A stretch of DNA of 61,625 nt, counting the filler, from Sanchytrium tribonematis (lineage: Eukaryota), in NCBI GenBank assembly GCA_018985235.1. It is 10 parts of 10 records of this genome, joined end to end, with 100 filler letters (N's around TTAATTAATTAA, not from the genome) between each part and the next. Parts side by side here need not be neighbours in the genome. Positions count along the whole stretch, not along the records: positions 1 to 23,955 come from JADGIG010000074.1; positions 24,056 to 28,180 come from JADGIG010000758.1; positions 28,281 to 32,401 come from JADGIG010000759.1; positions 32,502 to 36,603 come from JADGIG010000760.1; positions 36,704 to 40,802 come from JADGIG010000761.1; positions 40,903 to 45,001 come from JADGIG010000762.1; positions 45,102 to 49,171 come from JADGIG010000763.1; positions 49,272 to 53,328 come from JADGIG010000764.1; 2 more parts are not named here. One strand, 5' to 3'. The notes below the pieces were generated by a model, which worked only from the letters and a program-made list of their open reading frames with translations, did not search any database and was not told the DNA's origin. Position 1 is the stretch's first letter. Each line of letters starts with the position of its first letter. A program made the translations under genes and the position numbers. Below are positions 1 to 61,625 of this stretch, piece after piece.

Positions 1-155
1 TGACCAGGTTGATGGGTTTGTTGCTGTGCAGATCCATATGTATTTGGTTGAGGATGACTCATTCCCAATTTCTCTTTGACTTGTTCTGCTTTCATTTCAA
101 TCTTCTCTTTCATAGTTGGTTTTTGTTGTCCATATCCTGTTTGAGTACCGTGCAT
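1..155 (-). CDS. Partial hydrophilic dehydrin/LEA-like protein (runs off window start)
   Basis: Manual translation MHGTQTGYGQQKPTMKEKIEMKAEQVKEKLGMSHPQPNTYGSAQQQ; K-segment-like KEKI/KEKLG; TATATA about 30 nt upstream. Confidence 0.45.
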   Translation of the reverse strand, partial: MHGTQTGYGQQKPTMKEKIEMKAEQVKEKLGMSHPQPNTYGSAQQQTHQPG

Positions 156-352
156 TTGATTGAAAATGGGAAGAGATTGAATATATAGTGGGTTTAAAAA
201 TAGATGAAGCATGTTGTGACGCATTGGATTATAGACCATTTATAGATTGTAAATTGCATAAAAGATGATTATAACTGGAATAAATGATGTGTATTTCATT
301 GTGCGACTTGCTCAAAGTGTACAAATAAATGATGTACGACCACAAGGGGTAG

Positions 353-1231
353 ATGCACATTTTTGTATTTTTGACAATTTTAAATGCCATTTGTACATTG
401 TGTGGTAAAGAAATAATAGAAGAGCAACTCAATTGCCAAAAATCAAATGTAATTGAAGATGAATATTCATTTTATCATCCAAATTGCATGGCAAATGAAA
501 TGATTATACAATATAAAGCAACTGAAAATGGGGTATTGCAAGAATCTATTGTGGAGGAGCACTTTGTGGATGATTTAAATGCATTTTACCATAAATTGCA
601 TCTTGTGAAATCAAATGAGATGATAATTTGCACAAATATACATTTGGTAATTACTGCAATCTATCATCGATTACAATTTATGGTTGACAATCATTATGAT
701 GCAATTCCAACGAATATTTTGTATTTAATAGCAGCATCACATATCATGAAACTCAATTTTTGGAATTCACATGTTTGGGATATTCAACTTGAATTAAAAA
801 AATTAATTGATTTGATGAAAAGTATTCAATTTATTCGTGTAATTCAAGAAAAGTACTACTATTCAAAATACTCTCTCAAATTTAAAGTTTTACAAGCTAC
901 TGTTAAAAGTCATTTCAATATCGATGGAAATTTGTTAAAATCGCAAACACGCCAAAATGACATGAAATTGATTGATAATCTTGCAAATGGTCAATATAAT
1001 GTAGATGATTTTAATTATGAACAGTCAAAAATAATGTTTCTCCAACTTGTTCAGTATAAATTTGCATTTAGCGACAACAAGGGAAAAAGTTCACCTGAAA
1101 TCAATCATTTGATAGATTCAATTTGTAAAAAATTGCACTGGATTGATTGTGTTCAGGCTCTCAAGGATGCTACTTTTTTTATTAAAAAGGGAATCAAATT
1201 TATATTACACATTAATTATGAATTGGAATGA
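353..1231 (+). CDS. Hypothetical secreted protein
   Basis: 292-aa ORF with hydrophobic signal-peptide-like N-terminus MHIFVFLTILNAICT; no recognised domain. Confidence 0.6.
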   Translation: MHIFVFLTILNAICTLCGKEIIEEQLNCQKSNVIEDEYSFYHPNCMANEMIIQYKATENGVLQESIVEEHFVDDLNAFYHKLHLVKSNEMIICTNIHLVITAIYHRLQFMVDNHYDAIPTNILYLIAASHIMKLNFWNSHVWDIQLELKKLIDLMKSIQFIRVIQEKYYYSKYSLKFKVLQATVKSHFNIDGNLLKSQTRQNDMKLIDNLANGQYNVDDFNYEQSKIMFLQLVQYKFAFSDNKGKSSPEINHLIDSICKKLHWIDCVQALKDATFFIKKGIKFILHINYELE

Positions 1232-1297
1232 AATAAAAATCATTTATTTGCCATACGATTGTTTGCCCTCATGGTGCTGGCCATGACTTGGGGATGT

Positions 1298-1693
1298 TTA
1301 TGTTTTTGGTTTTTCAGTTTTGTGATGATGCTTTTCATCTTTCTTTTCTTTGCCATGTTTATCATCATGTTTGTCGTCCTTCTTTCCTTTGCCGTGTTTA
1401 CCGTGATGTTTGTCGTCCTTGTCGTCTTTTTTGTGATGCTTTTTATGACCACCTTTTTTGTTTTTATGCTTTTTACCATCTTTGTGTTTATGTTTTCCAA
1501 CATATTTGCCATGTTTCTCAACATCATTCACTTTATGATGTTTTCCATTTTGTGATTCTGCTTTCATCAATTGTTGAAAGAGTGGGATTTTGGAAAGTGC
1601 TTGTAATTTGGAAATGATGGAAATATCCACATATTCAGAAGATTGGTGTTTGGTGGGGACTGCAATCAACAATGTCAAGTAAATGTGCAACAT
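1298..1693 (-). CDS. Secreted Lys/His/Asp-rich low-complexity protein
   Basis: Signal MLHIYLTLLIAVP, shared with 3981..4337; KHGK/KDDK repeats. Confidence 0.7.
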   Translation of the reverse strand: MLHIYLTLLIAVPTKHQSSEYVDISIISKLQALSKIPLFQQLMKAESQNGKHHKVNDVEKHGKYVGKHKHKDGKKHKNKKGGHKKHHKKDDKDDKHHGKHGKGKKDDKHDDKHGKEKKDEKHHHKTEKPKT

Positions 1694-1889
1694 ATGGAAA
1701 GAGATGAGTGGGTTTATATGGGTGGAAATGGGGAAATGGCAAGGAATGGCAAGAATGATAAATTAATTGGGATTGTGTGGATTGGTGTATTGGGATATTG
1801 AACAAGAGATTGATAATTGGATGACTTGCTTGAGATGCTTGTTGATTTTAAAATGAATTTTGAGATAGAGAATAAAAGAATTTCATAAT

Positions 1890-2999
1890 TTATTGCTTAT
1901 TTACTCTCGTTTTATCTGCTCCAAGTGGCTTTCCGTTTAAGGATGCTTTATCTGTTTTACTTCCTCGTCTAAAAAATAAAGTGGCAGCAGTACCAGTAGC
2001 GAGAATGGCAGCAGTAGCCATGGCTACTTTTCCATTACCCCAATGACTAACTTTTTGAACTGCATTTTCAACAGTTCCTTCTGCTCTTGTTGCTGCTATT
2101 TCTGCAGCCAATTCCGCGTTTCTTGCTGTTCTTTCTGCTGTTGTTGCTACATTTCCAGTAGAATGATCAGCTGCCATTTCTGCTGCTGCTGCTAATTCAG
2201 CACGTTTTTTTGCAGCATAAGCTTCTGAATTTTTTGCAGCAGATAGAGGAATCTCAATTCCAATTTTAGATAGGGCTTGTTTTGTAGCACTTTGACTTGA
2301 TACAAATAATTTGGTGATTTCTGTATTCTCTAAATGGTGCTTAAAGAAATCCACAATAAGTCCACGTCTAATATAATCCTTTGTTAAAAATGATTTCAAT
2401 TCACCTGCTACATCTTGTGATAGACTATTACTTTCTAAAACCTTATTTAAATTACTTAATTTTTGCAATTTGTCTTTCATTGGCAAATGATGAATTTCTT
2501 CCAACTTTAAAGTCCTTTTATTCTCCACTAAACCAATAGCAGTTGCTAATTCTGGATAATCTTTCAGAAAATCCAATCTACCAATCTCAATCGCATCATA
2601 AAGTGATTTTGAGGCTGCTTTAATTGCTGGTTCTCCTTTTGGATCTCCTTGATGCTGCAATAATTCTTGTAATTTCTTAACTTTATTCATGAATTCATTG
2701 TTACTTTTAATGGCATCTTCTAAATATGCTACATATGGACTATCTGGCATTTCTGTCTTTGCTTTTTGTAGCAACTCTGTAGGATTTAATTTGTTGATTG
2801 CTCGTGCCTCTTCTACACTGAAACTATGAAGGATTGTAAGTTCATCTTTAAGTGCAGACTCTACAATATCTAAATAATTTAATGGGGGATTAATGTCACT
2901 GACTTTACCTCGGATTCGATTGTAGGTTGGGGTGCTAATTTCATCTATCCATGAAACAGCAGATACCATTGCCAATAATACAAATAAATACAATCGCAT
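1890..2999 (-). CDS. Secreted single-TM family 'GAD-RV' member 1
   Basis: Signal MRLYLFVLLAMVSA; helical ectodomain; TM MATAAILATGTAATLFF; tail LNGKPLGADKTRV. Confidence 0.8.
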   Translation of the reverse strand: MRLYLFVLLAMVSAVSWIDEISTPTYNRIRGKVSDINPPLNYLDIVESALKDELTILHSFSVEEARAINKLNPTELLQKAKTEMPDSPYVAYLEDAIKSNNEFMNKVKKLQELLQHQGDPKGEPAIKAASKSLYDAIEIGRLDFLKDYPELATAIGLVENKRTLKLEEIHHLPMKDKLQKLSNLNKVLESNSLSQDVAGELKSFLTKDYIRRGLIVDFFKHHLENTEITKLFVSSQSATKQALSKIGIEIPLSAAKNSEAYAAKKRAELAAAAEMAADHSTGNVATTAERTARNAELAAEIAATRAEGTVENAVQKVSHWGNGKVAMATAAILATGTAATLFFRRGSKTDKASLNGKPLGADKTRVNKQ

Positions 3000-3125
3000 T
3001 ACCAATTTGGGGACATTTCCATTCAAATAGTCCCTTTCGTCCACGTGTCCCACACGTGATTCATTTTGATCCAATCATTTTATCTAAATGCGACGAAAAG
3101 AGTACATCATTTACTTGTGCAACGT
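3000..3125 (-). promoter_or_regulatory. Conserved promoter of the GAD-RV family (copies at about 3769-3895 and 16480-16625)
   Basis: Shared blocks ATGTACTC..TGATTGGATC (CCAAT box)..AATGA(A)TCAC..GGACTATTTRAATGGA (TATA-like) in the same order upstream of all three ATGs. Confidence 0.65.
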
Positions 3126-3157
3126 AGCCATAAATAGATTTAAATCAACATTCAAAT

Positions 3158-3768
3158 TTATTGTCGTGGTTTGACACCAATTGGATTTGCAGGTAGTTGT
3201 GGCACTCTCATTGTATCTGCTCCACCTGATTGTCCATTTTGTAATTTTTGATATGTTGTTTTTAGTTATCGCGAATATAAGTCTTTTCTAGTTCAAATTT
3301 TAATTTCGCAGCATCAAATTCATCTGGTTTCCCCTTTGCCAATTCCTCTAACTCTGACAAATCATCTGAGGAGCTACTTGTGATTCTCTTTAGAACATTC
3401 TTGTATTCATTTTCATGTTGGACGAAATTTTCGGAAGTATCTGAAAATAATCTGACTTTATCAGTCTCTGCTTCCTACTTATTTATCAAATTACGATCTA
3501 GCCCTAGTTTACCTGATACATTCAACAATTCATCCGGATTCAAATTATTTACACTATCTCTCAATGTAATGAACTGGTTCCTGTATATCTCTGGTAATGA
3601 CTGATCATTCAATCTATCATCTAAATTGTGAATTATAATTGTTTTTACTGTTTGTTGCACATCAGGCAATTTTTTCAAAAGAGGGTTAATTTCTGGATCT
3701 GCCACCTTTTGGAACCATGGTTTATCAGCAGATACCATTGCCAATAATACAAACAGATACAGTCGCAT
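3158..3768 (-). pseudogene. GAD-RV family member 2, disrupted
   Basis: Same signal peptide; in-frame TAG at 3475-3477; homologous sequence continues (SSDDLSELEELAKG); TM deleted; tail YQKLQNGQSGGADTMRV..KPRQ* in another frame. Confidence 0.75.
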
Positions 3769-3980
3769 TTCCATTTTGGGGGACATTTCCATTCAAATAG
3801 TCCCTCTCGTCCACGTGTTCTACATGTGACTCATTTTGATCCAATCATTTTATCTAAATGTGATTACAACTGAGTACATCATCTACTTGTGCAACCATGA
3901 CACGTACATTTCGCTACCAAAAATATAGAATACTTGCATTTGGTTCTTTGTTACTGACATTGAAAATTGATAAAACATAT

Positions 3981-4337
3981 TTATTGTCGACCGGGTTTGA
4001 GACCCTTGGAATCTTGGGGTCCTTTGTCACCTTTTGAACGAGGTCGTGGTGGTTGTGGACCATGATTAGGACCATTTCCACCAGGTGGACCACCGTGTCT
4101 CTCTTTTCCATCTTTTCCTCTTTTGTGATTTCCATCATGATCTTGAAGATGTCTTCCACCTGGTGGACCACGATTTTGTACTTTGCGAGGGTGCTGATCA
4201 GGGACTTCACGCTTGTGATGTCTTTGGTGGGGAACAATTTTAATATTTTGAGAATGAGGATCATGAGGAGATCTCAAATGTTTTGATGGTTTGTCAACTG
4301 GAATCGCAGATAGTAATGTGAAGTAAATGTGCAACAT
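3981..4337 (-). CDS. Secreted His/Gly/Pro/basic low-complexity protein
   Basis: Signal MLHIYFTLLSAIP, paralogous to 1298..1693; GPPGG repeats. Confidence 0.7.
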   Translation of the reverse strand: MLHIYFTLLSAIPVDKPSKHLRSPHDPHSQNIKIVPHQRHHKREVPDQHPRKVQNRGPPGGRHLQDHDGNHKRGKDGKERHGGPPGGNGPNHGPQPPRPRSKGDKGPQDSKGLKPGRQ

Positions 4338-4509
4338 AATTGTCGAGGACAGTGCAGCTTATATCTGGTCCGTAGATCATTTGCAAGCATTTTGTAACAA
4401 CATGATTGGTTTTGCAATTTTTCTTCATTGGTTCAATCAATTCCCCAAGTCTTGTGCTTAATGACTCGGTAAACAGTTTGAAGACAGTGCAATGCGCATT
4501 CGAAATTAT

Positions 4510-4974
4510 TTATTTTGTTCGATCTGTTGATTCTATCATGTTAAACAAGTCTATTAATTCTTTAAAGTAGGGACTCGCTTTGCCGGTGAATCTGTCTTTA
4601 ATGGGTTGACAGTCATTAAATTGGTAAGTAAAATCAGTTTTGTACCAGGTCTTGAGTAGTAAGATTGTTATGACATCTTCTGGCTCTACCACTCTATAAA
4701 CATCCTTGTTTTGAAATCTAATCTCATATTTGCCATTTAAATGTTCAATTTTAGCAAAATCGAGTTTACCATTACTGTTTTGTTCAATTCTAAGTACCAC
4801 TGGATTGACTAATCGTAATTCACTTGCACGCTCATATTGTTTTAATCGGATGCACTCTTTAAATGAATTACTTTTAATGTAGTCCCAAATATTGGTTTGT
4901 GCTGACTCTGGAAGACGATCTAATAGATTATGAGTGAGTGATGGGATGGAGAATAGAAATGGAATTAGCAACAT
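4510..4974 (-). CDS. Hypothetical, probably secreted protein
   Basis: 154-aa ORF with short hydrophobic N-terminus MLLIPFLFSIP. Confidence 0.55.
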   Translation of the reverse strand: MLLIPFLFSIPSLTHNLLDRLPESAQTNIWDYIKSNSFKECIRLKQYERASELRLVNPVVLRIEQNSNGKLDFAKIEHLNGKYEIRFQNKDVYRVVEPEDVITILLLKTWYKTDFTYQFNDCQPIKDRFTGKASPYFKELIDLFNMIESTDRTK

Positions 4975-5068
4975 GTTTGAGCAAGTGACTTAAGTTTAAA
5001 GTTGTAACGTATTGCGTGATGGATCGTCAATGTTGATGCAATTGGCAAATCGAAATTCATTAACTTTA

Positions 5069-5404
5069 TTAAGCAGTTGGTGCTGCATTATCTTTATTAG
5101 TCATGGCTGATATTGAATCATTAAAAGATTCTAATTCAACATCATCTGTTTGCTTTTTAATATGTGCTTCTATTTCAGTTGATTTTGCTCGAATATTAGC
5201 TTGAGTGGGTGATATGCCTGTTGATTCTGTAATATTATTAAAATTGAAGCTTGGACCTAGATTTTGGGAAGTGGCAATTGAATTTGAAAATGGACTTGCT
5301 CCAATAAAGTTGCTGGGAGTAGCAGACTGATGGTGTTGAACTAGCATAAATGGAATAGATGATATTAAACTAGATACCATGAACATATGGCAACGTGGTT
5401 GCAA
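5069..5404 (-). CDS. Hypothetical small protein
   Basis: ORF only; start uncertain. Confidence 0.35.
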   Translation of the reverse strand: MQPRCHMFMVSSLISSIPFMLVQHHQSATPSNFIGASPFSNSIATSQNLGPSFNFNNITESTGISPTQANIRAKSTEIEAHIKKQTDDVELESFNDSISAMTNKDNAAPTA

Positions 5405-5501
5405 CAGAATTAAAAGAGTTTAAAATGTTCACAAATGTCTGTTGTCAAATTGGTGACCTTGTGCGATCAAAACACTAAAAGAGACAAATTTATTGATTCG
5501 C

Positions 5502-5957
5502 TTATTGACGCTTTACTTTTGGAGATGGTCTTTTTCCGCGCACTGGGCCATTTGTTTGCTGTTGTGGAAATCTACCCGGTTGAAATGGGCCTGGTGGAAA
5601 CCTACCAGATTGTTTTCCGAATTGACCATTGGGGTTTCTTGGAATTGGTCCTTTTGCTGTTTTCGCTTTTGCAATTTCTTTCTTTAATTCTTTCACAATT
5701 CCATCAAATTGACCAATGGAAATACGTGGTGCAGAGCATGTCTCTCCCAAGAATTCCAAATAATGGTTGTACTTTGCAGTCACGCCCTGACTTGCAAATC
5801 GTTGTGCAGGATTCATTGACATTGGAAATAATTGCTCATTGTGGATCTTTTGCATTTCTTTCACAGTGCGTTGACAATGTGCATATGTTTGGGGATTAAG
5901 TTGTTTGTTAATATCCAAAGTCCAAGTGGCAGCGTAAATCATTGATGTCATCAACAT
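5502..5957 (-). CDS. Hypothetical small secreted protein with Gly/Pro/Gln-rich tail
   Basis: Probable start MLMTSMIYA; GRFP repeats; ends KVKRQ. Confidence 0.55.
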   Translation of the reverse strand: MLMTSMIYAATWTLDINKQLNPQTYAHCQRTVKEMQKIHNEQLFPMSMNPAQRFASQGVTAKYNHYLEFLGETCSAPRISIGQFDGIVKELKKEIAKAKTAKGPIPRNPNGQFGKQSGRFPPGPFQPGRFPQQQTNGPVRGKRPSPKVKRQ

Positions 5958-6200
5958 TAAGGGGTAAATTGAAAAAACATTTTTGTATCCCCAATTTGTC
6001 ACGTTGCATCATCCCATTGGATCCTTCAGGTTGTACGATGAATTACAAATTACACAGAGATTCACAGAATATCACAGAATATTCCATACTCTACGTCGAA
6101 AGATGATCCCAAAATGACGTCATACATGATCAAAATACGTCCATGACGAATTAGACGAGAGACTTGCGGGCAAATTGCCGTGAAACAGGATATTGCTCAA

Positions 6201-6515
6201 ATGAAAATACATTTATTGTTGAATCCCATGCCACAGAGACTACAACCAAAGCAAGAATGTCAAAATACCCATAAATGCAATGTGTGCTATGCCATGTTTA
6301 CATCTCAGTCAGCATTAGCCAGACATGTGAAAAGTGTGCACTGTGACCCACGCCAATGTCCATTATGTCATAAACATATTAAATATCGCGCTAGAATTGA
6401 TAATTTGAGAGCGCATTTAACAAGATGTCGGGTATTTCGTGCTAAATTTCAATATTGTGATCCTAAATTCATGAATCAGTTGGTTCATAGTATTCAAATG
6501 ACATTAGAAGAATAA
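6201..6515 (+). CDS. C2H2 zinc-finger protein
   Basis: HKCNVCYAMFTSQSALARHVKSVH and CPLC..LRAHLTRC; perfect CRE TGACGTCA at 6115-6122 upstream. Confidence 0.8.
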   Translation: MKIHLLLNPMPQRLQPKQECQNTHKCNVCYAMFTSQSALARHVKSVHCDPRQCPLCHKHIKYRARIDNLRAHLTRCRVFRAKFQYCDPKFMNQLVHSIQMTLEE

Positions 6516-6861
6516 TAAATGCATTTTATTCAGATTTATAAGCGTATTGGGAGATGCTACTTGTTTCAAAATGGTTTCGCACGTGAATTGAAAAAATATT
6601 TTAAATCGAATCGATTGAAAATTGGATTTTGAAATGAAAATGTGTAATTGAATGAAATGAAGATTAAATAGTATCTATTGCGTATTGACAATGTAATTAT
6701 GGTACTGGTGGGTCTGCAACATCTAAAATGACGCGATGCGGATAAAATCATCGAATCAAAATTTGTAGTTTCGACTCTAAAATGGCCATTTTACCATCAA
6801 AAATCATAAAAATGGCAATGATTAATTAATAAACTGTTTATTATTATAACTAAATGTCCAA

Positions 6862-7029
6862 CTACTGTGATTTTAACCAACTTTCTAGCTTAATGACTTG
6901 GTATTCAAATTCTTTAATCTGTAACTTGAGATTATAATTTCTCAAGTTCATAAGCACTACATCTTTGTGTAAAGTACAATTCTCTTCACTGAGTACTTTA
7001 ATTCTTTTTTCTAATGTTGGGATTGGCAT
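6862..7029 (-). CDS. Leucine-zipper-only small protein
   Basis: Heptad L-L-L-M-L-F-L in LEKRIKVLSEENCTLHKDVVLMNLRNYNLKLQIKEFEYQVIKL; no basic region. Confidence 0.5.
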   Translation of the reverse strand: MPIPTLEKRIKVLSEENCTLHKDVVLMNLRNYNLKLQIKEFEYQVIKLESWLKSQ

Positions 7030-7085
7030 GGATTGATGTCTCAAGGGATTTTGGAAATGATTCCGTTTTATTAAAGGATAAATGA

Positions 7086-7478
7086 TGAGTCATCTAGTCG
7101 CAGGCGATCCATCCAATTAGACCATCGAAAACACGCAGTGCGAGTCACGATGCCGATCAAATTTCAGGGATTGGTTAAAAAACTCCTCATTTTACAAATC
7201 GGTGAGTCATCAATCGTCATTTTCGATGTAATTTATGAAACAAATAGATCTTTTCGCATTAGTAAATGCACCAACAAACTCACCATTTCATTAGTCAAGT
7301 AAAAAAGATGACAATAGGGCCGATTTCATCTCTTAAAACACTAAAGTAGAAATATTTCAAATTTCAGTCAAATCTGACGACTTTGCAAAAATAGAGAGAT
7401 TGATGAAAATATCTTGAAAATAACATTTTAAACTCTCTAAAATAGCCATCTCACTAGTAAACAACTCATGATGACTCA
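7086..7478. promoter_or_regulatory. Three perfect AP-1/Gcn4 sites (TGASTCA)
   Basis: TGAGTCA 7086-7092 and 7203-7209; TGACTCA 7472-7478. Confidence 0.45.
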
Positions 7479-7505
7479 TCACAATTGAATCATTTGCCAT
7501 TTCAG

Positions 7506-8303
7506 ATGAAACAGTCGGATGATGCAAATCAAATTTCAGTTGCATCTGTTGAAAAAGAACTGTTTTGTGGCAGTATAGCCGGAATGGTGGCTAAAATCGT
7601 TGAACATCCATTAGATACCATCAAAACACGTCAACAAACAACAGGACATTCCATTTCATCCATTTCCAAATCTATCTTTAAAGAACATTGGAAGAGCATC
7701 TACAAGGGTCTCAGCTTCCCATTATTTGGTGCTATTATTGAAAATGCGTCTCTATTTGGGATGTATGAGATCGGATATAAGCAAACCAACAATTTCTATT
7801 TGGCAGGTGGATTTGCTGGTTTTTGCACATCTTTTCTACTCACTCCAATTGAACTTGTCAAGGTCAAATGCCAAGTGAATACACTCCACTATCACAATTA
7901 TGATGCATTTCAAGTCATTAAACAGATTTATAAAGATAAAACATGGTATAATGGCCATTTAGCCACTTGCGTCAAAGAAACATTCGGTGGGATGATTTGG
8001 TTTGGTGCTTACCATGCGTATATCTCTAATAAATCAAAACCCACGACTCTAGATTACTTTCTAGGGGGTTGTATAGCGGGTATCTCCTATAATCTACTGC
8101 TCTATCCCGTAGATGTCATAAAATCAAAGCGACAAGCAACAGGAATGCCATTATGGAATATTGTGAAAGCGACTTTGAGTAGTCGAAAAAAGATGTTTAC
8201 CGGATTAACTATGAGTTTGATGAAAAGCATTCCTTCTAGTGGATGCACCTTTTTAGTGTATGAATATGTAAGTGCAATTTACGATACTTGGAATAAATCA
8301 TGA
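7506..8303 (+). CDS. Mitochondrial carrier (SLC25), ornithine/amino-acid carrier-like
   Basis: Three PX[DE]XXKX[RK] motifs (PLDTIKTR, PIELVKVK, PVDVIKSK); ENASLF and KETFGG contact-point-like segments. Confidence 0.9.
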   Translation: MKQSDDANQISVASVEKELFCGSIAGMVAKIVEHPLDTIKTRQQTTGHSISSISKSIFKEHWKSIYKGLSFPLFGAIIENASLFGMYEIGYKQTNNFYLAGGFAGFCTSFLLTPIELVKVKCQVNTLHYHNYDAFQVIKQIYKDKTWYNGHLATCVKETFGGMIWFGAYHAYISNKSKPTTLDYFLGGCIAGISYNLLLYPVDVIKSKRQATGMPLWNIVKATLSSRKKMFTGLTMSLMKSIPSSGCTFLVYEYVSAIYDTWNKS

Positions 8304-8335
8304 ATATTTTTCAAACCACTTGAAACATTTAAAAA

Positions 8336-9546
8336 ATGTCATTTGAAAATGATCATCTCAGACAAATCAAATCACAAGTGAAATCCCAATTATACAAAGG
8401 ACTAAATCCAATTAATGTATCTAAACAAGATGCTCAATTACTGGGCATTATTGCTAATTATTTAGATAAATTAAATTTAACAGCCACACTCAACACCCTG
8501 CAATCAGAATGCAATTATATCCCATCTAATGACGATTTAGTGAATATATATGACTATTACAAGACATCAGATACATTAAATTATGATTTAAATCATTTAC
8601 AGAATCATTATGCCAATTTATTGAGAGATATTGAGAATAAACATTCTATAGATTTAGCTAAACAAGAAGAACAATATAAACAACTATATTATCAATTACA
8701 ACAGGATTATGATAGCTATAAAAGATTAATTCAACATAAATTAGAAAATATCAATAAATCACCCTCACATTTCGTATTAGAGAGTATTCAACGGGATTTG
8801 ATGGAATTAAAGAGTGCTGTACTTGATTTACAAGTTAAAAAAGATCCATATTTGTATGAATTAGAGGGGATTAAACAATTATTAAAAAATGATGTGAGGC
8901 CATTTCCAAAACAACCAGCTGCATTTACTCATGAACATGAGAGTGTGTATCAATATAAACAACAATTAGATCAAATGTCACTTAGAAATAAGGAATTACA
9001 ACGAGAATTGGCTGATTTACGATATTTGAATGCAAATACGCCAAATGCCAAAGAATCCCGTGCCAATTCCATTAAATCAGATTTATCTCAAAATGAATTA
9101 AAATTATTAAGAAAAAGATCACCAGAAAAGAATAATAATACGGGATATGACTTGAGTCCAGCAGAATTGAAATTATTGAGTAAAGAATCCAATGAAGTTG
9201 AAATTGAAAGAGATGGGGTTGGTAGTGATTTGAGTAATTCTGAATTGAGATTATTGCGACAATCCAAGACGGATAAACCAGAAAAATATGAGAAATCACC
9301 CAATAAAAATGAAAAGAATGTTTCATTCTCTACAAATGACCAACAAATGGATGAATTGGATAAAATGGATAAAAATGGGAAACATGTGGTCATTGCTGCT
9401 GTAGATGAGCAAATTGATGATTTAAAAACTGATTTAGACCCACCCATGGAAGATTTAAAAGTAATTGATTTGCCAGTGCAAGATGATGTAAATTTATATT
9501 CATTTAGATGGTTTCTAGCAAGAAAACAGAAGATATATCATGGTAA
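8336..9546 (+). CDS. LisH/coiled-coil centriolar protein, OFD1/FOP-like (join 8336..9487,9508..9546)
   Basis: N-terminal IKSQVKSQL and LisH-like LLGIIANYLDKLNLTATLNTLQSE; coiled coils; spliced C-terminus ..EDISW* resembles the OFD1 acidic-W end. Confidence 0.6.
9488..9507 (+). other. 20-nt spliceosomal intron GTAAATTTATATTCATTTAG
   Basis: Matches the consensus of the 19-nt introns (A at -6); removal ends the ORF before it overlaps the convergent gene. Confidence 0.65.
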
Positions 9547-9573
9547 TCCAATAAATAAAAATACAATTTATTT

Positions 9574-11037
9574 CTATAAAGAATTCACGTGATTTACAAT
9601 GCAATTTCTAGACGATGAAGAAATCACAATAGATTCTCTAGAATTGGCAGTCCCAAAAGTGAATTTGACATATATGCCTAATAACTCACAATCACACATC
9701 TGGCTGGATGGAATGGTCAAGAAATGTGCATCATTATTATAAAATTCAATTTTATCGCCATAAACATACAATAAATTGATTAACAAGGATTCACACCTAA
9801 TATTATATCTCATAGACCCATAATATGGTAGTTTAGTGATTGCTTTGGCAATATCGTCCACAAAATCAACCTCTTTAACAGCAATTTGTGAAAAGATTTG
9901 TTTGATTTGTGGTTCACTTGTTGGAGTTACTTTTATTAAAGATGACTTGAAGAGTGTTTTATAAAGACTGAGAATGTGATCCGGTAAAGAATGTGCTTTT
10001 GTAGGGACCCACAAACACATTTGAATGAAATAAAGGGTGTCTTTAATATTTGAATTGGTTAATTCAATATTCCAATTACTGCGACGTATAATCCATTTGG
10101 GACTGATGTATTTTAATTGATCTGCGTGGCTCACATGGTCAAAAAAATACTCATCTTCTTTCAATGTTTGGGATTCTCCAGTTTGATCTCGTAAAATAAT
10201 GGCATAATTTTCATTATCAATATCCAACGATTTCATGACGTGCTGCCAGATGTATCTACCAGTGTCATAATTATTAAGATTCAATTTAAAGGGCGTATTA
10301 TTGAAATCAAAAGTGACTGTAAATTCATTTTTAATTTCTTCATATTTAGTGATTTCTATGGAAGATGGACGGTGTAATCTACGTGGTAGATTTCTGACTA
10401 CTCTTAATTTTAATTCATTGATAATCAAGTCGAATTGGCTAGGAGATGCACTATTTAATGTTTGAATGACCATTAATCGAATATCCTCTGTTGTTTTTAA
10501 ACAAGGAAATAGTAATACGAATAAAGCCCAATTGATTTGTAATGCACCATTTCTGTTGTTCATCAATTGTTTAAGCAACTGACAGCATAATTCATTGTTT
10601 AATTCAATGTTATCTTTAACCATTTCCAACATGAGACCACAAATATTAGGTTTTTCGAATGGCTTGACAGTTTTTTCGTATTTTAACATTAATGTGAATA
10701 ATTGAAATGCTTTTTCATCATCATTTGTTTGCTTTAAAAGTGGTTTATCAATTGGATGAGATTGCCAGTTTGGATTGGATCTTTTATGACCATTTAATTT
10801 GATATAGTCATGAAAAGGCGTTTTTAAATCAAATGGGTCATATCGTACTTGTTTATTGTCAATTGGAGGCGGTAAACCCATGTAAATATTCAAAATGGGA
10901 GATAAATCACATGTTATAGAATCATCTGTTTCTATAGAAATATTTGGAGAAGTTGCTGAACGCGGAATTCGAGGAATATTGGGCATTTTGAATGTTTGTA
11001 GTGCTTCTTTACTTTTTGATTTGAACAGAGACGACAT
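9574..11037 (-). CDS. MyTH4-FERM domain protein
   Basis: WQSHPIDKPLL..ELCCQLLKQL..WALF..RLHRPSSIEI (MyTH4), then FERM-like lobes (LPYYGS). Confidence 0.8.
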   Translation of the reverse strand: MSSLFKSKSKEALQTFKMPNIPRIPRSATSPNISIETDDSITCDLSPILNIYMGLPPPIDNKQVRYDPFDLKTPFHDYIKLNGHKRSNPNWQSHPIDKPLLKQTNDDEKAFQLFTLMLKYEKTVKPFEKPNICGLMLEMVKDNIELNNELCCQLLKQLMNNRNGALQINWALFVLLFPCLKTTEDIRLMVIQTLNSASPSQFDLIINELKLRVVRNLPRRLHRPSSIEITKYEEIKNEFTVTFDFNNTPFKLNLNNYDTGRYIWQHVMKSLDIDNENYAIILRDQTGESQTLKEDEYFFDHVSHADQLKYISPKWIIRRSNWNIELTNSNIKDTLYFIQMCLWVPTKAHSLPDHILSLYKTLFKSSLIKVTPTSEPQIKQIFSQIAVKEVDFVDDIAKAITKLPYYGSMRYNIRCESLLINLLYVYGDKIEFYNNDAHFLTIPSSQMCDCELLGIYVKFTFGTANSRESIVISSSSRNCIVNHVNSL

Positions 11038-11305
11038 GAGTAGCTTGCAAGCCACATTTTTTGAATTTTGTTTTCAAAACGCGAAATGGATAACCGAGTG
11101 TATTGACTTAGGGAATTTTGAGATTCAATGTCAATTTTCCATGATTTGGGTTGATGTTTGAAATATGCTTTCTTTCAATTCGTCAATACACGTGTTTTAC
11201 TGTCTTTGGCTTATCTGGAATAACTTACCACGTCAATTGGTGTCAAATAAATTGATATTGATCAAGTGACTCTCCTTTATTGCGCCATCAAATGGTTAAA
11301 AGAGC

Positions 11306-12775
11306 GTGTCTCCACGGAAACACCTTTTAAAAAAATTGATTCTCTCAAGCAATATCAACCCAGATAAGAAGAATCAAATCCTCCAGCTTATTTCGCAGCA
11401 TCTAGAACATGACGCACAATATGATGATCAAGTCATTTTTCATTTGATTTTGAATTTGTATCAAAATGATTTGCCATTTGATGTAGTCTCTAAAATCAAA
11501 GAATTGCTGGATGCCGATTCATTAACCAATCAGTCCTTTCCAACCACTAGTCTGTTGCTCAGTCAACCACAAATTCGTGAGCAAGAACAGCCAGCAGTGA
11601 CAAAAAAGAGAAAATTAGAACCTACTTTGCTAGCCACTAAAGCACAGCCAGCACCACCCACAGCCATGGCAGGTGCACAAGCATTACAAGATGTTGAGAT
11701 GGAAGGACCACCAGATGCATCAGGCACAGCAGGAAATGCATTTTTCTTAAATAGTATCCCAGACGATAAATTAAAAGACCATTATTTAGTCAATGCAGTC
11801 AGCAATAGACAATTTGAAAAGGAAAATAATGTATTTAAATACTCTGATGTGCAAGATAACAAGGGATTACAAGGTGAATTTAAATATGTTAAAATTTATG
11901 TCCCAAAATCTGACACATTAGCCGATTTACCAGTTACAGAATTGAATCCCATGTCAGATTATGTATTCTTTAATCAATTATCTGATTTGACCAATGATTT
12001 ACACGGGAATATAGCCATGTTATACGTACATGGTTTCAACACCAGTTTAAAGAATTCTTCATTTTATGCAGCTAGACTTCAATATTTGCAACAGTGTGAA
12101 TTAGACACATATTTATTTGATTGGGCATGTCCAATGCGATTAAATAGAGATGCATTTACTGCTAAATCAGATTATGTAGAATGCAAGAATAGAATCTCAA
12201 ATAATGATATTTTACAGCAATTATATGATTTACTCAAAGTAATATTGGGTAAATATGATAAAGTATTGATTGTGTGTCATTCTATGGGCTGTCATTTGTT
12301 TACTAAAATGTTGAATCGGTTTCAAATTTTGTTTGAAAAATTACCTATTTTAAAAATGAAATTGATTTATTTTGCTGGAAATGTACCTGTGAAGGATGCG
12401 AGTGCATTATTCAATGCAAATCAAGTGGATATTATCAATAGATATAATCCTGGATTCACTTTATTAACAGGAGATTTGATTTTGAGTATGGCTACGGTGA
12501 TTGAATTGGGGACATTGCAAGCTGGTAGGAACATGATGGAGCATTGGAGAAACATCAAAAAGCCTGATAATGCTGTAAAATATGGAAGCCATTCCTATTT
12601 ATTGGATCGTCTTTGTTGGGAGCCATTTTTGATCAATCACAAAAATTATTTCTTTGGAGTGGATTTACAAGATCAAGTGTTTTCTAGTCAATTGAGTAGT
12701 TATTTGAAAGTACATTGTAAATTGGCAGATGTGATTCCATTAAAAGAAGAAGATTTGAAAATAAACAAGGAATAA
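11306..12775 (+). CDS. Alpha/beta hydrolase, DUF900-like, with N-terminal extension
   Basis: LYVHGFN, FDW and CHSMG nucleophile elbow; start uncertain. Confidence 0.75.
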   Translation: MSPRKHLLKKLILSSNINPDKKNQILQLISQHLEHDAQYDDQVIFHLILNLYQNDLPFDVVSKIKELLDADSLTNQSFPTTSLLLSQPQIREQEQPAVTKKRKLEPTLLATKAQPAPPTAMAGAQALQDVEMEGPPDASGTAGNAFFLNSIPDDKLKDHYLVNAVSNRQFEKENNVFKYSDVQDNKGLQGEFKYVKIYVPKSDTLADLPVTELNPMSDYVFFNQLSDLTNDLHGNIAMLYVHGFNTSLKNSSFYAARLQYLQQCELDTYLFDWACPMRLNRDAFTAKSDYVECKNRISNNDILQQLYDLLKVILGKYDKVLIVCHSMGCHLFTKMLNRFQILFEKLPILKMKLIYFAGNVPVKDASALFNANQVDIINRYNPGFTLLTGDLILSMATVIELGTLQAGRNMMEHWRNIKKPDNAVKYGSHSYLLDRLCWEPFLINHKNYFFGVDLQDQVFSSQLSSYLKVHCKLADVIPLKEEDLKINKE

Positions 12776-12776
12776 A

Positions 12777-13730
12777 TTAGTGAATATACTTTATTTGACG
12801 TGTTTGGTAGTCTATAAAACAAATATTTGTCAATTGGTTCTGTTTAATGACATTTTTAATGGCAAGGGAACCTTTTAAATGGCTTGCAAATGTGGGAATT
12901 ATCTTAAAATCTTTGTAATTGATAAATAATGCATTTTGGAGGGTATGTCGATGATTTGTAGATTGTATATTCTTAATATTGTGGATATAATTGTACATTT
13001 TATGGGATTTGTTGACTAAATCCAAAATATCTTTTTTACGAAAATGACTGGATTTTGTTTCTAATAAATAAAGATACTTTGTATCATTCTGTGTGGCAGC
13101 AATAATGCCATCAAATTCTTTTGAAATGTATATACTTTGTTGATTGACTTGAGAAATGGCACCAGGGAGAATTTCAGTTTTAAAATTCATATTTTGTAAA
13201 TGTTTTGTGAAAATATGTTTGATTTCATGCTCAAATAGGACACCCTGTGCATTTTCTATACGACTATTGATAATGTTTTTACAATAAATGACATCTGGGT
13301 GATTATTTTGATAATTTTTAAAATATGAATTTGTGGCCAATTTTAACAGATGTAGCTTATAATAATAAAATTTAGCAAGCCATAATTGATCAGAATGTTT
13401 AATATCTGTATAAATTCGAATTAAAATGGACTCAATGCCATTTTTAAGTGTTTGTTGTTTTGTGTGTGCTTCATGACTTTCTATTACATATTTGACACTT
13501 TGATCAATATCCTGTTGTATATTGGATAGTATAGATGTCGTTATTACTGTTTGGGGTGATTTATAAATAAGATTAAAGTAGTTTTGGGTGATTTTTAATA
13601 AATTCTGCTTTTTGCCATATTCTTTACTGGATATTCCAAATATGTTGAATAATATAGGTAATTTTAATATGATTTTGGGTTCTTTGGATGCCTTGGGTGC
13701 TTTCTTTAACAGAGTTCTACTCGAGAACAT
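12777..13730 (-). CDS. PD-(D/E)XK nuclease-like protein with mitochondrial-type presequence
   Basis: GVLFE..EFDGII..LYLLETKS; basic N-terminus MFSSRTLLKK. Confidence 0.55.
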   Translation of the reverse strand: MFSSRTLLKKAPKASKEPKIILKLPILFNIFGISSKEYGKKQNLLKITQNYFNLIYKSPQTVITTSILSNIQQDIDQSVKYVIESHEAHTKQQTLKNGIESILIRIYTDIKHSDQLWLAKFYYYKLHLLKLATNSYFKNYQNNHPDVIYCKNIINSRIENAQGVLFEHEIKHIFTKHLQNMNFKTEILPGAISQVNQQSIYISKEFDGIIAATQNDTKYLYLLETKSSHFRKKDILDLVNKSHKMYNYIHNIKNIQSTNHRHTLQNALFINYKDFKIIPTFASHLKGSLAIKNVIKQNQLTNICFIDYQTRQIKYIH

Positions 13731-13771
13731 CAAGGGGATTCTCCAAAATTTGCAAATATTTTTCAAAACAA

Positions 13772-14443
13772 ATGACCACTGCTTTTGACATCAACACATT
13801 GCCAATGATTGAACCAGTTCCACAAGATGCAGATACAAATGAATCCATTTTACATTTTTATCATTTATCTGTGAAATATGCACCCGTAGATTTAATGATT
13901 TCTCATCATTTTGCCAAATTAGCCACTTGTCATCACAGTAATTCATCATCCGTCATTTATAGTCACGCTATGCAATGGTACAATCTGTTAAAATATGTGA
14001 TTTATCAAGAATATAGTGAGACTGAGCAAACTCACATTTTTCAATCCTACTTTAAAGAATCTAAATTTAAACAAATCCCACACTCATTTAAACAACATGT
14101 TCCTATTTATACACCCCCACATCATTTATTAGCAAAGAAATCCACTCATTGTGCTGTTAAAATCAAATCTACACCCAAACAACTATTAAATGATTTAATG
14201 GATTCTTATCATTTAAATGTGCTCATGCCTGTGAAATACGATGCTAGATATGAATGTGTTGTGTATACAGAAAATATTAAGCCAGTTAGACCCTTACCCA
14301 TTGGCATTTACAAGAATCCACTGACAAATGAAGAATTTAATTTATTGAATTTGATTTCATTTTACAAATCTGCAATGCAATTATTAACAACAGACAAGAA
14401 AAGAAAGAGACCCAATGAAGAATTAATGGATTTTGATGAATAA
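13772..14443 (+). CDS. Hypothetical protein with C-terminal NLS-like KKRKRP
   Basis: ORF; probable ATG at 13772. Confidence 0.6.
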   Translation: MTTAFDINTLPMIEPVPQDADTNESILHFYHLSVKYAPVDLMISHHFAKLATCHHSNSSSVIYSHAMQWYNLLKYVIYQEYSETEQTHIFQSYFKESKFKQIPHSFKQHVPIYTPPHHLLAKKSTHCAVKIKSTPKQLLNDLMDSYHLNVLMPVKYDARYECVVYTENIKPVRPLPIGIYKNPLTNEEFNLLNLISFYKSAMQLLTTDKKRKRPNEELMDFDE

Positions 14444-14448
14444 ATTTA

Positions 14449-16389
14449 TTAAAATGTCTCTATAGATTCAAAATGATCATAAATCAAATCTGCTAATTCA
14501 AACAAAGACTCTTCTTGCTGCATTAAAATGGCTTTAGTATCTAATTTTTGAGTTTTAATGCCTATTTCATTCATATAATTCAATATAATCATGAAATTAT
14601 TACGAATTTGTAATTTATATTTTGCATTTTTGTAATAACTATTTTGATATCTAGGAGGCAATTCGGATTGACTTAATTCTTGTAAAAGATATAATAATGC
14701 ATTATTATCTAATAATTCACTTAAATCTTTGATAATAACACCATGGATACTCGTATATTTGTTGATAAATGATAAATAAGGACGTTGTTGATTTGAAGTA
14801 ACTTTTAATTCGTTAAATTCATATCTTTTGTCACTCGGTATGGAATAATGGTTGATGATTTCATTGACAGTGTTGGATTCTAATGATCTATCACTGGAAG
14901 CATCAGAATTCTCAGATTCACTTTCAGATTCACTAGAATTGCTTTCAGAATCACTGGAATCGTGTTTCGAATCTATTTGCCGAGTCGGCAAAGTGGGCGT
15001 GGGAAATGGCGATGGTTGTTTGATTTGAGTGCCCTGTAATGCATCATCAACAGTTTTAACAACTTGAACTGGTTTGAGGACATCTGTATCGAAAATAGTG
15101 TATTTTAACAAGGCAGATTTCCAAATTAGAAATGTATTGTGTTTTTCAAATAGAATCACATATTCATCAGATTGATCTAATATCTTGAGATAATAATGAT
15201 TTAAAGTAATATTCACTTCTTCTATTTTGACGAGTGGGTTTAATCTGATGTGGAATTTGGAAATATCATTTGCAAAAATGTATAAATGGGATTTCTCAAG
15301 TACAAATAGACGCTTTTTAAATGATTTGATGCCTAGTGTAGTCTCCATTAGTTTGAGATGATCTTGTAAGTCAATATTCTTTAGTTTATCAATTCTGGTG
15401 ATGTCTGGATAAAATTCAATTTGATGCATTGAATTTGGTCTATTTTGAATGGATTCTTCATGTTCATCGGAACTAGATGGTTCTGAATCTTGTATTTCAT
15501 TAGTAGGATCATTAAATGCTTCTGAAAATGAGATGGATTGTTCGCTATTTGTTGGGCTGCGAATTGGGCTATTGGCGGGGCTATTTTCAGCCATATTTGC
15601 ATTTGCCGGAATTTCAATGACTGTTTGTTTATCGTCTGGTTCTGAATCAGAATCATTTGGCTGGATATTCTTGTATTTAGTGACTAATTTGTTGATTTGG
15701 TTGTATATTTGCAATCGTTTTCCGAGTGCAGTCACTCCAATTTCCTTTAAATTATCAATATTCAACTGCAATAAGACATCCCCACTAATCTCATTCTCTC
15801 TGAATTCTTTTTCATAATCAAAATGATGATTTTGAAGCCACTCACAAACTTGATCACATGTCCAATTAGATGGATGTTTTGGCAATTTGAGACTTGATTT
15901 CTTCTTTTTAAAGTTCTTTGGTTTAGAATCCAGCTTCACAGTGTCATTAATAAAAAAAGAATGTTCTTTAGATTCCATGCAATCAATAGAATCCATAGAT
16001 GGCGTCGATTTGATGCTTTTACGTACATTAGATTGTCTAGAAGGTGCTTTAGATACAATTGAATTGGGTCTAGTGGATACAGGTGTCTCTACAGGTGTCG
16101 TAGCTGGTGAATCATCAAAATCTGATTCAATCTTCTTTTTACTTTGTCCTTTTATAATCTGTTCTAATTTGGATTTTGATTTTAATTGCTCTACTCTCTT
16201 TAATCCATCTGTATAATTAACTGGAAATAGCCCTGATTTCCCACTCGTCTTGCCAGTCCACCAGCCATCATTAAATTTCCCATCATCTTCAATTACTAAT
16301 ATTGTCTCATTTCTTCTAAATGATAATTCATCTTTATCTTTTGCTTCATAGTTATACAATGCTTTCACTATAGATGGAATTTGTTGCAT
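14449..16389 (-). CDS. SH3-SAM-PH polarity scaffold (Boi1/Boi2/Pob1-like) with CH-like C-terminus
   Basis: ALYNYEA..ELSF..GWW..GLFPVNY (SH3); WTCDQVCEWL..ISGDVLLQL..LGKR (SAM); FKKRLFVL (PH). Confidence 0.85.
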   Translation of the reverse strand: MQQIPSIVKALYNYEAKDKDELSFRRNETILVIEDDGKFNDGWWTGKTSGKSGLFPVNYTDGLKRVEQLKSKSKLEQIIKGQSKKKIESDFDDSPATTPVETPVSTRPNSIVSKAPSRQSNVRKSIKSTPSMDSIDCMESKEHSFFINDTVKLDSKPKNFKKKKSSLKLPKHPSNWTCDQVCEWLQNHHFDYEKEFRENEISGDVLLQLNIDNLKEIGVTALGKRLQIYNQINKLVTKYKNIQPNDSDSEPDDKQTVIEIPANANMAENSPANSPIRSPTNSEQSISFSEAFNDPTNEIQDSEPSSSDEHEESIQNRPNSMHQIEFYPDITRIDKLKNIDLQDHLKLMETTLGIKSFKKRLFVLEKSHLYIFANDISKFHIRLNPLVKIEEVNITLNHYYLKILDQSDEYVILFEKHNTFLIWKSALLKYTIFDTDVLKPVQVVKTVDDALQGTQIKQPSPFPTPTLPTRQIDSKHDSSDSESNSSESESESENSDASSDRSLESNTVNEIINHYSIPSDKRYEFNELKVTSNQQRPYLSFINKYTSIHGVIIKDLSELLDNNALLYLLQELSQSELPPRYQNSYYKNAKYKLQIRNNFMIILNYMNEIGIKTQKLDTKAILMQQEESLFELADLIYDHFESIETF

Positions 16390-16625
16390 CGTTGGATTCT
16401 TTTTGGAAATAGAGGGTAAGACAAAACAACCCCGTGTGTATTTTAGTACCGTCTAAAACAGCGTGATTTTATATTGTCGTACATGTATGACATGTACTTT
16501 AATGTACTCGACAAATTTAATAGTGATTGGATCCCCAATGATCACATGTTGACACCAATGATCACAAAATAGAGTACAGAATCACAGAAGGACTATTTAA
16601 ATGGACTCATCCCTCCATTACATAA

Positions 16626-17657
16626 ATGCAATTGTATCTATTTGTATTATTAGCTATAGTATCTGCTAGTGACCCTCAACCATGGTTTAAACAAACCGTC
16701 GCTTTTAGCAACAAAGAGTTGACTGCATTGAATTCTGTACAAGAGGAAGTCAGAAATGAATTGATCGAAAATTTGAAAAAACATAGCACTCCACGCACTG
16801 AGGCTGAAAAAAAAGGACTAGCAAAAGCGATTGAAAATATCAAAGGACTAGACTCTGTAGCATTACTGAATGAAGCCAAGATTGTATTGGAAGACACAGA
16901 ACTCTTGGCCCACCTTCAAAAGACAACAGATGCAAATCAAATTTATTTAACTAATCAATTAAAATATCAAAACGCTTTCAAGGCATACGAGGATAAGCTA
17001 CGTACAATTGCAGAAATTGCAGAAACTTCAGATGCTGATTTGATGGAATTAGAAAAAAAGGCAGGAGAGAAAAATCTTGCCAAATTTACTGAGGCAAATA
17101 TTGCATTTGAAACAGAAGTTAATACTATCTATAAAGATATTGCCAAAACAGCTGACGACGAAACAATTAAATTGCTTAAGAGTCATCCAGGTGTTGCAGA
17201 TTTGGTAGGATTAGAAGCAGATGAGGCGCAAAAATTGAAAAATTTGAAGACGCTAGAGGCTCGTTTCAAAGCCAATCAGCTTACACAAGAACAAGCAGCT
17301 CAAGTCAAGTCATTTTTGGAAGCTGACCTCAGTCAAAGAAAATCGTATGCGCTTCTTTTTGAGGAAGTCGGAAATGGATTTAAAAAAGGAACTCAAGCAG
17401 CTGAAAACGTACTGACAAAAGGCACTCAGGGAAAATTTGCATCTGCAATTGAAAGGAACAAGTTTGGTGCATTGGCAGCAGCTGCTATTCTGGGTGCTGG
17501 AATTGGTGCTGTTGCAATGTCTGGAAAGAGAGATACTCCATATGGCATATTGTCAAATGGACAACCAGCTGGTGCAGATAAATCTAGAGTAGAGCAACAA
17601 TCAGGTCAATCAGGACAACAACCATCTACCAATCAATCTGTACCACCAGCTCAATAA
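16626..17657 (+). CDS. Secreted single-TM family 'GAD-RV' member 3
   Basis: MQLYLFVLLAIVSA..PWF; TM LAAAAILGAGIGAVAM; tail YGILSNGQPAGADKSRV. Confidence 0.8.
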   Translation: MQLYLFVLLAIVSASDPQPWFKQTVAFSNKELTALNSVQEEVRNELIENLKKHSTPRTEAEKKGLAKAIENIKGLDSVALLNEAKIVLEDTELLAHLQKTTDANQIYLTNQLKYQNAFKAYEDKLRTIAEIAETSDADLMELEKKAGEKNLAKFTEANIAFETEVNTIYKDIAKTADDETIKLLKSHPGVADLVGLEADEAQKLKNLKTLEARFKANQLTQEQAAQVKSFLEADLSQRKSYALLFEEVGNGFKKGTQAAENVLTKGTQGKFASAIERNKFGALAAAAILGAGIGAVAMSGKRDTPYGILSNGQPAGADKSRVEQQSGQSGQQPSTNQSVPPAQ

Positions 17658-17754
17658 ATATTTAGTAAAATCAATAAAATACAAATATTTTTTTTCACGT
17701 GTTTTTATCCAATCAGTGATTGTCAATGTGAAATGAATTCTCCCTCAAACACAA

Positions 17755-18721
17755 ATGTCTTCAACTGCTCAAGCTGCTCCTGCAAAGAATAATGACCAAA
17801 CAGTCAAATTCTTTAAAGATTTAGCTATTGGTGGCACTGCTGGTGGTATCTCAAAGACCATAGTAGCCCCAATTGAGAGAGTGAAATTATTATTACAAGT
17901 GCAACACGCATCCACTCAAATTGCAAAAGATCAACAATACAAAGGTATTTTTGATGCTTTTAAAAGAATCCCTGCAGAACAAGGTATGATTTCATTCTGG
18001 AGAGGTAATTTGGCCAATGTGATTCGATATTTCCCAACTCAAGCATTAAATTTCGCATTTAAAGACAAATACAAGCAAATATTCGTCAGACATAAGCCAT
18101 CTGAAGATTTCTGGAAGTTCTTTGCTGGTAATTTGGCATCTGGTGGTGCTGCAGGTGCTACATCTCTCTTATTCGTGTATCCATTGGATTTTGCACGTAC
18201 CCGTTTGGGTGCTGATGTAGGTAAGGGTGCTACTCGTCAATATAATGGATTAGTGGACTGTATCTCCAAAACAGCCAAAAAAGATGGTTTCTTTGGTCTT
18301 TACAGAGGATTTGGTGTTTCTGTCATTGGAATCATCGTCTATAGAGCTGCCTTCTTTGGTGGATATGACACAGCTAAGCACGTCTTTTTAAAAGATCCTA
18401 AAAATGCTCCATTTTGGCAAAATTGGATTATTGCGCAAACTGTGACAACAATGAGTGGATTTGTTTCTTATCCATTTGACACTGTCAGAAGAAGAATGAT
18501 GATGCAAGCAGGTAGAGCTGATGTGCTTTACAAGTCCACCTGGGATTGTTGGATGAAGATTTTAAGCCAAGAAGGTCCAAGTGCATTTTTCAAGGGGTAT
18601 TTCGTATTTATTTAGTGCTTTGAGTAATGTATTGCGTGGTAGTGGTGCTGCATTAGTGTTGGTCATTTATGATGAAATTCAAAAGTTAATGGGATTGGAA
18701 GGAGGCGCAGGAGGAGAATAA
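17755..18721 (+). CDS. AAC: ADP/ATP carrier (join 17755..18596,18616..18721)
   Basis: RRRMMM signature, [12 protein letters not shown]; spliced end [25 protein letters not shown]. Confidence 0.97.
18597..18615 (+). other. 19-nt spliceosomal intron GTATTTCGTATTTATTTAG
   Basis: Removal restores the conserved KGA.SNVLRG of AAC helix 6. Confidence 0.93.
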
Positions 18722-18784
18722 ATGAATTTTATTATTTGATTTACTATTACACATCCATATGTGGTAGAACCAACATGATACTCT

Positions 18785-18812
18785 GCTACTAGTGGACATG
18801 CAACAGCAACAG
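18785..18812 (+). repeat. 28-nt dispersed repeat, inverted copy at 23928-23955
   Basis: GCTACTAGTGGACATGCAACAGCAACAG, exact on the opposite strand at the contig end. Confidence 0.85.
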
Positions 18813-18869
18813 CAACAGAAAACACCAAATTAAAACAACATTAAAAATAAATTTATTTCATTTTTCACT

Positions 18870-19710
18870 CTACTGGCTCATTAATTGATAAAACTGACTT
18901 CTTTTTGCATCAGAGACTGTCAAATCATATAGAATATCACTTCTTTGCTTCGAATCTACTTGCAATTTACTAGATAATCTCATTAATCCAATTTGGATCC
19001 ATTTGCAATTTGGCTCTAATTCATTTAATTCTTGCAATTGGGAATATTGGAGGGATAAAGCATCATAAATGGATATATTCTGAATATCTGAGATGCTGAT
19101 CAAGTATAAATAATAAAACCATGCAGATTGATCACGTGGATCAGAGTAAAAACAGGTAGTTATTAATGGAATATCCTGTAATATTAATGGCATTATGTCA
19201 TGAATTGGTTTTAATGCATTTATGATTTTATATCTCCAATGCCACGCAGAATAATTGCTGAAATTTGATTTTATTTGATTTGCTGTAAATTCAAATTCTT
19301 GCAATAAAATGGGAATATTGGAATATAAATCAGGATATTGTTTGATTAATAGTCTTTTACGATAATCCCATACATGAAAATTACGACAATCCTTCTTTAA
19401 ATAGAAATCTATCAATTTAAATTCATTTTGCCAAATATTTTGCAAATCCATTTCATTAATGCACCATAATCTATGATTCCATGTCCAATAACTCTTTGGT
19501 TGAGTGGAAATGACTGTAATTAACCATTTTAATTCCTCATTATAGTCAAATTGGGTGGATTGGATCATCATTCTTCTTTCATTCCATAAAGTATAATTTG
19601 ATTTGTAGTAATAATTGATTATTTTTGAGTGATTTATCTTTTTCATAGTCAATTAATAGTTGATTGTATTCGGCAATGGTCGTAGAGCCATCAAATTGAA
19701 AATGTTGCAT
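18870..19710 (-). CDS. BET4: Rab geranylgeranyltransferase alpha subunit (frameshift near 19600)
   Basis: PFTA repeats YTLWNERR, KSYWTWNHR, RNFHVWDYR, SNYSAWH; DPRDQSAWFY; N-terminal helix in a different frame. Confidence 0.85.
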
Positions 19711-19857
19711 TTCTTTCACGGAGAGAAGCGACGATTTTTGCAAATTGGAACAAAGAAACAAGGGCCATATTTCTTTGATTTTCGACTTATTGATTGCTCC
19801 ATAATTCCAAGTCTCTCAAGAATTTGTTTATTAAGGTATTTCAACTTTTTAATCGGA

Positions 19858-20172
19858 TCACGAACAAGTTACTGGTATTTTGTTCTTGGTGTTAAACTTT
19901 AATATCCTTTTTGGTTTGTATTGATCATCTTTCTTTTCCAAGGATACTCTCGTTAAAACATTTTTATCATGTGTGACTTCTAATTTGTGCGAAAATTGAA
20001 ATTTAACCCAATTTTTCTTTTTGATTTGCAACTCATAAACTTGGTCTTCAAACTTATATATGGTGGCGTTTCTCTCACCGATGTTTAATGTAACGTCTAA
20101 TGTCGAGTCACTGTCAGGCGTACAGGTAATGCTCACTTGAATGCCAATTAAAATTGCAATAAAATAAAACAT
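19858..20172 (-). CDS. Hypothetical small secreted protein
   Basis: MFYFIAILIGIQVSI signal-like. Confidence 0.45.
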   Translation of the reverse strand: MFYFIAILIGIQVSITCTPDSDSTLDVTLNIGERNATIYKFEDQVYELQIKKKNWVKFQFSHKLEVTHDKNVLTRVSLEKKDDQYKPKRILKFNTKNKIPVTCS

Positions 20173-20329
20173 TATCTGTTGGCGGTATTTGTTTACCTTA
20201 AAATAGTAGATACCCGGGTACATTCATCACATCAGACCTATTTTTAATCACAATGTCACCTATCAGACATTTGTGCGTCATCGAATCCGTCCATTTGGAG
20301 CGTGATACAAAATTCAAGGGTGAAACAGC

Positions 20330-21046
20330 ATGTCAAAAGGGAAGCAGCAAAAAATGTCATTAAATGACTTTCTATCTAATGAGAAATTCGGATCCGTCAG
20401 TAATTGGGCAGATGAAACAGACCAATTCTTACCAACTGTCCCATTAAGTATGCGAGTTCCTGATCATTTGACACTTCATTTCGTGCCAATTGAACATCTG
20501 GAGCCAAATGATATCCAAAATGCATTTCAAGGTGTTAAAAATGTCCGATTTATCAAATCTTTTGCTTATGTTGAATTTCAATCTGAAAATGATTGCTCAA
20601 AAGCATTAGAAAGAGATGGTCAAATGCTTCATAATCATATTTTGAAGATTTCTCCTGCAAAAGAAGGCTACAAAGAAGAAGAGAACAAAAATTGGGGTAG
20701 ATCTCAATGGCAATCTCCTAGTCCGATCCAAAGACCTATCCAAAATCAAAATTGGGACAGATCTACTTGGAATCAAAAACCAATTACGCCAGAGAGACAA
20801 GACAGACCACCTATGGATAGATCTGGTGATCGATTCGGTGATCGACAAATGGATAGATCAACAGACAGACCATCAGATAGACCCATGGATAGATCCCAAT
20901 GGGGGCAACGTCCAGCTGCTCCATTTCGATCTGAAAGACCTGAGCGACCAGAAAGACAAAGATCTTTTGATAGAAATGATTCTTTCCAACCACGACCAGA
21001 AAGACCATCTTCAAAAGCAGATTCAGTGTCATCATGGAGAAAATAA
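20330..21046 (+). CDS. RRM protein, eIF4B (Tif3/Sce3)-like
   Basis: KMSLNDFL..NWADE N-terminus; RNP1 FAYVEF; DR-rich repeats; ends ADSVSSWRK. Confidence 0.75.
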   Translation: MSKGKQQKMSLNDFLSNEKFGSVSNWADETDQFLPTVPLSMRVPDHLTLHFVPIEHLEPNDIQNAFQGVKNVRFIKSFAYVEFQSENDCSKALERDGQMLHNHILKISPAKEGYKEEENKNWGRSQWQSPSPIQRPIQNQNWDRSTWNQKPITPERQDRPPMDRSGDRFGDRQMDRSTDRPSDRPMDRSQWGQRPAAPFRSERPERPERQRSFDRNDSFQPRPERPSSKADSVSSWRK

Positions 21047-21061
21047 ATCAAGCATTCAATT

Positions 21062-21670
21062 TTATTCATTTTTAACTGGTTTTATCGTTGCTTTTGGAAA
21101 AAGTACTTTTTTACGTTGTTTGAGCATGTACGAGTACAAAACATACAATCCAGGGACATATAATGCAATGATACTGTAGATTGGAATCTTGGTTTCTTCA
21201 TTTTCAAGCGTGACGAGATATAAAGATACAATTTCCATTGAAACACCAATTGGATATAACACGATGAATCCCGAGTATCTCAACCATTTTAATGAATAGG
21301 GCACTCCAAAATCTTTTAGACAATAAAATGAATATCTAATGATCTCAGCAATGCTCCACGCAGATGTCAAAACAGCAAAACTCCAATGCATTCTAATCAA
21401 CTCGCTACTATAGTAATAATGAGGACCCCACACGATTAATAATCGAGATGCAACTTGCATGAATGTATTGAAGAAACTGGTGCCCAATAATAGTGCATGA
21501 AATGGCTCTAAAATGGCAATAGTTTGCACAATACGCAAATAATCAATGGTGTTAAACGCAAGAGAGAAATAAAACTTGGTTGCTAAATGGCTTGCGACCA
21601 TAGATAGCATATATGACCATAATACCAAATTCACAAAGTTGTAAGTGAAAAAGTAAACGGATGAAAGCAT
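21062..21670 (-). CDS. PHS1: Very-long-chain 3-hydroxyacyl-CoA dehydratase
   Basis: QVASR, AWSIAEIIRYSFY, WLRYSGFIVLYPIG..E, YMLKQRKKVL. Confidence 0.92.
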   Translation of the reverse strand: MLSSVYFFTYNFVNLVLWSYMLSMVASHLATKFYFSLAFNTIDYLRIVQTIAILEPFHALLLGTSFFNTFMQVASRLLIVWGPHYYYSSELIRMHWSFAVLTSAWSIAEIIRYSFYCLKDFGVPYSLKWLRYSGFIVLYPIGVSMEIVSLYLVTLENEETKIPIYSIIALYVPGLYVLYSYMLKQRKKVLFPKATIKPVKNE

Positions 21671-21732
21671 TTGTCAGAAAATATATTTTACATTTTTGAT
21701 GGCGTATTTTCAATCAAGCCACTTTTATTGAC

Positions 21733-23836
21733 ATGTCAACCAAGGGTAATGTAGCGGATAAAGCGAAGTTGTTCGCTGAAAAGTCTAAATTAGACACCAT
21801 TTATTGTGAGAGATGTAATAAGAATGTATTAAAAAGTGCCCCAGATCATTTAGTGTTTGAAAACCATGTTTATCACGTCAATGAATTCAAATGTTGTATA
21901 TGTAAGACCCAATTGAAGTTATCTAATGCTGTTAGATATAAAAATGACTTATTTTGTCAAACACACAACCCTTCTCGTGATCATAACCGACTCAGTCACG
22001 ATACTGAGAAGAATCACCGTCAAAGATCTGGTAGTGTCACCAATGATCAAGAATATCAAGCAATACGTGTTAAAAAGGACCATAAACAGTTACCGTTGCC
22101 CACAACTTGGGTAACCAACATGAAATCTATTTCAAATTTATCTGCAGTTCCAAATGAAGTCAAAATAAGCACGAATTTATCCAATTTATCAAGAGATATG
22201 GAGATTAAAAAGAGTATGAATGGTCTATCATTATCACCAACAGATGATGATGTGCATCGTAGCAACATGGTCTTTATGGGTTCTAGACAAATTAATCTGG
22301 ATATCAAGATAGAATATGAGGAAATCAAAAAGTCATATGAGAAATTAGAAGAGAATACGCGTAAAAGAGGATACACTTTGGAAGATAAACGATCCAGAAG
22401 TCAAAGTTTAAACAAAGAAGATGATTATTCACGGAGAAGAGTCCAAACAGTTGATATTCCATCAAGTCAATTAAGGAATCAAAGCACTGATTTTAAAGTA
22501 GATCAGCCTAAAGATTACTTTATAGAACTGCCAGATTTCTGGTATGAGTTGGATGCTACATATTCAAAACCGAAAACCAACAAATTACCGATTTTAGTGA
22601 TGGGAGATGAAGAAATTAACCGGAGAGAGTTTGGTAGAGAGAATTTAAGACATTTTACTAAATTGGGTATATCTCCATATATGAATTACGATATGGAATG
22701 GGTGGATGTGCTTTGTTTGTATTATAGACATTTTATTAAACAATTAGACCACACAAATTATGTGGCATTAATTGACGAGGGACCTGTCTTAATCACTGTA
22801 TATATGGAAAAGGGAGAATCTAGTAGCGACGAAGAGAGTTTACAAGATTTAGCTGGATTTATGGATGCCTTGAAAGATAATAAATATAAAATACTGATGC
22901 GATGGAAAGGTGGATTGGATTGGAGATTAGTCTTTTATGAAAGCGAATTCAGAAACAAAACAGGGATTAAATCAGCTGTAAATCGACGAAAAATCATCAG
23001 TTATTTACATCCCTCTTTAATTCCAACAAAATTAATAAAAATCACAGATCCGAATATCAAAGATGAGATATGCAAATTAGATGAGTTGAGAGTGACGACA
23101 GAGTATAAATTTGGTGTCATTGTCGTCAAGAAAGACCAATTTAAAGAAGAAGAGATATTCGCAAATAAAGATTCTGATGAGCATTATGATGAATTATTGG
23201 GGATTGTGGGCCATAAAATAGAATTATTAGGATTTCAGGGACATTGTGGTGGACTAGATAATAAAAATGGTAGAACCGGCATTCATTCTGTGCACACTAA
23301 ATTTAGTGATTTTGAAATCATGTACCACGTTTCTACGATGCTGCCATTTGATCCAGTAGATCCTCAACAAATACAACGGAAGCGACATATTGGTAATGAT
23401 ATTGTGTGTCTTGTATATTTAGAAGAAGGCGCCAAATTCAACCCATCCATGATTGCATCAAAATTTCTCCATGTTTACATTTGCGTGCAAAAAGTTGCAA
23501 ATGGCTGGAAAGTCGTCATTGCAGCCAATAAACACATACCGTATTTCGGACCAGCACTCCCAAATCCAAATATATTTACAGATAAAGAAACATTAAGAGG
23601 ATTTTTACTCACAAAATGTATTTCTCATTTATTTAGTAATCAATGGCGAAAATGCTGCATATCATTCGATTGTATTTAGAAATTTAGAAACGCGTACTAG
23701 AGATATGATATTAAAAGATATTGGGGAGAGATATGCAGAGGAAGAAGCATCTAAAAAATCAAATTCATCTAAAAGATTACGAGTATTTAACCATTTAAAG
23801 CGTAGACCTTCCAAGGAGGAGCCAGCTAAAAAGTAA
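21733..23836 (+). CDS. LIM-domain Rap GTPase-activating protein (join 21733..23617,23637..23836)
   Basis: N-terminal LIM; KFGV, GGLD, EIMYHVSTMLP, RKRHIGNDIV; spliced FLLTKLINGENAA..RTR. Confidence 0.92.
23618..23636 (+). other. 19-nt spliceosomal intron GTATTTCTCATTTATTTAG
   Basis: Removal restores the RapGAP motif TKLINGENA. Confidence 0.93.
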
Positions 23837-23955
23837 ACTGAATTTCATTTTAATAATTTTAAAAAAATCAAGTTTTTATTTTAATGTCCTGGTAATCTAG
23901 ATGTTTTAGTATTTCCAGTTGCAGGTCCTGTTGCTGTTGCATGTCCACTAGTAGC

Positions 23956-24055
23956 NNNNNNNNNNNNNNNNNNNNNNNNNNNNNNNNNNNNNNNNNNNNT
24001 TAATTAATTAANNNNNNNNNNNNNNNNNNNNNNNNNNNNNNNNNNNNNNNNNNNN
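23956..24055. other. Synthetic contig linker N44-TTAATTAATTAA-N44 (also at 28181, 32402, 36604, 40803, 45002, 49172, 53329, 57484)
   Basis: Identical 100-nt spacer with stops in six frames, repeated nine times. Confidence 0.98.
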
Positions 24056-26368
24056 CGCGTGTATTTGGTATATCCACAGATTGTCCCATCATTATGAATT
24101 TTCTACAAGGTTTAAATCTTCATGTGACGGATCCAGTGTTTTATCAAGCTATCCCAGCAGATTGCTGTAATTATTCAGTATTGAATGCTTTGGGAATACT
24201 AGCAATTTCTTGCACGGGTGTTGGTGCAAGCCAGTTTGTGACTCGATTACAGTTATCTTCTGTCAAAATTAATGGAACCATCCAAAGTCGATTTATCCCT
24301 TCTTCATTAAATCAATTGCAAATTGAATTGACGCCTTTGAATACTACGATCCCTAGTGACTTACCAAATACGATTACGAGATTGTATTTGTCAGGCAATA
24401 AATTAAGTGGATCTATCCCAGATACGCTTCCAAACCAATTAATTCAGTTAACTCTAGAAGGGAATCGACTGAGTGGATTACCTAGTTCTTTTCCATCCAC
24501 GTTGACTCTGTTGCAACTATTTCAGAACAGATTTACCAAAATGCCATTATTGCCAGCAAATTTACAGGGATTTTTCATTGCAGACAATCAAATCTCTGAC
24601 ACGCTGCCAAACTCCTTTCCAAACACTTTAAAAAATTTAGATGCTGAATATAACATGATTAATGGTAATATTCCGAGTAATCTACCCAACTCAATCCAAT
24701 ACCTGTATTTAAATAACAATAAACTTCAAGGAAGTATTCCGGATACCCTCCCAACTCAATTATTGGAGTTCTCGGTTTCTAATAATCTATTGTCAACGCT
24801 ACCAGCTTCCTTCCCAAATAATGTTCAAATGCTGTTTCTTGATGGTAATATGTTTACCAAAATGCCACTTCTACCACCTAACTTAGATTATTTGGATATT
24901 TATAATAATGTTATAAATGATAAATTACCAAGTTTATTCCCAAGCAATCTCAGATATCTAGGTGCTTCAAATAATATGATTTATGGTCAGATTCCACCTT
25001 TGCCAGGTTTGATAAATACAATAGTATTGAGTCACAATCAATTGAATGGAACATTGCCTTATCTTCCACCTTCGTTGACATTTTTGCAATTAGATTACAA
25101 TTCTTTAAGCGGAAATCTACCAAATTCATGGTCATCAAAGATCTATAGAATATGGCTTGGTCATAATATGTTTACTGGTAGTTTCCCAATTGTCAATTCA
25201 ACTCAAATCAATTATCCAGTTACCGTTGATGTTTCATGGAATTTATTGACTGGAAATTTGCCATTATTTCTATCTTCCTACCAATTCAGCTTGTTAGACG
25301 TCTCTCATAATCAATTTTCAGGTGATGTTGATCTAGGATATGCCATTATCAACGATTTAAGACTAAGTTTTAATAATTTCACCAAATATCCAAAATCATT
25401 GCCAAAATCCATCAATACGCTCAAATTGGATAATAATCAGATATCCGGTAACATTACATATAATTTGCCATCTACATTGACCACTATTGACTTGTCTAGT
25501 AACAATTTAAGTGGTTTAATCCCAAATTGGCAAATTAACACGACTCGCAATTATTTTAATATTTCTCATAATTTATTGACTGGTATGATCCCAATATCAC
25601 TCAAATACGTAAATACATTAGATATATCCCATAATTACTTGATTGGATGTATTAATTTCCAATTTAATGGCATCAATTTTTATTTTAATGATAATTATCT
25701 AGGTGGCAATTTATCATTTTTAGCACCTTCTCAACTATATTTACAGAACAATCTTGTGAATGATGTGACTATTTTGAATGTGACCGGGTTATCAAATTGT
25801 AGTTTGATTAATAATTCATTGGGGATTGCGGTCGTTTTGAAAAATTATAAAAATTTATGTGATTGGAAAACGATGATTAGTGCGAGTGGATGTAGAATAG
25901 TGGGATTAGATGAAGTATCACCCTTTAATGTAAAATCAATACCAGCATCAAAAGAAACTACAGAAATCACAAATATGCATGATTTTATAAATGGGTCAAC
26001 TGACTCTGTAATTCTATCTGTATCATCTAATTCTACTTTGTATTACGACTCTAATACTCCCTTGGATGTATTTAAGACTATAGTCACTCGTATTTCTCAT
26101 TTATTTAGGCCCTATTCGCATTTTAACAAATTCATTTCATTCTGTCAAATCTGCTACATTTGATAATAATTCGAGTGCATCAACCACTCATGCATCCATC
26201 ACACTTGATGAAAAACCACAATGGCAAACTACTTCATTCAATATCAGATGGTCATGGGTATTGGTTGTGAAATTGTGTTTAAATACTTTAATAATTGGCA
26301 TCGTAGCCAGTAAAACACCCACTAGAAGAAAGAAAAGAATACATTCTACATTACTTGGTACTTCTTAG
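24056..26368 (+). CDS. LRR receptor-like membrane protein, 5'-truncated (intron 26090..26108)
   Basis: DCPI..DCC cap; many LxLxxNxLsGxIP/LP repeats; S/T-rich stalk; after splicing, TM WSWVLVVKLCLNTLIIGIVAS plus basic RRKKR. Confidence 0.88.
26090..26108 (+). other. 19-nt spliceosomal intron GTATTTCTCATTTATTTAG
   Basis: Identical to the RapGAP intron; removal adds the TM and cytoplasmic tail. Confidence 0.85.
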
Positions 26369-26504
26369 TAAATTAATTCTAAATGTGCGATCATAAGAGT
26401 TGTACAGATCAAGGAGGAACTTGTCATAATGGTGAATGTCAATGGGATGGATTTGGAGGTAGATTATAAATTAAACTTAAAATATTTGGTTTATCACTGG
26501 TTAA

Positions 26505-27058
26505 TAAGCATGACGGTTTAGACTAAAAAAGTCAAAAGTCAAGTCAAGTCTGTCTCGACTTAAGGCAGACTCTTAAATTTTCGACTTGACTTAACTTGAC
26601 TTAGTCGCTAGCTGGAGTCAATTTAAAATATACTTATAAATTGATAATATTTTACTGAAAATTCCCAAAAATTTCTAATTTTTAATTCTTATTCGTTGTA
26701 TATGTATTATATTTTAGTAGGGTTTTAATTCTAATAAGTTGAAGCTAAAAGACACCCTAATTTCTGATTTAAAATTTTCACAAGCTCAAAAGTCTTGAAT
26801 TTTATTTAATAAATTTTTTAAAACAGTGGTTTTATTGTCACTCTTATTCACAACGGATAGCTTTTAGGGCATTCTGACGATTATAAAGCTTAAAAAAATT
26901 AATAAAAGCTTAATATTAACCAATAAAAGTCGTCAAAAAATTCGACTTAAAAAGGTCTCAGTTAGCGACTTAAGTCAAGTCAAGTCAGACTCGACTTAAG
27001 GCAGATTATTTATTTTTCGACTTGACTCGACTTGACTTAGTCTAAACCGTCATCTATA
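26505..27058. mobile_element. Non-autonomous hAT-like MITE
   Basis: TIR core ATGACGGTTTAGACTAA (26510-26526 / 27037-27053); 8-bp TSD CTGGTTAA/CTGGTTAT; subterminal AAGTC/GACTT arrays. Confidence 0.85.
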
Positions 27059-27128
27059 CTGGTTATATATTAAATTATGAGTGATTGTGGCGACTGAAGT
27101 TGCGAGGGGATTACTGCCTTATCGGGTG

Positions 27129-27162
27129 GTCAGTTGACAAGTCAGTTGACAAGTCAGTTGAC
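27129..27162. repeat. Tandem 12-mer GTCAGTTGACAA x3
   Basis: Read directly; each unit contains the GTCA-NN-TGAC palindrome. Confidence 0.8.
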
Positions 27163-27363
27163 CAACTAGAGGATGCTGTTATGTTAAAGTCTATTAAATA
27201 AAGGTCATTCGATTCTTCTAATCCCAAATCCAACTAACTGATTAACAGCACAGATCCAATTTCCAAGAATCCAATAAGCATAATCTACAAGTATTTCCCA
27301 CAAATGAAATCGATCGAGCAAGGAACCCAATTGACTATCAACAACCAGTCCCATTGATTCCAA

Positions 27364-27594
27364 ATGTTGACTCTTCTCTATAGCATCACCATGGCCTTAC
27401 CAATTTTGACAAATTGGAGTTTACCTTGCCATTTTAGTAAGAAATTTGAATTTACTAAGGAATCAGATTGTAGCACTAGTGGTCCTCTTCCATCTGATGG
27501 AGTTGATATATTTGATGGATCAAGAGACAAAGACAATCCATTTACTGGTATTGGTGGTCCTCTTCCATACAAATCACCCATTTTTGGAAAATAA
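27364..27594 (+). CDS. Possible small secreted peptide
   Basis: MLTLLYSITMALP signal-like; two GPLP motifs; coding strand uncertain. Confidence 0.35.
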   Translation: MLTLLYSITMALPILTNWSLPCHFSKKFEFTKESDCSTSGPLPSDGVDIFDGSRDKDNPFTGIGGPLPYKSPIFGK

Positions 27595-27961
27595 ATATTG
27601 CAAATTTCGACTGCCATAAATACATTGATGACACATTTTAGACCATATTCAATTGAATCTATATCTATTGATTCATCATGTATATTTTCAAGTGATTCCC
27701 ATTAATAATTTCTAATGAATTCAACTGATTCCCATTTTCCGTGTTTCCAAATAAAAAATCCACATCCAATTTCATGTTTAATCATTGACATGTAAAATTG
27801 AAATCACTTGCCCGCTAAATAGTCTATTGTCAAATTAAACATGTCATAATTACCATCCAATAATATGAGCTTGTAAAATTATAATCCATCCAATCAACAT
27901 TTCAAGCAAGTTTGTGCAAGTATTTTTAAATCTATTTAAACGAAGATCAATTTTTTATTCA

Positions 27962-28180
27962 ATGATCTGCTTCTTTCTCATCTTGACAATGGCTTCTCCC
28001 AAAAGACACTTTAAAGTCAATAAAAAAGATCCAAAGGTTTGTGGTCGACAGCATGGCAGATTAATTTGTGGAAAGGGGAAATTCTGCAGCAAACAGAATA
28101 CTTGTATGAAAGATGTCAAGTATATCAAGGGATGTCAATATGGGTATAGTGCAAAAGGTACATGTCAACCTCAAAATCAT
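27962..28180 (+). CDS. Secreted hevein/CBM18-like protein, 3'-truncated
   Basis: Signal MICFFLILTMA; CG..C..FCS..TC..CQYGYS..C. Confidence 0.6.
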
Positions 28181-28360
28181 NNNNNNNNNNNNNNNNNNNN
28201 NNNNNNNNNNNNNNNNNNNNNNNNTTAATTAATTAANNNNNNNNNNNNNNNNNNNNNNNNNNNNNNNNNNNNNNNNNNNNCCATAGCTTTCTTTTCCTGT
28301 CTCATCAATTGTATATTCCATTTAGCCATAGCTTTGGTAGAAGATGTAAATGGGTTTTAG

Positions 28361-29293
28361 TTGAGCTACTTAAGGTTTGACTGTGATATTGATTTTGAGG
28401 ACTGGGAGACAGGTTTAAGTAGTCTATTTGAATTGAAAGAGAATATTACTGACCAAATGAAAATTACTGCTTTACTGCATTATCTGCCAAATGACATCAG
28501 ATTTGACACTGTAAAGCAAGCTGAGAAACCATTAAAGTATGATAATATGAAAGCCGTATTAAAGGAGAATTACAAAAAGAAATTGACACTAAAGGAATTT
28601 TATAGTATGAGACAGGAAAAGGATGAAGAAACAGGTAGTTATCTAAAAAGAATGGAGACTAATGCAAGATTATTAGGATTGAATGATCGTGATGCCTTAG
28701 AACAAACAATAGATGGATTAAAACCCACATTAAAGAAGTTTGTGGTGGGAAACATCTTTAAGGAATTCAAGGAATTAAAGATGGTAATTAGTAATTGTGA
28801 AAGATTTGAATTTGCTCATCCAAAGTACAGATTGGATGTAAAATCTAAGGATTTGCCCAAGTGCTTCGCTTGTGGATCTAATCACAAGCATGATTGGAAT
28901 GATTGTAAAAGAGTAAGAGACAGTAAACCAGTTTTAAATTATTTGACTAAAACATCTAATTACATTCGTGTCGAACAGACACACCCAGTTAGTCTTAACA
29001 ATGAGACAGTGGAATGTATAGTGGATACTGGAGCAGATGTGTCAGTGGTGAGTGGATCTATGATTCAATTACTCAATCTAGAATTAAAAGAGTGTAACAA
29101 TCAAGTGATTGGCGGTGGGGAACCTATTGATTGCCTTGGGATAACATTAATAGATGTGGTTATAATGGGTAATCGGATTGATGAACATCCATTTCTGGTA
29201 CTAAATAGTGGTTATCCTTCACATCCAATAATTGGAAGAGACATCTTGAGGGACATCTTGAACTGCAAACTGGTTGGGATGTCAATCAATTAA
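28361..29293 (+). CDS. gag: Gag-protease
   Basis: Zn knuckle CFACGSNHKHDWNDC; aspartic protease VDTGA..IIGRDIL; no in-frame ATG at the 5' end. Confidence 0.85.
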   Translation: MSYLRFDCDIDFEDWETGLSSLFELKENITDQMKITALLHYLPNDIRFDTVKQAEKPLKYDNMKAVLKENYKKKLTLKEFYSMRQEKDEETGSYLKRMETNARLLGLNDRDALEQTIDGLKPTLKKFVVGNIFKEFKELKMVISNCERFEFAHPKYRLDVKSKDLPKCFACGSNHKHDWNDCKRVRDSKPVLNYLTKTSNYIRVEQTHPVSLNNETVECIVDTGADVSVVSGSMIQLLNLELKECNNQVIGGGEPIDCLGITLIDVVIMGNRIDEHPFLVLNSGYPSHPIIGRDILRDILNCKLVGMSIN

Positions 29294-29301
29294 ATAGTAC
29301 A

Positions 29302-32058
29302 ATGGCATATGATTTTAACTCACTGATTAATAAATATAAACATATTGATGGCATGCCATCCACAATCAACCCTGTGAGAATTGAATTAAAAGACAATGCG
29401 AATCTAACCAAATTAAGACAGAAACCATATAAATGTAATGATGTGGCTGCACTAGAATGGAAATTACAGACCATGTCAAATAGTAATATCATTAGAAAAG
29501 GGATAAGCGAAATCTGTTCGCCCATGTACCTAATTCCCAAGAGTAAAGGAAATTGGAGGCCTGTTTGCGACTATAGGCTACTAAATGCAATGACTAAACA
29601 TGTTGGGTTTCCAATGCCGTTACTAATGGATCAGTTGCAAAGATTTCTTGGAAATCATTATTTCTCCAAGTTTGACCAGAAGAATGGATTTTTTAATCTG
29701 GCAGTTAGTGAAATAACAAGCATATGTACCACCCTGGGTCAGTTCCTAATGCTAAGACTTGGTCAGGGATTGAAACAGAGCATGGGCATATTTGCCTATG
29801 AAATTGGAAATGCCTTTGTTGAAATTCCCAATAAAGCAGTATTTGTGGATGATATTGTATTGATGGATGCTGATTTGCCTAATCATTATGTCAGTGTAAA
29901 AAAATTCATAGATATTGCAACTGAAAAGAACATAAATATAAATTGGGAAAAATCCACTCTGGCACAGACTAGTGTGACATTCTGTGGGTTTGATATTGAT
30001 TCAGAGGGATATAAATGTAGATCAGGCTACTTGATACAGTTGAAAGATGTCAAATCACCTACTACGAGAAGAGAATGCCAAAAAATATTGGGAATGTTGT
30101 CATGGGTGCGTGGGTTCGTGATAAACTTTGAAGATATCATCGCACCAGTCAGACTAGCAGGTGCTCGCAAACCATTCTACTGGGATGATCAGGCTGAATA
30201 TGCATTTAAATGGGTGATTGAACTGTTGGAAAACACCAAATTGTCTTATTTTGATCAGGGACCATATGATTTGTATACTGACGCAAGTGGTCTTGCCATC
30301 GGGTGCACCTTGTATCAGAATGGGAGATTAATTGGGTTGTTCTCTAAAGCATTGGATAAATCGGAGAGAAATTACACCATCCATGAGAAGGAGATGTACG
30401 CAATTGAGAAGGGAATAGAGAAATATGGTAAGTATGTTGGATCTAATCTCATTAGAATTCACTGTGACTCGGAATCGGCTGGTTGGTTTGTGAGGGGCTA
30501 TGGTAGCAAATTGACAAATAAAGTAAAGAATTGGATAGACATTGTTCAACCCTACAACATTCAATATGTGGCAATAGATGGAAAGGCAAATGGACAAGCT
30601 GATCTGCTGTCGAGATTGCCAGTTGAAATCAATCATTATCAAACAAGGAGCAAAGCAAGAAAATTGAATGAAGATCGATTGGATGTGATTCCCATCGATG
30701 ATGACGAAGACGAAAGATCTAGAAAGATTCCGGCACCAATGGACAACATTGAAACACTCCAGCCGGATGTTACAGCATGTATTTGTAATGAGAATATAGA
30801 AAGAGACATCATGGTGTTCTGTTCTGAGTGTGACAGGCTCAGCCATCAGGATTGCTATGGTCTAACAGAAAATGATTTGAATAATGATTTTATTTGCCAC
30901 TTTTGCCGTGGATTCACTGCACATCAAGAATTACCAACAGGAGATTTTCAGCAAGGAGCCAGAGCATCTCAATCGGAAGTACACAGTCTACTATCATTGG
31001 CCCACAAATATCATGCTGCAATTGGTCCAATGAGATTATTATTGAGTAATTATCATTTTAAAAGCAAGGATAAATTGATCATTAAATTTGTGAATGATTG
31101 CGAATATTGCAAAGAAAAACGACGTCCCAAGATGGTACAGATGAAGTTTAGAATGCCCCAAGGTGTGAATGATATTGTAGGCATTGATCTAATGGAAATC
31201 GACGAAGATGAATTCCGATACATTTGTGTAATTAGAGACATGTTCTCTGGTTGTGTACTTCTGCATCCGATGATGAACAAGACTGCCAAAGAAACATGCA
31301 TTGGATTAATCAAGTACTGCTCAAAATGGGGATTTCCATCCCTTATTGTATCGGATGAAGGTTCTGAATATTTGGGTGAATTTGCCGCATTCATAGAAAA
31401 AGAATATATTAGATTGGAGAAGAGTCATCCAGATGTAAAGAAAGAAAATAGAGTAGCGGAGAGAGCCATACAAACTGTGCAGGGAGTAATGCGTGTAATT
31501 CGCAAGGAGTATCCAAATGAAGATTTTCAATTCCATGTGGCATTGTGTGAATTATACATCAATAACACTCCACGTACAACTACCACCTTTTCTCCTATTG
31601 AATTGATGACACTTCAAGCTACAAATATCACGAATGAGAAAGAATATTTGTCAGATACAATTCGTAGTCATGTTCAAGTCCAATTATCCAAAATAAAGGA
31701 CAAACAGATGACTAAGAGAAATCGCGGGTTGAGAAATGATGAGGAATATCAAGTGGGAGACCCAGTGTGGTTTTATCCATCAACAAATAGAAAGAAATTA
31801 CAGCAATTGGCTTACTTAGCAACAATTGTAAGAGTAATTAGAGATAAGCAATATGATTTGGTTGTAGATGGTGAAGAAGAGAAGACATTTAGAGCACATG
31901 CGGACCAATTACTGCCATTCACAAATGATTTGGCAACAGGGGATTGTGATATTGAGAATGTAGAAGTGATTGCAAATCATTTGCATCATTTAAAGGCACG
32001 TGGTCAATTCTCATTGGTGGGAAACACGTGCTGGAACACAAAGAAATTTGACAAATAA
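29302..32058 (+). CDS. pol: Pol: RT, RNase H, PHD finger, integrase
   Basis: WRPVCDYRLLN, FVDD; YTDAS, EKE, ADLLSR; CIC..CSEC..HQDC..CHFC; H-H-C-C, IDL, SDEGSEY, AER. Confidence 0.93.
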   Translation: MAYDFNSLINKYKHIDGMPSTINPVRIELKDNANLTKLRQKPYKCNDVAALEWKLQTMSNSNIIRKGISEICSPMYLIPKSKGNWRPVCDYRLLNAMTKHVGFPMPLLMDQLQRFLGNHYFSKFDQKNGFFNLAVSEITSICTTLGQFLMLRLGQGLKQSMGIFAYEIGNAFVEIPNKAVFVDDIVLMDADLPNHYVSVKKFIDIATEKNININWEKSTLAQTSVTFCGFDIDSEGYKCRSGYLIQLKDVKSPTTRRECQKILGMLSWVRGFVINFEDIIAPVRLAGARKPFYWDDQAEYAFKWVIELLENTKLSYFDQGPYDLYTDASGLAIGCTLYQNGRLIGLFSKALDKSERNYTIHEKEMYAIEKGIEKYGKYVGSNLIRIHCDSESAGWFVRGYGSKLTNKVKNWIDIVQPYNIQYVAIDGKANGQADLLSRLPVEINHYQTRSKARKLNEDRLDVIPIDDDEDERSRKIPAPMDNIETLQPDVTACICNENIERDIMVFCSECDRLSHQDCYGLTENDLNNDFICHFCRGFTAHQELPTGDFQQGARASQSEVHSLLSLAHKYHAAIGPMRLLLSNYHFKSKDKLIIKFVNDCEYCKEKRRPKMVQMKFRMPQGVNDIVGIDLMEIDEDEFRYICVIRDMFSGCVLLHPMMNKTAKETCIGLIKYCSKWGFPSLIVSDEGSEYLGEFAAFIEKEYIRLEKSHPDVKKENRVAERAIQTVQGVMRVIRKEYPNEDFQFHVALCELYINNTPRTTTTFSPIELMTLQATNITNEKEYLSDTIRSHVQVQLSKIKDKQMTKRNRGLRNDEEYQVGDPVWFYPSTNRKKLQQLAYLATIVRVIRDKQYDLVVDGEEEKTFRAHADQLLPFTNDLATGDCDIENVEVIANHLHHLKARGQFSLVGNTCWNTKKFDK

Positions 32059-32340
32059 ATGAATGACCTGGTTTTTTAATGCAAAATTGACTTGTTCCCA
32101 ATCCTCTTTTAACCATTTATAAATATTTTTTTTGACTTTAGTTCGTACGAATTGGTTTGTCAATCTGGAAAGATGCATTGCTAATTTCAATAATTGTCGG
32201 TGGTCAGTAACCTGATCTGTCGTTGAAGAGAATGAATGAGACTTACTAATTGCGTTTAATGGCATGACTTTTATTTTGCCAAACGACGAAGATGAATGTG
32301 TTGGGACAGTCAAGAACAACGATAGAAATAAAATCAACAT
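32011..32340 (-). CDS. Hypothetical small secreted protein
   Basis: Signal MLILFLSLFLTVP; TATAA upstream. Confidence 0.5.
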   Translation of the reverse strand: MLILFLSLFLTVPTHSSSSFGKIKVMPLNAISKSHSFSSTTDQVTDHRQLLKLAMHLSRLTNQFVRTKVKKNIYKWLKEDWEQVNFALKNQVIHLFVKFLCVPARVSHQ

Positions 32341-32501
32341 AGAAATCTGGGGTGATCTTCACTTATAAAGGCATTATTGCGTCATTTGGCTGTATATTTA
32401 GNNNNNNNNNNNNNNNNNNNNNNNNNNNNNNNNNNNNNNNNNNNNTTAATTAATTAANNNNNNNNNNNNNNNNNNNNNNNNNNNNNNNNNNNNNNNNNNN
32501 N

Positions 32502-33006
32502 ACAGGAAATATACAAAAAGGTAAATACTTCGACTTGTGCTGCCAGTAGTGAAGCAGGTTTAAGAGCGAATCAACTCGATGGATACTGCAAAGCTTTAAA
32601 CACAACAAATTGTATTACCCTGGAGGAAAATCGTGTTGGTAATTGTGGTTTTCTGACTACAGATGATATTTGTAGGAAATGTGATACGGCGGACCAAGAT
32701 TTATGTACAGCAGCTGGCTATGATAGCCTATTGCATACCCAAAATGCTACACAAAAAGGACTAGCAATATTTGGTATATGTTTGGGGGTTTTGATCGCAC
32801 TTGTAGTTATCTGTTGTCCAATATACCTTCGATGGAAACGGAGAGGTAACGTTGGCACAAAATACGATGACATTTCCTTTCTTAGCAGCACTGACATGAC
32901 TGAGTCAAATAGCAGGAAGCAAAATATATTTGACTTCGAACGAAATAGATTTTCTTCGACTTTTATGAACCAAAAATCGACATTATGGGATCGACCAAAT
33001 AATTAG
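32502..33006 (+). CDS. Cys-rich single-pass membrane protein, 5'-truncated
   Basis: Frame open from the contig edge; TM GLAIFGICLGVLIALVVICCPIYL plus RWKRR. Confidence 0.6.
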
Positions 33007-33065
33007 CATTTAAATTAAGCAATATGCAAATAAATAAGTATATTATGTATTGGTAGGGTCAAACT

Positions 33066-33692
33066 ATGCTTACTTTGATAGTGGAGCATTTTGATGAGAT
33101 CTCAGATTGGTCCACTGTGGAATACGACCATTTAAGCTACCATTGCAAATTAAATAATGTAAATTTTATAATAACAAATTACAAAGGCGAAATTAATGAT
33201 GCAAAATGTTATTCAGAGTCGATAATTTTAATGCATAAAAAATTAAATTTTGAGGCTATAATTCTAGCAGATTTATACGGCCAGACTTCTTTGGAAGCAG
33301 AAACTAAGAACCACAATCCAAATGAAAATGTCGCAATAATTATTGGCGGAATGTTGGGTTGTGATCCTCCAGTTGATAGAGAGGGTCCATTAAGAGAGAT
33401 CCCTGGAATAATATGTTGCTCCATGACAAATTTACATTTACCGACTGATGTTGCTGGTATATGTGCAATCAAATTGATGGTGAATCAATTAAGTATGGCA
33501 CAATTGGAAAATGAATTAGTCTTTCCGCTAAATTTTAACATATCAAAATTTGAGGAACACAATTTACCATTTGCGTATTTTAAACTCGAATCCTTTGCCT
33601 ATCCTTTGTCAAAATCAGAATTTGTTGCCACTACAAATAACTCTAAAATTGTTTTTGGCAAAGGACTGAAGTCAGTTATCAAGAATTTGTAA
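33066..33692 (+). CDS. SFM1: SFM1-like SPOUT protein-arginine methyltransferase
   Basis: IVEH..WS..EY; GGMLGCDPPVDR..L; LPTDVA. Confidence 0.7.
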   Translation: MLTLIVEHFDEISDWSTVEYDHLSYHCKLNNVNFIITNYKGEINDAKCYSESIILMHKKLNFEAIILADLYGQTSLEAETKNHNPNENVAIIIGGMLGCDPPVDREGPLREIPGIICCSMTNLHLPTDVAGICAIKLMVNQLSMAQLENELVFPLNFNISKFEEHNLPFAYFKLESFAYPLSKSEFVATTNNSKIVFGKGLKSVIKNL

Positions 33693-33717
33693 TAAACCAT
33701 TTATTTGATAACAATCA

Positions 33718-35647
33718 TTATTCTCGCAACCATGAATCTGGTAATTCAGTTTGCTGTATACCCGCTAGACCAAAAACTGAATTGAATAATCCGCCAATTC
33801 CTTCGCCAGCTAGTAAACCAGATGCTAGTGAAAACATTAATAATTCGTGACTTTTGGGAGATCTTTTTTGCCAAACATATGAAAATATGGTACCAAATAA
33901 CATGCAAGTCGCATAAGATGCACTTGTATTGATTAAAGCAACACCGATGCTAGACCAATTTGGCATCCATCCAACGTACTTTTTGGGTATCACTTTCTTC
34001 TCTATAAATGCACAAACAACAATAAGTACAACTAGAATGTAACATGTTGTGACTGAAGACTTCGGTATTTTTGACAGTCCATCATCACTGGTAAGAGCCT
34101 CAGTGATGGCTCTCCAAGCAATAGCTGGTGTGTTGGGTATGTTTAATCTCGTACACTCATCAATTCCATCTGGTTCCAAAATACAAGGGTACTGAAGGAC
34201 CATTAAATAAAAGAAAGCCACAGTAGTTACGACAGAGAAGACACTGCCGAAAAACTGTCCCAAAAATTGTGATTTGGGACTGGCTCCAACTAAATGCCCT
34301 ACTCTCAAGTCTCCAATAAGGTCTGAAGCATGCGATGCACTTCCTAAATAAATTTAAATTACCTGCTGTAACCATAGCTGCAGTGACTGACGTAGATTGT
34401 TGAATCAACTTGGATTCTTGTGGAATGACGCTGAAAGCAAACTGAGAGACTTTTGCAACTGTTCCAACAGGATTGATGTCAGTAACGGCAGATGCCTGTA
34501 CCCCGATAAATGCCATTATGAACCCTAAAAATACAGCCAATAATGATTCACCATATCCAACATAAAAATAATATTTTAAAACAATTGCAGAATAAATAGT
34601 TGCAACGATACCACCACCCATCCACCACAATGTAGGTACTTGGTGCTCAGGAGGCGCAGGGTCTTCAATTACCTTTTTACTATCTGGGTCTTTGCGGTTG
34701 GCATCCATGACTGACCTTATAATTGCTGGAACTTCGAAGGCTAAATCAGCAAATGAACTGACTATCATCGCTGTGATTCCGGGCCAAAGCATCCATAATT
34801 GCACTGATGGCTTATTCAAGTTAAGACCACCAACTTTAACAACAATACCTTCATCATATAAGTATCTTCCTAAAATAGTCCAGAAAAATACTTGCCCAAA
34901 GAAAAACCAGAAACTTGTGGAAGGTCCCATCATCATTCCAGCACCAAAAAAGGCAAAGGAAAACGTAAGAGCAAATCCAGTCAAATCTAACCAGTCAAAT
35001 GCTATACTTAACCCAGTGAATGAATCACCCCAAGTTTCTACAAATCGAGATATATATAGATTTACATACAGATCCCTCATATATGGTACAAAATATGCTA
35101 ATACAATCCAAACGAATGCAAATATTGAACTCCACAACAACCATTTAAATTGTTTTGCACCTGTTGCTGTATCTCCATCTAAATGAAAGTTTTTAATACA
35201 AGAAGCTGCAGCTGTAGGAGTCGGGAACGGTAGGTGCGCTTGTTTAATTACGAACCACTTTCTTAAAGGCATTGTAAAAAATATACCAAAGAAAGCCGTT
35301 GTTGTCGCCCAAAGAGTAATTCTCCAGAAGTCGTCCTTAATTTTTGTGTGATCAAAGATTCCCATTTGATACATAGCTGGTAAACCATTTACAAATCCCG
35401 CAGATGTCAATCCACCAGCAGCAGTTGCAGCCGAACTGAGCGTTGCATGCTCGAAAATGTTAAATTTTGGCCCACCTGTGACTCTAGCTATCCAAACCAT
35501 GACAGGATATCCGAAAATAGCAGCGAAAATGGTCGCGCCGAATGACCAGCCAACCTTGAATCCAAAGTACATATTGCTGGCACAAATGATGGATCCCAAA
35601 AGACACCCCACGATAGCTGCTCTCAATGAAAAATGTTGCTCTTGCAT
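33718..35647 (-). CDS. OPT/YSL oligopeptide transporter (intron 34344..34362)
   Basis: NMYFGFKVGW, LPFPTPTAAA, TDINP; spliced ASDLIGDLRVGHLVGASPKSQF; ASGLLAGEG. Confidence 0.92.
34344..34362 (-). other. 19-nt spliceosomal intron GTAATTTAAATTTATTTAG
   Basis: Joins the two OPT ORFs in frame at the conserved D..GD...GH motif. Confidence 0.92.
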
Positions 35648-35900
35648 TCACGAATAAACTGAGTTAGAACATTGCTCTGTATTTAAATAGTGTTGGCAAA
35701 TCAGGCGCTTTCAAAATCGCCTCATATCTCGCAATAGCGAAAGGCTATTGGTGTTTATTTGTCTTGAGATTCCATCATGAGTTGTATTTATGTGGTTCTT
35801 GATAAACGGATGGTTCTCTGTGACGACTTTGGATCTCTGGTAGGTGTTAAATTCAACGAGTCATGAATTCAAATCAGGCGAAGGAGGTTAAATTGAAAAT

Positions 35901-36603
35901 TTATTTGGATGAGTTATCATCTGCTGCAATTTTTGGATCCTCTCTCACATCATGAAGAAAAAACGCAAAGGATGACTTTCTCCGACCTTCAGGGTTGTCT
36001 TTTTTGTCGACTTTTCGGAGCCATTTTTTGGAGGTTTCTTTCCAGCTAGAATATCTTGCTCTGGTGTTATTTAGTACTTTTTCGGCTTCTGCTGGATAGG
36101 CCTGACAAATTTGATAATATACATCATATGTTATAGTGTATACATCACAATTGGTGTATGCTTTGTAGTCAAATTCGCAAGCTTGATTTAAAATCAGCAT
36201 GAACTCTCCTAAATAAAATCTTGATACCAAAATACGAATTCTCTACAAGAGATGACAACGAATGCTGCTGGTGCATAATATCAACTCTTCCTTGTATTAT
36301 AAAATATAATTCTTTTGTTAATTCGCCCTGGTGTACAATTATGGTGTCTTTGGTAAAATATTGAATCGTCAGGGAAAGAGAAAGCATTCTCCGAAAACTG
36401 GCTGAGCAATTCGCAAACATATCAGTTTGAATTATGGTCTGGTAGTTCATACTGACCGCCACATCAGCTCTAAACGATGTCGGTAAGTCGGCAAATACTT
36501 TTGAAACATCAATACCCTTACTTCGTTCCCATGAATAAAAATACCATGCAATAACTCTATCCTGAAGATCCTTAGGCAAATGATGATCATTCATGTAACT
36601 TTG
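35901..36603 (-). CDS. Cyclic-nucleotide-gated channel C-linker plus CNBD, 5'-truncated (intron 36209..36227)
   Basis: YM..HHLP..LQDRV..WY..W; LPTSFRADV; ELYFIIQGRV; spliced SYFGE. Confidence 0.85.
36209..36227 (-). other. 19-nt spliceosomal intron GTATCAAGATTTTATTTAG
   Basis: Removal restores the CNBD FGE motif. Confidence 0.9.
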
Positions 36604-36703
36604 NNNNNNNNNNNNNNNNNNNNNNNNNNNNNNNNNNNNNNNNNNNNTTAATTAATTAANNNNNNNNNNNNNNNNNNNNNNNNNNNNNNNNNNNNNNNNN
36701 NNN

Positions 36704-39700
36704 AACATAAAATCCAATCGTTCATTCGTCAGTTGAAGCATGATGAGGATTACAAAGCTGATTATCGTCACTGTCTTTATGGACTAGACGCTGACCTAAT
36801 AATGCTGGGTTTACTAAGTCATGAACCCAACTTTTCTCTTCTAAGAGAAGAGGTAACCTTTTCTTTTAAAAAGAAAAAGCAAACAAACATTTATCAACAG
36901 AAGTTTTTTTTGCTTCATTTATGTTTACTGCGAGAGTATCTAACCTTGGAATTTGATATAATTAAGCACAAGTGTCATGATCTTAATATTCCTTACCATC
37001 CTGATAAAATAGTTGACGATTATGTATTTTTGTGTTTGTTCATTGGAAATGATTTTTTACCGCATTTGCCGAATCTTCACATACACACTGGAGGATTGGA
37101 CTTTCTAATGGAGCTTTATAAAAATAATTTCAAAGGATTTCTTAATGAGTGCGGTAATCTGCAACTTCCATTGATCAGGGATTTATTCGAATTACTGAAG
37201 GAGTTCGAAATGGACAAATTTGTTGATCTACAAGATGATGAACAATATCTACACGGTAAAATGTCAGGAATGAAAATTGAAGCGACCAAAGTTCTTTACA
37301 AATCTCAACTACATTATTTGGAAATGGTTAAATCATTTTTATTTGAGTCCGAAGAGGATTCTCTCTATTTTCCACGATTGAATAAAAGGGATGAAGTCTT
37401 CCTGACGGCTTTGTGCTCTCAACTAAACCTTCCATTCATCAAAAATGTTTTGCACATGGACAATGATCTTCGAGACGATGAGGAGAACATCGATGCTCAG
37501 ACTCGAGTTATTTTACGATACGAAACTATGCCAGTTTTTGATGACAATGAATTTGATCGATTTGCAGAACAAGAAAAAAGTATGATTTCTAAGTTCGATC
37601 AATATAAAATTGATTATTACAGGGAAAAACTAGACAACGAATTTCATGAAAATGTAAATATGGAAATGGTGTCGAGTTACATGCAAGGTCTTCAATGGGT
37701 GATAAGATACTACTATGAAGGAGTCCCAAGTTGGTCTTGGTACTATCCGTATCATTACGCACCATTAATTCACGATATAATCAAATGTAGCATCGAATCG
37801 CATAAATTTGAGTCAGGAAGTCCTTTTACTCCTTTCGAACAACTGCTTTCTGTTATGCCATTGTACAATCAGTATTTATTGCCAAAGTGTTTGGGTGACC
37901 TTATGGAGCACCCTCAATTAAGCGAGTTTTATCCGTTGACTTTTAAAATAGATCTTAATGGTAAGAAAAACGATTGGGAGGCAATTGTGAAGATCCCTTT
38001 TCTTGATCAAAACGTTTTGCATGATTTGGTTAATTCTAAGATTCACCTATTAACACCAGAGGAATCAAAGCGAAATTCAATTGGAACTCATCACATATTC
38101 ACATTTTCTAATTCTACAAAATTTATTAAATCACCGAGTGAAGTATTTCCAGATATCAATGCAACTTGTGAACAAAAGGTATTTGATATGCCTTTTAGAA
38201 GTGAAACAAGTTTTAACAAATTTGCTGAACCAAAGTCATTACCTGGTTTTCCAACTCTTATGAATTTAGAATTTGAACATATTATTCAGCCTTATGAAGT
38301 CAATGTTTTTGGCTCTGCAAGCAGAAACGACTCCTTAGTGTTGATGATATCAGAAAATGAAGAGCCAATTGAGCAACTGAATCCACTTTTGGATCAAATC
38401 GCTCTCATTAATTGGCCAAATGTCAATATGGCGAAAATAGTCGGATTTAGCAATGGGAGCAAAACCGTTCTATCGGGAAGCACTTCAGACATGACTGAGG
38501 AGCAAATACAAATTTATGAAATGAAACTGACTCATTTGGAAGAATACTATAATAACTATGCTGTTGATATAGGGTTTACCACTGTATTGGCGCATGTCCT
38601 TCCGTTTGCAGGCATGAAGAGATTATTGAATGGTAGTATTGTTAGAGATTTCTCAGATCAAGTGGAATATTATCCATATCAGATGCTGATCACCAAGTTT
38701 GATATGGACCAACGATTCATTCCAATGAAAGCGCCCCCATTAGATGAATTATATCCACCTCAAACAAAGGCGATTTTTTTAATGGGAAATCCATATGGTC
38801 AAGTTTGTGAGGTACTTTCTACGACAACTGATAAAGTGAATGTTTGTATAACAATGAACAAGAATGAAGATTCATTTCCTGTTTTGCAGATCAAAGAGAT
38901 CAAATATTTTTCAAGCAAAGAAATTTGTAACAAACTAAAATGGCATCCATTAGCATTAAGTAAGATAACTAGCTATTATAGAGTCAAACAGAACGGAAAG
39001 AATATAAACATTGGTCTTAATATGAAATATTCTGGGAAAGGTTTAAAAGTGGCTAATTATACTCGATTTACTCAATTTTGGGAGTATAGTCAGTCATGTT
39101 ATGATGCATTAAGAGAATACCAGTTTAAATACCCTGTATTAATTAAGTATCTTAATGACAATTGTAAAGAGAACGATTTAGACGTATCTCAGTTAAATTT
39201 AGACGGACTTCAAGAATTTTTGAAGCAATATCATTTCGACAGTGTACCGACCCATTTTGAGCAGCTAACTGCGGTAATTAACTCTTATTTAGGACCAAAT
39301 CAAGTATGTCGAGACTACAATCACAAAGCACATGTCGACACTTGGCCAATTGATTTCATTAAACAGACCAAACATTCCAGCTATGTTCATTTTGCATCCT
39401 GAACAAGCAGAGTCCCGATTGACTCACCAAAAATTTAGACTATTAGATAGAGTAATGATTATTAAACACCCACTTTTAGGGCACAAAGCCACAGTAGTTG
39501 GTGTAAATGATATGATTGATGTTGTTTTGGATAAGGAGTATGCTAATGCTTCAGATTTAAATGGTAATTGCTCGAAATATAAGGGAATATCATTTACTAA
39601 TTTTGAAATTATCAACTTGACAATGCAGCAACCATTTAAAAAACATGTGAACGCGAAATGGAAACAGGACGATATTGCCCACGTTAATGAGTTTAAAAAA

Positions 39701-39931
39701 GATTTGAAGAAGCATCAGTATAAAGCGATACACTCAAATAAGGTTAAAGAAGGTATAACCTACAGTAAGGTCATTGAAAAACCAAAATCAATGTCAAATG
39801 AAGATAAGAATTTGGAAATCAAGAAATTATTAAATATTAAAGATGTGGCGCCAGCTCAAAAATCTACCAACCCAGGCACAGAATCAAAAGAAGACGCTTT
39901 GAAAAAAATCCTAGGCATCACAAAAGAGTAA
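36704..39931 (+). CDS. XRN1: 5'-3' exoribonuclease 1, 5'-truncated (intron 39274..39292)
   Basis: HCLYGLDADLIMLGL, GNDFLPHLP, WYYPYHYAP, C-terminal KOW/SH3-like region. Confidence 0.95.
39274..39292 (+). other. 19-nt spliceosomal intron GTAATTAACTCTTATTTAG
   Basis: Joins the 889-aa and 199-aa ORFs in frame. Confidence 0.9.
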
Positions 39932-40034
39932 ATTTAATTTGTGTCCAATCAAATATTCTGGTACCAGGCCCAAGGTTTTTGTGAAATTTGTGTACAAAAA
40001 TCTCTGATAAAATCATCATTCTTCCATAAAGGTA

Positions 40035-40772
40035 ATGATCTTGCAACTAAATTTATTTGCCTTCCCTCTCCCACAGTCTGCTGCACTTGCAAATAAGGTT
40101 GAACTGAAGACTAACCTCAGCGAACAGCCTCTTCCTTCAAGTGTTCCAGTCGATAAAAACGGCATAATTTTGAAGCCAGAAGTTCCTGATTTAGGACCTG
40201 CCACCGTGTCTTCAGTACCGTTTACGGCTGAAGGGGTATCGGCAACTGCTTCAGAAAAAGGCGTGGAGGATCCGAATAAGCCACAAGATATACAAACTCA
40301 AGCGCAAATTCCAGAGGCCCCTGTATTGGATTCTGTTACTTTAAATGCCGAAGGGGGTACTAGCAAGGCAACAACTGATGTAACCGGACTGGGTGATAAT
40401 GCAAGCCCGCAGCAGAATCAGGGATTCAGTGGAAGTCAGTCGAACGAGCCCGTGGTTGTGCAAAATGTCAACTCAATTGTTGCGACAGGTTCTAATCAAA
40501 ATACGACAGGATTCGAAGATAAAAGTCTTCAGCTTCGTGGTGATCCTCAAGATATCCCACCCACCTTATCAGAAATTCCGCAATCGCTGCCAGATTTTGG
40601 TACTGATTTGCACGGCACTGGTCCTAAAACTGCCGATGGACCAAATAATGCACCTGAAGCAATTTCACCTAATGCTCAAGCAGATGGAGCGAATTCACAA
40701 GAAACTTCAATTGGAGATAATAACGCTTCAACAGTTTCAAATGACGCTAACGGTGATCAAACTAATTCTTAA
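40035..40772 (+). CDS. Secreted acidic low-complexity protein
   Basis: MILQLNLFAFPLP signal-like; rich in Pro/Ser/Gln/Asn. Confidence 0.6.
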   Translation: MILQLNLFAFPLPQSAALANKVELKTNLSEQPLPSSVPVDKNGIILKPEVPDLGPATVSSVPFTAEGVSATASEKGVEDPNKPQDIQTQAQIPEAPVLDSVTLNAEGGTSKATTDVTGLGDNASPQQNQGFSGSQSNEPVVVQNVNSIVATGSNQNTTGFEDKSLQLRGDPQDIPPTLSEIPQSLPDFGTDLHGTGPKTADGPNNAPEAISPNAQADGANSQETSIGDNNASTVSNDANGDQTNS

Positions 40773-40902
40773 TAATAAATCAAAAATCTCAGTTCTGATT
40801 TANNNNNNNNNNNNNNNNNNNNNNNNNNNNNNNNNNNNNNNNNNNNTTAATTAATTAANNNNNNNNNNNNNNNNNNNNNNNNNNNNNNNNNNNNNNNNNN
40901 NN

Positions 40903-42058
40903 TACCAGTATTAATTGGAACAATGTAGTTTAGAAATGGATTAATTACTTTTTTATAAGAGCTATCCGGGACAACGATGCTGTTAGTAGAATCGCCATTT
41001 TGCTCCAGAATTAGATAATGTCCAAAATTCTCAGAGGCAGGCACATTAAACTTGAGATAAGTTGAATTGCTTACAACTTGATCTAGAGGATAAGAGCTAT
41101 CTTGAAAATCTCCCGCTTTTCGAATGGTCACACCGTGAGATCCTTTATTATTTTTAAAACAAGTCTGATAAATATCATGGGTTTGATTAAGGTTTGTCCC
41201 AAATACATTAATTGAAAAATAACCATCATTAATATAGCCAATATAAGCGAAATCGATCTCTGTTGTGGAATCACACAACATATTGCTCTGTTTACACGAG
41301 CTTGGCACATTGTCTGATGGATTAAGTGGATTAGAGCTTACATCACAATACCCAATTGTATTTACACTAATCATACCATTAATGGTTGTGATAGCATTAT
41401 TACTAATGTCAAAGGCGTCAAACGAGGAAGATCGTGTAGAAACATCAACGACAGTTAAATAATTGTTGCTAATGTTCAATTGTAAAATGTTAGGCGCATT
41501 TATATAAAAAACTCCAGTCAAGTTGTTTCTGGACAAATCCAAGCTCAAAAGATTACGTATTGGGTGGTTTGCATCCCCCAATCCAATCTGACCACTTAGT
41601 TGATTATTTGATAGATCAACGTTGACAGCAGAAAAAGGCACACCACCCTGTATGTTTCCAACAAAATTACTACTAGAGGCATTTAATATAACAATATTTG
41701 AGGGAAATGACATGACACTTAATTGAGTATTATTAACATACATTTCTGTTATACTCCCCATAATTGGCACACTACCTGTGATACTATTTCCACTAAGATC
41801 TATGACTTGTAACTTTATTATAGATGTTAGATAACCGAGTGTTGTTGTTAGATTTCCCCTCAAAGCTCTGTTTGCCCAACGAATTTTTGTAATTTGTGAT
41901 AAATTGCATTCGACCCCGACATCGTTCGAGGTACTGCAGCAGTCTCCAATCATTAAATTGTTTCCAAGGGTGGGATTATTCAATGATCGGGCTACATTTG
42001 ATGCCAGTAAACAATCCTGCGATGCTGTAAAAAGAAGCTCAAGCAATAGTAAGAACAT
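40903..42058 (-). CDS. Secreted/surface LRR protein, 3'-truncated
   Basis: Signal MFLLLLELLFTA; QDC..DCC cap like the 24056 gene; LDLSxNxLxG repeats. Confidence 0.85.
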
Positions 42059-42138
42059 GTAAATATAGTTTGATGCGACTCTCACGTTTAATCGTACGGC
42101 CTCGAAAGTAGGTCATTATTTGTTTCATAAAAACGTTT

Positions 42139-42810
42139 TTATTGAAAATTCTGATTCAGAATCATTTGAATTGCATTTGCTGTAGGCTCATTTGCAGAAT
42201 ATGTTTTTAGACAACTGATCCTCAAATGAGCTTGGGTAGTTTCGCCTATACATATAATGCCAAGCCAATTTGAATTCGGAATTCTTTTCGCTATTTCAGG
42301 TGAAAATATAATTAGTATGGTTTCATTGGGAGTATATTTAGCAAAGTTTTGCTCATTAATAATGTATTCTACAGAATACATAGGGCATATGCTATGTTCA
42401 TATTTGGATATAAATTTAGGTATTTCATCGTGAAATTGTTTACCTGATAAGAATAGAATGGGCTCTTTGACTTTATTATCATTGATTTGCTCTATTAAAT
42501 GACTTGCGCTATTTCCTACTAATCTTGGTTTAAAGTTGAAGCAATCTTCAAAATATTGTGCGGTTTTAGGACCAACAATATAGACATCTTTGTTCTCTAT
42601 TTTGTTAACATGATGGTGTAATAATGCCTTGATTGCGTTTTTAGATGAAATAAAAATTGAATTGCATTTTAATAAAGATGTGTCAAAATATTGCTCAAAT
42701 TGTAATTTGTAAGTTGGCACAAATTCAGGTTGATATGCCACTAACGCATTGTAATATGCAAAGTCAAAATCCTTCAGCAATATTGTGCGAAATTTCTTAA
42801 TTTGTTGCAT
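42139..42810 (-). CDS. HEM4: Uroporphyrinogen-III synthase
   Basis: ILLK, FISSKNAI, YIVGPKTA, ILFLSG, IFSP, CIGETT, EPT. Confidence 0.8.
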   Translation of the reverse strand: MQQIKKFRTILLKDFDFAYYNALVAYQPEFVPTYKLQFEQYFDTSLLKCNSIFISSKNAIKALLHHHVNKIENKDVYIVGPKTAQYFEDCFNFKPRLVGNSASHLIEQINDNKVKEPILFLSGKQFHDEIPKFISKYEHSICPMYSVEYIINEQNFAKYTPNETILIIFSPEIAKRIPNSNWLGIICIGETTQAHLRISCLKTYSANEPTANAIQMILNQNFQ

Positions 42811-43114
42811 GGAGTATGTTGGATTTTTCCCAAAATTAGTCGATGCACCATCTCCAATTGCAGCTACGTCGATATGTGGATTCAATGCATGTATACAACA
42901 CATGACCGAAACTTCAATTCTATGCATAGGGAAAAATCTGCCAGAAGTACTTAAGATCCCATTGTTGCACCGTGCTGCAATAGTGAATTCCAAAGCATTA
43001 CAACTAAATAATGAAGAAGTATTTTTAATAGATGATCCAAACTCGTATCTAATGAATATTGCACAGCCTCTCAGTCTCACGCCATCGTTCAAGGCAAGAA
43101 ATAAAAAATTATGA
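42809..43114 (+). CDS. Small L7Ae-fold protein, RNase P/MRP Pop3/Rpp38-like
   Basis: ICGFNACIQHM..ILC..LPE.L..PLL..A pattern. Confidence 0.4.
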   Translation: MEYVGFFPKLVDAPSPIAATSICGFNACIQHMTETSILCIGKNLPEVLKIPLLHRAAIVNSKALQLNNEEVFLIDDPNSYLMNIAQPLSLTPSFKARNKKL

Positions 43115-43127
43115 GAAATTCAGTAAT

Positions 43128-45001
43128 TTACTTTAAAGAGGCTTCTTTTCTGACTTTACCTTGAGGATCCTCTGTCGGTACTTCCTTGTATCGATTTGCA
43201 CGAATGTCTGAGATCACTTGCATACTCACCATTAGTGTCAACACCGCTACAGTTCCAATTACAATACCATTTAATGCAGTGTTCCAACTGGCAAGATTTA
43301 GTCTCGGCTGTGTTTTCTGAGTTACTGGTAAAACTAAAAATAGTATGCCACAGCTCAGCAATACGCAACTTCCAACTTGGCACACCATATCAACAATATT
43401 GTGCTGTTTCACAGAGTAGGGCTTATAATGAATGATGAACCCAATGTGCAAAAATATTATTAGCATCATCAACATGGCCTGTACAATCACAACATCATTT
43501 AGTAACGATTGAAATAGAATCATAAAAAACTTGACTATTAAATAAAATGAAATAGTAAATTGACAATTTGATTTAAAATCTGGAGATGGGTGGTAAAACT
43601 TACTTGACCATTTATGCAAAAGCCCACTAGACTTAAATTCAATCAAATATCCTAAAATAAAATACGCAGGAATCCCAATGACATATACAAACAACCCTAC
43701 TATAAACGAAGGCATGTAAAATTTATGCTGTTCAGAGTAACATTCGACAGTGGTATCATGAACCATGACAGATTTCTCATTTACAGTAATACAAGAGAAG
43801 TAACCAAGTACCCAACTACAAAGCAATATATAAACAGCAGATAAAAACACGTGAAAAATATTCAAGGCAGATTTTAATTTCGCCAGGTAATATTCTCGAC
43901 TCATTTCGGGAAGTTCGATTTTTTTAAATAATTTTACGAATCCATACCAAGGATAATTAAGTGGGGCACTAGTAATTGAAAATGCAAACAACAAAGCAAC
44001 CAAAAATATAACAGGCATGCTCATTGCAATTTTACCTTTCAAAAAGTAATTAAGACTTGTATCAATACACTCAGGCGCAACCAACTCAAAATTTAAACTG
44101 AATACACTCAACAGCTCAAAAAATTCAACGACAGTCTCAGACCATTCTAGAAGTAGTGATTTGTAAATATAAAGTATCTGAAAAAATTGCAGCAATATCC
44201 CAAATCCAACCAAATACCTTCCAAATTTGATCTTAATAAATAATAATACAATAGAGGTAAATAGCAATACAATTCCGAGTAAGATATACAATTTGGCATT
44301 ATTGGGACACTTTTCACAATAATTCGATTTTGTGTAAAAGCCGGATAAGCATTTCCCGCACAAAATTCCAGTATAACCAGTGTCACATTGATTGCTTCCT
44401 AAGCATCCTTTTGAAACACACTTGGAATACTCTAAACCGTTTTCAGTTTGAATTTCATAGTAGTTTACTTTTCCTCGAGGCACTTGGGTACCAGAAATAA
44501 AACACTCTGCTCCATTGGGACACTCAGCGCATATTGGTCTAATACCGTTGCTATCTTTGTATCTGAAAACATTCAGATAGCCAGTAGTACATGTGTAATC
44601 AATTGTTGTTTGGAGAAGGTTTCCTCCCATTGTAAAATTTACTGTAATGGGAAAGTCACTGGGAATTAAGAAATTGCTTGTTTCTCCTGTCGTATTCCAA
44701 ATGACACTTTGAATGTTTTTAGTTTTAAAATCAGGATAAGAGTAGGTGGCTATTGCGATATTAGATAACGGATAAACTGACCCCACTGATACCGAGACCT
44801 GTAGTTGTGGAGTGATCGGAAACTCAAATGTGCTATTTTCATGATAGTCCAAAATAGGCCAAATAATATTGTTTGTGTTGCTGATAGGAGCTACTTGAGG
44901 CAAAATAGAAACCACGTCAAAAAGCCTGAATGATGCTTGATTTTTACCAGACACCACAAACAAACTATTTTTAGTGAAAGAAACTAAGGGTGGCATAATT
45001 G
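43128..45001 (-). CDS. Cys-rich ectodomain plus multi-pass (about 7 TM) membrane protein, 5'-truncated
   Basis: CAECPNGAEC..CDTGYTGILCGKC..GFY..CEKCP, then hydrophobic helices. Confidence 0.8.
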
Positions 45002-45240
45002 NNNNNNNNNNNNNNNNNNNNNNNNNNNNNNNNNNNNNNNNNNNNTTAATTAATTAANNNNNNNNNNNNNNNNNNNNNNNNNNNNNNNNNNNNNNNNNNN
45101 NTATTTACCTTGAATCTGCTAAATAATTTCGACCCAAGTGGATTCAAGCCAATCAAATTAAAAATTCATTTATTTAGTCCAATAAAATCAATTTACCAAG
45201 GCAATTTCAACTATTTAAGCGTACATGTACTTGACTATTC

Positions 45241-45492
45241 ATGTTATTCAGTCTAGTGTTTTTGAGTCTTGTCTCTGCTAAAAGATGTGGTATTCAAGCC
45301 ATAGGATTAAAACTTCCTCCAAAATGTCCAAAGTATTTTTGGTGTAATAATTTTGGATATTGTGGAAAAACTGCAGCATTTAAAAAAACTTGTCAACCCA
45401 AATATAGTTACACGGGTAAATGTGTAGATCCTCCTACGACACAACAATGTGGTCATGATTCTGATGGTCGACCAGTATATTGTCCAGGTTAA
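45241..45492 (+). CDS. Secreted hevein/CBM18-like protein
   Basis: Signal MLFSLVFLSLVSA; CG..KC..WCNNFGYCG..CQPKYS..C. Confidence 0.7.
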   Translation: MLFSLVFLSLVSAKRCGIQAIGLKLPPKCPKYFWCNNFGYCGKTAAFKKTCQPKYSYTGKCVDPPTTQQCGHDSDGRPVYCPG

Positions 45493-45500
45493 TAAATCAT

Positions 45501-46133
45501 TTATTTCATTTCTATGAGTACTGCAATTGTAATTATCAATAAAATGATAAAGATTATTTGAAACAAATAAAAATATTGCCATCTTTTACATTTATACATC
45601 ATAATTGGACCTGGTCCACGTTGATGCAACTGATATGTACCCATTAATGATACAATAGCAAATACTGGATCACACTCCTTTTCTATTTTAATTTGTGGAT
45701 TTTGATGACTCCAATCTACAAATGCCAATAAATCACATTTATGCTCATTGATACTCAATAAGGTTGCTTTACATCCTATCCAATTATATTCTAATTCTAT
45801 TTTATACTGTTTCTCTTTTAATAAGATCAATCCCGTCTTACTCGTCAATTTCGATTGATCATTAATTTGAATATAATAAATCACATCCTCAGATGCATTC
45901 AATACATACAAACATCTATCCAATATCGTCTGTCGTCCTTGTATCATCATTTCATTCTCTTTATTTGTATTAATTTGATGTAATTTATAATGATTACTCT
46001 CCCATATAAAATATAATCCCAATTCATGATTTATAATGGAATATAATTGTGGATGGAGTCCTATCATATCTACATGATTGATTTCAAAGCATGTCGCGTT
46101 GATTAATGGATCAAAAATGATTTTACCAGACAT
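45501..46133 (-). CDS. Hypothetical tail-anchored protein
   Basis: 210-aa ORF with C-terminal TM. Confidence 0.55.
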   Translation of the reverse strand: MSGKIIFDPLINATCFEINHVDMIGLHPQLYSIINHELGLYFIWESNHYKLHQINTNKENEMMIQGRQTILDRCLYVLNASEDVIYYIQINDQSKLTSKTGLILLKEKQYKIELEYNWIGCKATLLSINEHKCDLLAFVDWSHQNPQIKIEKECDPVFAIVSLMGTYQLHQRGPGPIMMYKCKRWQYFYLFQIIFIILLIITIAVLIEMK

Positions 46134-46612
46134 TTATAAAATTGAGCCACCAATAGAGGGGTGTAGATGGATTTGAATGAATTATAGCATTGAATGGTGT
46201 ATTGGTTTAATAAATAGTGATTTCATTTATAAAATACAAGATTCTTTAAAATCTATTCCAGTTTGAGGGAGTTTATTTATTTTTTCAAACAATTGATAGA
46301 ATTTCTCAAGAATCTCACCCAAAATCGATTACATTTCATTAGTATACACACTCAATCGTCTAATCCATATCATTCACCAATATTGAATACTCTGATAATA
46401 GTCTCACATACTCTACAAATCTCTCTATTCATCAAATTCACGCGTCCCCTCCCCAAATATCAAATCATCCAAATGGTTCTCATCCACATGCGCTTTTCCG
46501 GGGATATCCCCCACACCACCAAATAACAACGTGATCAAATCATCCCCATATCTTGATTGGCCACCACAACCCATTTCATCTATATAAACCCCTCCCCCAT
46601 CCACCCACATCA

Positions 46613-47983
46613 ATGAAATTCATCTCTACGCTCAATATGAAATGGTCCACCCCATCCCCAATCCAATCCATCCCATCCACATCCCTCTTAAATTGTCAAA
46701 ATGCATGTCAATTATCCATTTCATGTATGGGTATCCATTATCATGACAATTCATGTACATTAGTGGGTTCTGATGCTTCTCTCATCCCATCTATGGGTTA
46801 TACTGCTAGTTATAAGTCTGATTTAGAGAAACGTGGTATTATTTGTGAAATATTGAATAATTGTCCAATCACAACTAGTAAAACGAGTACGAAATCACCC
46901 ACTAGTACATCCAATAGTGTCACGACGACACTACATCCATTGACTACTGTTTCCACTAGTGTTCCATCTGGTGTCCCATCTGGTATCCCATCTACTTCTT
47001 CCGTAGTATCCCCTGTAGTATCCACCATCAAATTATCTACTTCACTCCCACCCATCTCCACTGTCATCAAATCCACCAGTACACCAGTGAATACACTACT
47101 AGTTACACCAGTAGTTACACCAGTAGTTACGACACAGACTATTGTAGAGACTACCACTTTGTCACCAGTCAGTACACCAGTCAGTACACCAGTCAATACA
47201 CCAGTAGTCTCTACTGATGTCCCATTAGCAACTACTGATGCCTCATTGACTACTGATGCACCAGTACAGTCTAATACACAGTCTATTGATCAATCCACTG
47301 ATCCATCTATTGATCCATCCCCTATTGAATCTACACAGTCCACTATTGACACTCCAATCCAATCCACAGAAATCCCTGTAGAATCCACCCTATATATAGA
47401 ATCATCTGATATTGAATCTATTGAATCTACTACTCAATATCAAATGCAATTGGCTATTGAGACCACAGAGAGTGTACAAGAGAGTATAGAATTAGAAATG
47501 ACTACAGAGACACCAGTAGAGACTACAGAGACACCAGTAGCATCTACTATTGAGACACCAGTTGAAACAACTGTAACATCTACTGTAGCATCCACTGCTG
47601 ATCATGTCACTACTTTACACGCTACATCATCCAAATTGACACTTCTAGTGATTGGTACATCCAAGAGTATGACACGATCTAGTAGTAAATGGATGACACG
47701 ACATTCTACAAAGACAGTGGCACCCAGTGCATTTACCAGTGCAACCAGTGCAACAACTAGTGCAACAACGAGTGCAACAATAAATGTAGAATCGAGTGAA
47801 TCGAGTGAAATCAGTGAATTGGCTGTTGAAACAGTTGTATTTGAATCCATGAATATCACACAATATTCAGATTTGTATTCCAGTTATAATGCAAGTATAA
47901 CAGATATCCCATTGCCATTAAGTGGTGGAAATGCATTGAATGGACTATTTGGAATATGGATGGTCTTATTGAGTGTATTATAG
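46613..47983 (+). CDS. PAN/apple domain plus mucin-like stalk, putative GPI-anchored adhesin
   Basis: CQNAC...C......C.L; S/T/P/V/E repeats; C-terminal SGG plus hydrophobic tail; TATATAAA upstream; signal peptide not obvious. Confidence 0.75.
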   Translation: MKFISTLNMKWSTPSPIQSIPSTSLLNCQNACQLSISCMGIHYHDNSCTLVGSDASLIPSMGYTASYKSDLEKRGIICEILNNCPITTSKTSTKSPTSTSNSVTTTLHPLTTVSTSVPSGVPSGIPSTSSVVSPVVSTIKLSTSLPPISTVIKSTSTPVNTLLVTPVVTPVVTTQTIVETTTLSPVSTPVSTPVNTPVVSTDVPLATTDASLTTDAPVQSNTQSIDQSTDPSIDPSPIESTQSTIDTPIQSTEIPVESTLYIESSDIESIESTTQYQMQLAIETTESVQESIELEMTTETPVETTETPVASTIETPVETTVTSTVASTADHVTTLHATSSKLTLLVIGTSKSMTRSSSKWMTRHSTKTVAPSAFTSATSATTSATTSATINVESSESSEISELAVETVVFESMNITQYSDLYSSYNASITDIPLPLSGGNALNGLFGIWMVLLSVL

Positions 47984-48003
47984 TGAATAAAATGATTTAT
48001 TAA

Positions 48004-48447
48004 TCACATGGTCAATTCCATAATGGCATTCACGACATCATTATCATGTTCTTTTAATGCTTTAATGGCTTTATTTCTGGATACATTGGCTTGAGATTGG
48101 ACCAATTCAATATCCTTGTCATCTAAACCAGATGCATCCATAGGGGGTTCTTCAGGTTCATCTTCTTGGATTTTAGGGGGATTTTGCATACTCATTTGTT
48201 GAGTTTGTTGTAATAATTGGGCTAATTGGGCTTGTTGGGATTTACCAATATCATCAAATCGAGGTTCACCAATGACGATATACGAGGAACCATCTGTAGT
48301 GGCATAGACTTGTGGACGATTAATGGAAATCATGATATTTTTAGGACGTTTGATGGTGACACGGGTGATGTGTGTCATTGGTTTTAATCCTAATTTCTCG
48401 AATAATTTGTACGCTTTTTTTTCACCTTTGGAAGTTGCTTTGACCAT
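48004..48447 (-). CDS. EGD2: Nascent polypeptide-associated complex alpha subunit
   Basis: EKKA..KLGLK..RVTIK; UBA DIELVQSQANVSRNKAIKALKEHDNDVVNAIMELT. Confidence 0.95.
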   Translation of the reverse strand: MVKATSKGEKKAYKLFEKLGLKPMTHITRVTIKRPKNIMISINRPQVYATTDGSSYIVIGEPRFDDIGKSQQAQLAQLLQQTQQMSMQNPPKIQEDEPEEPPMDASGLDDKDIELVQSQANVSRNKAIKALKEHDNDVVNAIMELTM

Positions 48448-48501
48448 GGTTACAAGGAGATACCCCTATTTGAAAAGATTGTCAATTATTTTTGAAACGT
48501 G

Positions 48502-49158
48502 CTATTTATTGAGTGCGGGTTTTGAACGGGAGGGGCGTCTATTGAAATATGGACGACATGAACGTGGTGGAGGAAGTTCTACATTATTTTGATCAACAAT
48601 AAAAGGAAAATACTTGTCTTGAGCGTACAATCTCAGTAAGGAGATGGTCAAACCAATTGCTGACAACAATTTTTTGTTATAGGAACATGAATGCAGAAAG
48701 CACCAGAAAAATGCAGCACTTGACACCACAAGCAAAAAAAGGGCTATATAATGTGAAATATGCATAATACTCATAAGAGTCCTCTTTTTTAATTTTTTAC
48801 TTGACTCATTCATCATAATATTCAAAATTTGTTGCATGGGTTTGCTTTCAGACAGTTGCTCAAGGTTCAATGGCATTCCATTCTCATCTAATTCCAGAAT
48901 GACTTCACATGTGTATGCGCTTTTAATGATGTTTTGAATATCTGGATTTTCTGCAAAATATAATAGTCGCTTTTGCTCTCTTAATGGTAACTTTTCTAGT
49001 GCCATTTCTACTTGAAGCGGTATTTTATCTATTTCTTGGGATTGCTTAGCAAATAAAAGTAGACCTGAAAGCATTAAAGAGTTGTACATGTTGCGACATT
49101 GATGTTTATGAGCCAAAGCAAATGTATCACAAAGTGTATCACATTTAACAAACAGCAA
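48502..49158 (-). CDS. Hypothetical membrane protein
   Basis: ORF with two hydrophobic segments; start uncertain. Confidence 0.5.
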   Translation of the reverse strand: MLFVKCDTLCDTFALAHKHQCRNMYNSLMLSGLLLFAKQSQEIDKIPLQVEMALEKLPLREQKRLLYFAENPDIQNIIKSAYTCEVILELDENGMPLNLEQLSESKPMQQILNIMMNESSKKLKKRTLMSIMHISHYIALFLLVVSSAAFFWCFLHSCSYNKKLLSAIGLTISLLRLYAQDKYFPFIVDQNNVELPPPRSCRPYFNRRPSRSKPALNK

Positions 49159-49477
49159 TATGATTTATCAGNNNNNNNNNNNNNNNNNNNNNNNNNNNNN
49201 NNNNNNNNNNNNNNNTTAATTAATTAANNNNNNNNNNNNNNNNNNNNNNNNNNNNNNNNNNNNNNNNNNNNAACTCATCCCCTCTGGGTGATGATGTTAA
49301 CAGGATATCCGGGACCTGATTCAAAACAATGGACATGACAACATTCAAGTGTTTCAGAGGGTCACATGTGAAAATATCAGATCATCATGGATGTGTTTTT
49401 GGACATTAATGATGTCTTTTTGGACATGTCTGTTAAATATCTTAATAAATTGTCTGTCCAAAATTTCCCCTTCAGAC

Positions 49478-50075
49478 ATGCTAATTGATTACTCATCAGA
49501 CGACAGTATATCTACAATAGATGATTTTATTGATACAATAACATTAAAAGACATCCCATTACACCATATAGTACCATGAATTACACTTAAAGAAAGAGAA
49601 CAAGTGCCAAAAACAGATTGGTGGGAAAGTTGCTATCCCAAATTGAAACTAAGAGCATTTAAAAAGATTTATAGGATCAAGAGGGCTACTATTGAGAATT
49701 AGATTTATGATTTGTATATTTACTCTAATTATAAATCCAAATATCAATTAAATAAGGCAGTTTGTGTATGTGTTGATTATCTTACAACACATGCAAGACA
49801 ATATGATTTACAAATACTTTATGGATGTAGTGTTGGTTATATTAACAAATTTATCAATGATGTTTGTGAGACCATTGCAAATGTATTTTTAAATAAAATT
49901 GTAAAGTGGCCAAATATCCAAGAAAGATGCCGAATTGAAAATGAAATAAGAATGAAATATAAAGTACCAATTAAATGAGATTTCAAATACTAAAAGAACG
50001 TGTCAATGCTTCTACTGCTAAGAAATCGGATTTATTTATTCGCTGTTGTGTTGCATTACATAATTATTCCATTGA
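49478..50075 (+). pseudogene. Harbinger transposase remnant
   Basis: DWWE..FKKIYRIKRAT, DYL..YGCS..I..IVKWP, RFQILK..CCVALHNY; in-frame TGA and TAG; DDE core missing. Confidence 0.8.
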
Positions 50076-50772
50076 AAATGGAATAGATTATTTTACCATT
50101 GTATTTCATTACCAATTCCATGATATGCTCTACATTTTTATTTGTTTGATAGCTTGTTTCTTCAACCAATTTCTGTTTTTTAGTTTGCAAATAATTTAAA
50201 TCCTCTGGCATATCAATTGCTCTTTTTTGATTTGCGGTCAACTCTTTTAATACTGTTTGTTTGTTGGGATAGGCTGGTTTTCTGGTTGTTTTGGGAATTG
50301 GGAATGACATATTTGGCTCCATCCCATCATGATCATATTTCTTTTGATCACCTACAAAATCAACAGATCCCATGACCAAACTGCGATTGTCCATTTCATC
50401 AACATACGTCAATCCAGTAATTTCTGTAAAATTGATTGCTTTTCCACCTGATTCGGGTGGTCCAACTAGTCTTTTATACTCAGAAACCCAGGAAAAACAG
50501 CAACGCTGACAGTATTTGCTAAATGCAATACCACCACTTTCGTATTCCACATTTTGGGCTGTTTCTTCAAACCATTTGGCCAATTTGATTGAAGGATCAT
50601 TTTTGGCTTTCAAATAGCCTTTAAAGTATGTTAAAGCATTGAAAAATAAATTAAATTTGGCTATTTGGTTGATTTCTATCTTTGTTTTCTCTCCAGGAAT
50701 CTTTTTTGCACTTTTGTCTTTGTTTGTCCGTTGCAAGGAGGGATTACCGAATTCAAAATGAAAGACATTCAA
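50056..50772 (-). CDS. Putative Harbinger accessory (Myb/SANT-position) ORF
   Basis: Convergent to the transposase inside the TIRs; domain not directly recognised. Confidence 0.45.
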   Translation of the reverse strand: MNVFHFEFGNPSLQRTNKDKSAKKIPGEKTKIEINQIAKFNLFFNALTYFKGYLKAKNDPSIKLAKWFEETAQNVEYESGGIAFSKYCQRCCFSWVSEYKRLVGPPESGGKAINFTEITGLTYVDEMDNRSLVMGSVDFVGDQKKYDHDGMEPNMSFPIPKTTRKPAYPNKQTVLKELTANQKRAIDMPEDLNYLQTKKQKLVEETSYQTNKNVEHIMELVMKYNGKIIYSIFNGIIM

Positions 50773-52762
50773 GTCAGTATGACGAAATTTATTACTAATA
50801 TGATGTCATTTTTGAAATGTCCTGTCCAAATCAATCAGGTCCGGTAGATCACAAAAGGTATTGCCGGTACTGGAATTGCATTATTGTATTGGTGCCATAC
50901 AAACAACCTGAATTGTATAATCACTTCGATAGACGTACATACAATATCTGGACTAGTAGGATAAGAATGGTTGCTGCAATTGATTTTGGCCAACATTTGT
51001 GTGGATGCTAGTGTTTTTTCTTAATATAATTGATACATTTGTTTTTGAAAATAATAACACATTTGGAACCAAATCCCAGAAGGGATAGAGATGCAATGAG
51101 TTCATTTATATTCGATAAGTAGAACGCTGCTCAAGCTATTGTTTCTGAGATAAATTCAACCTATTTGCATGATTTAAAATATCACGTACGGATTTAATGC
51201 AGCTCCCCTATTGAGACTGCACATCTTCAATTCCTAAGTTAAAACCCGGATTGTATTTTTGGGAAAGCATGTTAAAAAGATTTAGGTGTTTACGATGAAC
51301 ATTGACAGCAATTTTCCAACTGATTTATTTCATTCAATCTTCTTTCCTAGTATTGTTATGTTCTATAACTGATCGGTCTGGTGTCGAATGAACCATAAAA
51401 CTTATTGATAAATAAACACGCTTTGCTTTCTAAAAATAATTTTACACAAATTGCATTAGAAATATCACATCAGACAATCGTTTTTGAACATTTACAATTT
51501 TAAGGTCATGTCTATAAAGCAATTTCAACGGAGAAAATCGCTTTGAGCTATTCAATATACCAATAATTTGCCATAAGAATAAGACTGACTTTTAACCATT
51601 CAAAATTTTCACAAAGTCTAATAAATATCCTATCCCGTTGAAATGGCCCGTCGTTCAAGAATGTGATTTGCCTTTGCCAAGTTCACCTTATGAATCAAAG
51701 ACAACAATATCCAAGAATTTGGCTAAAGCATTGGCAAAATAGAAAACATTTAAAGATCAAAGTCATTTTACGTAGCAGTCTGTCCAATGATATTTGACTT
51801 GACATCATCTTTCTTGTGGAGTCCAGGCATACGCGATGCTGATAAGGAAAAAAACACTGAGCCAACCCAAGAAATCCTGTTGCGGATGGCCATGAATCAT
51901 GTTGAACTTGCGCTTGTGGTGGTTTCACTGTCTTCGGAGAGTTTGAGTTTGAGAGCGATTTGTTGTGGTGCGAACTTGCTGTTTGAAGTCAATTTTTGAA
52001 AGTATCTCTTTTCTGGGTCTTCATCTGACGCCTGGTATGGCATCCGATTCATTGAGAAGAGCTATTTTAAGTGCGATTCTTGTACGATTAATTTCACCAT
52101 TATTTATTTCTCTAATGTGATCATGTAATCGAATAATTCCATAGTAAAGTCGATTTGAAATTTATCGACAAATTGAACATGATATAATTGATATTTGTAA
52201 TTGTGCTAATCAATGGATGAAATTTGATAAAATAAAATCTCGTCTATTTCTTTCCTCTTCGGAATCCGTTATTACTATCTAGTTTTGAAAGTCACAGTCA
52301 TATTTATTGAAAAATAGAAAATATATCCCTTTAATTTTAAATTGAATACAGTTCGATTATGGGCCTAATTTTGAATTCTACAATATAGAGAACTTGATTC
52401 ATTTATAGACCAAAATCCAATTATGTTCTGTATTTCTTGTAAAGTTAGAGTTTGAAATTACTGGTCTTAGACTCTCAGTACACCCTTAATGAATAAGGGT
52501 TTCGTATGAAAACACTGCTGTTTAGTAAAATTTATAAAGTCTTTACTAACTCCCTCCCCCACCATATTTTTAAAATGTCAAGAAAAATAAGATAATTACT
52601 TACTTCATGTATTTATTAATTTCACCAATTAAATCAATGGTTCCTTCTTGTGGAACATTTGCATCAGAAGTCACCTCATCTTCATTAAATAGTGCAATTC
52701 CGAACTCTTCTACGCCTTTTGCTCCCAAACTAACACTCCATTTCCAAAATTTGTTGGATTTA

Positions 52763-52985
52763 CAAGTAATAGAATAATGCACACATAATTGTAACCTTTT
52801 ACTTTTCACTGGAACCAGTAATTGAAATTTGGCTTGCTCCAGTGGATTCTAATGTTCGTTTGGTTTCCATATTCATCCAAATTGTAGTTTCATCTGCAAA
52901 TACATTGGAATATAGTGACAATTCGCCTTTAACTTTTAAAATATGCTTTGCTGCTGATTCAATGAAATACTGACCATCTTTTTAA
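52763..52985 (-). pseudogene. Pogo-like (Tc1/mariner DDE_1) transposase fragment
   Basis: Manual translation FADETTIWMNMETKRTLESTGASQISITGSSEK*KVTIMCA. Confidence 0.6.
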
Positions 52986-53609
52986 CTGATTGTGTCGAGA
53001 TAATTTCTTTTCGATGTTTGATCATACCAAATTCTTGACGCTTAAAATGTTTAATCATTAAATTCTTCAGAATTTTGTTTTTCAATCCATTTATTTAAAT
53101 ATCTTTTAGTAACAATTAATTGATTTGCATAACATTAAATTATAATTAATGTGACTCAAATGTAAATGAATTCCAAGATGGTTTGAGATGCGGAATAAAT
53201 GTGTAGAACTATATGGGCTGTAATAACTGAGTCTGATGGCTCATATAACTTATATTGGTTCATATTTGCAAAATATGAATGTTCTTTGTTTATTGGTGAC
53301 TCAACACAAAGCTGCTTCGAGGTATTCCNNNNNNNNNNNNNNNNNNNNNNNNNNNNNNNNNNNNNNNNNNNNTTAATTAATTAANNNNNNNNNNNNNNNN
53401 NNNNNNNNNNNNNNNNNNNNNNNNNNNNCTACCTTACGATAAATATGGGAATTGTAGTAGCCTATTATCACATTATCTTCAACATCATGCAAAATATCGA
53501 TTTCTGAAGGAAATTTTTTATCTCGAGGAATGTTCTAAGCCACTAATATTTTGATTGGACGATGTCGATTAATAAACAGCAAACCCTTTTTCGAACCAAA
53601 AAACTTGTG

Positions 53610-54897
53610 ATGGGAAATTATATATCCATAAATGACAGGGATAGATTATTTCACACCAGACTAAGCAGACGTCAAAGTGGTAGATTGTCTGTGAAAACAA
53701 CGTTTCTGGGTTCGCACAACAAGATAGCAGCAACTCCGCCCCTTTCATCTACCCCAATTCTTGGAGAAGAATTATCACCAACTCCAATTGATTCATCCAA
53801 TAGCGATATCAAGGTTAAAAAAATAAGTCCTGTACTTTACAATTATGACACTGCACCAACTGTTCCAACAACACCAACATTAATGATGAAGCAAAAAGTA
53901 GAGAAGAGTCAAGTACCTTCGGATATGGAATTATTGAGAAATGCTTTGAAAAATGCACAGCACAAAAAGCGCTCTAGAAAGTGCAATTCAACTTCAACTA
54001 TATTTTTACAATATACGCTGTATAAAGGATCTATACCGAACTCCATTCGCCAGATTTCAAACAGAATTGTAGAAATTTTAGCTCAAAATGAGATTCTGGA
54101 AGTCTTAAAATCAAATCAATTACTAGATGAAGGATTATACCCATTAGATGCTAATATCCGCTACTCTAGTCCACACGTTCTTCCAAAGCCTGATGAGGTG
54201 GAGAGATTTCTTCTTCCATTGTTTTTAAGTTCACAACTTTCTGCTGAAGCAGCAATTATCTTTTACATTTATTTGGAAAGAACAATCAGACACAGCGAAG
54301 TGACTTTTTCTTGTGCGAATTGGGCGAGATGGCTCCTAGGAGCCGCCATTATGACGTCAAAAGTTTGGGAAGATCAAGCCGTATGGAATGTCGACTTTTG
54401 TCAGCTATTTCCAAATTTGGACGTTGGGGACCTGTAACTTTTACTGACTTAGCTCAAAGCTAGAGGTTTTTATGTTTTCAAGTCTACATTACGACATTAC
54501 GGTAAAACCTTCGTTATTCGCTCAAACGTTTTTTGAGCTATCCCAAATTGACTCAGAGGAACAAGCAAAAAGGTCATTCGGAGCGATTCCAATATCGCAT
54601 CGAGATGCTAGCAGGCGTGAGATTCTGTCTTCTACATATTGCGACTATTTAAAAGATATGTTCCCAAAGACAGAAGTCAATTGGGACCAGCTCGTGACTA
54701 TGTACGAAAATGATTTGAGAGAACGAGCTGCAAGAAATATTGTTGCTGGATCATTAAGTCAGCCAAAATTAGAACAGGAAGAAGAAGATGTGGTAGATTC
54801 GCAATCTGTTGTTCTGCAAAGAAAATGGATAAAGTTAATTAAGGCAAAAAGTGATAGTCTTTTTGAGCCAAGAATAGTTCCTGCTGTTATAATGTAA
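53610..54897 (+). CDS. CCNY: Cyclin Y-like (intron 54434..54452)
   Basis: MGNYIS myristoylation-like start; NSTSTI; QLSAE..IYLER..NWAR..SKVWEDQAVWNVDFC; spliced DLSKLE..VKPSLFAQTFFEL. Confidence 0.88.
54434..54452 (+). other. 19-nt spliceosomal intron GTAACTTTTACTGACTTAG
   Basis: Canonical CTGAC branch site with A at -6; restores the cyclin box. Confidence 0.92.
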
Positions 54898-54939
54898 AAC
54901 ATCCTAATAAATCATTTTAACAATTAAATTACACTTTCC

Positions 54940-56748
54940 TTGTTTCCAATTGCATTCATGTTTGACATCAATTGTGAAATAATATATCAAATCCAATTAA
55001 ATTCAAAAAAAAGACTCAGCATAGTTTCTCTTCAAAATGACAAGGCTGTAAAAATGCATAAAATTGAGAAAACTTTTAGCAAAAGAAGTTCGGAAAAGCT
55101 TAAAATTGAAATTTTAAGTTACAGTTGCAAGTTAAATTTAAGCAGACACTTAGTTCTTCAACCGTCCGTTTATAGAATTCGCTGCTTGGATTCTTTGTCA
55201 TGTAGATCAGATTTATCTGGAGTGGAATCACCATATTTTACAAGCACCACGGAACAATTGCCTGATATGAATTATTACAAAATAACATCCTTTAGATACT
55301 GCTTGAGTCCCAAATCTCTGTTGATAGAGTACTTGGAAAAGTACTCTTTCTCTAGCGACAATTGGTTTCGAGAGACATTAATGACTGCAATACTGAGAGC
55401 ATGTAAATCGACAGGAATCAATTCCCTTCTATTTTTGTTTGGAAACTCGGTATTAGAGGGCAAATTGGGCAATTTAAAAATTGATGTTGAAAACGTTCTA
55501 GATAAATTTGGATATGTCATGGATAAAGCCTTCGTTGAACATTTTTTAAGGGCAGAAATGAAGAATCTTAGCTTCAACTCGACTAGAGATGCACTCTGTA
55601 TTATATGCTACAGAGCTTTTTGCTCTCATATGGTTACAAGCTATGGATTGACTACTTCTTCCACCATTGCCCCTAAAAAAGTAGTTCCAAAATGCAAATA
55701 TTTTTGTGGCAACAATTGCTATGCATCAAAGCGAGAATTTGATAAAGAAAAAATATTTAAATTCGTTAAGTCGTCAGAATTCACTTCGCCTGAAATGATT
55801 CATTTAATTTCCGCTCTAAATGGAAGCTGTGAAATATCAAATATTTTAAAAATCCCATGCCACATTTTATTTGAGTTCTACTCTTGCGTTAAGGGCAAAG
55901 ATTTTCCTTTTCTACAAGTTGTGATAAACAAAAAGGAAAAGGAGACACGTCGAGATAGCAAATTAATCACAGTTCAAAATACGAATTACGCTTGGGAAAG
56001 AAACCCCCTTAGTCGCAATAGGGACCAAATCTGTCAAAGAAATGTTCCAAAGAAGCCGCTTCATATATGTGTATCTACATGTGAAATCAATGGAGGAAAC
56101 ACATATTTTGCCGGCTGTGACTGCTACGATTTTTGCGGTAGTGCTTGTATTTGCCTTCAAAACAGATTTGAATGCGATCCATCTAAATGCAGGTGCTGTA
56201 ATATTGAGGATGACAAACTTTCTTTTAACATTCTGTTGGGCGATTCAAGATGTAAAAATTTAAATTTGTCTCGAGAATTAATATTGAAATTGGAGCCATT
56301 TAATTCTGAGCTACATGGTCTAGGATTAAGAAGCATGCAAAGCATTCCCAAATATGGTTTTATTGGATTTTATTCTGGCGAGCTGCGATTAATCGAAGAA
56401 GCAGATATATTTTTTAATATCAATCGAGTGCTTACAGAAGAGGAAATTAAACGATCAAATCACAGAAAAGCAGTTTTTAAGAATGCCGTCAATCAAATTT
56501 ATTTTCAAAACATACTGTCTTATAAGTTTACTTTATCAGAGCTTTTTGAAGTAGATGCTAAATTTTTCGGAAATGAACTTAGGTTCGCAAATGAATCTAG
56601 AGATGTGGTGAATTCTGAGCCGAAATATTTAAACACAGCTACTGGAAATACTTTGATCGGATTATACGCACAAAAACGAATTTCAGCTGGAGAGGAAATT
56701 ATTTTTGACTACGGAGATGCCTTTAAATCCACTAGAGAAAATTACTAA
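54940..56748 (+). CDS. EZH: Enhancer-of-zeste-like CXC-SET histone methyltransferase
   Basis: CIICYRAFC, CGNNCY, SANT-like segment, CXC ..ECDPSKCRCC, SET GLGL..YSGE..GNELRFANES..GEEIIFDY; start uncertain. Confidence 0.8.
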   Translation: MFPIAFMFDINCEIIYQIQLNSKKRLSIVSLQNDKAVKMHKIEKTFSKRSSEKLKIEILSYSCKLNLSRHLVLQPSVYRIRCLDSLSCRSDLSGVESPYFTSTTEQLPDMNYYKITSFRYCLSPKSLLIEYLEKYSFSSDNWFRETLMTAILRACKSTGINSLLFLFGNSVLEGKLGNLKIDVENVLDKFGYVMDKAFVEHFLRAEMKNLSFNSTRDALCIICYRAFCSHMVTSYGLTTSSTIAPKKVVPKCKYFCGNNCYASKREFDKEKIFKFVKSSEFTSPEMIHLISALNGSCEISNILKIPCHILFEFYSCVKGKDFPFLQVVINKKEKETRRDSKLITVQNTNYAWERNPLSRNRDQICQRNVPKKPLHICVSTCEINGGNTYFAGCDCYDFCGSACICLQNRFECDPSKCRCCNIEDDKLSFNILLGDSRCKNLNLSRELILKLEPFNSELHGLGLRSMQSIPKYGFIGFYSGELRLIEEADIFFNINRVLTEEEIKRSNHRKAVFKNAVNQIYFQNILSYKFTLSELFEVDAKFFGNELRFANESRDVVNSEPKYLNTATGNTLIGLYAQKRISAGEEIIFDYGDAFKSTRENY

Positions 56749-57483
56749 AGTGTGATTGCATCTTCACTACTTCATTGGTTGTGCAATTATGTAATAGATC
56801 AACTTTTGACAACTCAGGGTCTGAAATTGAATTGATTTCTCGCTCGCAAAAACTGGATAATCCTGAAAGACCATATCCGGTATGGTAATAATCTGCTCCC
56901 TTGTTCGGCTTGTCTCGAAATCCACCACCTCTTTTTACTGGATTATCTGATGCTTGATCTCTAATTGGAGAAGCACTTACGACTAATATATATAGTTTCA
57001 TTCTATCAAAAACACTTATTTTGGGGAAGCGACTTGAAAGACAATCAAGATTCGATACTCTTTCGCCTGTTGGGAATACATTTAAAAGAATAATTAACGA
57101 ACCAACCCAATAGGAATAGCAGACATCTACAAGCTTGTTCGCGCGACCTGAAAAACCGCCACTCCAGTCTAGTCTCAACGCACACCATTTTTTCAGCCTT
57201 TTCATATTTATAATTTTAGCAACATCGGTCAAATTTAGATGTGAAGCAATTTCAGGATTACATTCAGCGCTCCATTTTTGAAGATACAGGAGACTTAAAA
57301 TCGCACAATTGGTGTACCCTCCATGTGACTCAAGTCCAGGCATGGACCCAAATCCACCTTCGTGAGTCTGGCAATCAGAAAGAAATTTGTCAGCATTTGC
57401 AACTAACAGCTTAAATTTATCAGCATATCTGGGCTCTTTATGCACTTGCAATAAATCAAGTACTGAAAAAACGCAATACGTTC
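56732..57483 (-). CDS. RAM1: Protein farnesyltransferase beta subunit, 5'-truncated
   Basis: CQTHEGG..ESHGGYT.C; GRANKLVDVCYSYW; GGFRDKP...DYYHT.Y.LSGLS. Confidence 0.88.
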
Positions 57484-57583
57484 NNNNNNNNNNNNNNNNN
57501 NNNNNNNNNNNNNNNNNNNNNNNNNNNTTAATTAATTAANNNNNNNNNNNNNNNNNNNNNNNNNNNNNNNNNNNNNNNNNNNN

Positions 57584-58180
57584 TACGAGAAATTGAAAAA
57601 AGATAATATGATCAAGACTGGGCTTGAAAAACCTACAATAACTGGCATTACTTATGCTGCAGTTATTGCTGACTTGTGCTCTTCTATTGTAAAGGTTCCA
57701 AGGGAAGTCGTGACCACTAACATGCAGATCAATGGCACTAATTTCGGTGATACTGTAAGACACGTGCTTAAGGTCAAAGGCCCTTTGGGATTGTTTACAG
57801 GGACTGTTAGTACAAGTCTAAGAGACTCTCCATTTATGGTTTTATTGTTTATATCTTACGAACTTTTACAGAGTCAACTTGAGGATGTGTTTTATAAGAC
57901 TCATGAAAAGCACCATATATGGATTAATGCTTTGATAGGAAGTACTGCGGGCGGCATTGCTGGTGGCCTTACAACACCTTTCGATGTGATAAGAACAAAT
58001 GCTATGATTTCTTTAACATCGACTGGCAAAACCACAAGTAATTTATATAAAGAGGGCGGTGTGAAAATTTTCTTTCGAGGATTCGCAGCACGATCGATAT
58101 GGTGGATGGGAGTTTGTGGTGTATTCTTTCCATTGTACGAGAAATTTAAAAATTATTATATAATTGATGAAAATAAATAA
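57584..58180 (+). CDS. Mitochondrial carrier (SAM-carrier-like), 5'-truncated
   Basis: VKVPREVV, RDSPF, TTPFDVIRT, F.GF.AR..W. Confidence 0.8.
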   Translation, partial: YEKLKKDNMIKTGLEKPTITGITYAAVIADLCSSIVKVPREVVTTNMQINGTNFGDTVRHVLKVKGPLGLFTGTVSTSLRDSPFMVLLFISYELLQSQLEDVFYKTHEKHHIWINALIGSTAGGIAGGLTTPFDVIRTNAMISLTSTGKTTSNLYKEGGVKIFFRGFAARSIWWMGVCGVFFPLYEKFKNYYIIDENK

Positions 58181-58267
58181 AATTCTAGTTCCTTCAATAT
58201 TTCAAAAGTAAACTTTTATTTTATTTCCTTAAAAGAAGATTATATAAATCTGAAACAAAAATTTTAA

Positions 58268-59695
58268 ATGTTGAGAGGTAAAGCGATTTCTGCAGGCAGG
58301 CCCAATATTAACTTGAAATGGGTAACAGGGGCCTTGATGGTTGTCTCTGGCTTAACGTTTATGAAATTCAACGGAGCTTCCAACGAGGTAGTTGTTGATC
58401 CAATAGAAAACTACAAGCCTGTATTCAAAAAACATGGAGTATGGCATCTCTTTAATTATCAAAGGGATCTGCTAGACATTAGAAAACCTTTAGAAAGTCA
58501 ACTGTTTGAGTTTCCAGATTCGGAAAAGTTTGACTCGGTAGATTTAGATTTAGTTAAAAGATTGTTGGTGAAATATGAGAGCAAATCAGAGATGATTCAA
58601 ATTAAGGCTGGAAAAGGATCTGGGATTGTAATTTGCGGACATGATGGAGTCATCATGGAATTGTTGGCCCTTACTACTTATGTCAGAAAGTATTCTGATA
58701 TTCCAATTGAAATCTATCATGCAGAAGATTTAAGTAAAAAGAATCAAGGATTTTTCAAACTATTGAAGAATATCAAGTTTATAAATTTAAAAAAGAACCA
58801 TCTCTATAGTTCAAAAGATTTAGGAAAAGATCCTAGAAAATATTATATCAAACCACTAGCGATGCTCAGCACTCATTTTGAACATGTAATTTACCTAGAC
58901 TCAGATGCGTTCCCTTTATTGCATTTAGACAATCTTGTTTTAGAAAAGACATTCAAATATTTGAATGTTGTAGATATGTTATTATTTAGAGATTATTGGA
59001 TGATGCACGATACAAATCCGGTGTACGATTTGTTTGGACGCGGTTACTTTGCACAGAGACAAGCCGACTCAGGAATTGTAGTATTTAAAAAATCGAAAAC
59101 AATTAATGTACTTTTGTTGTCTTATTTTATTTCAGCCGAGGGATATTTTGATAAGCTTTTTTTTGGAGATAAGGATACCTTTGCTTTTGCCAATGCTTAT
59201 TTGCAACATAATAACAAGGAGCACTCAAAGCTGTACATGAATATGGAGATGGTTGGATACTTGGGAGACAGTATCCATGATATGGGAATGCTCCATGTGA
59301 TCGATGGTGATCCATTTTTCGCGCATATGAATGGAATAAAATTTATGTTAGAGCATTGGAAAGAGTACGGAATTGATGTTTTACAGCGCTCATTCGAAAA
59401 TTTAAGTGGATTAATGATAAAATCCAATATGGATAATTTGGACGACGATTATTCTCAACAATTTATGGCTTATAGACACAGACAATTGGATTTGTTAAAT
59501 CATGGGTGGATCCCTGTTGATGGTAAAGTTTTATTTTCCTTTTACTCCAAGGCACATAATGTAATTGCTGATGATGGTAAAACTTTTTATTTTTGGCTTA
59601 AATGGGGATCTTATTGTGTAGCTGTTAGCGTAGGGTCCATTGCTTTTGTACTCTATTTCTTAAATAAGGGAATTAGACATCGAAAAATAAATTGA
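58268..59695 (+). CDS. GT71 alpha-mannosyltransferase (Mnn2/Mnn1-like)
   Basis: IKPLAML..FEHVIYLDSD, DYW, DSGIVV..K, GDKDTF; TM at both ends. Confidence 0.85.
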   Translation: MLRGKAISAGRPNINLKWVTGALMVVSGLTFMKFNGASNEVVVDPIENYKPVFKKHGVWHLFNYQRDLLDIRKPLESQLFEFPDSEKFDSVDLDLVKRLLVKYESKSEMIQIKAGKGSGIVICGHDGVIMELLALTTYVRKYSDIPIEIYHAEDLSKKNQGFFKLLKNIKFINLKKNHLYSSKDLGKDPRKYYIKPLAMLSTHFEHVIYLDSDAFPLLHLDNLVLEKTFKYLNVVDMLLFRDYWMMHDTNPVYDLFGRGYFAQRQADSGIVVFKKSKTINVLLLSYFISAEGYFDKLFFGDKDTFAFANAYLQHNNKEHSKLYMNMEMVGYLGDSIHDMGMLHVIDGDPFFAHMNGIKFMLEHWKEYGIDVLQRSFENLSGLMIKSNMDNLDDDYSQQFMAYRHRQLDLLNHGWIPVDGKVLFSFYSKAHNVIADDGKTFYFWLKWGSYCVAVSVGSIAFVLYFLNKGIRHRKIN

Positions 59696-59904
59696 TGTTT
59701 TACAGCCTTAACTTTTATCTCATTACAGAATCAACTGGGCACCATAATCGGAACTAATTTATTTCGATTTCTGTTTCTCACATTATTGACATAATCCAAT
59801 GAAAAGATTTGACGACATATTGGCGTAGGCAAGGGCAAAGAAACTAGCTATTTAATTTCAGGTTGCTTATTGAGGGGAAATTTGAAACTGCAAATTTAAC
59901 TAAA

Positions 59905-61625
59905 ATGCTTCCAAATGAGAAACTTTATACAATGAGCAAGCATGGGATCAGTCCAAGCCAAGCTCGTCAAATAAATTTATTAAATAGATCACAATCATTA
60001 ATAACAAACACCAAAAAACAAAAAAATAAACCTGATGAAGGGAATATGTATTATGATCCAAGACACAACCGATTGCATCAATGGGCCATACGGTATACAC
60101 TAGGCGCTAAGCAAGTCGATGATAATATCCAAGTAAGAACCAAAAAAGATCCTGTTCCTTTAAAACGAACGAAAAGTATTTTAAAAAGAGTTACTGAAGA
60201 AAAACATACTTCTCAATCTACTAGCATACAATACCCAACGACTACTGTCGATTTGCTTCAAAGCGGAGATACTATTGACGACTATAAAATTTTAAAATGT
60301 GTTGGTAGAGGCGGTTTCGGAAATGTATATTCTGCCCAAATGAAAAAAAGACTGGGCGGATTCGATCAAACGGAAGTTGCTATCAAAGTTGTTTTGAATC
60401 ATGCCTATGTTTTAGACCATTCTGACAACTCCGCTGACAAAATGGATGCTCATGTGCAACATGAATTATTAATATGGCGTCAACTGTCTCATCCGCATCT
60501 GTTACCATTAATTGAAGTCATGCATACCAATGAAGCAGTTTTTCTAGTTATGGAATTAATGCAAGGGAATTTACTACAATTTATAAAAGATGTTTGCAAA
60601 AGAAAAACCGAAAACGTGCTTTCAGGGATGGAAAGGCGATCTAGTGTTTCTGGTTACGATAGACCTAAGACATCGTGGCAGGTCGGCTCCTATAGTAATA
60701 ATTTGTTGAATGATGTTTTGAAAAACTTTTCTCCAAAAGCCTCTACTCTAGACAGGCCAGGCACCAGCACATATTCTAGTAATCCACAGGATTGGTTTTC
60801 TGCTTCTCCATCTTTAGAACACTCACCCATGCATATGGGTGACAATGTTAAAAAAGAGCCCTTGAACGGTATGAATGAAGCTTATTGTAGGATAATGTTT
60901 TGCCAACTTTTATCAGCAATTCTTTATCTTCATGAAGATCAAGGCATAATTCACAAAGATTTAAAATTAGACAACATTCTTGTTACCAAATACCAAGTCA
61001 AAGATGATGAATATCGTATCGTTTGTAAAATATGCGATTTTGGTCTTAGCTCTATATTAGATGCAGAGGCTGAGAGAATTTTAAACATTATTGAAAAAGT
61101 AGAAAGTCTTCTTACAGATCCTGAGACTGGTAAGATATATCCAGTATCAGAAGAAGCTCCTATGAAATCTTATGGGAGTTTTAGTAGTATCTCTTCCTCT
61201 TTAACATCACCTACCGTACCCTCAAAACATTTTAAAAGAAAGATACCTGCATCTATCGAGCAAAAATTAAGAGATTTTTTAAATGCTTGCCCTGTTTATA
61301 CCGAGAGCAGAGCAACAGGTAGTCTAGAATATTGTGCTCCTGAAGAATTGATGAACAAGCTCGCTTTGATTGATGATCTCGTCTTAGGCAAAGTTGTTTC
61401 GGTTCCAGCATCACCCAAGGTCACAGAAAATGAAACGCCTCTTCAAAGGACAGATTCTAATAGAAATTTGTGGCAATTATATGATAGAAGGGTGAGTTCG
61501 ACCCCTCAACTCAACGAAAAACGCAGTCAGTCTGAATTTCACAATCCTAATTCGCCATATACCAGTGACAGAAAGTCTTTGATTCGAAAATTTTTGACTG
61601 GGGCTGATATTTGGTCACTCGGTGA
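59905..61625 (+). CDS. Ser/Thr protein kinase (Nnk1-like) with long inserts, 3'-truncated; absent from the ORF track
   Basis: GRGGFG, VAIK, HELLIWRQLSHPHLLPL, HKDLKLDN, DFG, GSLEYCAPE, ADIWSLG. Confidence 0.9.
   Translation, partial: MLPNEKLYTMSKHGISPSQARQINLLNRSQSLITNTKKQKNKPDEGNMYYDPRHNRLHQWAIRYTLGAKQVDDNIQVRTKKDPVPLKRTKSILKRVTEEKHTSQSTSIQYPTTTVDLLQSGDTIDDYKILKCVGRGGFGNVYSAQMKKRLGGFDQTEVAIKVVLNHAYVLDHSDNSADKMDAHVQHELLIWRQLSHPHLLPLIEVMHTNEAVFLVMELMQGNLLQFIKDVCKRKTENVLSGMERRSSVSGYDRPKTSWQVGSYSNNLLNDVLKNFSPKASTLDRPGTSTYSSNPQDWFSASPSLEHSPMHMGDNVKKEPLNGMNEAYCRIMFCQLLSAILYLHEDQGIIHKDLKLDNILVTKYQVKDDEYRIVCKICDFGLSSILDAEAERILNIIEKVESLLTDPETGKIYPVSEEAPMKSYGSFSSISSSLTSPTVPSKHFKRKIPASIEQKLRDFLNACPVYTESRATGSLEYCAPEELMNKLALIDDLVLGKVVSVPASPKVTENETPLQRTDSNRNLWQLYDRRVSSTPQLNEKRSQSEFHNPNSPYTSDRKSLIRKFLTGADIWSLG

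What the first reader, a model, noticed from the sequence alone, without database searches (positions are those of the whole stretch)
9488..54452. Ultra-short fixed-length (19-20 nt) spliceosomal introns with an invariant A at -6
Seen: eight introns on five contigs: 18597-18615, 23618-23636, 26090-26108, 34344-34362(-), 36209-36227(-), 39274-39292, 54434-54452 (all 19 nt) and 9488-9507 (20 nt). All begin GTA, end YTTAG, have A at -6 (one in a canonical CTGAC) and are non-3n. Removal restores conserved motifs ([28 protein letters not shown], cyclin box) or joins split ORFs. I found no longer intron. Known: typical fungal introns are several times longer; comparable sizes occur in heterotrich ciliates and chlorarachniophyte nucleomorphs. 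Inference: a streamlined spliceosome measuring a lariat loop of about 14 nt with fused branch and acceptor sites, evolved independently in a fungal lineage.
Basis: partly seen in the sequence, partly recalled or inferred. Interest (0 to 1): 0.92.

Follow-up and report, generated by a model that had tools for sequence, protein, structure and literature searches.

The report
Nineteen-base introns in sanchytrid fungi
Seven genes in this DNA from a sanchytrid (an algae-parasitising fungus) are interrupted by 19-base inserts whose removal restores the reading frame (confirmed against related proteins for six); these are likely spliceosomal introns, and they would be shorter than any fungal intron I found described, though no RNA has yet shown them being cut out.

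Summary
Seven of the eight introns hold, all 19 nt. Six are backed by protein homology, one (LRR gene) by ORF joining and 19/19 identity to another. The 20-nt case is unverified. The window groups with Amoeboradix gromovi (Sanchytriomycota).

Relatives give independent support. Three cyclin-Y ORFs stop at the same codon. Three ADP/ATP carriers stop in a 19-, 19- or 22-nt read-through with the same inferred -8 T and -6 A, at a site the window lacks. An OPT relative lacks the window's intron but has its own exact 19-nt frameshift (17 of 17 residues).

The 3' end matches the U2 branch register with A at -6, as in Encephalitozoon and Stentor. The fused branch/acceptor is therefore known. The 19-nt size, below E. 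cuniculi's 22-76 nt, appears new for fungi (five sanchytrid searches found no description).

A stripped spliceosome is not supported: A. gromovi's annotation lists U2AF35/65, SF1, U1-70K, SF3B1 and Cwc25. All seven introns lie in 3' gene halves. No RNA run or whole genome was available, so splicing and the genome-wide size are inferred. The scan earlier noted short introns in Rozella (26-29 nt) and Neolecta, not in this lineage.

The parts
18597..18615 (+). 19-nt phase-2 intron in the ADP/ATP carrier gene (exons 17755-18596, 18616-18721)
   Evidence: best score of 4830 trial cuts against an HMM built from the homologues under 360 aa
23618..23636 (+). 19-nt phase-1 intron in the LIM + Rap-GAP gene (exons 21733-23617, 23637-23836)
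   Evidence: exon 1 aligns to Rap1GAP up to residue 294; the spliced frame matches its next residues
26090..26108 (+). 19-nt phase-1 intron in an LRR protein gene (5' end cut by the contig; exon 2 26109-26368)
   Evidence: ORF join adds 86 codons with a hydrophobic 19-mer; identical to 23618-23636; no homology test
34344..34362 (-). 19-nt phase-1 intron in the OPT oligopeptide transporter gene (exons 35647-34363, 34343-33718)
   Evidence: Pfam OPT 3-437 then 443-622; trial cuts; relative P0171 and homologue P0172 read through this site uninterrupted
36209..36227 (-). 19-nt phase-1 intron in a cyclic-nucleotide-gated channel gene (5' end cut by the contig)
   Evidence: cNMP domain split over two frames
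39274..39292 (+). 19-nt phase-0 intron in XRN1 (5' end cut by the contig; exon 2 39293-39931)
   Evidence: Pfam D2/D3 domain ends at residue 856, the donor; the SH3-like domain lies in the other frame; ungapped alignment across the join, best GT-AG cut
54434..54452 (+). 19-nt phase-2 intron in a cyclin-Y-like gene (exons 53562-54433, 54453-54897); near-canonical branch TACTGAC
   Evidence: best of 3330 trial cuts; three relatives stop at the same codon
9488..9507 (+). candidate 20-nt intron near the end of a LisH (OFD1-like) gene; unverified
   Evidence: fits the motif, ranked 24th of 12120 GT-AG pairs; no homology support

Best explanation
Seven genes here carry 19-base GT-AG inserts whose removal restores the reading frame, and they are likely introns cut out by the ordinary (U2-type) spliceosome, which would branch at the A six bases from the end and release a 14-base loop with a 5-base tail. 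Shown: sequence, size, frame restoration and shared sites in relatives. Inferred: bases +1 to +6 are read by U1/U6; bases -11 to -5 pair with U2 in the UACUAAC register (A at -10 in 5 of 7, Y at -9, T at -8, A at -6 and Y at -5 in 7 of 7). That leaves only two spare bases, so 19 nt is about the shortest length at which the two snRNA contacts do not overlap. The 3' AG would be chosen by its fixed distance from the branch, with no polypyrimidine tract. The introns are relics in a compact, intron-poor parasite genome (about 0.16 per kb of coding DNA here) and are still being lost or gained among sanchytrids. The spliceosome is likely adjusted rather than stripped.
For: Trial cuts and domain continuity. 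Column counts of the 7 introns; leave-one-out ranks, with only 1 to 62 of 12113 other GT-AG pairs scoring higher.

Relatives:
- 3 of the 47 non-self cyclin-Y hits (P0122, P0123 = A. gromovi, P0124) stop at the window's donor codon.
- ANT relatives P0322-P0324 end in read-throughs that back-translate to 19, 19 and 22 nt, with T at -8 and A at -6 if the stop is TAG.
- P0171 needs a shift of exactly 19 nt to encode 17 of 17 downstream residues; the next best of 40 shifts gives 8 of 23.

A separate assembly of run X1 holds the inserts at 9488, 18597, 23618, 34344 and 36209 without gaps (X1 may be the window's source). A. gromovi is annotated with core splicing factors and Dbr1.
Against: No spliced transcript was seen; splicing and branch use are inferred. 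Only 7 introns in 61 kb, with no genome-wide distribution. XRN1 and LRR ends rest mostly on the motif. The stop codon that ends the relatives' ANT tails is not seen, so those introns could be longer. A loose motif shows no excess at 19 nt. The automatic ORF-join scan recovered only 4 of the 7. No intron has G at +5, so U1/U6 pairing is weak unless these RNAs have changed; no snRNA lies in the window.
Confidence: 0.85

Rival explanations
1. They are real introns but mostly left in the mRNA, as in microsporidia, and serve to damp expression or are nearly neutral.
For: E. cuniculi short introns splice at under 20% (PMC6349667) and V. culicis at a median 25% (PMC4435813); the 3' architecture matches E. 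cuniculi. All 7 are non-3n, so retention truncates the protein.
Against: Retention removes the conserved end of the ADP/ATP carrier and the XRN1 SH3-like domain, so some splicing is needed. The 18-21-nt nucleomorph introns splice near normal levels (PMC6009652).
Confidence: 0.2
2. One reading: a stripped spliceosome without U2AF, SF1 or U1 measures a fixed loop.
For: Fixed size, no polypyrimidine tract, no +5 G. Prp18, Slu7, U1-C, Yju2 and Prp16 were not found in the A. gromovi table. Mikrocytids with 16-17-nt introns keep only 17-19 proteins.
Against: U2AF35, U2AF65, SF1/BBP, U1-70K, Luc7, SF3B1, Cwc25 and Isy1 are annotated in A. gromovi. Stentor and myxozoans splice tiny introns with largely complete machines.
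Confidence: 0.1
3. The window samples only a tiny-intron class, and sanchytrid introns overall have a broad or ordinary length range.
For: n = 7; one relative implies 22 nt; E. cuniculi keeps a 76-nt intron beside its small ones.
Against: All 7 homology- or frame-supported introns are 19 nt. 3 of the 4 relative introns whose size can be inferred are 19 nt. No well-scoring long intron was found in 39 ORFs.
Confidence: 0.1
4. Some introns are recent copies of one master sequence (intron transposition or reverse splicing), which would explain the fixed size.
For: Two introns in unrelated genes are identical (19/19) and a third is 17/19; the chance of one identical pair is about 0.002-0.04 under a position-independent model. 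Sites differ between relatives in OPT and ANT.
Against: No target-site duplication beyond 0-2 bases. Repeated identical sequences are common among tiny introns (1.55% of Stentor introns share one sequence). The cyclin-Y site is shared by four lineages, and the ANT pattern fits loss in the window's lineage.
Confidence: 0.12
5. Not spliceosomal: IRE1/tRNA-type RNA cutting, DNA excision, ribosomal frameshifting, pseudogenes or assembly errors.
For: Fungal IRE1-cut HAC1 introns are of similar size (recalled). The window does hold broken genes.
Against: All have GT-AG ends and a U2 branch register. An IRE1-type motif lies near 2 of 7 donors and 0 of 7 acceptors, with no shared fold. A 19-nt cut beats 16-, 13- and 22-nt cuts in ANT and cyclin Y. 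Sites and size recur in relatives. Run X1 has the same letters at the five sites laid.
Confidence: 0.03

Closest known systems
Short introns of the microsporidian Encephalitozoon cuniculi (PMC3629993, PMC2483917, PMC6349667; passages)
   Same: Fungal-lineage parasite, intron-poor, GT-AG; its branch consensus CTAAYTT matches the last bases before AG here.
   Different: 22-76 nt rather than 19; about 30 spliceosomal proteins and no U1 snRNA identified, whereas a sanchytrid is annotated with U1-70K, Luc7, U2AF and SF1; sanchytrids are not sister to microsporidia but to Blastocladiomycota.
15-16-nt introns of Stentor coeruleus (PMC9505925; passages and section 2.1)
   Same: GTA start, TAG end, branch A six bases from the end, AU-rich, repeated identical sequences, largely conserved spliceosome.
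   Different: Loop of 10-11 nt rather than 14; no strong branch consensus in Stentor; 5' positional bias there, 3' half in 7 of 7 here; ciliate, not fungus.
18-21-nt introns of chlorarachniophyte nucleomorphs (PMC6009652; passages)
   Same: Same size class.
   Different: Dense (3.1 per gene), no discernible branch A, in an endosymbiont nucleus; here sparse with a clear branch register in a main nucleus.
16-17-nt introns of Mikrocytos mackini (PMC10245619; passages)
   Same: Parasite, near-single size, conserved sequence.
   Different: Spliceosome cut to 17-19 proteins; no introns in transporter or metabolic genes, whereas here ANT, OPT and a channel carry them.
Fixed branch-AG spacing of Yarrowia lipolytica (PMC2483917; passages)
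   Same: Two bases between branch motif and AG, no polypyrimidine tract.
   Different: Yarrowia introns are long (median 204 nt).

Membership tests
U2-type spliceosomal intron | GT...YAG ends | tested here: met
   7 of 7 GTA...TAG
U2-type spliceosomal intron | Removal restores a conserved reading frame | tested here: met
   6 of 7 by homology, 1 by ORF join
U2-type spliceosomal intron | Branch motif able to pair with U2 (yTnAy) | tested here: met
   Y-9, T-8, A-6, Y-5 in 7 of 7; A-10 in 5 of 7; U2 partner sequence is established knowledge, the sanchytrid U2 was not seen
U2-type spliceosomal intron | Removed from RNA through a 2'-5' lariat | not testable with these tools
   no RNA holder listed
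U2-type spliceosomal intron | Host encodes a major spliceosome | tested here: inconclusive
   proteins annotated in the relative A. gromovi; no snRNA in the window; no whole genome held
Fixed-length tiny-intron systems (Stentor, Mikrocytos, nucleomorphs) | Nearly all introns of the genome within a 2-4-nt range under about 22 nt | tested here: inconclusive
   7 of 7 in the window at 19 nt, relatives 19, 19, 19, 22; genome-wide count not possible
Reduced spliceosome of microsporidia/mikrocytids | Loss of most U1, U2AF and SF1 components | tested here: not met
   U1-70K, Luc7, U2AF35, U2AF65 and SF1 annotated in A. gromovi; tested on the relative only
IRE1-type non-spliceosomal intron | CNG/CNG stem-loops at both cut sites (motif recalled) | tested here: not met
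   motif near 2 of 7 donors, 0 of 7 acceptors; no common fold
Introner element | Family of near-identical introns with target-site duplication | tested here: inconclusive
   one identical pair and one 17/19 relative, no duplication over 2 bases
Sanchytriomycota (host) | Groups with Amoeboradix, near Blastocladiomycota | tested here: met
   ANT tree clade 88/98 with A. gromovi; cyclin Y 71% to A. gromovi against at most 52% outside the group; ANT 80-81% to Blastocladiomycota

The most novel reading that the evidence does not exclude
Sanchytriomycota are a whole fungal phylum whose introns are nearly all 19 nt, the shortest in Fungi. A largely complete fungal spliceosome cuts them at the limit where the U6 and U2 contacts touch. 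They are skewed to the 3' half of genes, opposite to other intron-poor genomes, and are still turning over by precise loss and by copying of a preferred 19-mer.
Probability: 0.3. Interest if true: 0.8.

Novelty: new variant of a known kind. Interest (0 to 1): 0.63.

Why it matters
It would add an independent origin of sub-20-nt introns, in fungi, next to well-annotated relatives with ordinary introns (Allomyces, Blastocladiella). Spliceosome changes that allow a 14-nt lariat could then be mapped against yeast structures far more directly than in ciliates or rhizarians. That bears on the open question of the minimal intron.

It also has a practical effect. The sanchytrid proteomes were predicted from genome contigs with an intron-blind ORF caller (PMC8371127). 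Their entries are cut at these introns (P0321, P0121, P0322, P0123, and the OPT gene split into P0326 and P0329), so gene-loss and domain claims drawn from them need re-checking.

Tried and rejected
- No whole genome is held for the window.
- No RNA holder listed.
- The one metagenome scan gave 3 distant, uninterrupted ANT loci at 68-79% identity.
- The XRN1 homologue search gave one hit.
- RapGAP exon 2 and CNG exon 2 alone found no relevant solved structure.
- Rfam found 0 families in the window.
- The atlas gave only sub-0.9 LisH/OFD1 leads for the 20-nt gene.
- Motif look-alikes rejected as introns: 39184-39202 and 58970-58989 break intact frames; 35179-35199 encodes residues conserved in P0171; alternative donors at 26068 and 36235 give the wrong frame (reasoned coordinates).
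- Other frame breaks are not introns: PPTA gene, secreted-family copy at 3114-3792, gag-pol junction, DDE fragment.
- No motif-conforming 17-24-nt candidate joined an upstream ATG to a long ORF at a 5' end; UTR introns cannot be seen this way.
- Five more window proteins had single-member clusters and five were not in the collection.
- Whether the sites are ancestral could not be tested: no eukaryotic genome collection is searchable.
Full report
Setting. The window is ten contig pieces joined by spacers, GC 0.34, gene-dense and eukaryotic. No whole genome is held. The ADP/ATP carrier's best fungal hits are Blastocladiomycota at 80-81%. The cyclin-Y-like ORF has three close relatives at 69-76%, one named Amoeboradix gromovi, against at most 52% for the other 44 hits. 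In a tree of 18 carrier sequences (N-terminal part, 159 columns) the window groups with A. gromovi and two unnamed relatives at 88/98 support, short of the tool's starred level. Published sanchytrid genomes are 10.5-11.2 Mb with GC 34.6-36.3% and are sister to Blastocladiomycota (PMC8371127, section read). I infer that the window is a sanchytrid other than A. gromovi.

Observation. All eight stretches are present as described. I tested ends by scoring every possible cut against homologues. ANT: the 19-nt GT-AG cut ties for best of 4830 (606.9 bits, with two equivalent slides; best other length 601.3). Cyclin Y: best of 3330 (172.9; next GT-AG 152.0; uncut 133.4). OPT: the top 12 of 3000 are all 19 nt; the GT-AG one scores 201.4 against a top of 202.3, next GT-AG 184.7, uncut 88.6 (HMM from at most 40 of the 150 hits). 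XRN1: against one 34% homologue the 19-nt cut is the best GT/GC-AG option (45.9 vs 44.3) but non-canonical 22- and 16-nt cuts reach 50.8, so only the 3n+1 shift is firm; the Pfam D2/D3 match ends at the donor residue. RapGAP: exon 1 aligns to human Rap1GAP up to residue 294, and the spliced frame gives the residues that Rap1GAP has next; exon 2 alone found nothing relevant. CNG channel: the cNMP domain is split over two frames, the second at E 0.066. LRR gene: only an ORF join that adds a hydrophobic segment and identity to the RapGAP intron. The 20-nt candidate fits the motif but has no homology support.

Chance. The strict motif occurs 8 times at 19 nt against 1.11 expected (0 of 200 simulations reach 8), but it was drawn from these cases and one of the 8 is not an intron; a loose motif shows no excess, 45 against 42.6. 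In leave-one-out scoring, 1 to 62 of 12113 other GT-AG pairs of 18-60 nt outscore a held-out intron. A frame-join scan (1479 candidates, 201 after a coding filter) gave 4 hits with A at -6 at 19 nt and at most 2 at any other length from 12 to 120, but it missed 3 of the 7. No well-scoring longer intron appeared. Density is 7 in 39 ORFs of 44 kb, 0.16 per kb, against 1.30 per kb in Allomyces (PMC8476143, passage).

Relatives, the out-of-sample test. Database proteins called without splicing run into introns and stop, which leaves a trace. (1) All three close cyclin-Y relatives end on the same leucine as the window's exon 1, and no other hit does: one site shared by four lineages. (2) Three carrier relatives, A. 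gromovi among them, stop at about residue 170 in tails that back-translate to G-T-A starts and lengths of 19, 19 and 22 nt, with T at -8 and A at -6, if the unseen stop codon is TAG. The window has no intron there, and its nearest relative in the tree does, which fits precise loss (inner supports 95/79 and 83/79). (3) The OPT relative P0171 (82%) reads straight through the window's intron site, confirming the spliced junction. Eighteen codons later it shifts frame by exactly 19 nt: 17 of 17 residues fit, the next best of 40 shifts 8 of 23, and the skipped part is compatible with GT...A(-6)...AG. It could be a paralogue. So the size and motif belong to the clade, and sites turn over.

Anatomy and mechanism. 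Invariant columns are G1 T2 A3, T-8, A-6 and the last four bases TTAG; -9 and -5 are pyrimidines in 7 of 7, -10 is A in 5 of 7, and +5 is never G. This is the UACUAAC register that pairs with U2 and bulges the -6 A (established knowledge, inferred here); the cyclin-Y intron has TACTGAC. With +1 to +6 for U1/U6 and +9 to +15 for U2, two bases are spare. I infer that both arms are at their floor, giving a 14-nt loop and 5-nt tail, and that the AG is set by distance from the branch. U1 and U2 particles may have to bind in turn (hypothesis). All seven introns lie at 0.55-0.90 of the coding length (three genes are cut at the 5' end, so the true values are higher), and no 5' candidate was found; intron-poor genomes and Stentor lean 5'. 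With n = 7 and a detection bias against 5' introns this is a lead only. Two introns are identical and a third differs at two places; strong preference for one sequence is the simpler reading, copying is not excluded.

Spliceosome. Searches in supplementary file 4 of PMC8371127 (eggNOG table; the A. gromovi sheet searched, the second species' sheet cut in storage; two other supplements unreadable and may bear on this) found Prp8, SF3B1, U2AF35, U2AF65, SF1/BBP, U1-70K, Luc7, Cwc25, Isy1, Prp22 and Dbr1; Prp18, Slu7, U1-C, Yju2 and Prp16 gave no hit by name or recalled KOG number. That proteome came from an ORF caller run on genome contigs, so misses are weak. The picture resembles Stentor and myxozoans (PMC9505925, passages; PMC13644364, parts 1-2 of 3) more than microsporidia or mikrocytids (PMC3629993, PMC10245619, passages).

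What is known. Tiny, near-fixed introns are a known kind: Stentor 15-16 nt with the A at -6, Mikrocytos 16-17, nucleomorphs 18-21 (PMC6009652, passages), myxozoans median 22. In the fungal lineage the smallest range I found stated is 22-76 nt for E. cuniculi, whose branch consensus CTAAYTT matches the end here, and Yarrowia has the same 2-nt branch-AG gap (PMC2483917, passages). Searches for sanchytrid, Sanchytrium, Amoeboradix, Sanchytriomycota and the prefix sanchytri with intron or genome listed no paper on their introns. In PMC8371127 and PMC10459994 the word occurs only in a reference, and in PMC10470594 not at all; the other listed papers were seen as listings only. General searches listed no fungal case under 22 nt. 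The library lacks most subscription papers, and I did not see size tables for all microsporidia (PMC6349667, PMC4435813, passages). The scan's notes hold nothing on this genome or lineage but list 26-29-nt introns in Rozella and about 37 nt in Neolecta (unchecked).

Verdict. The introns are very likely real (0.85 for the mechanism as stated). The trait is an apparently undescribed, independent origin of 19-nt introns in a fungal phylum: a new variant of a known kind, interest 0.63. RNA evidence and a genome-wide count are missing.

Noticed in passing
window 18873-19815 (-): Prenyltransferase alpha-subunit (PPTA) gene with a frameshift near 19597. Run X1 holds a divergent contig with 8 extra letters there and several SNPs, so the window copy looks like a broken allele or paralogue, not an intron.
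   Followed up: partly
window 17715-18840: A contig of run X1 joins 17715 to 18840 with 22 other letters between, skipping the whole ADP/ATP carrier gene: a second haplotype or duplicated region without this gene.
   Followed up: no
window 1893-3002 (-), 3114-3792 (-), 16626-17654 (+): Family of lineage-specific proteins with a shared signal-peptide-like start and a C-terminal hydrophobic segment, no Pfam hit. The middle copy has an in-frame stop at 3475-3477 and a frameshift near 3264.
   Followed up: partly
window 28361-32055 (+): LTR-retrotransposon-like gag/protease and pol ORFs overlapping in different frames; the pol ORF carries a PHD finger after the RNase H domain.
   Followed up: no
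window 23618-23636, 26090-26108, 18597-18615: Introns of unrelated genes are 19/19 and 17/19 identical.
   Followed up: partly
all seven introns: All lie in the 3' half of their coding sequence (0.55-0.90), opposite to the usual 5' bias of intron-poor genomes.
   Followed up: partly
P0321, P0121, P0325, P0326, P0329, P0322, P0123: Public protein entries for this clade are cut or split at these introns because they were called without splicing.
   Followed up: yes
window 20803-23589: Run X1 contigs differ from the window at about 20 places in and before the RapGAP gene, suggesting a second allele or strain.
   Followed up: no
window 49301-50196 (+): Fragmented DDE (Harbinger-type) transposase remnant with several stops and frame breaks.
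   Followed up: no
window 8336-9589 (+) and 9577-11073 (-): The LisH/OFD1-like ORF, read unspliced, overlaps the end of the convergent MyTH4 gene; splicing the 20-nt candidate would end it at 9546 and remove the overlap. Weak support for that intron.
   Followed up: partly
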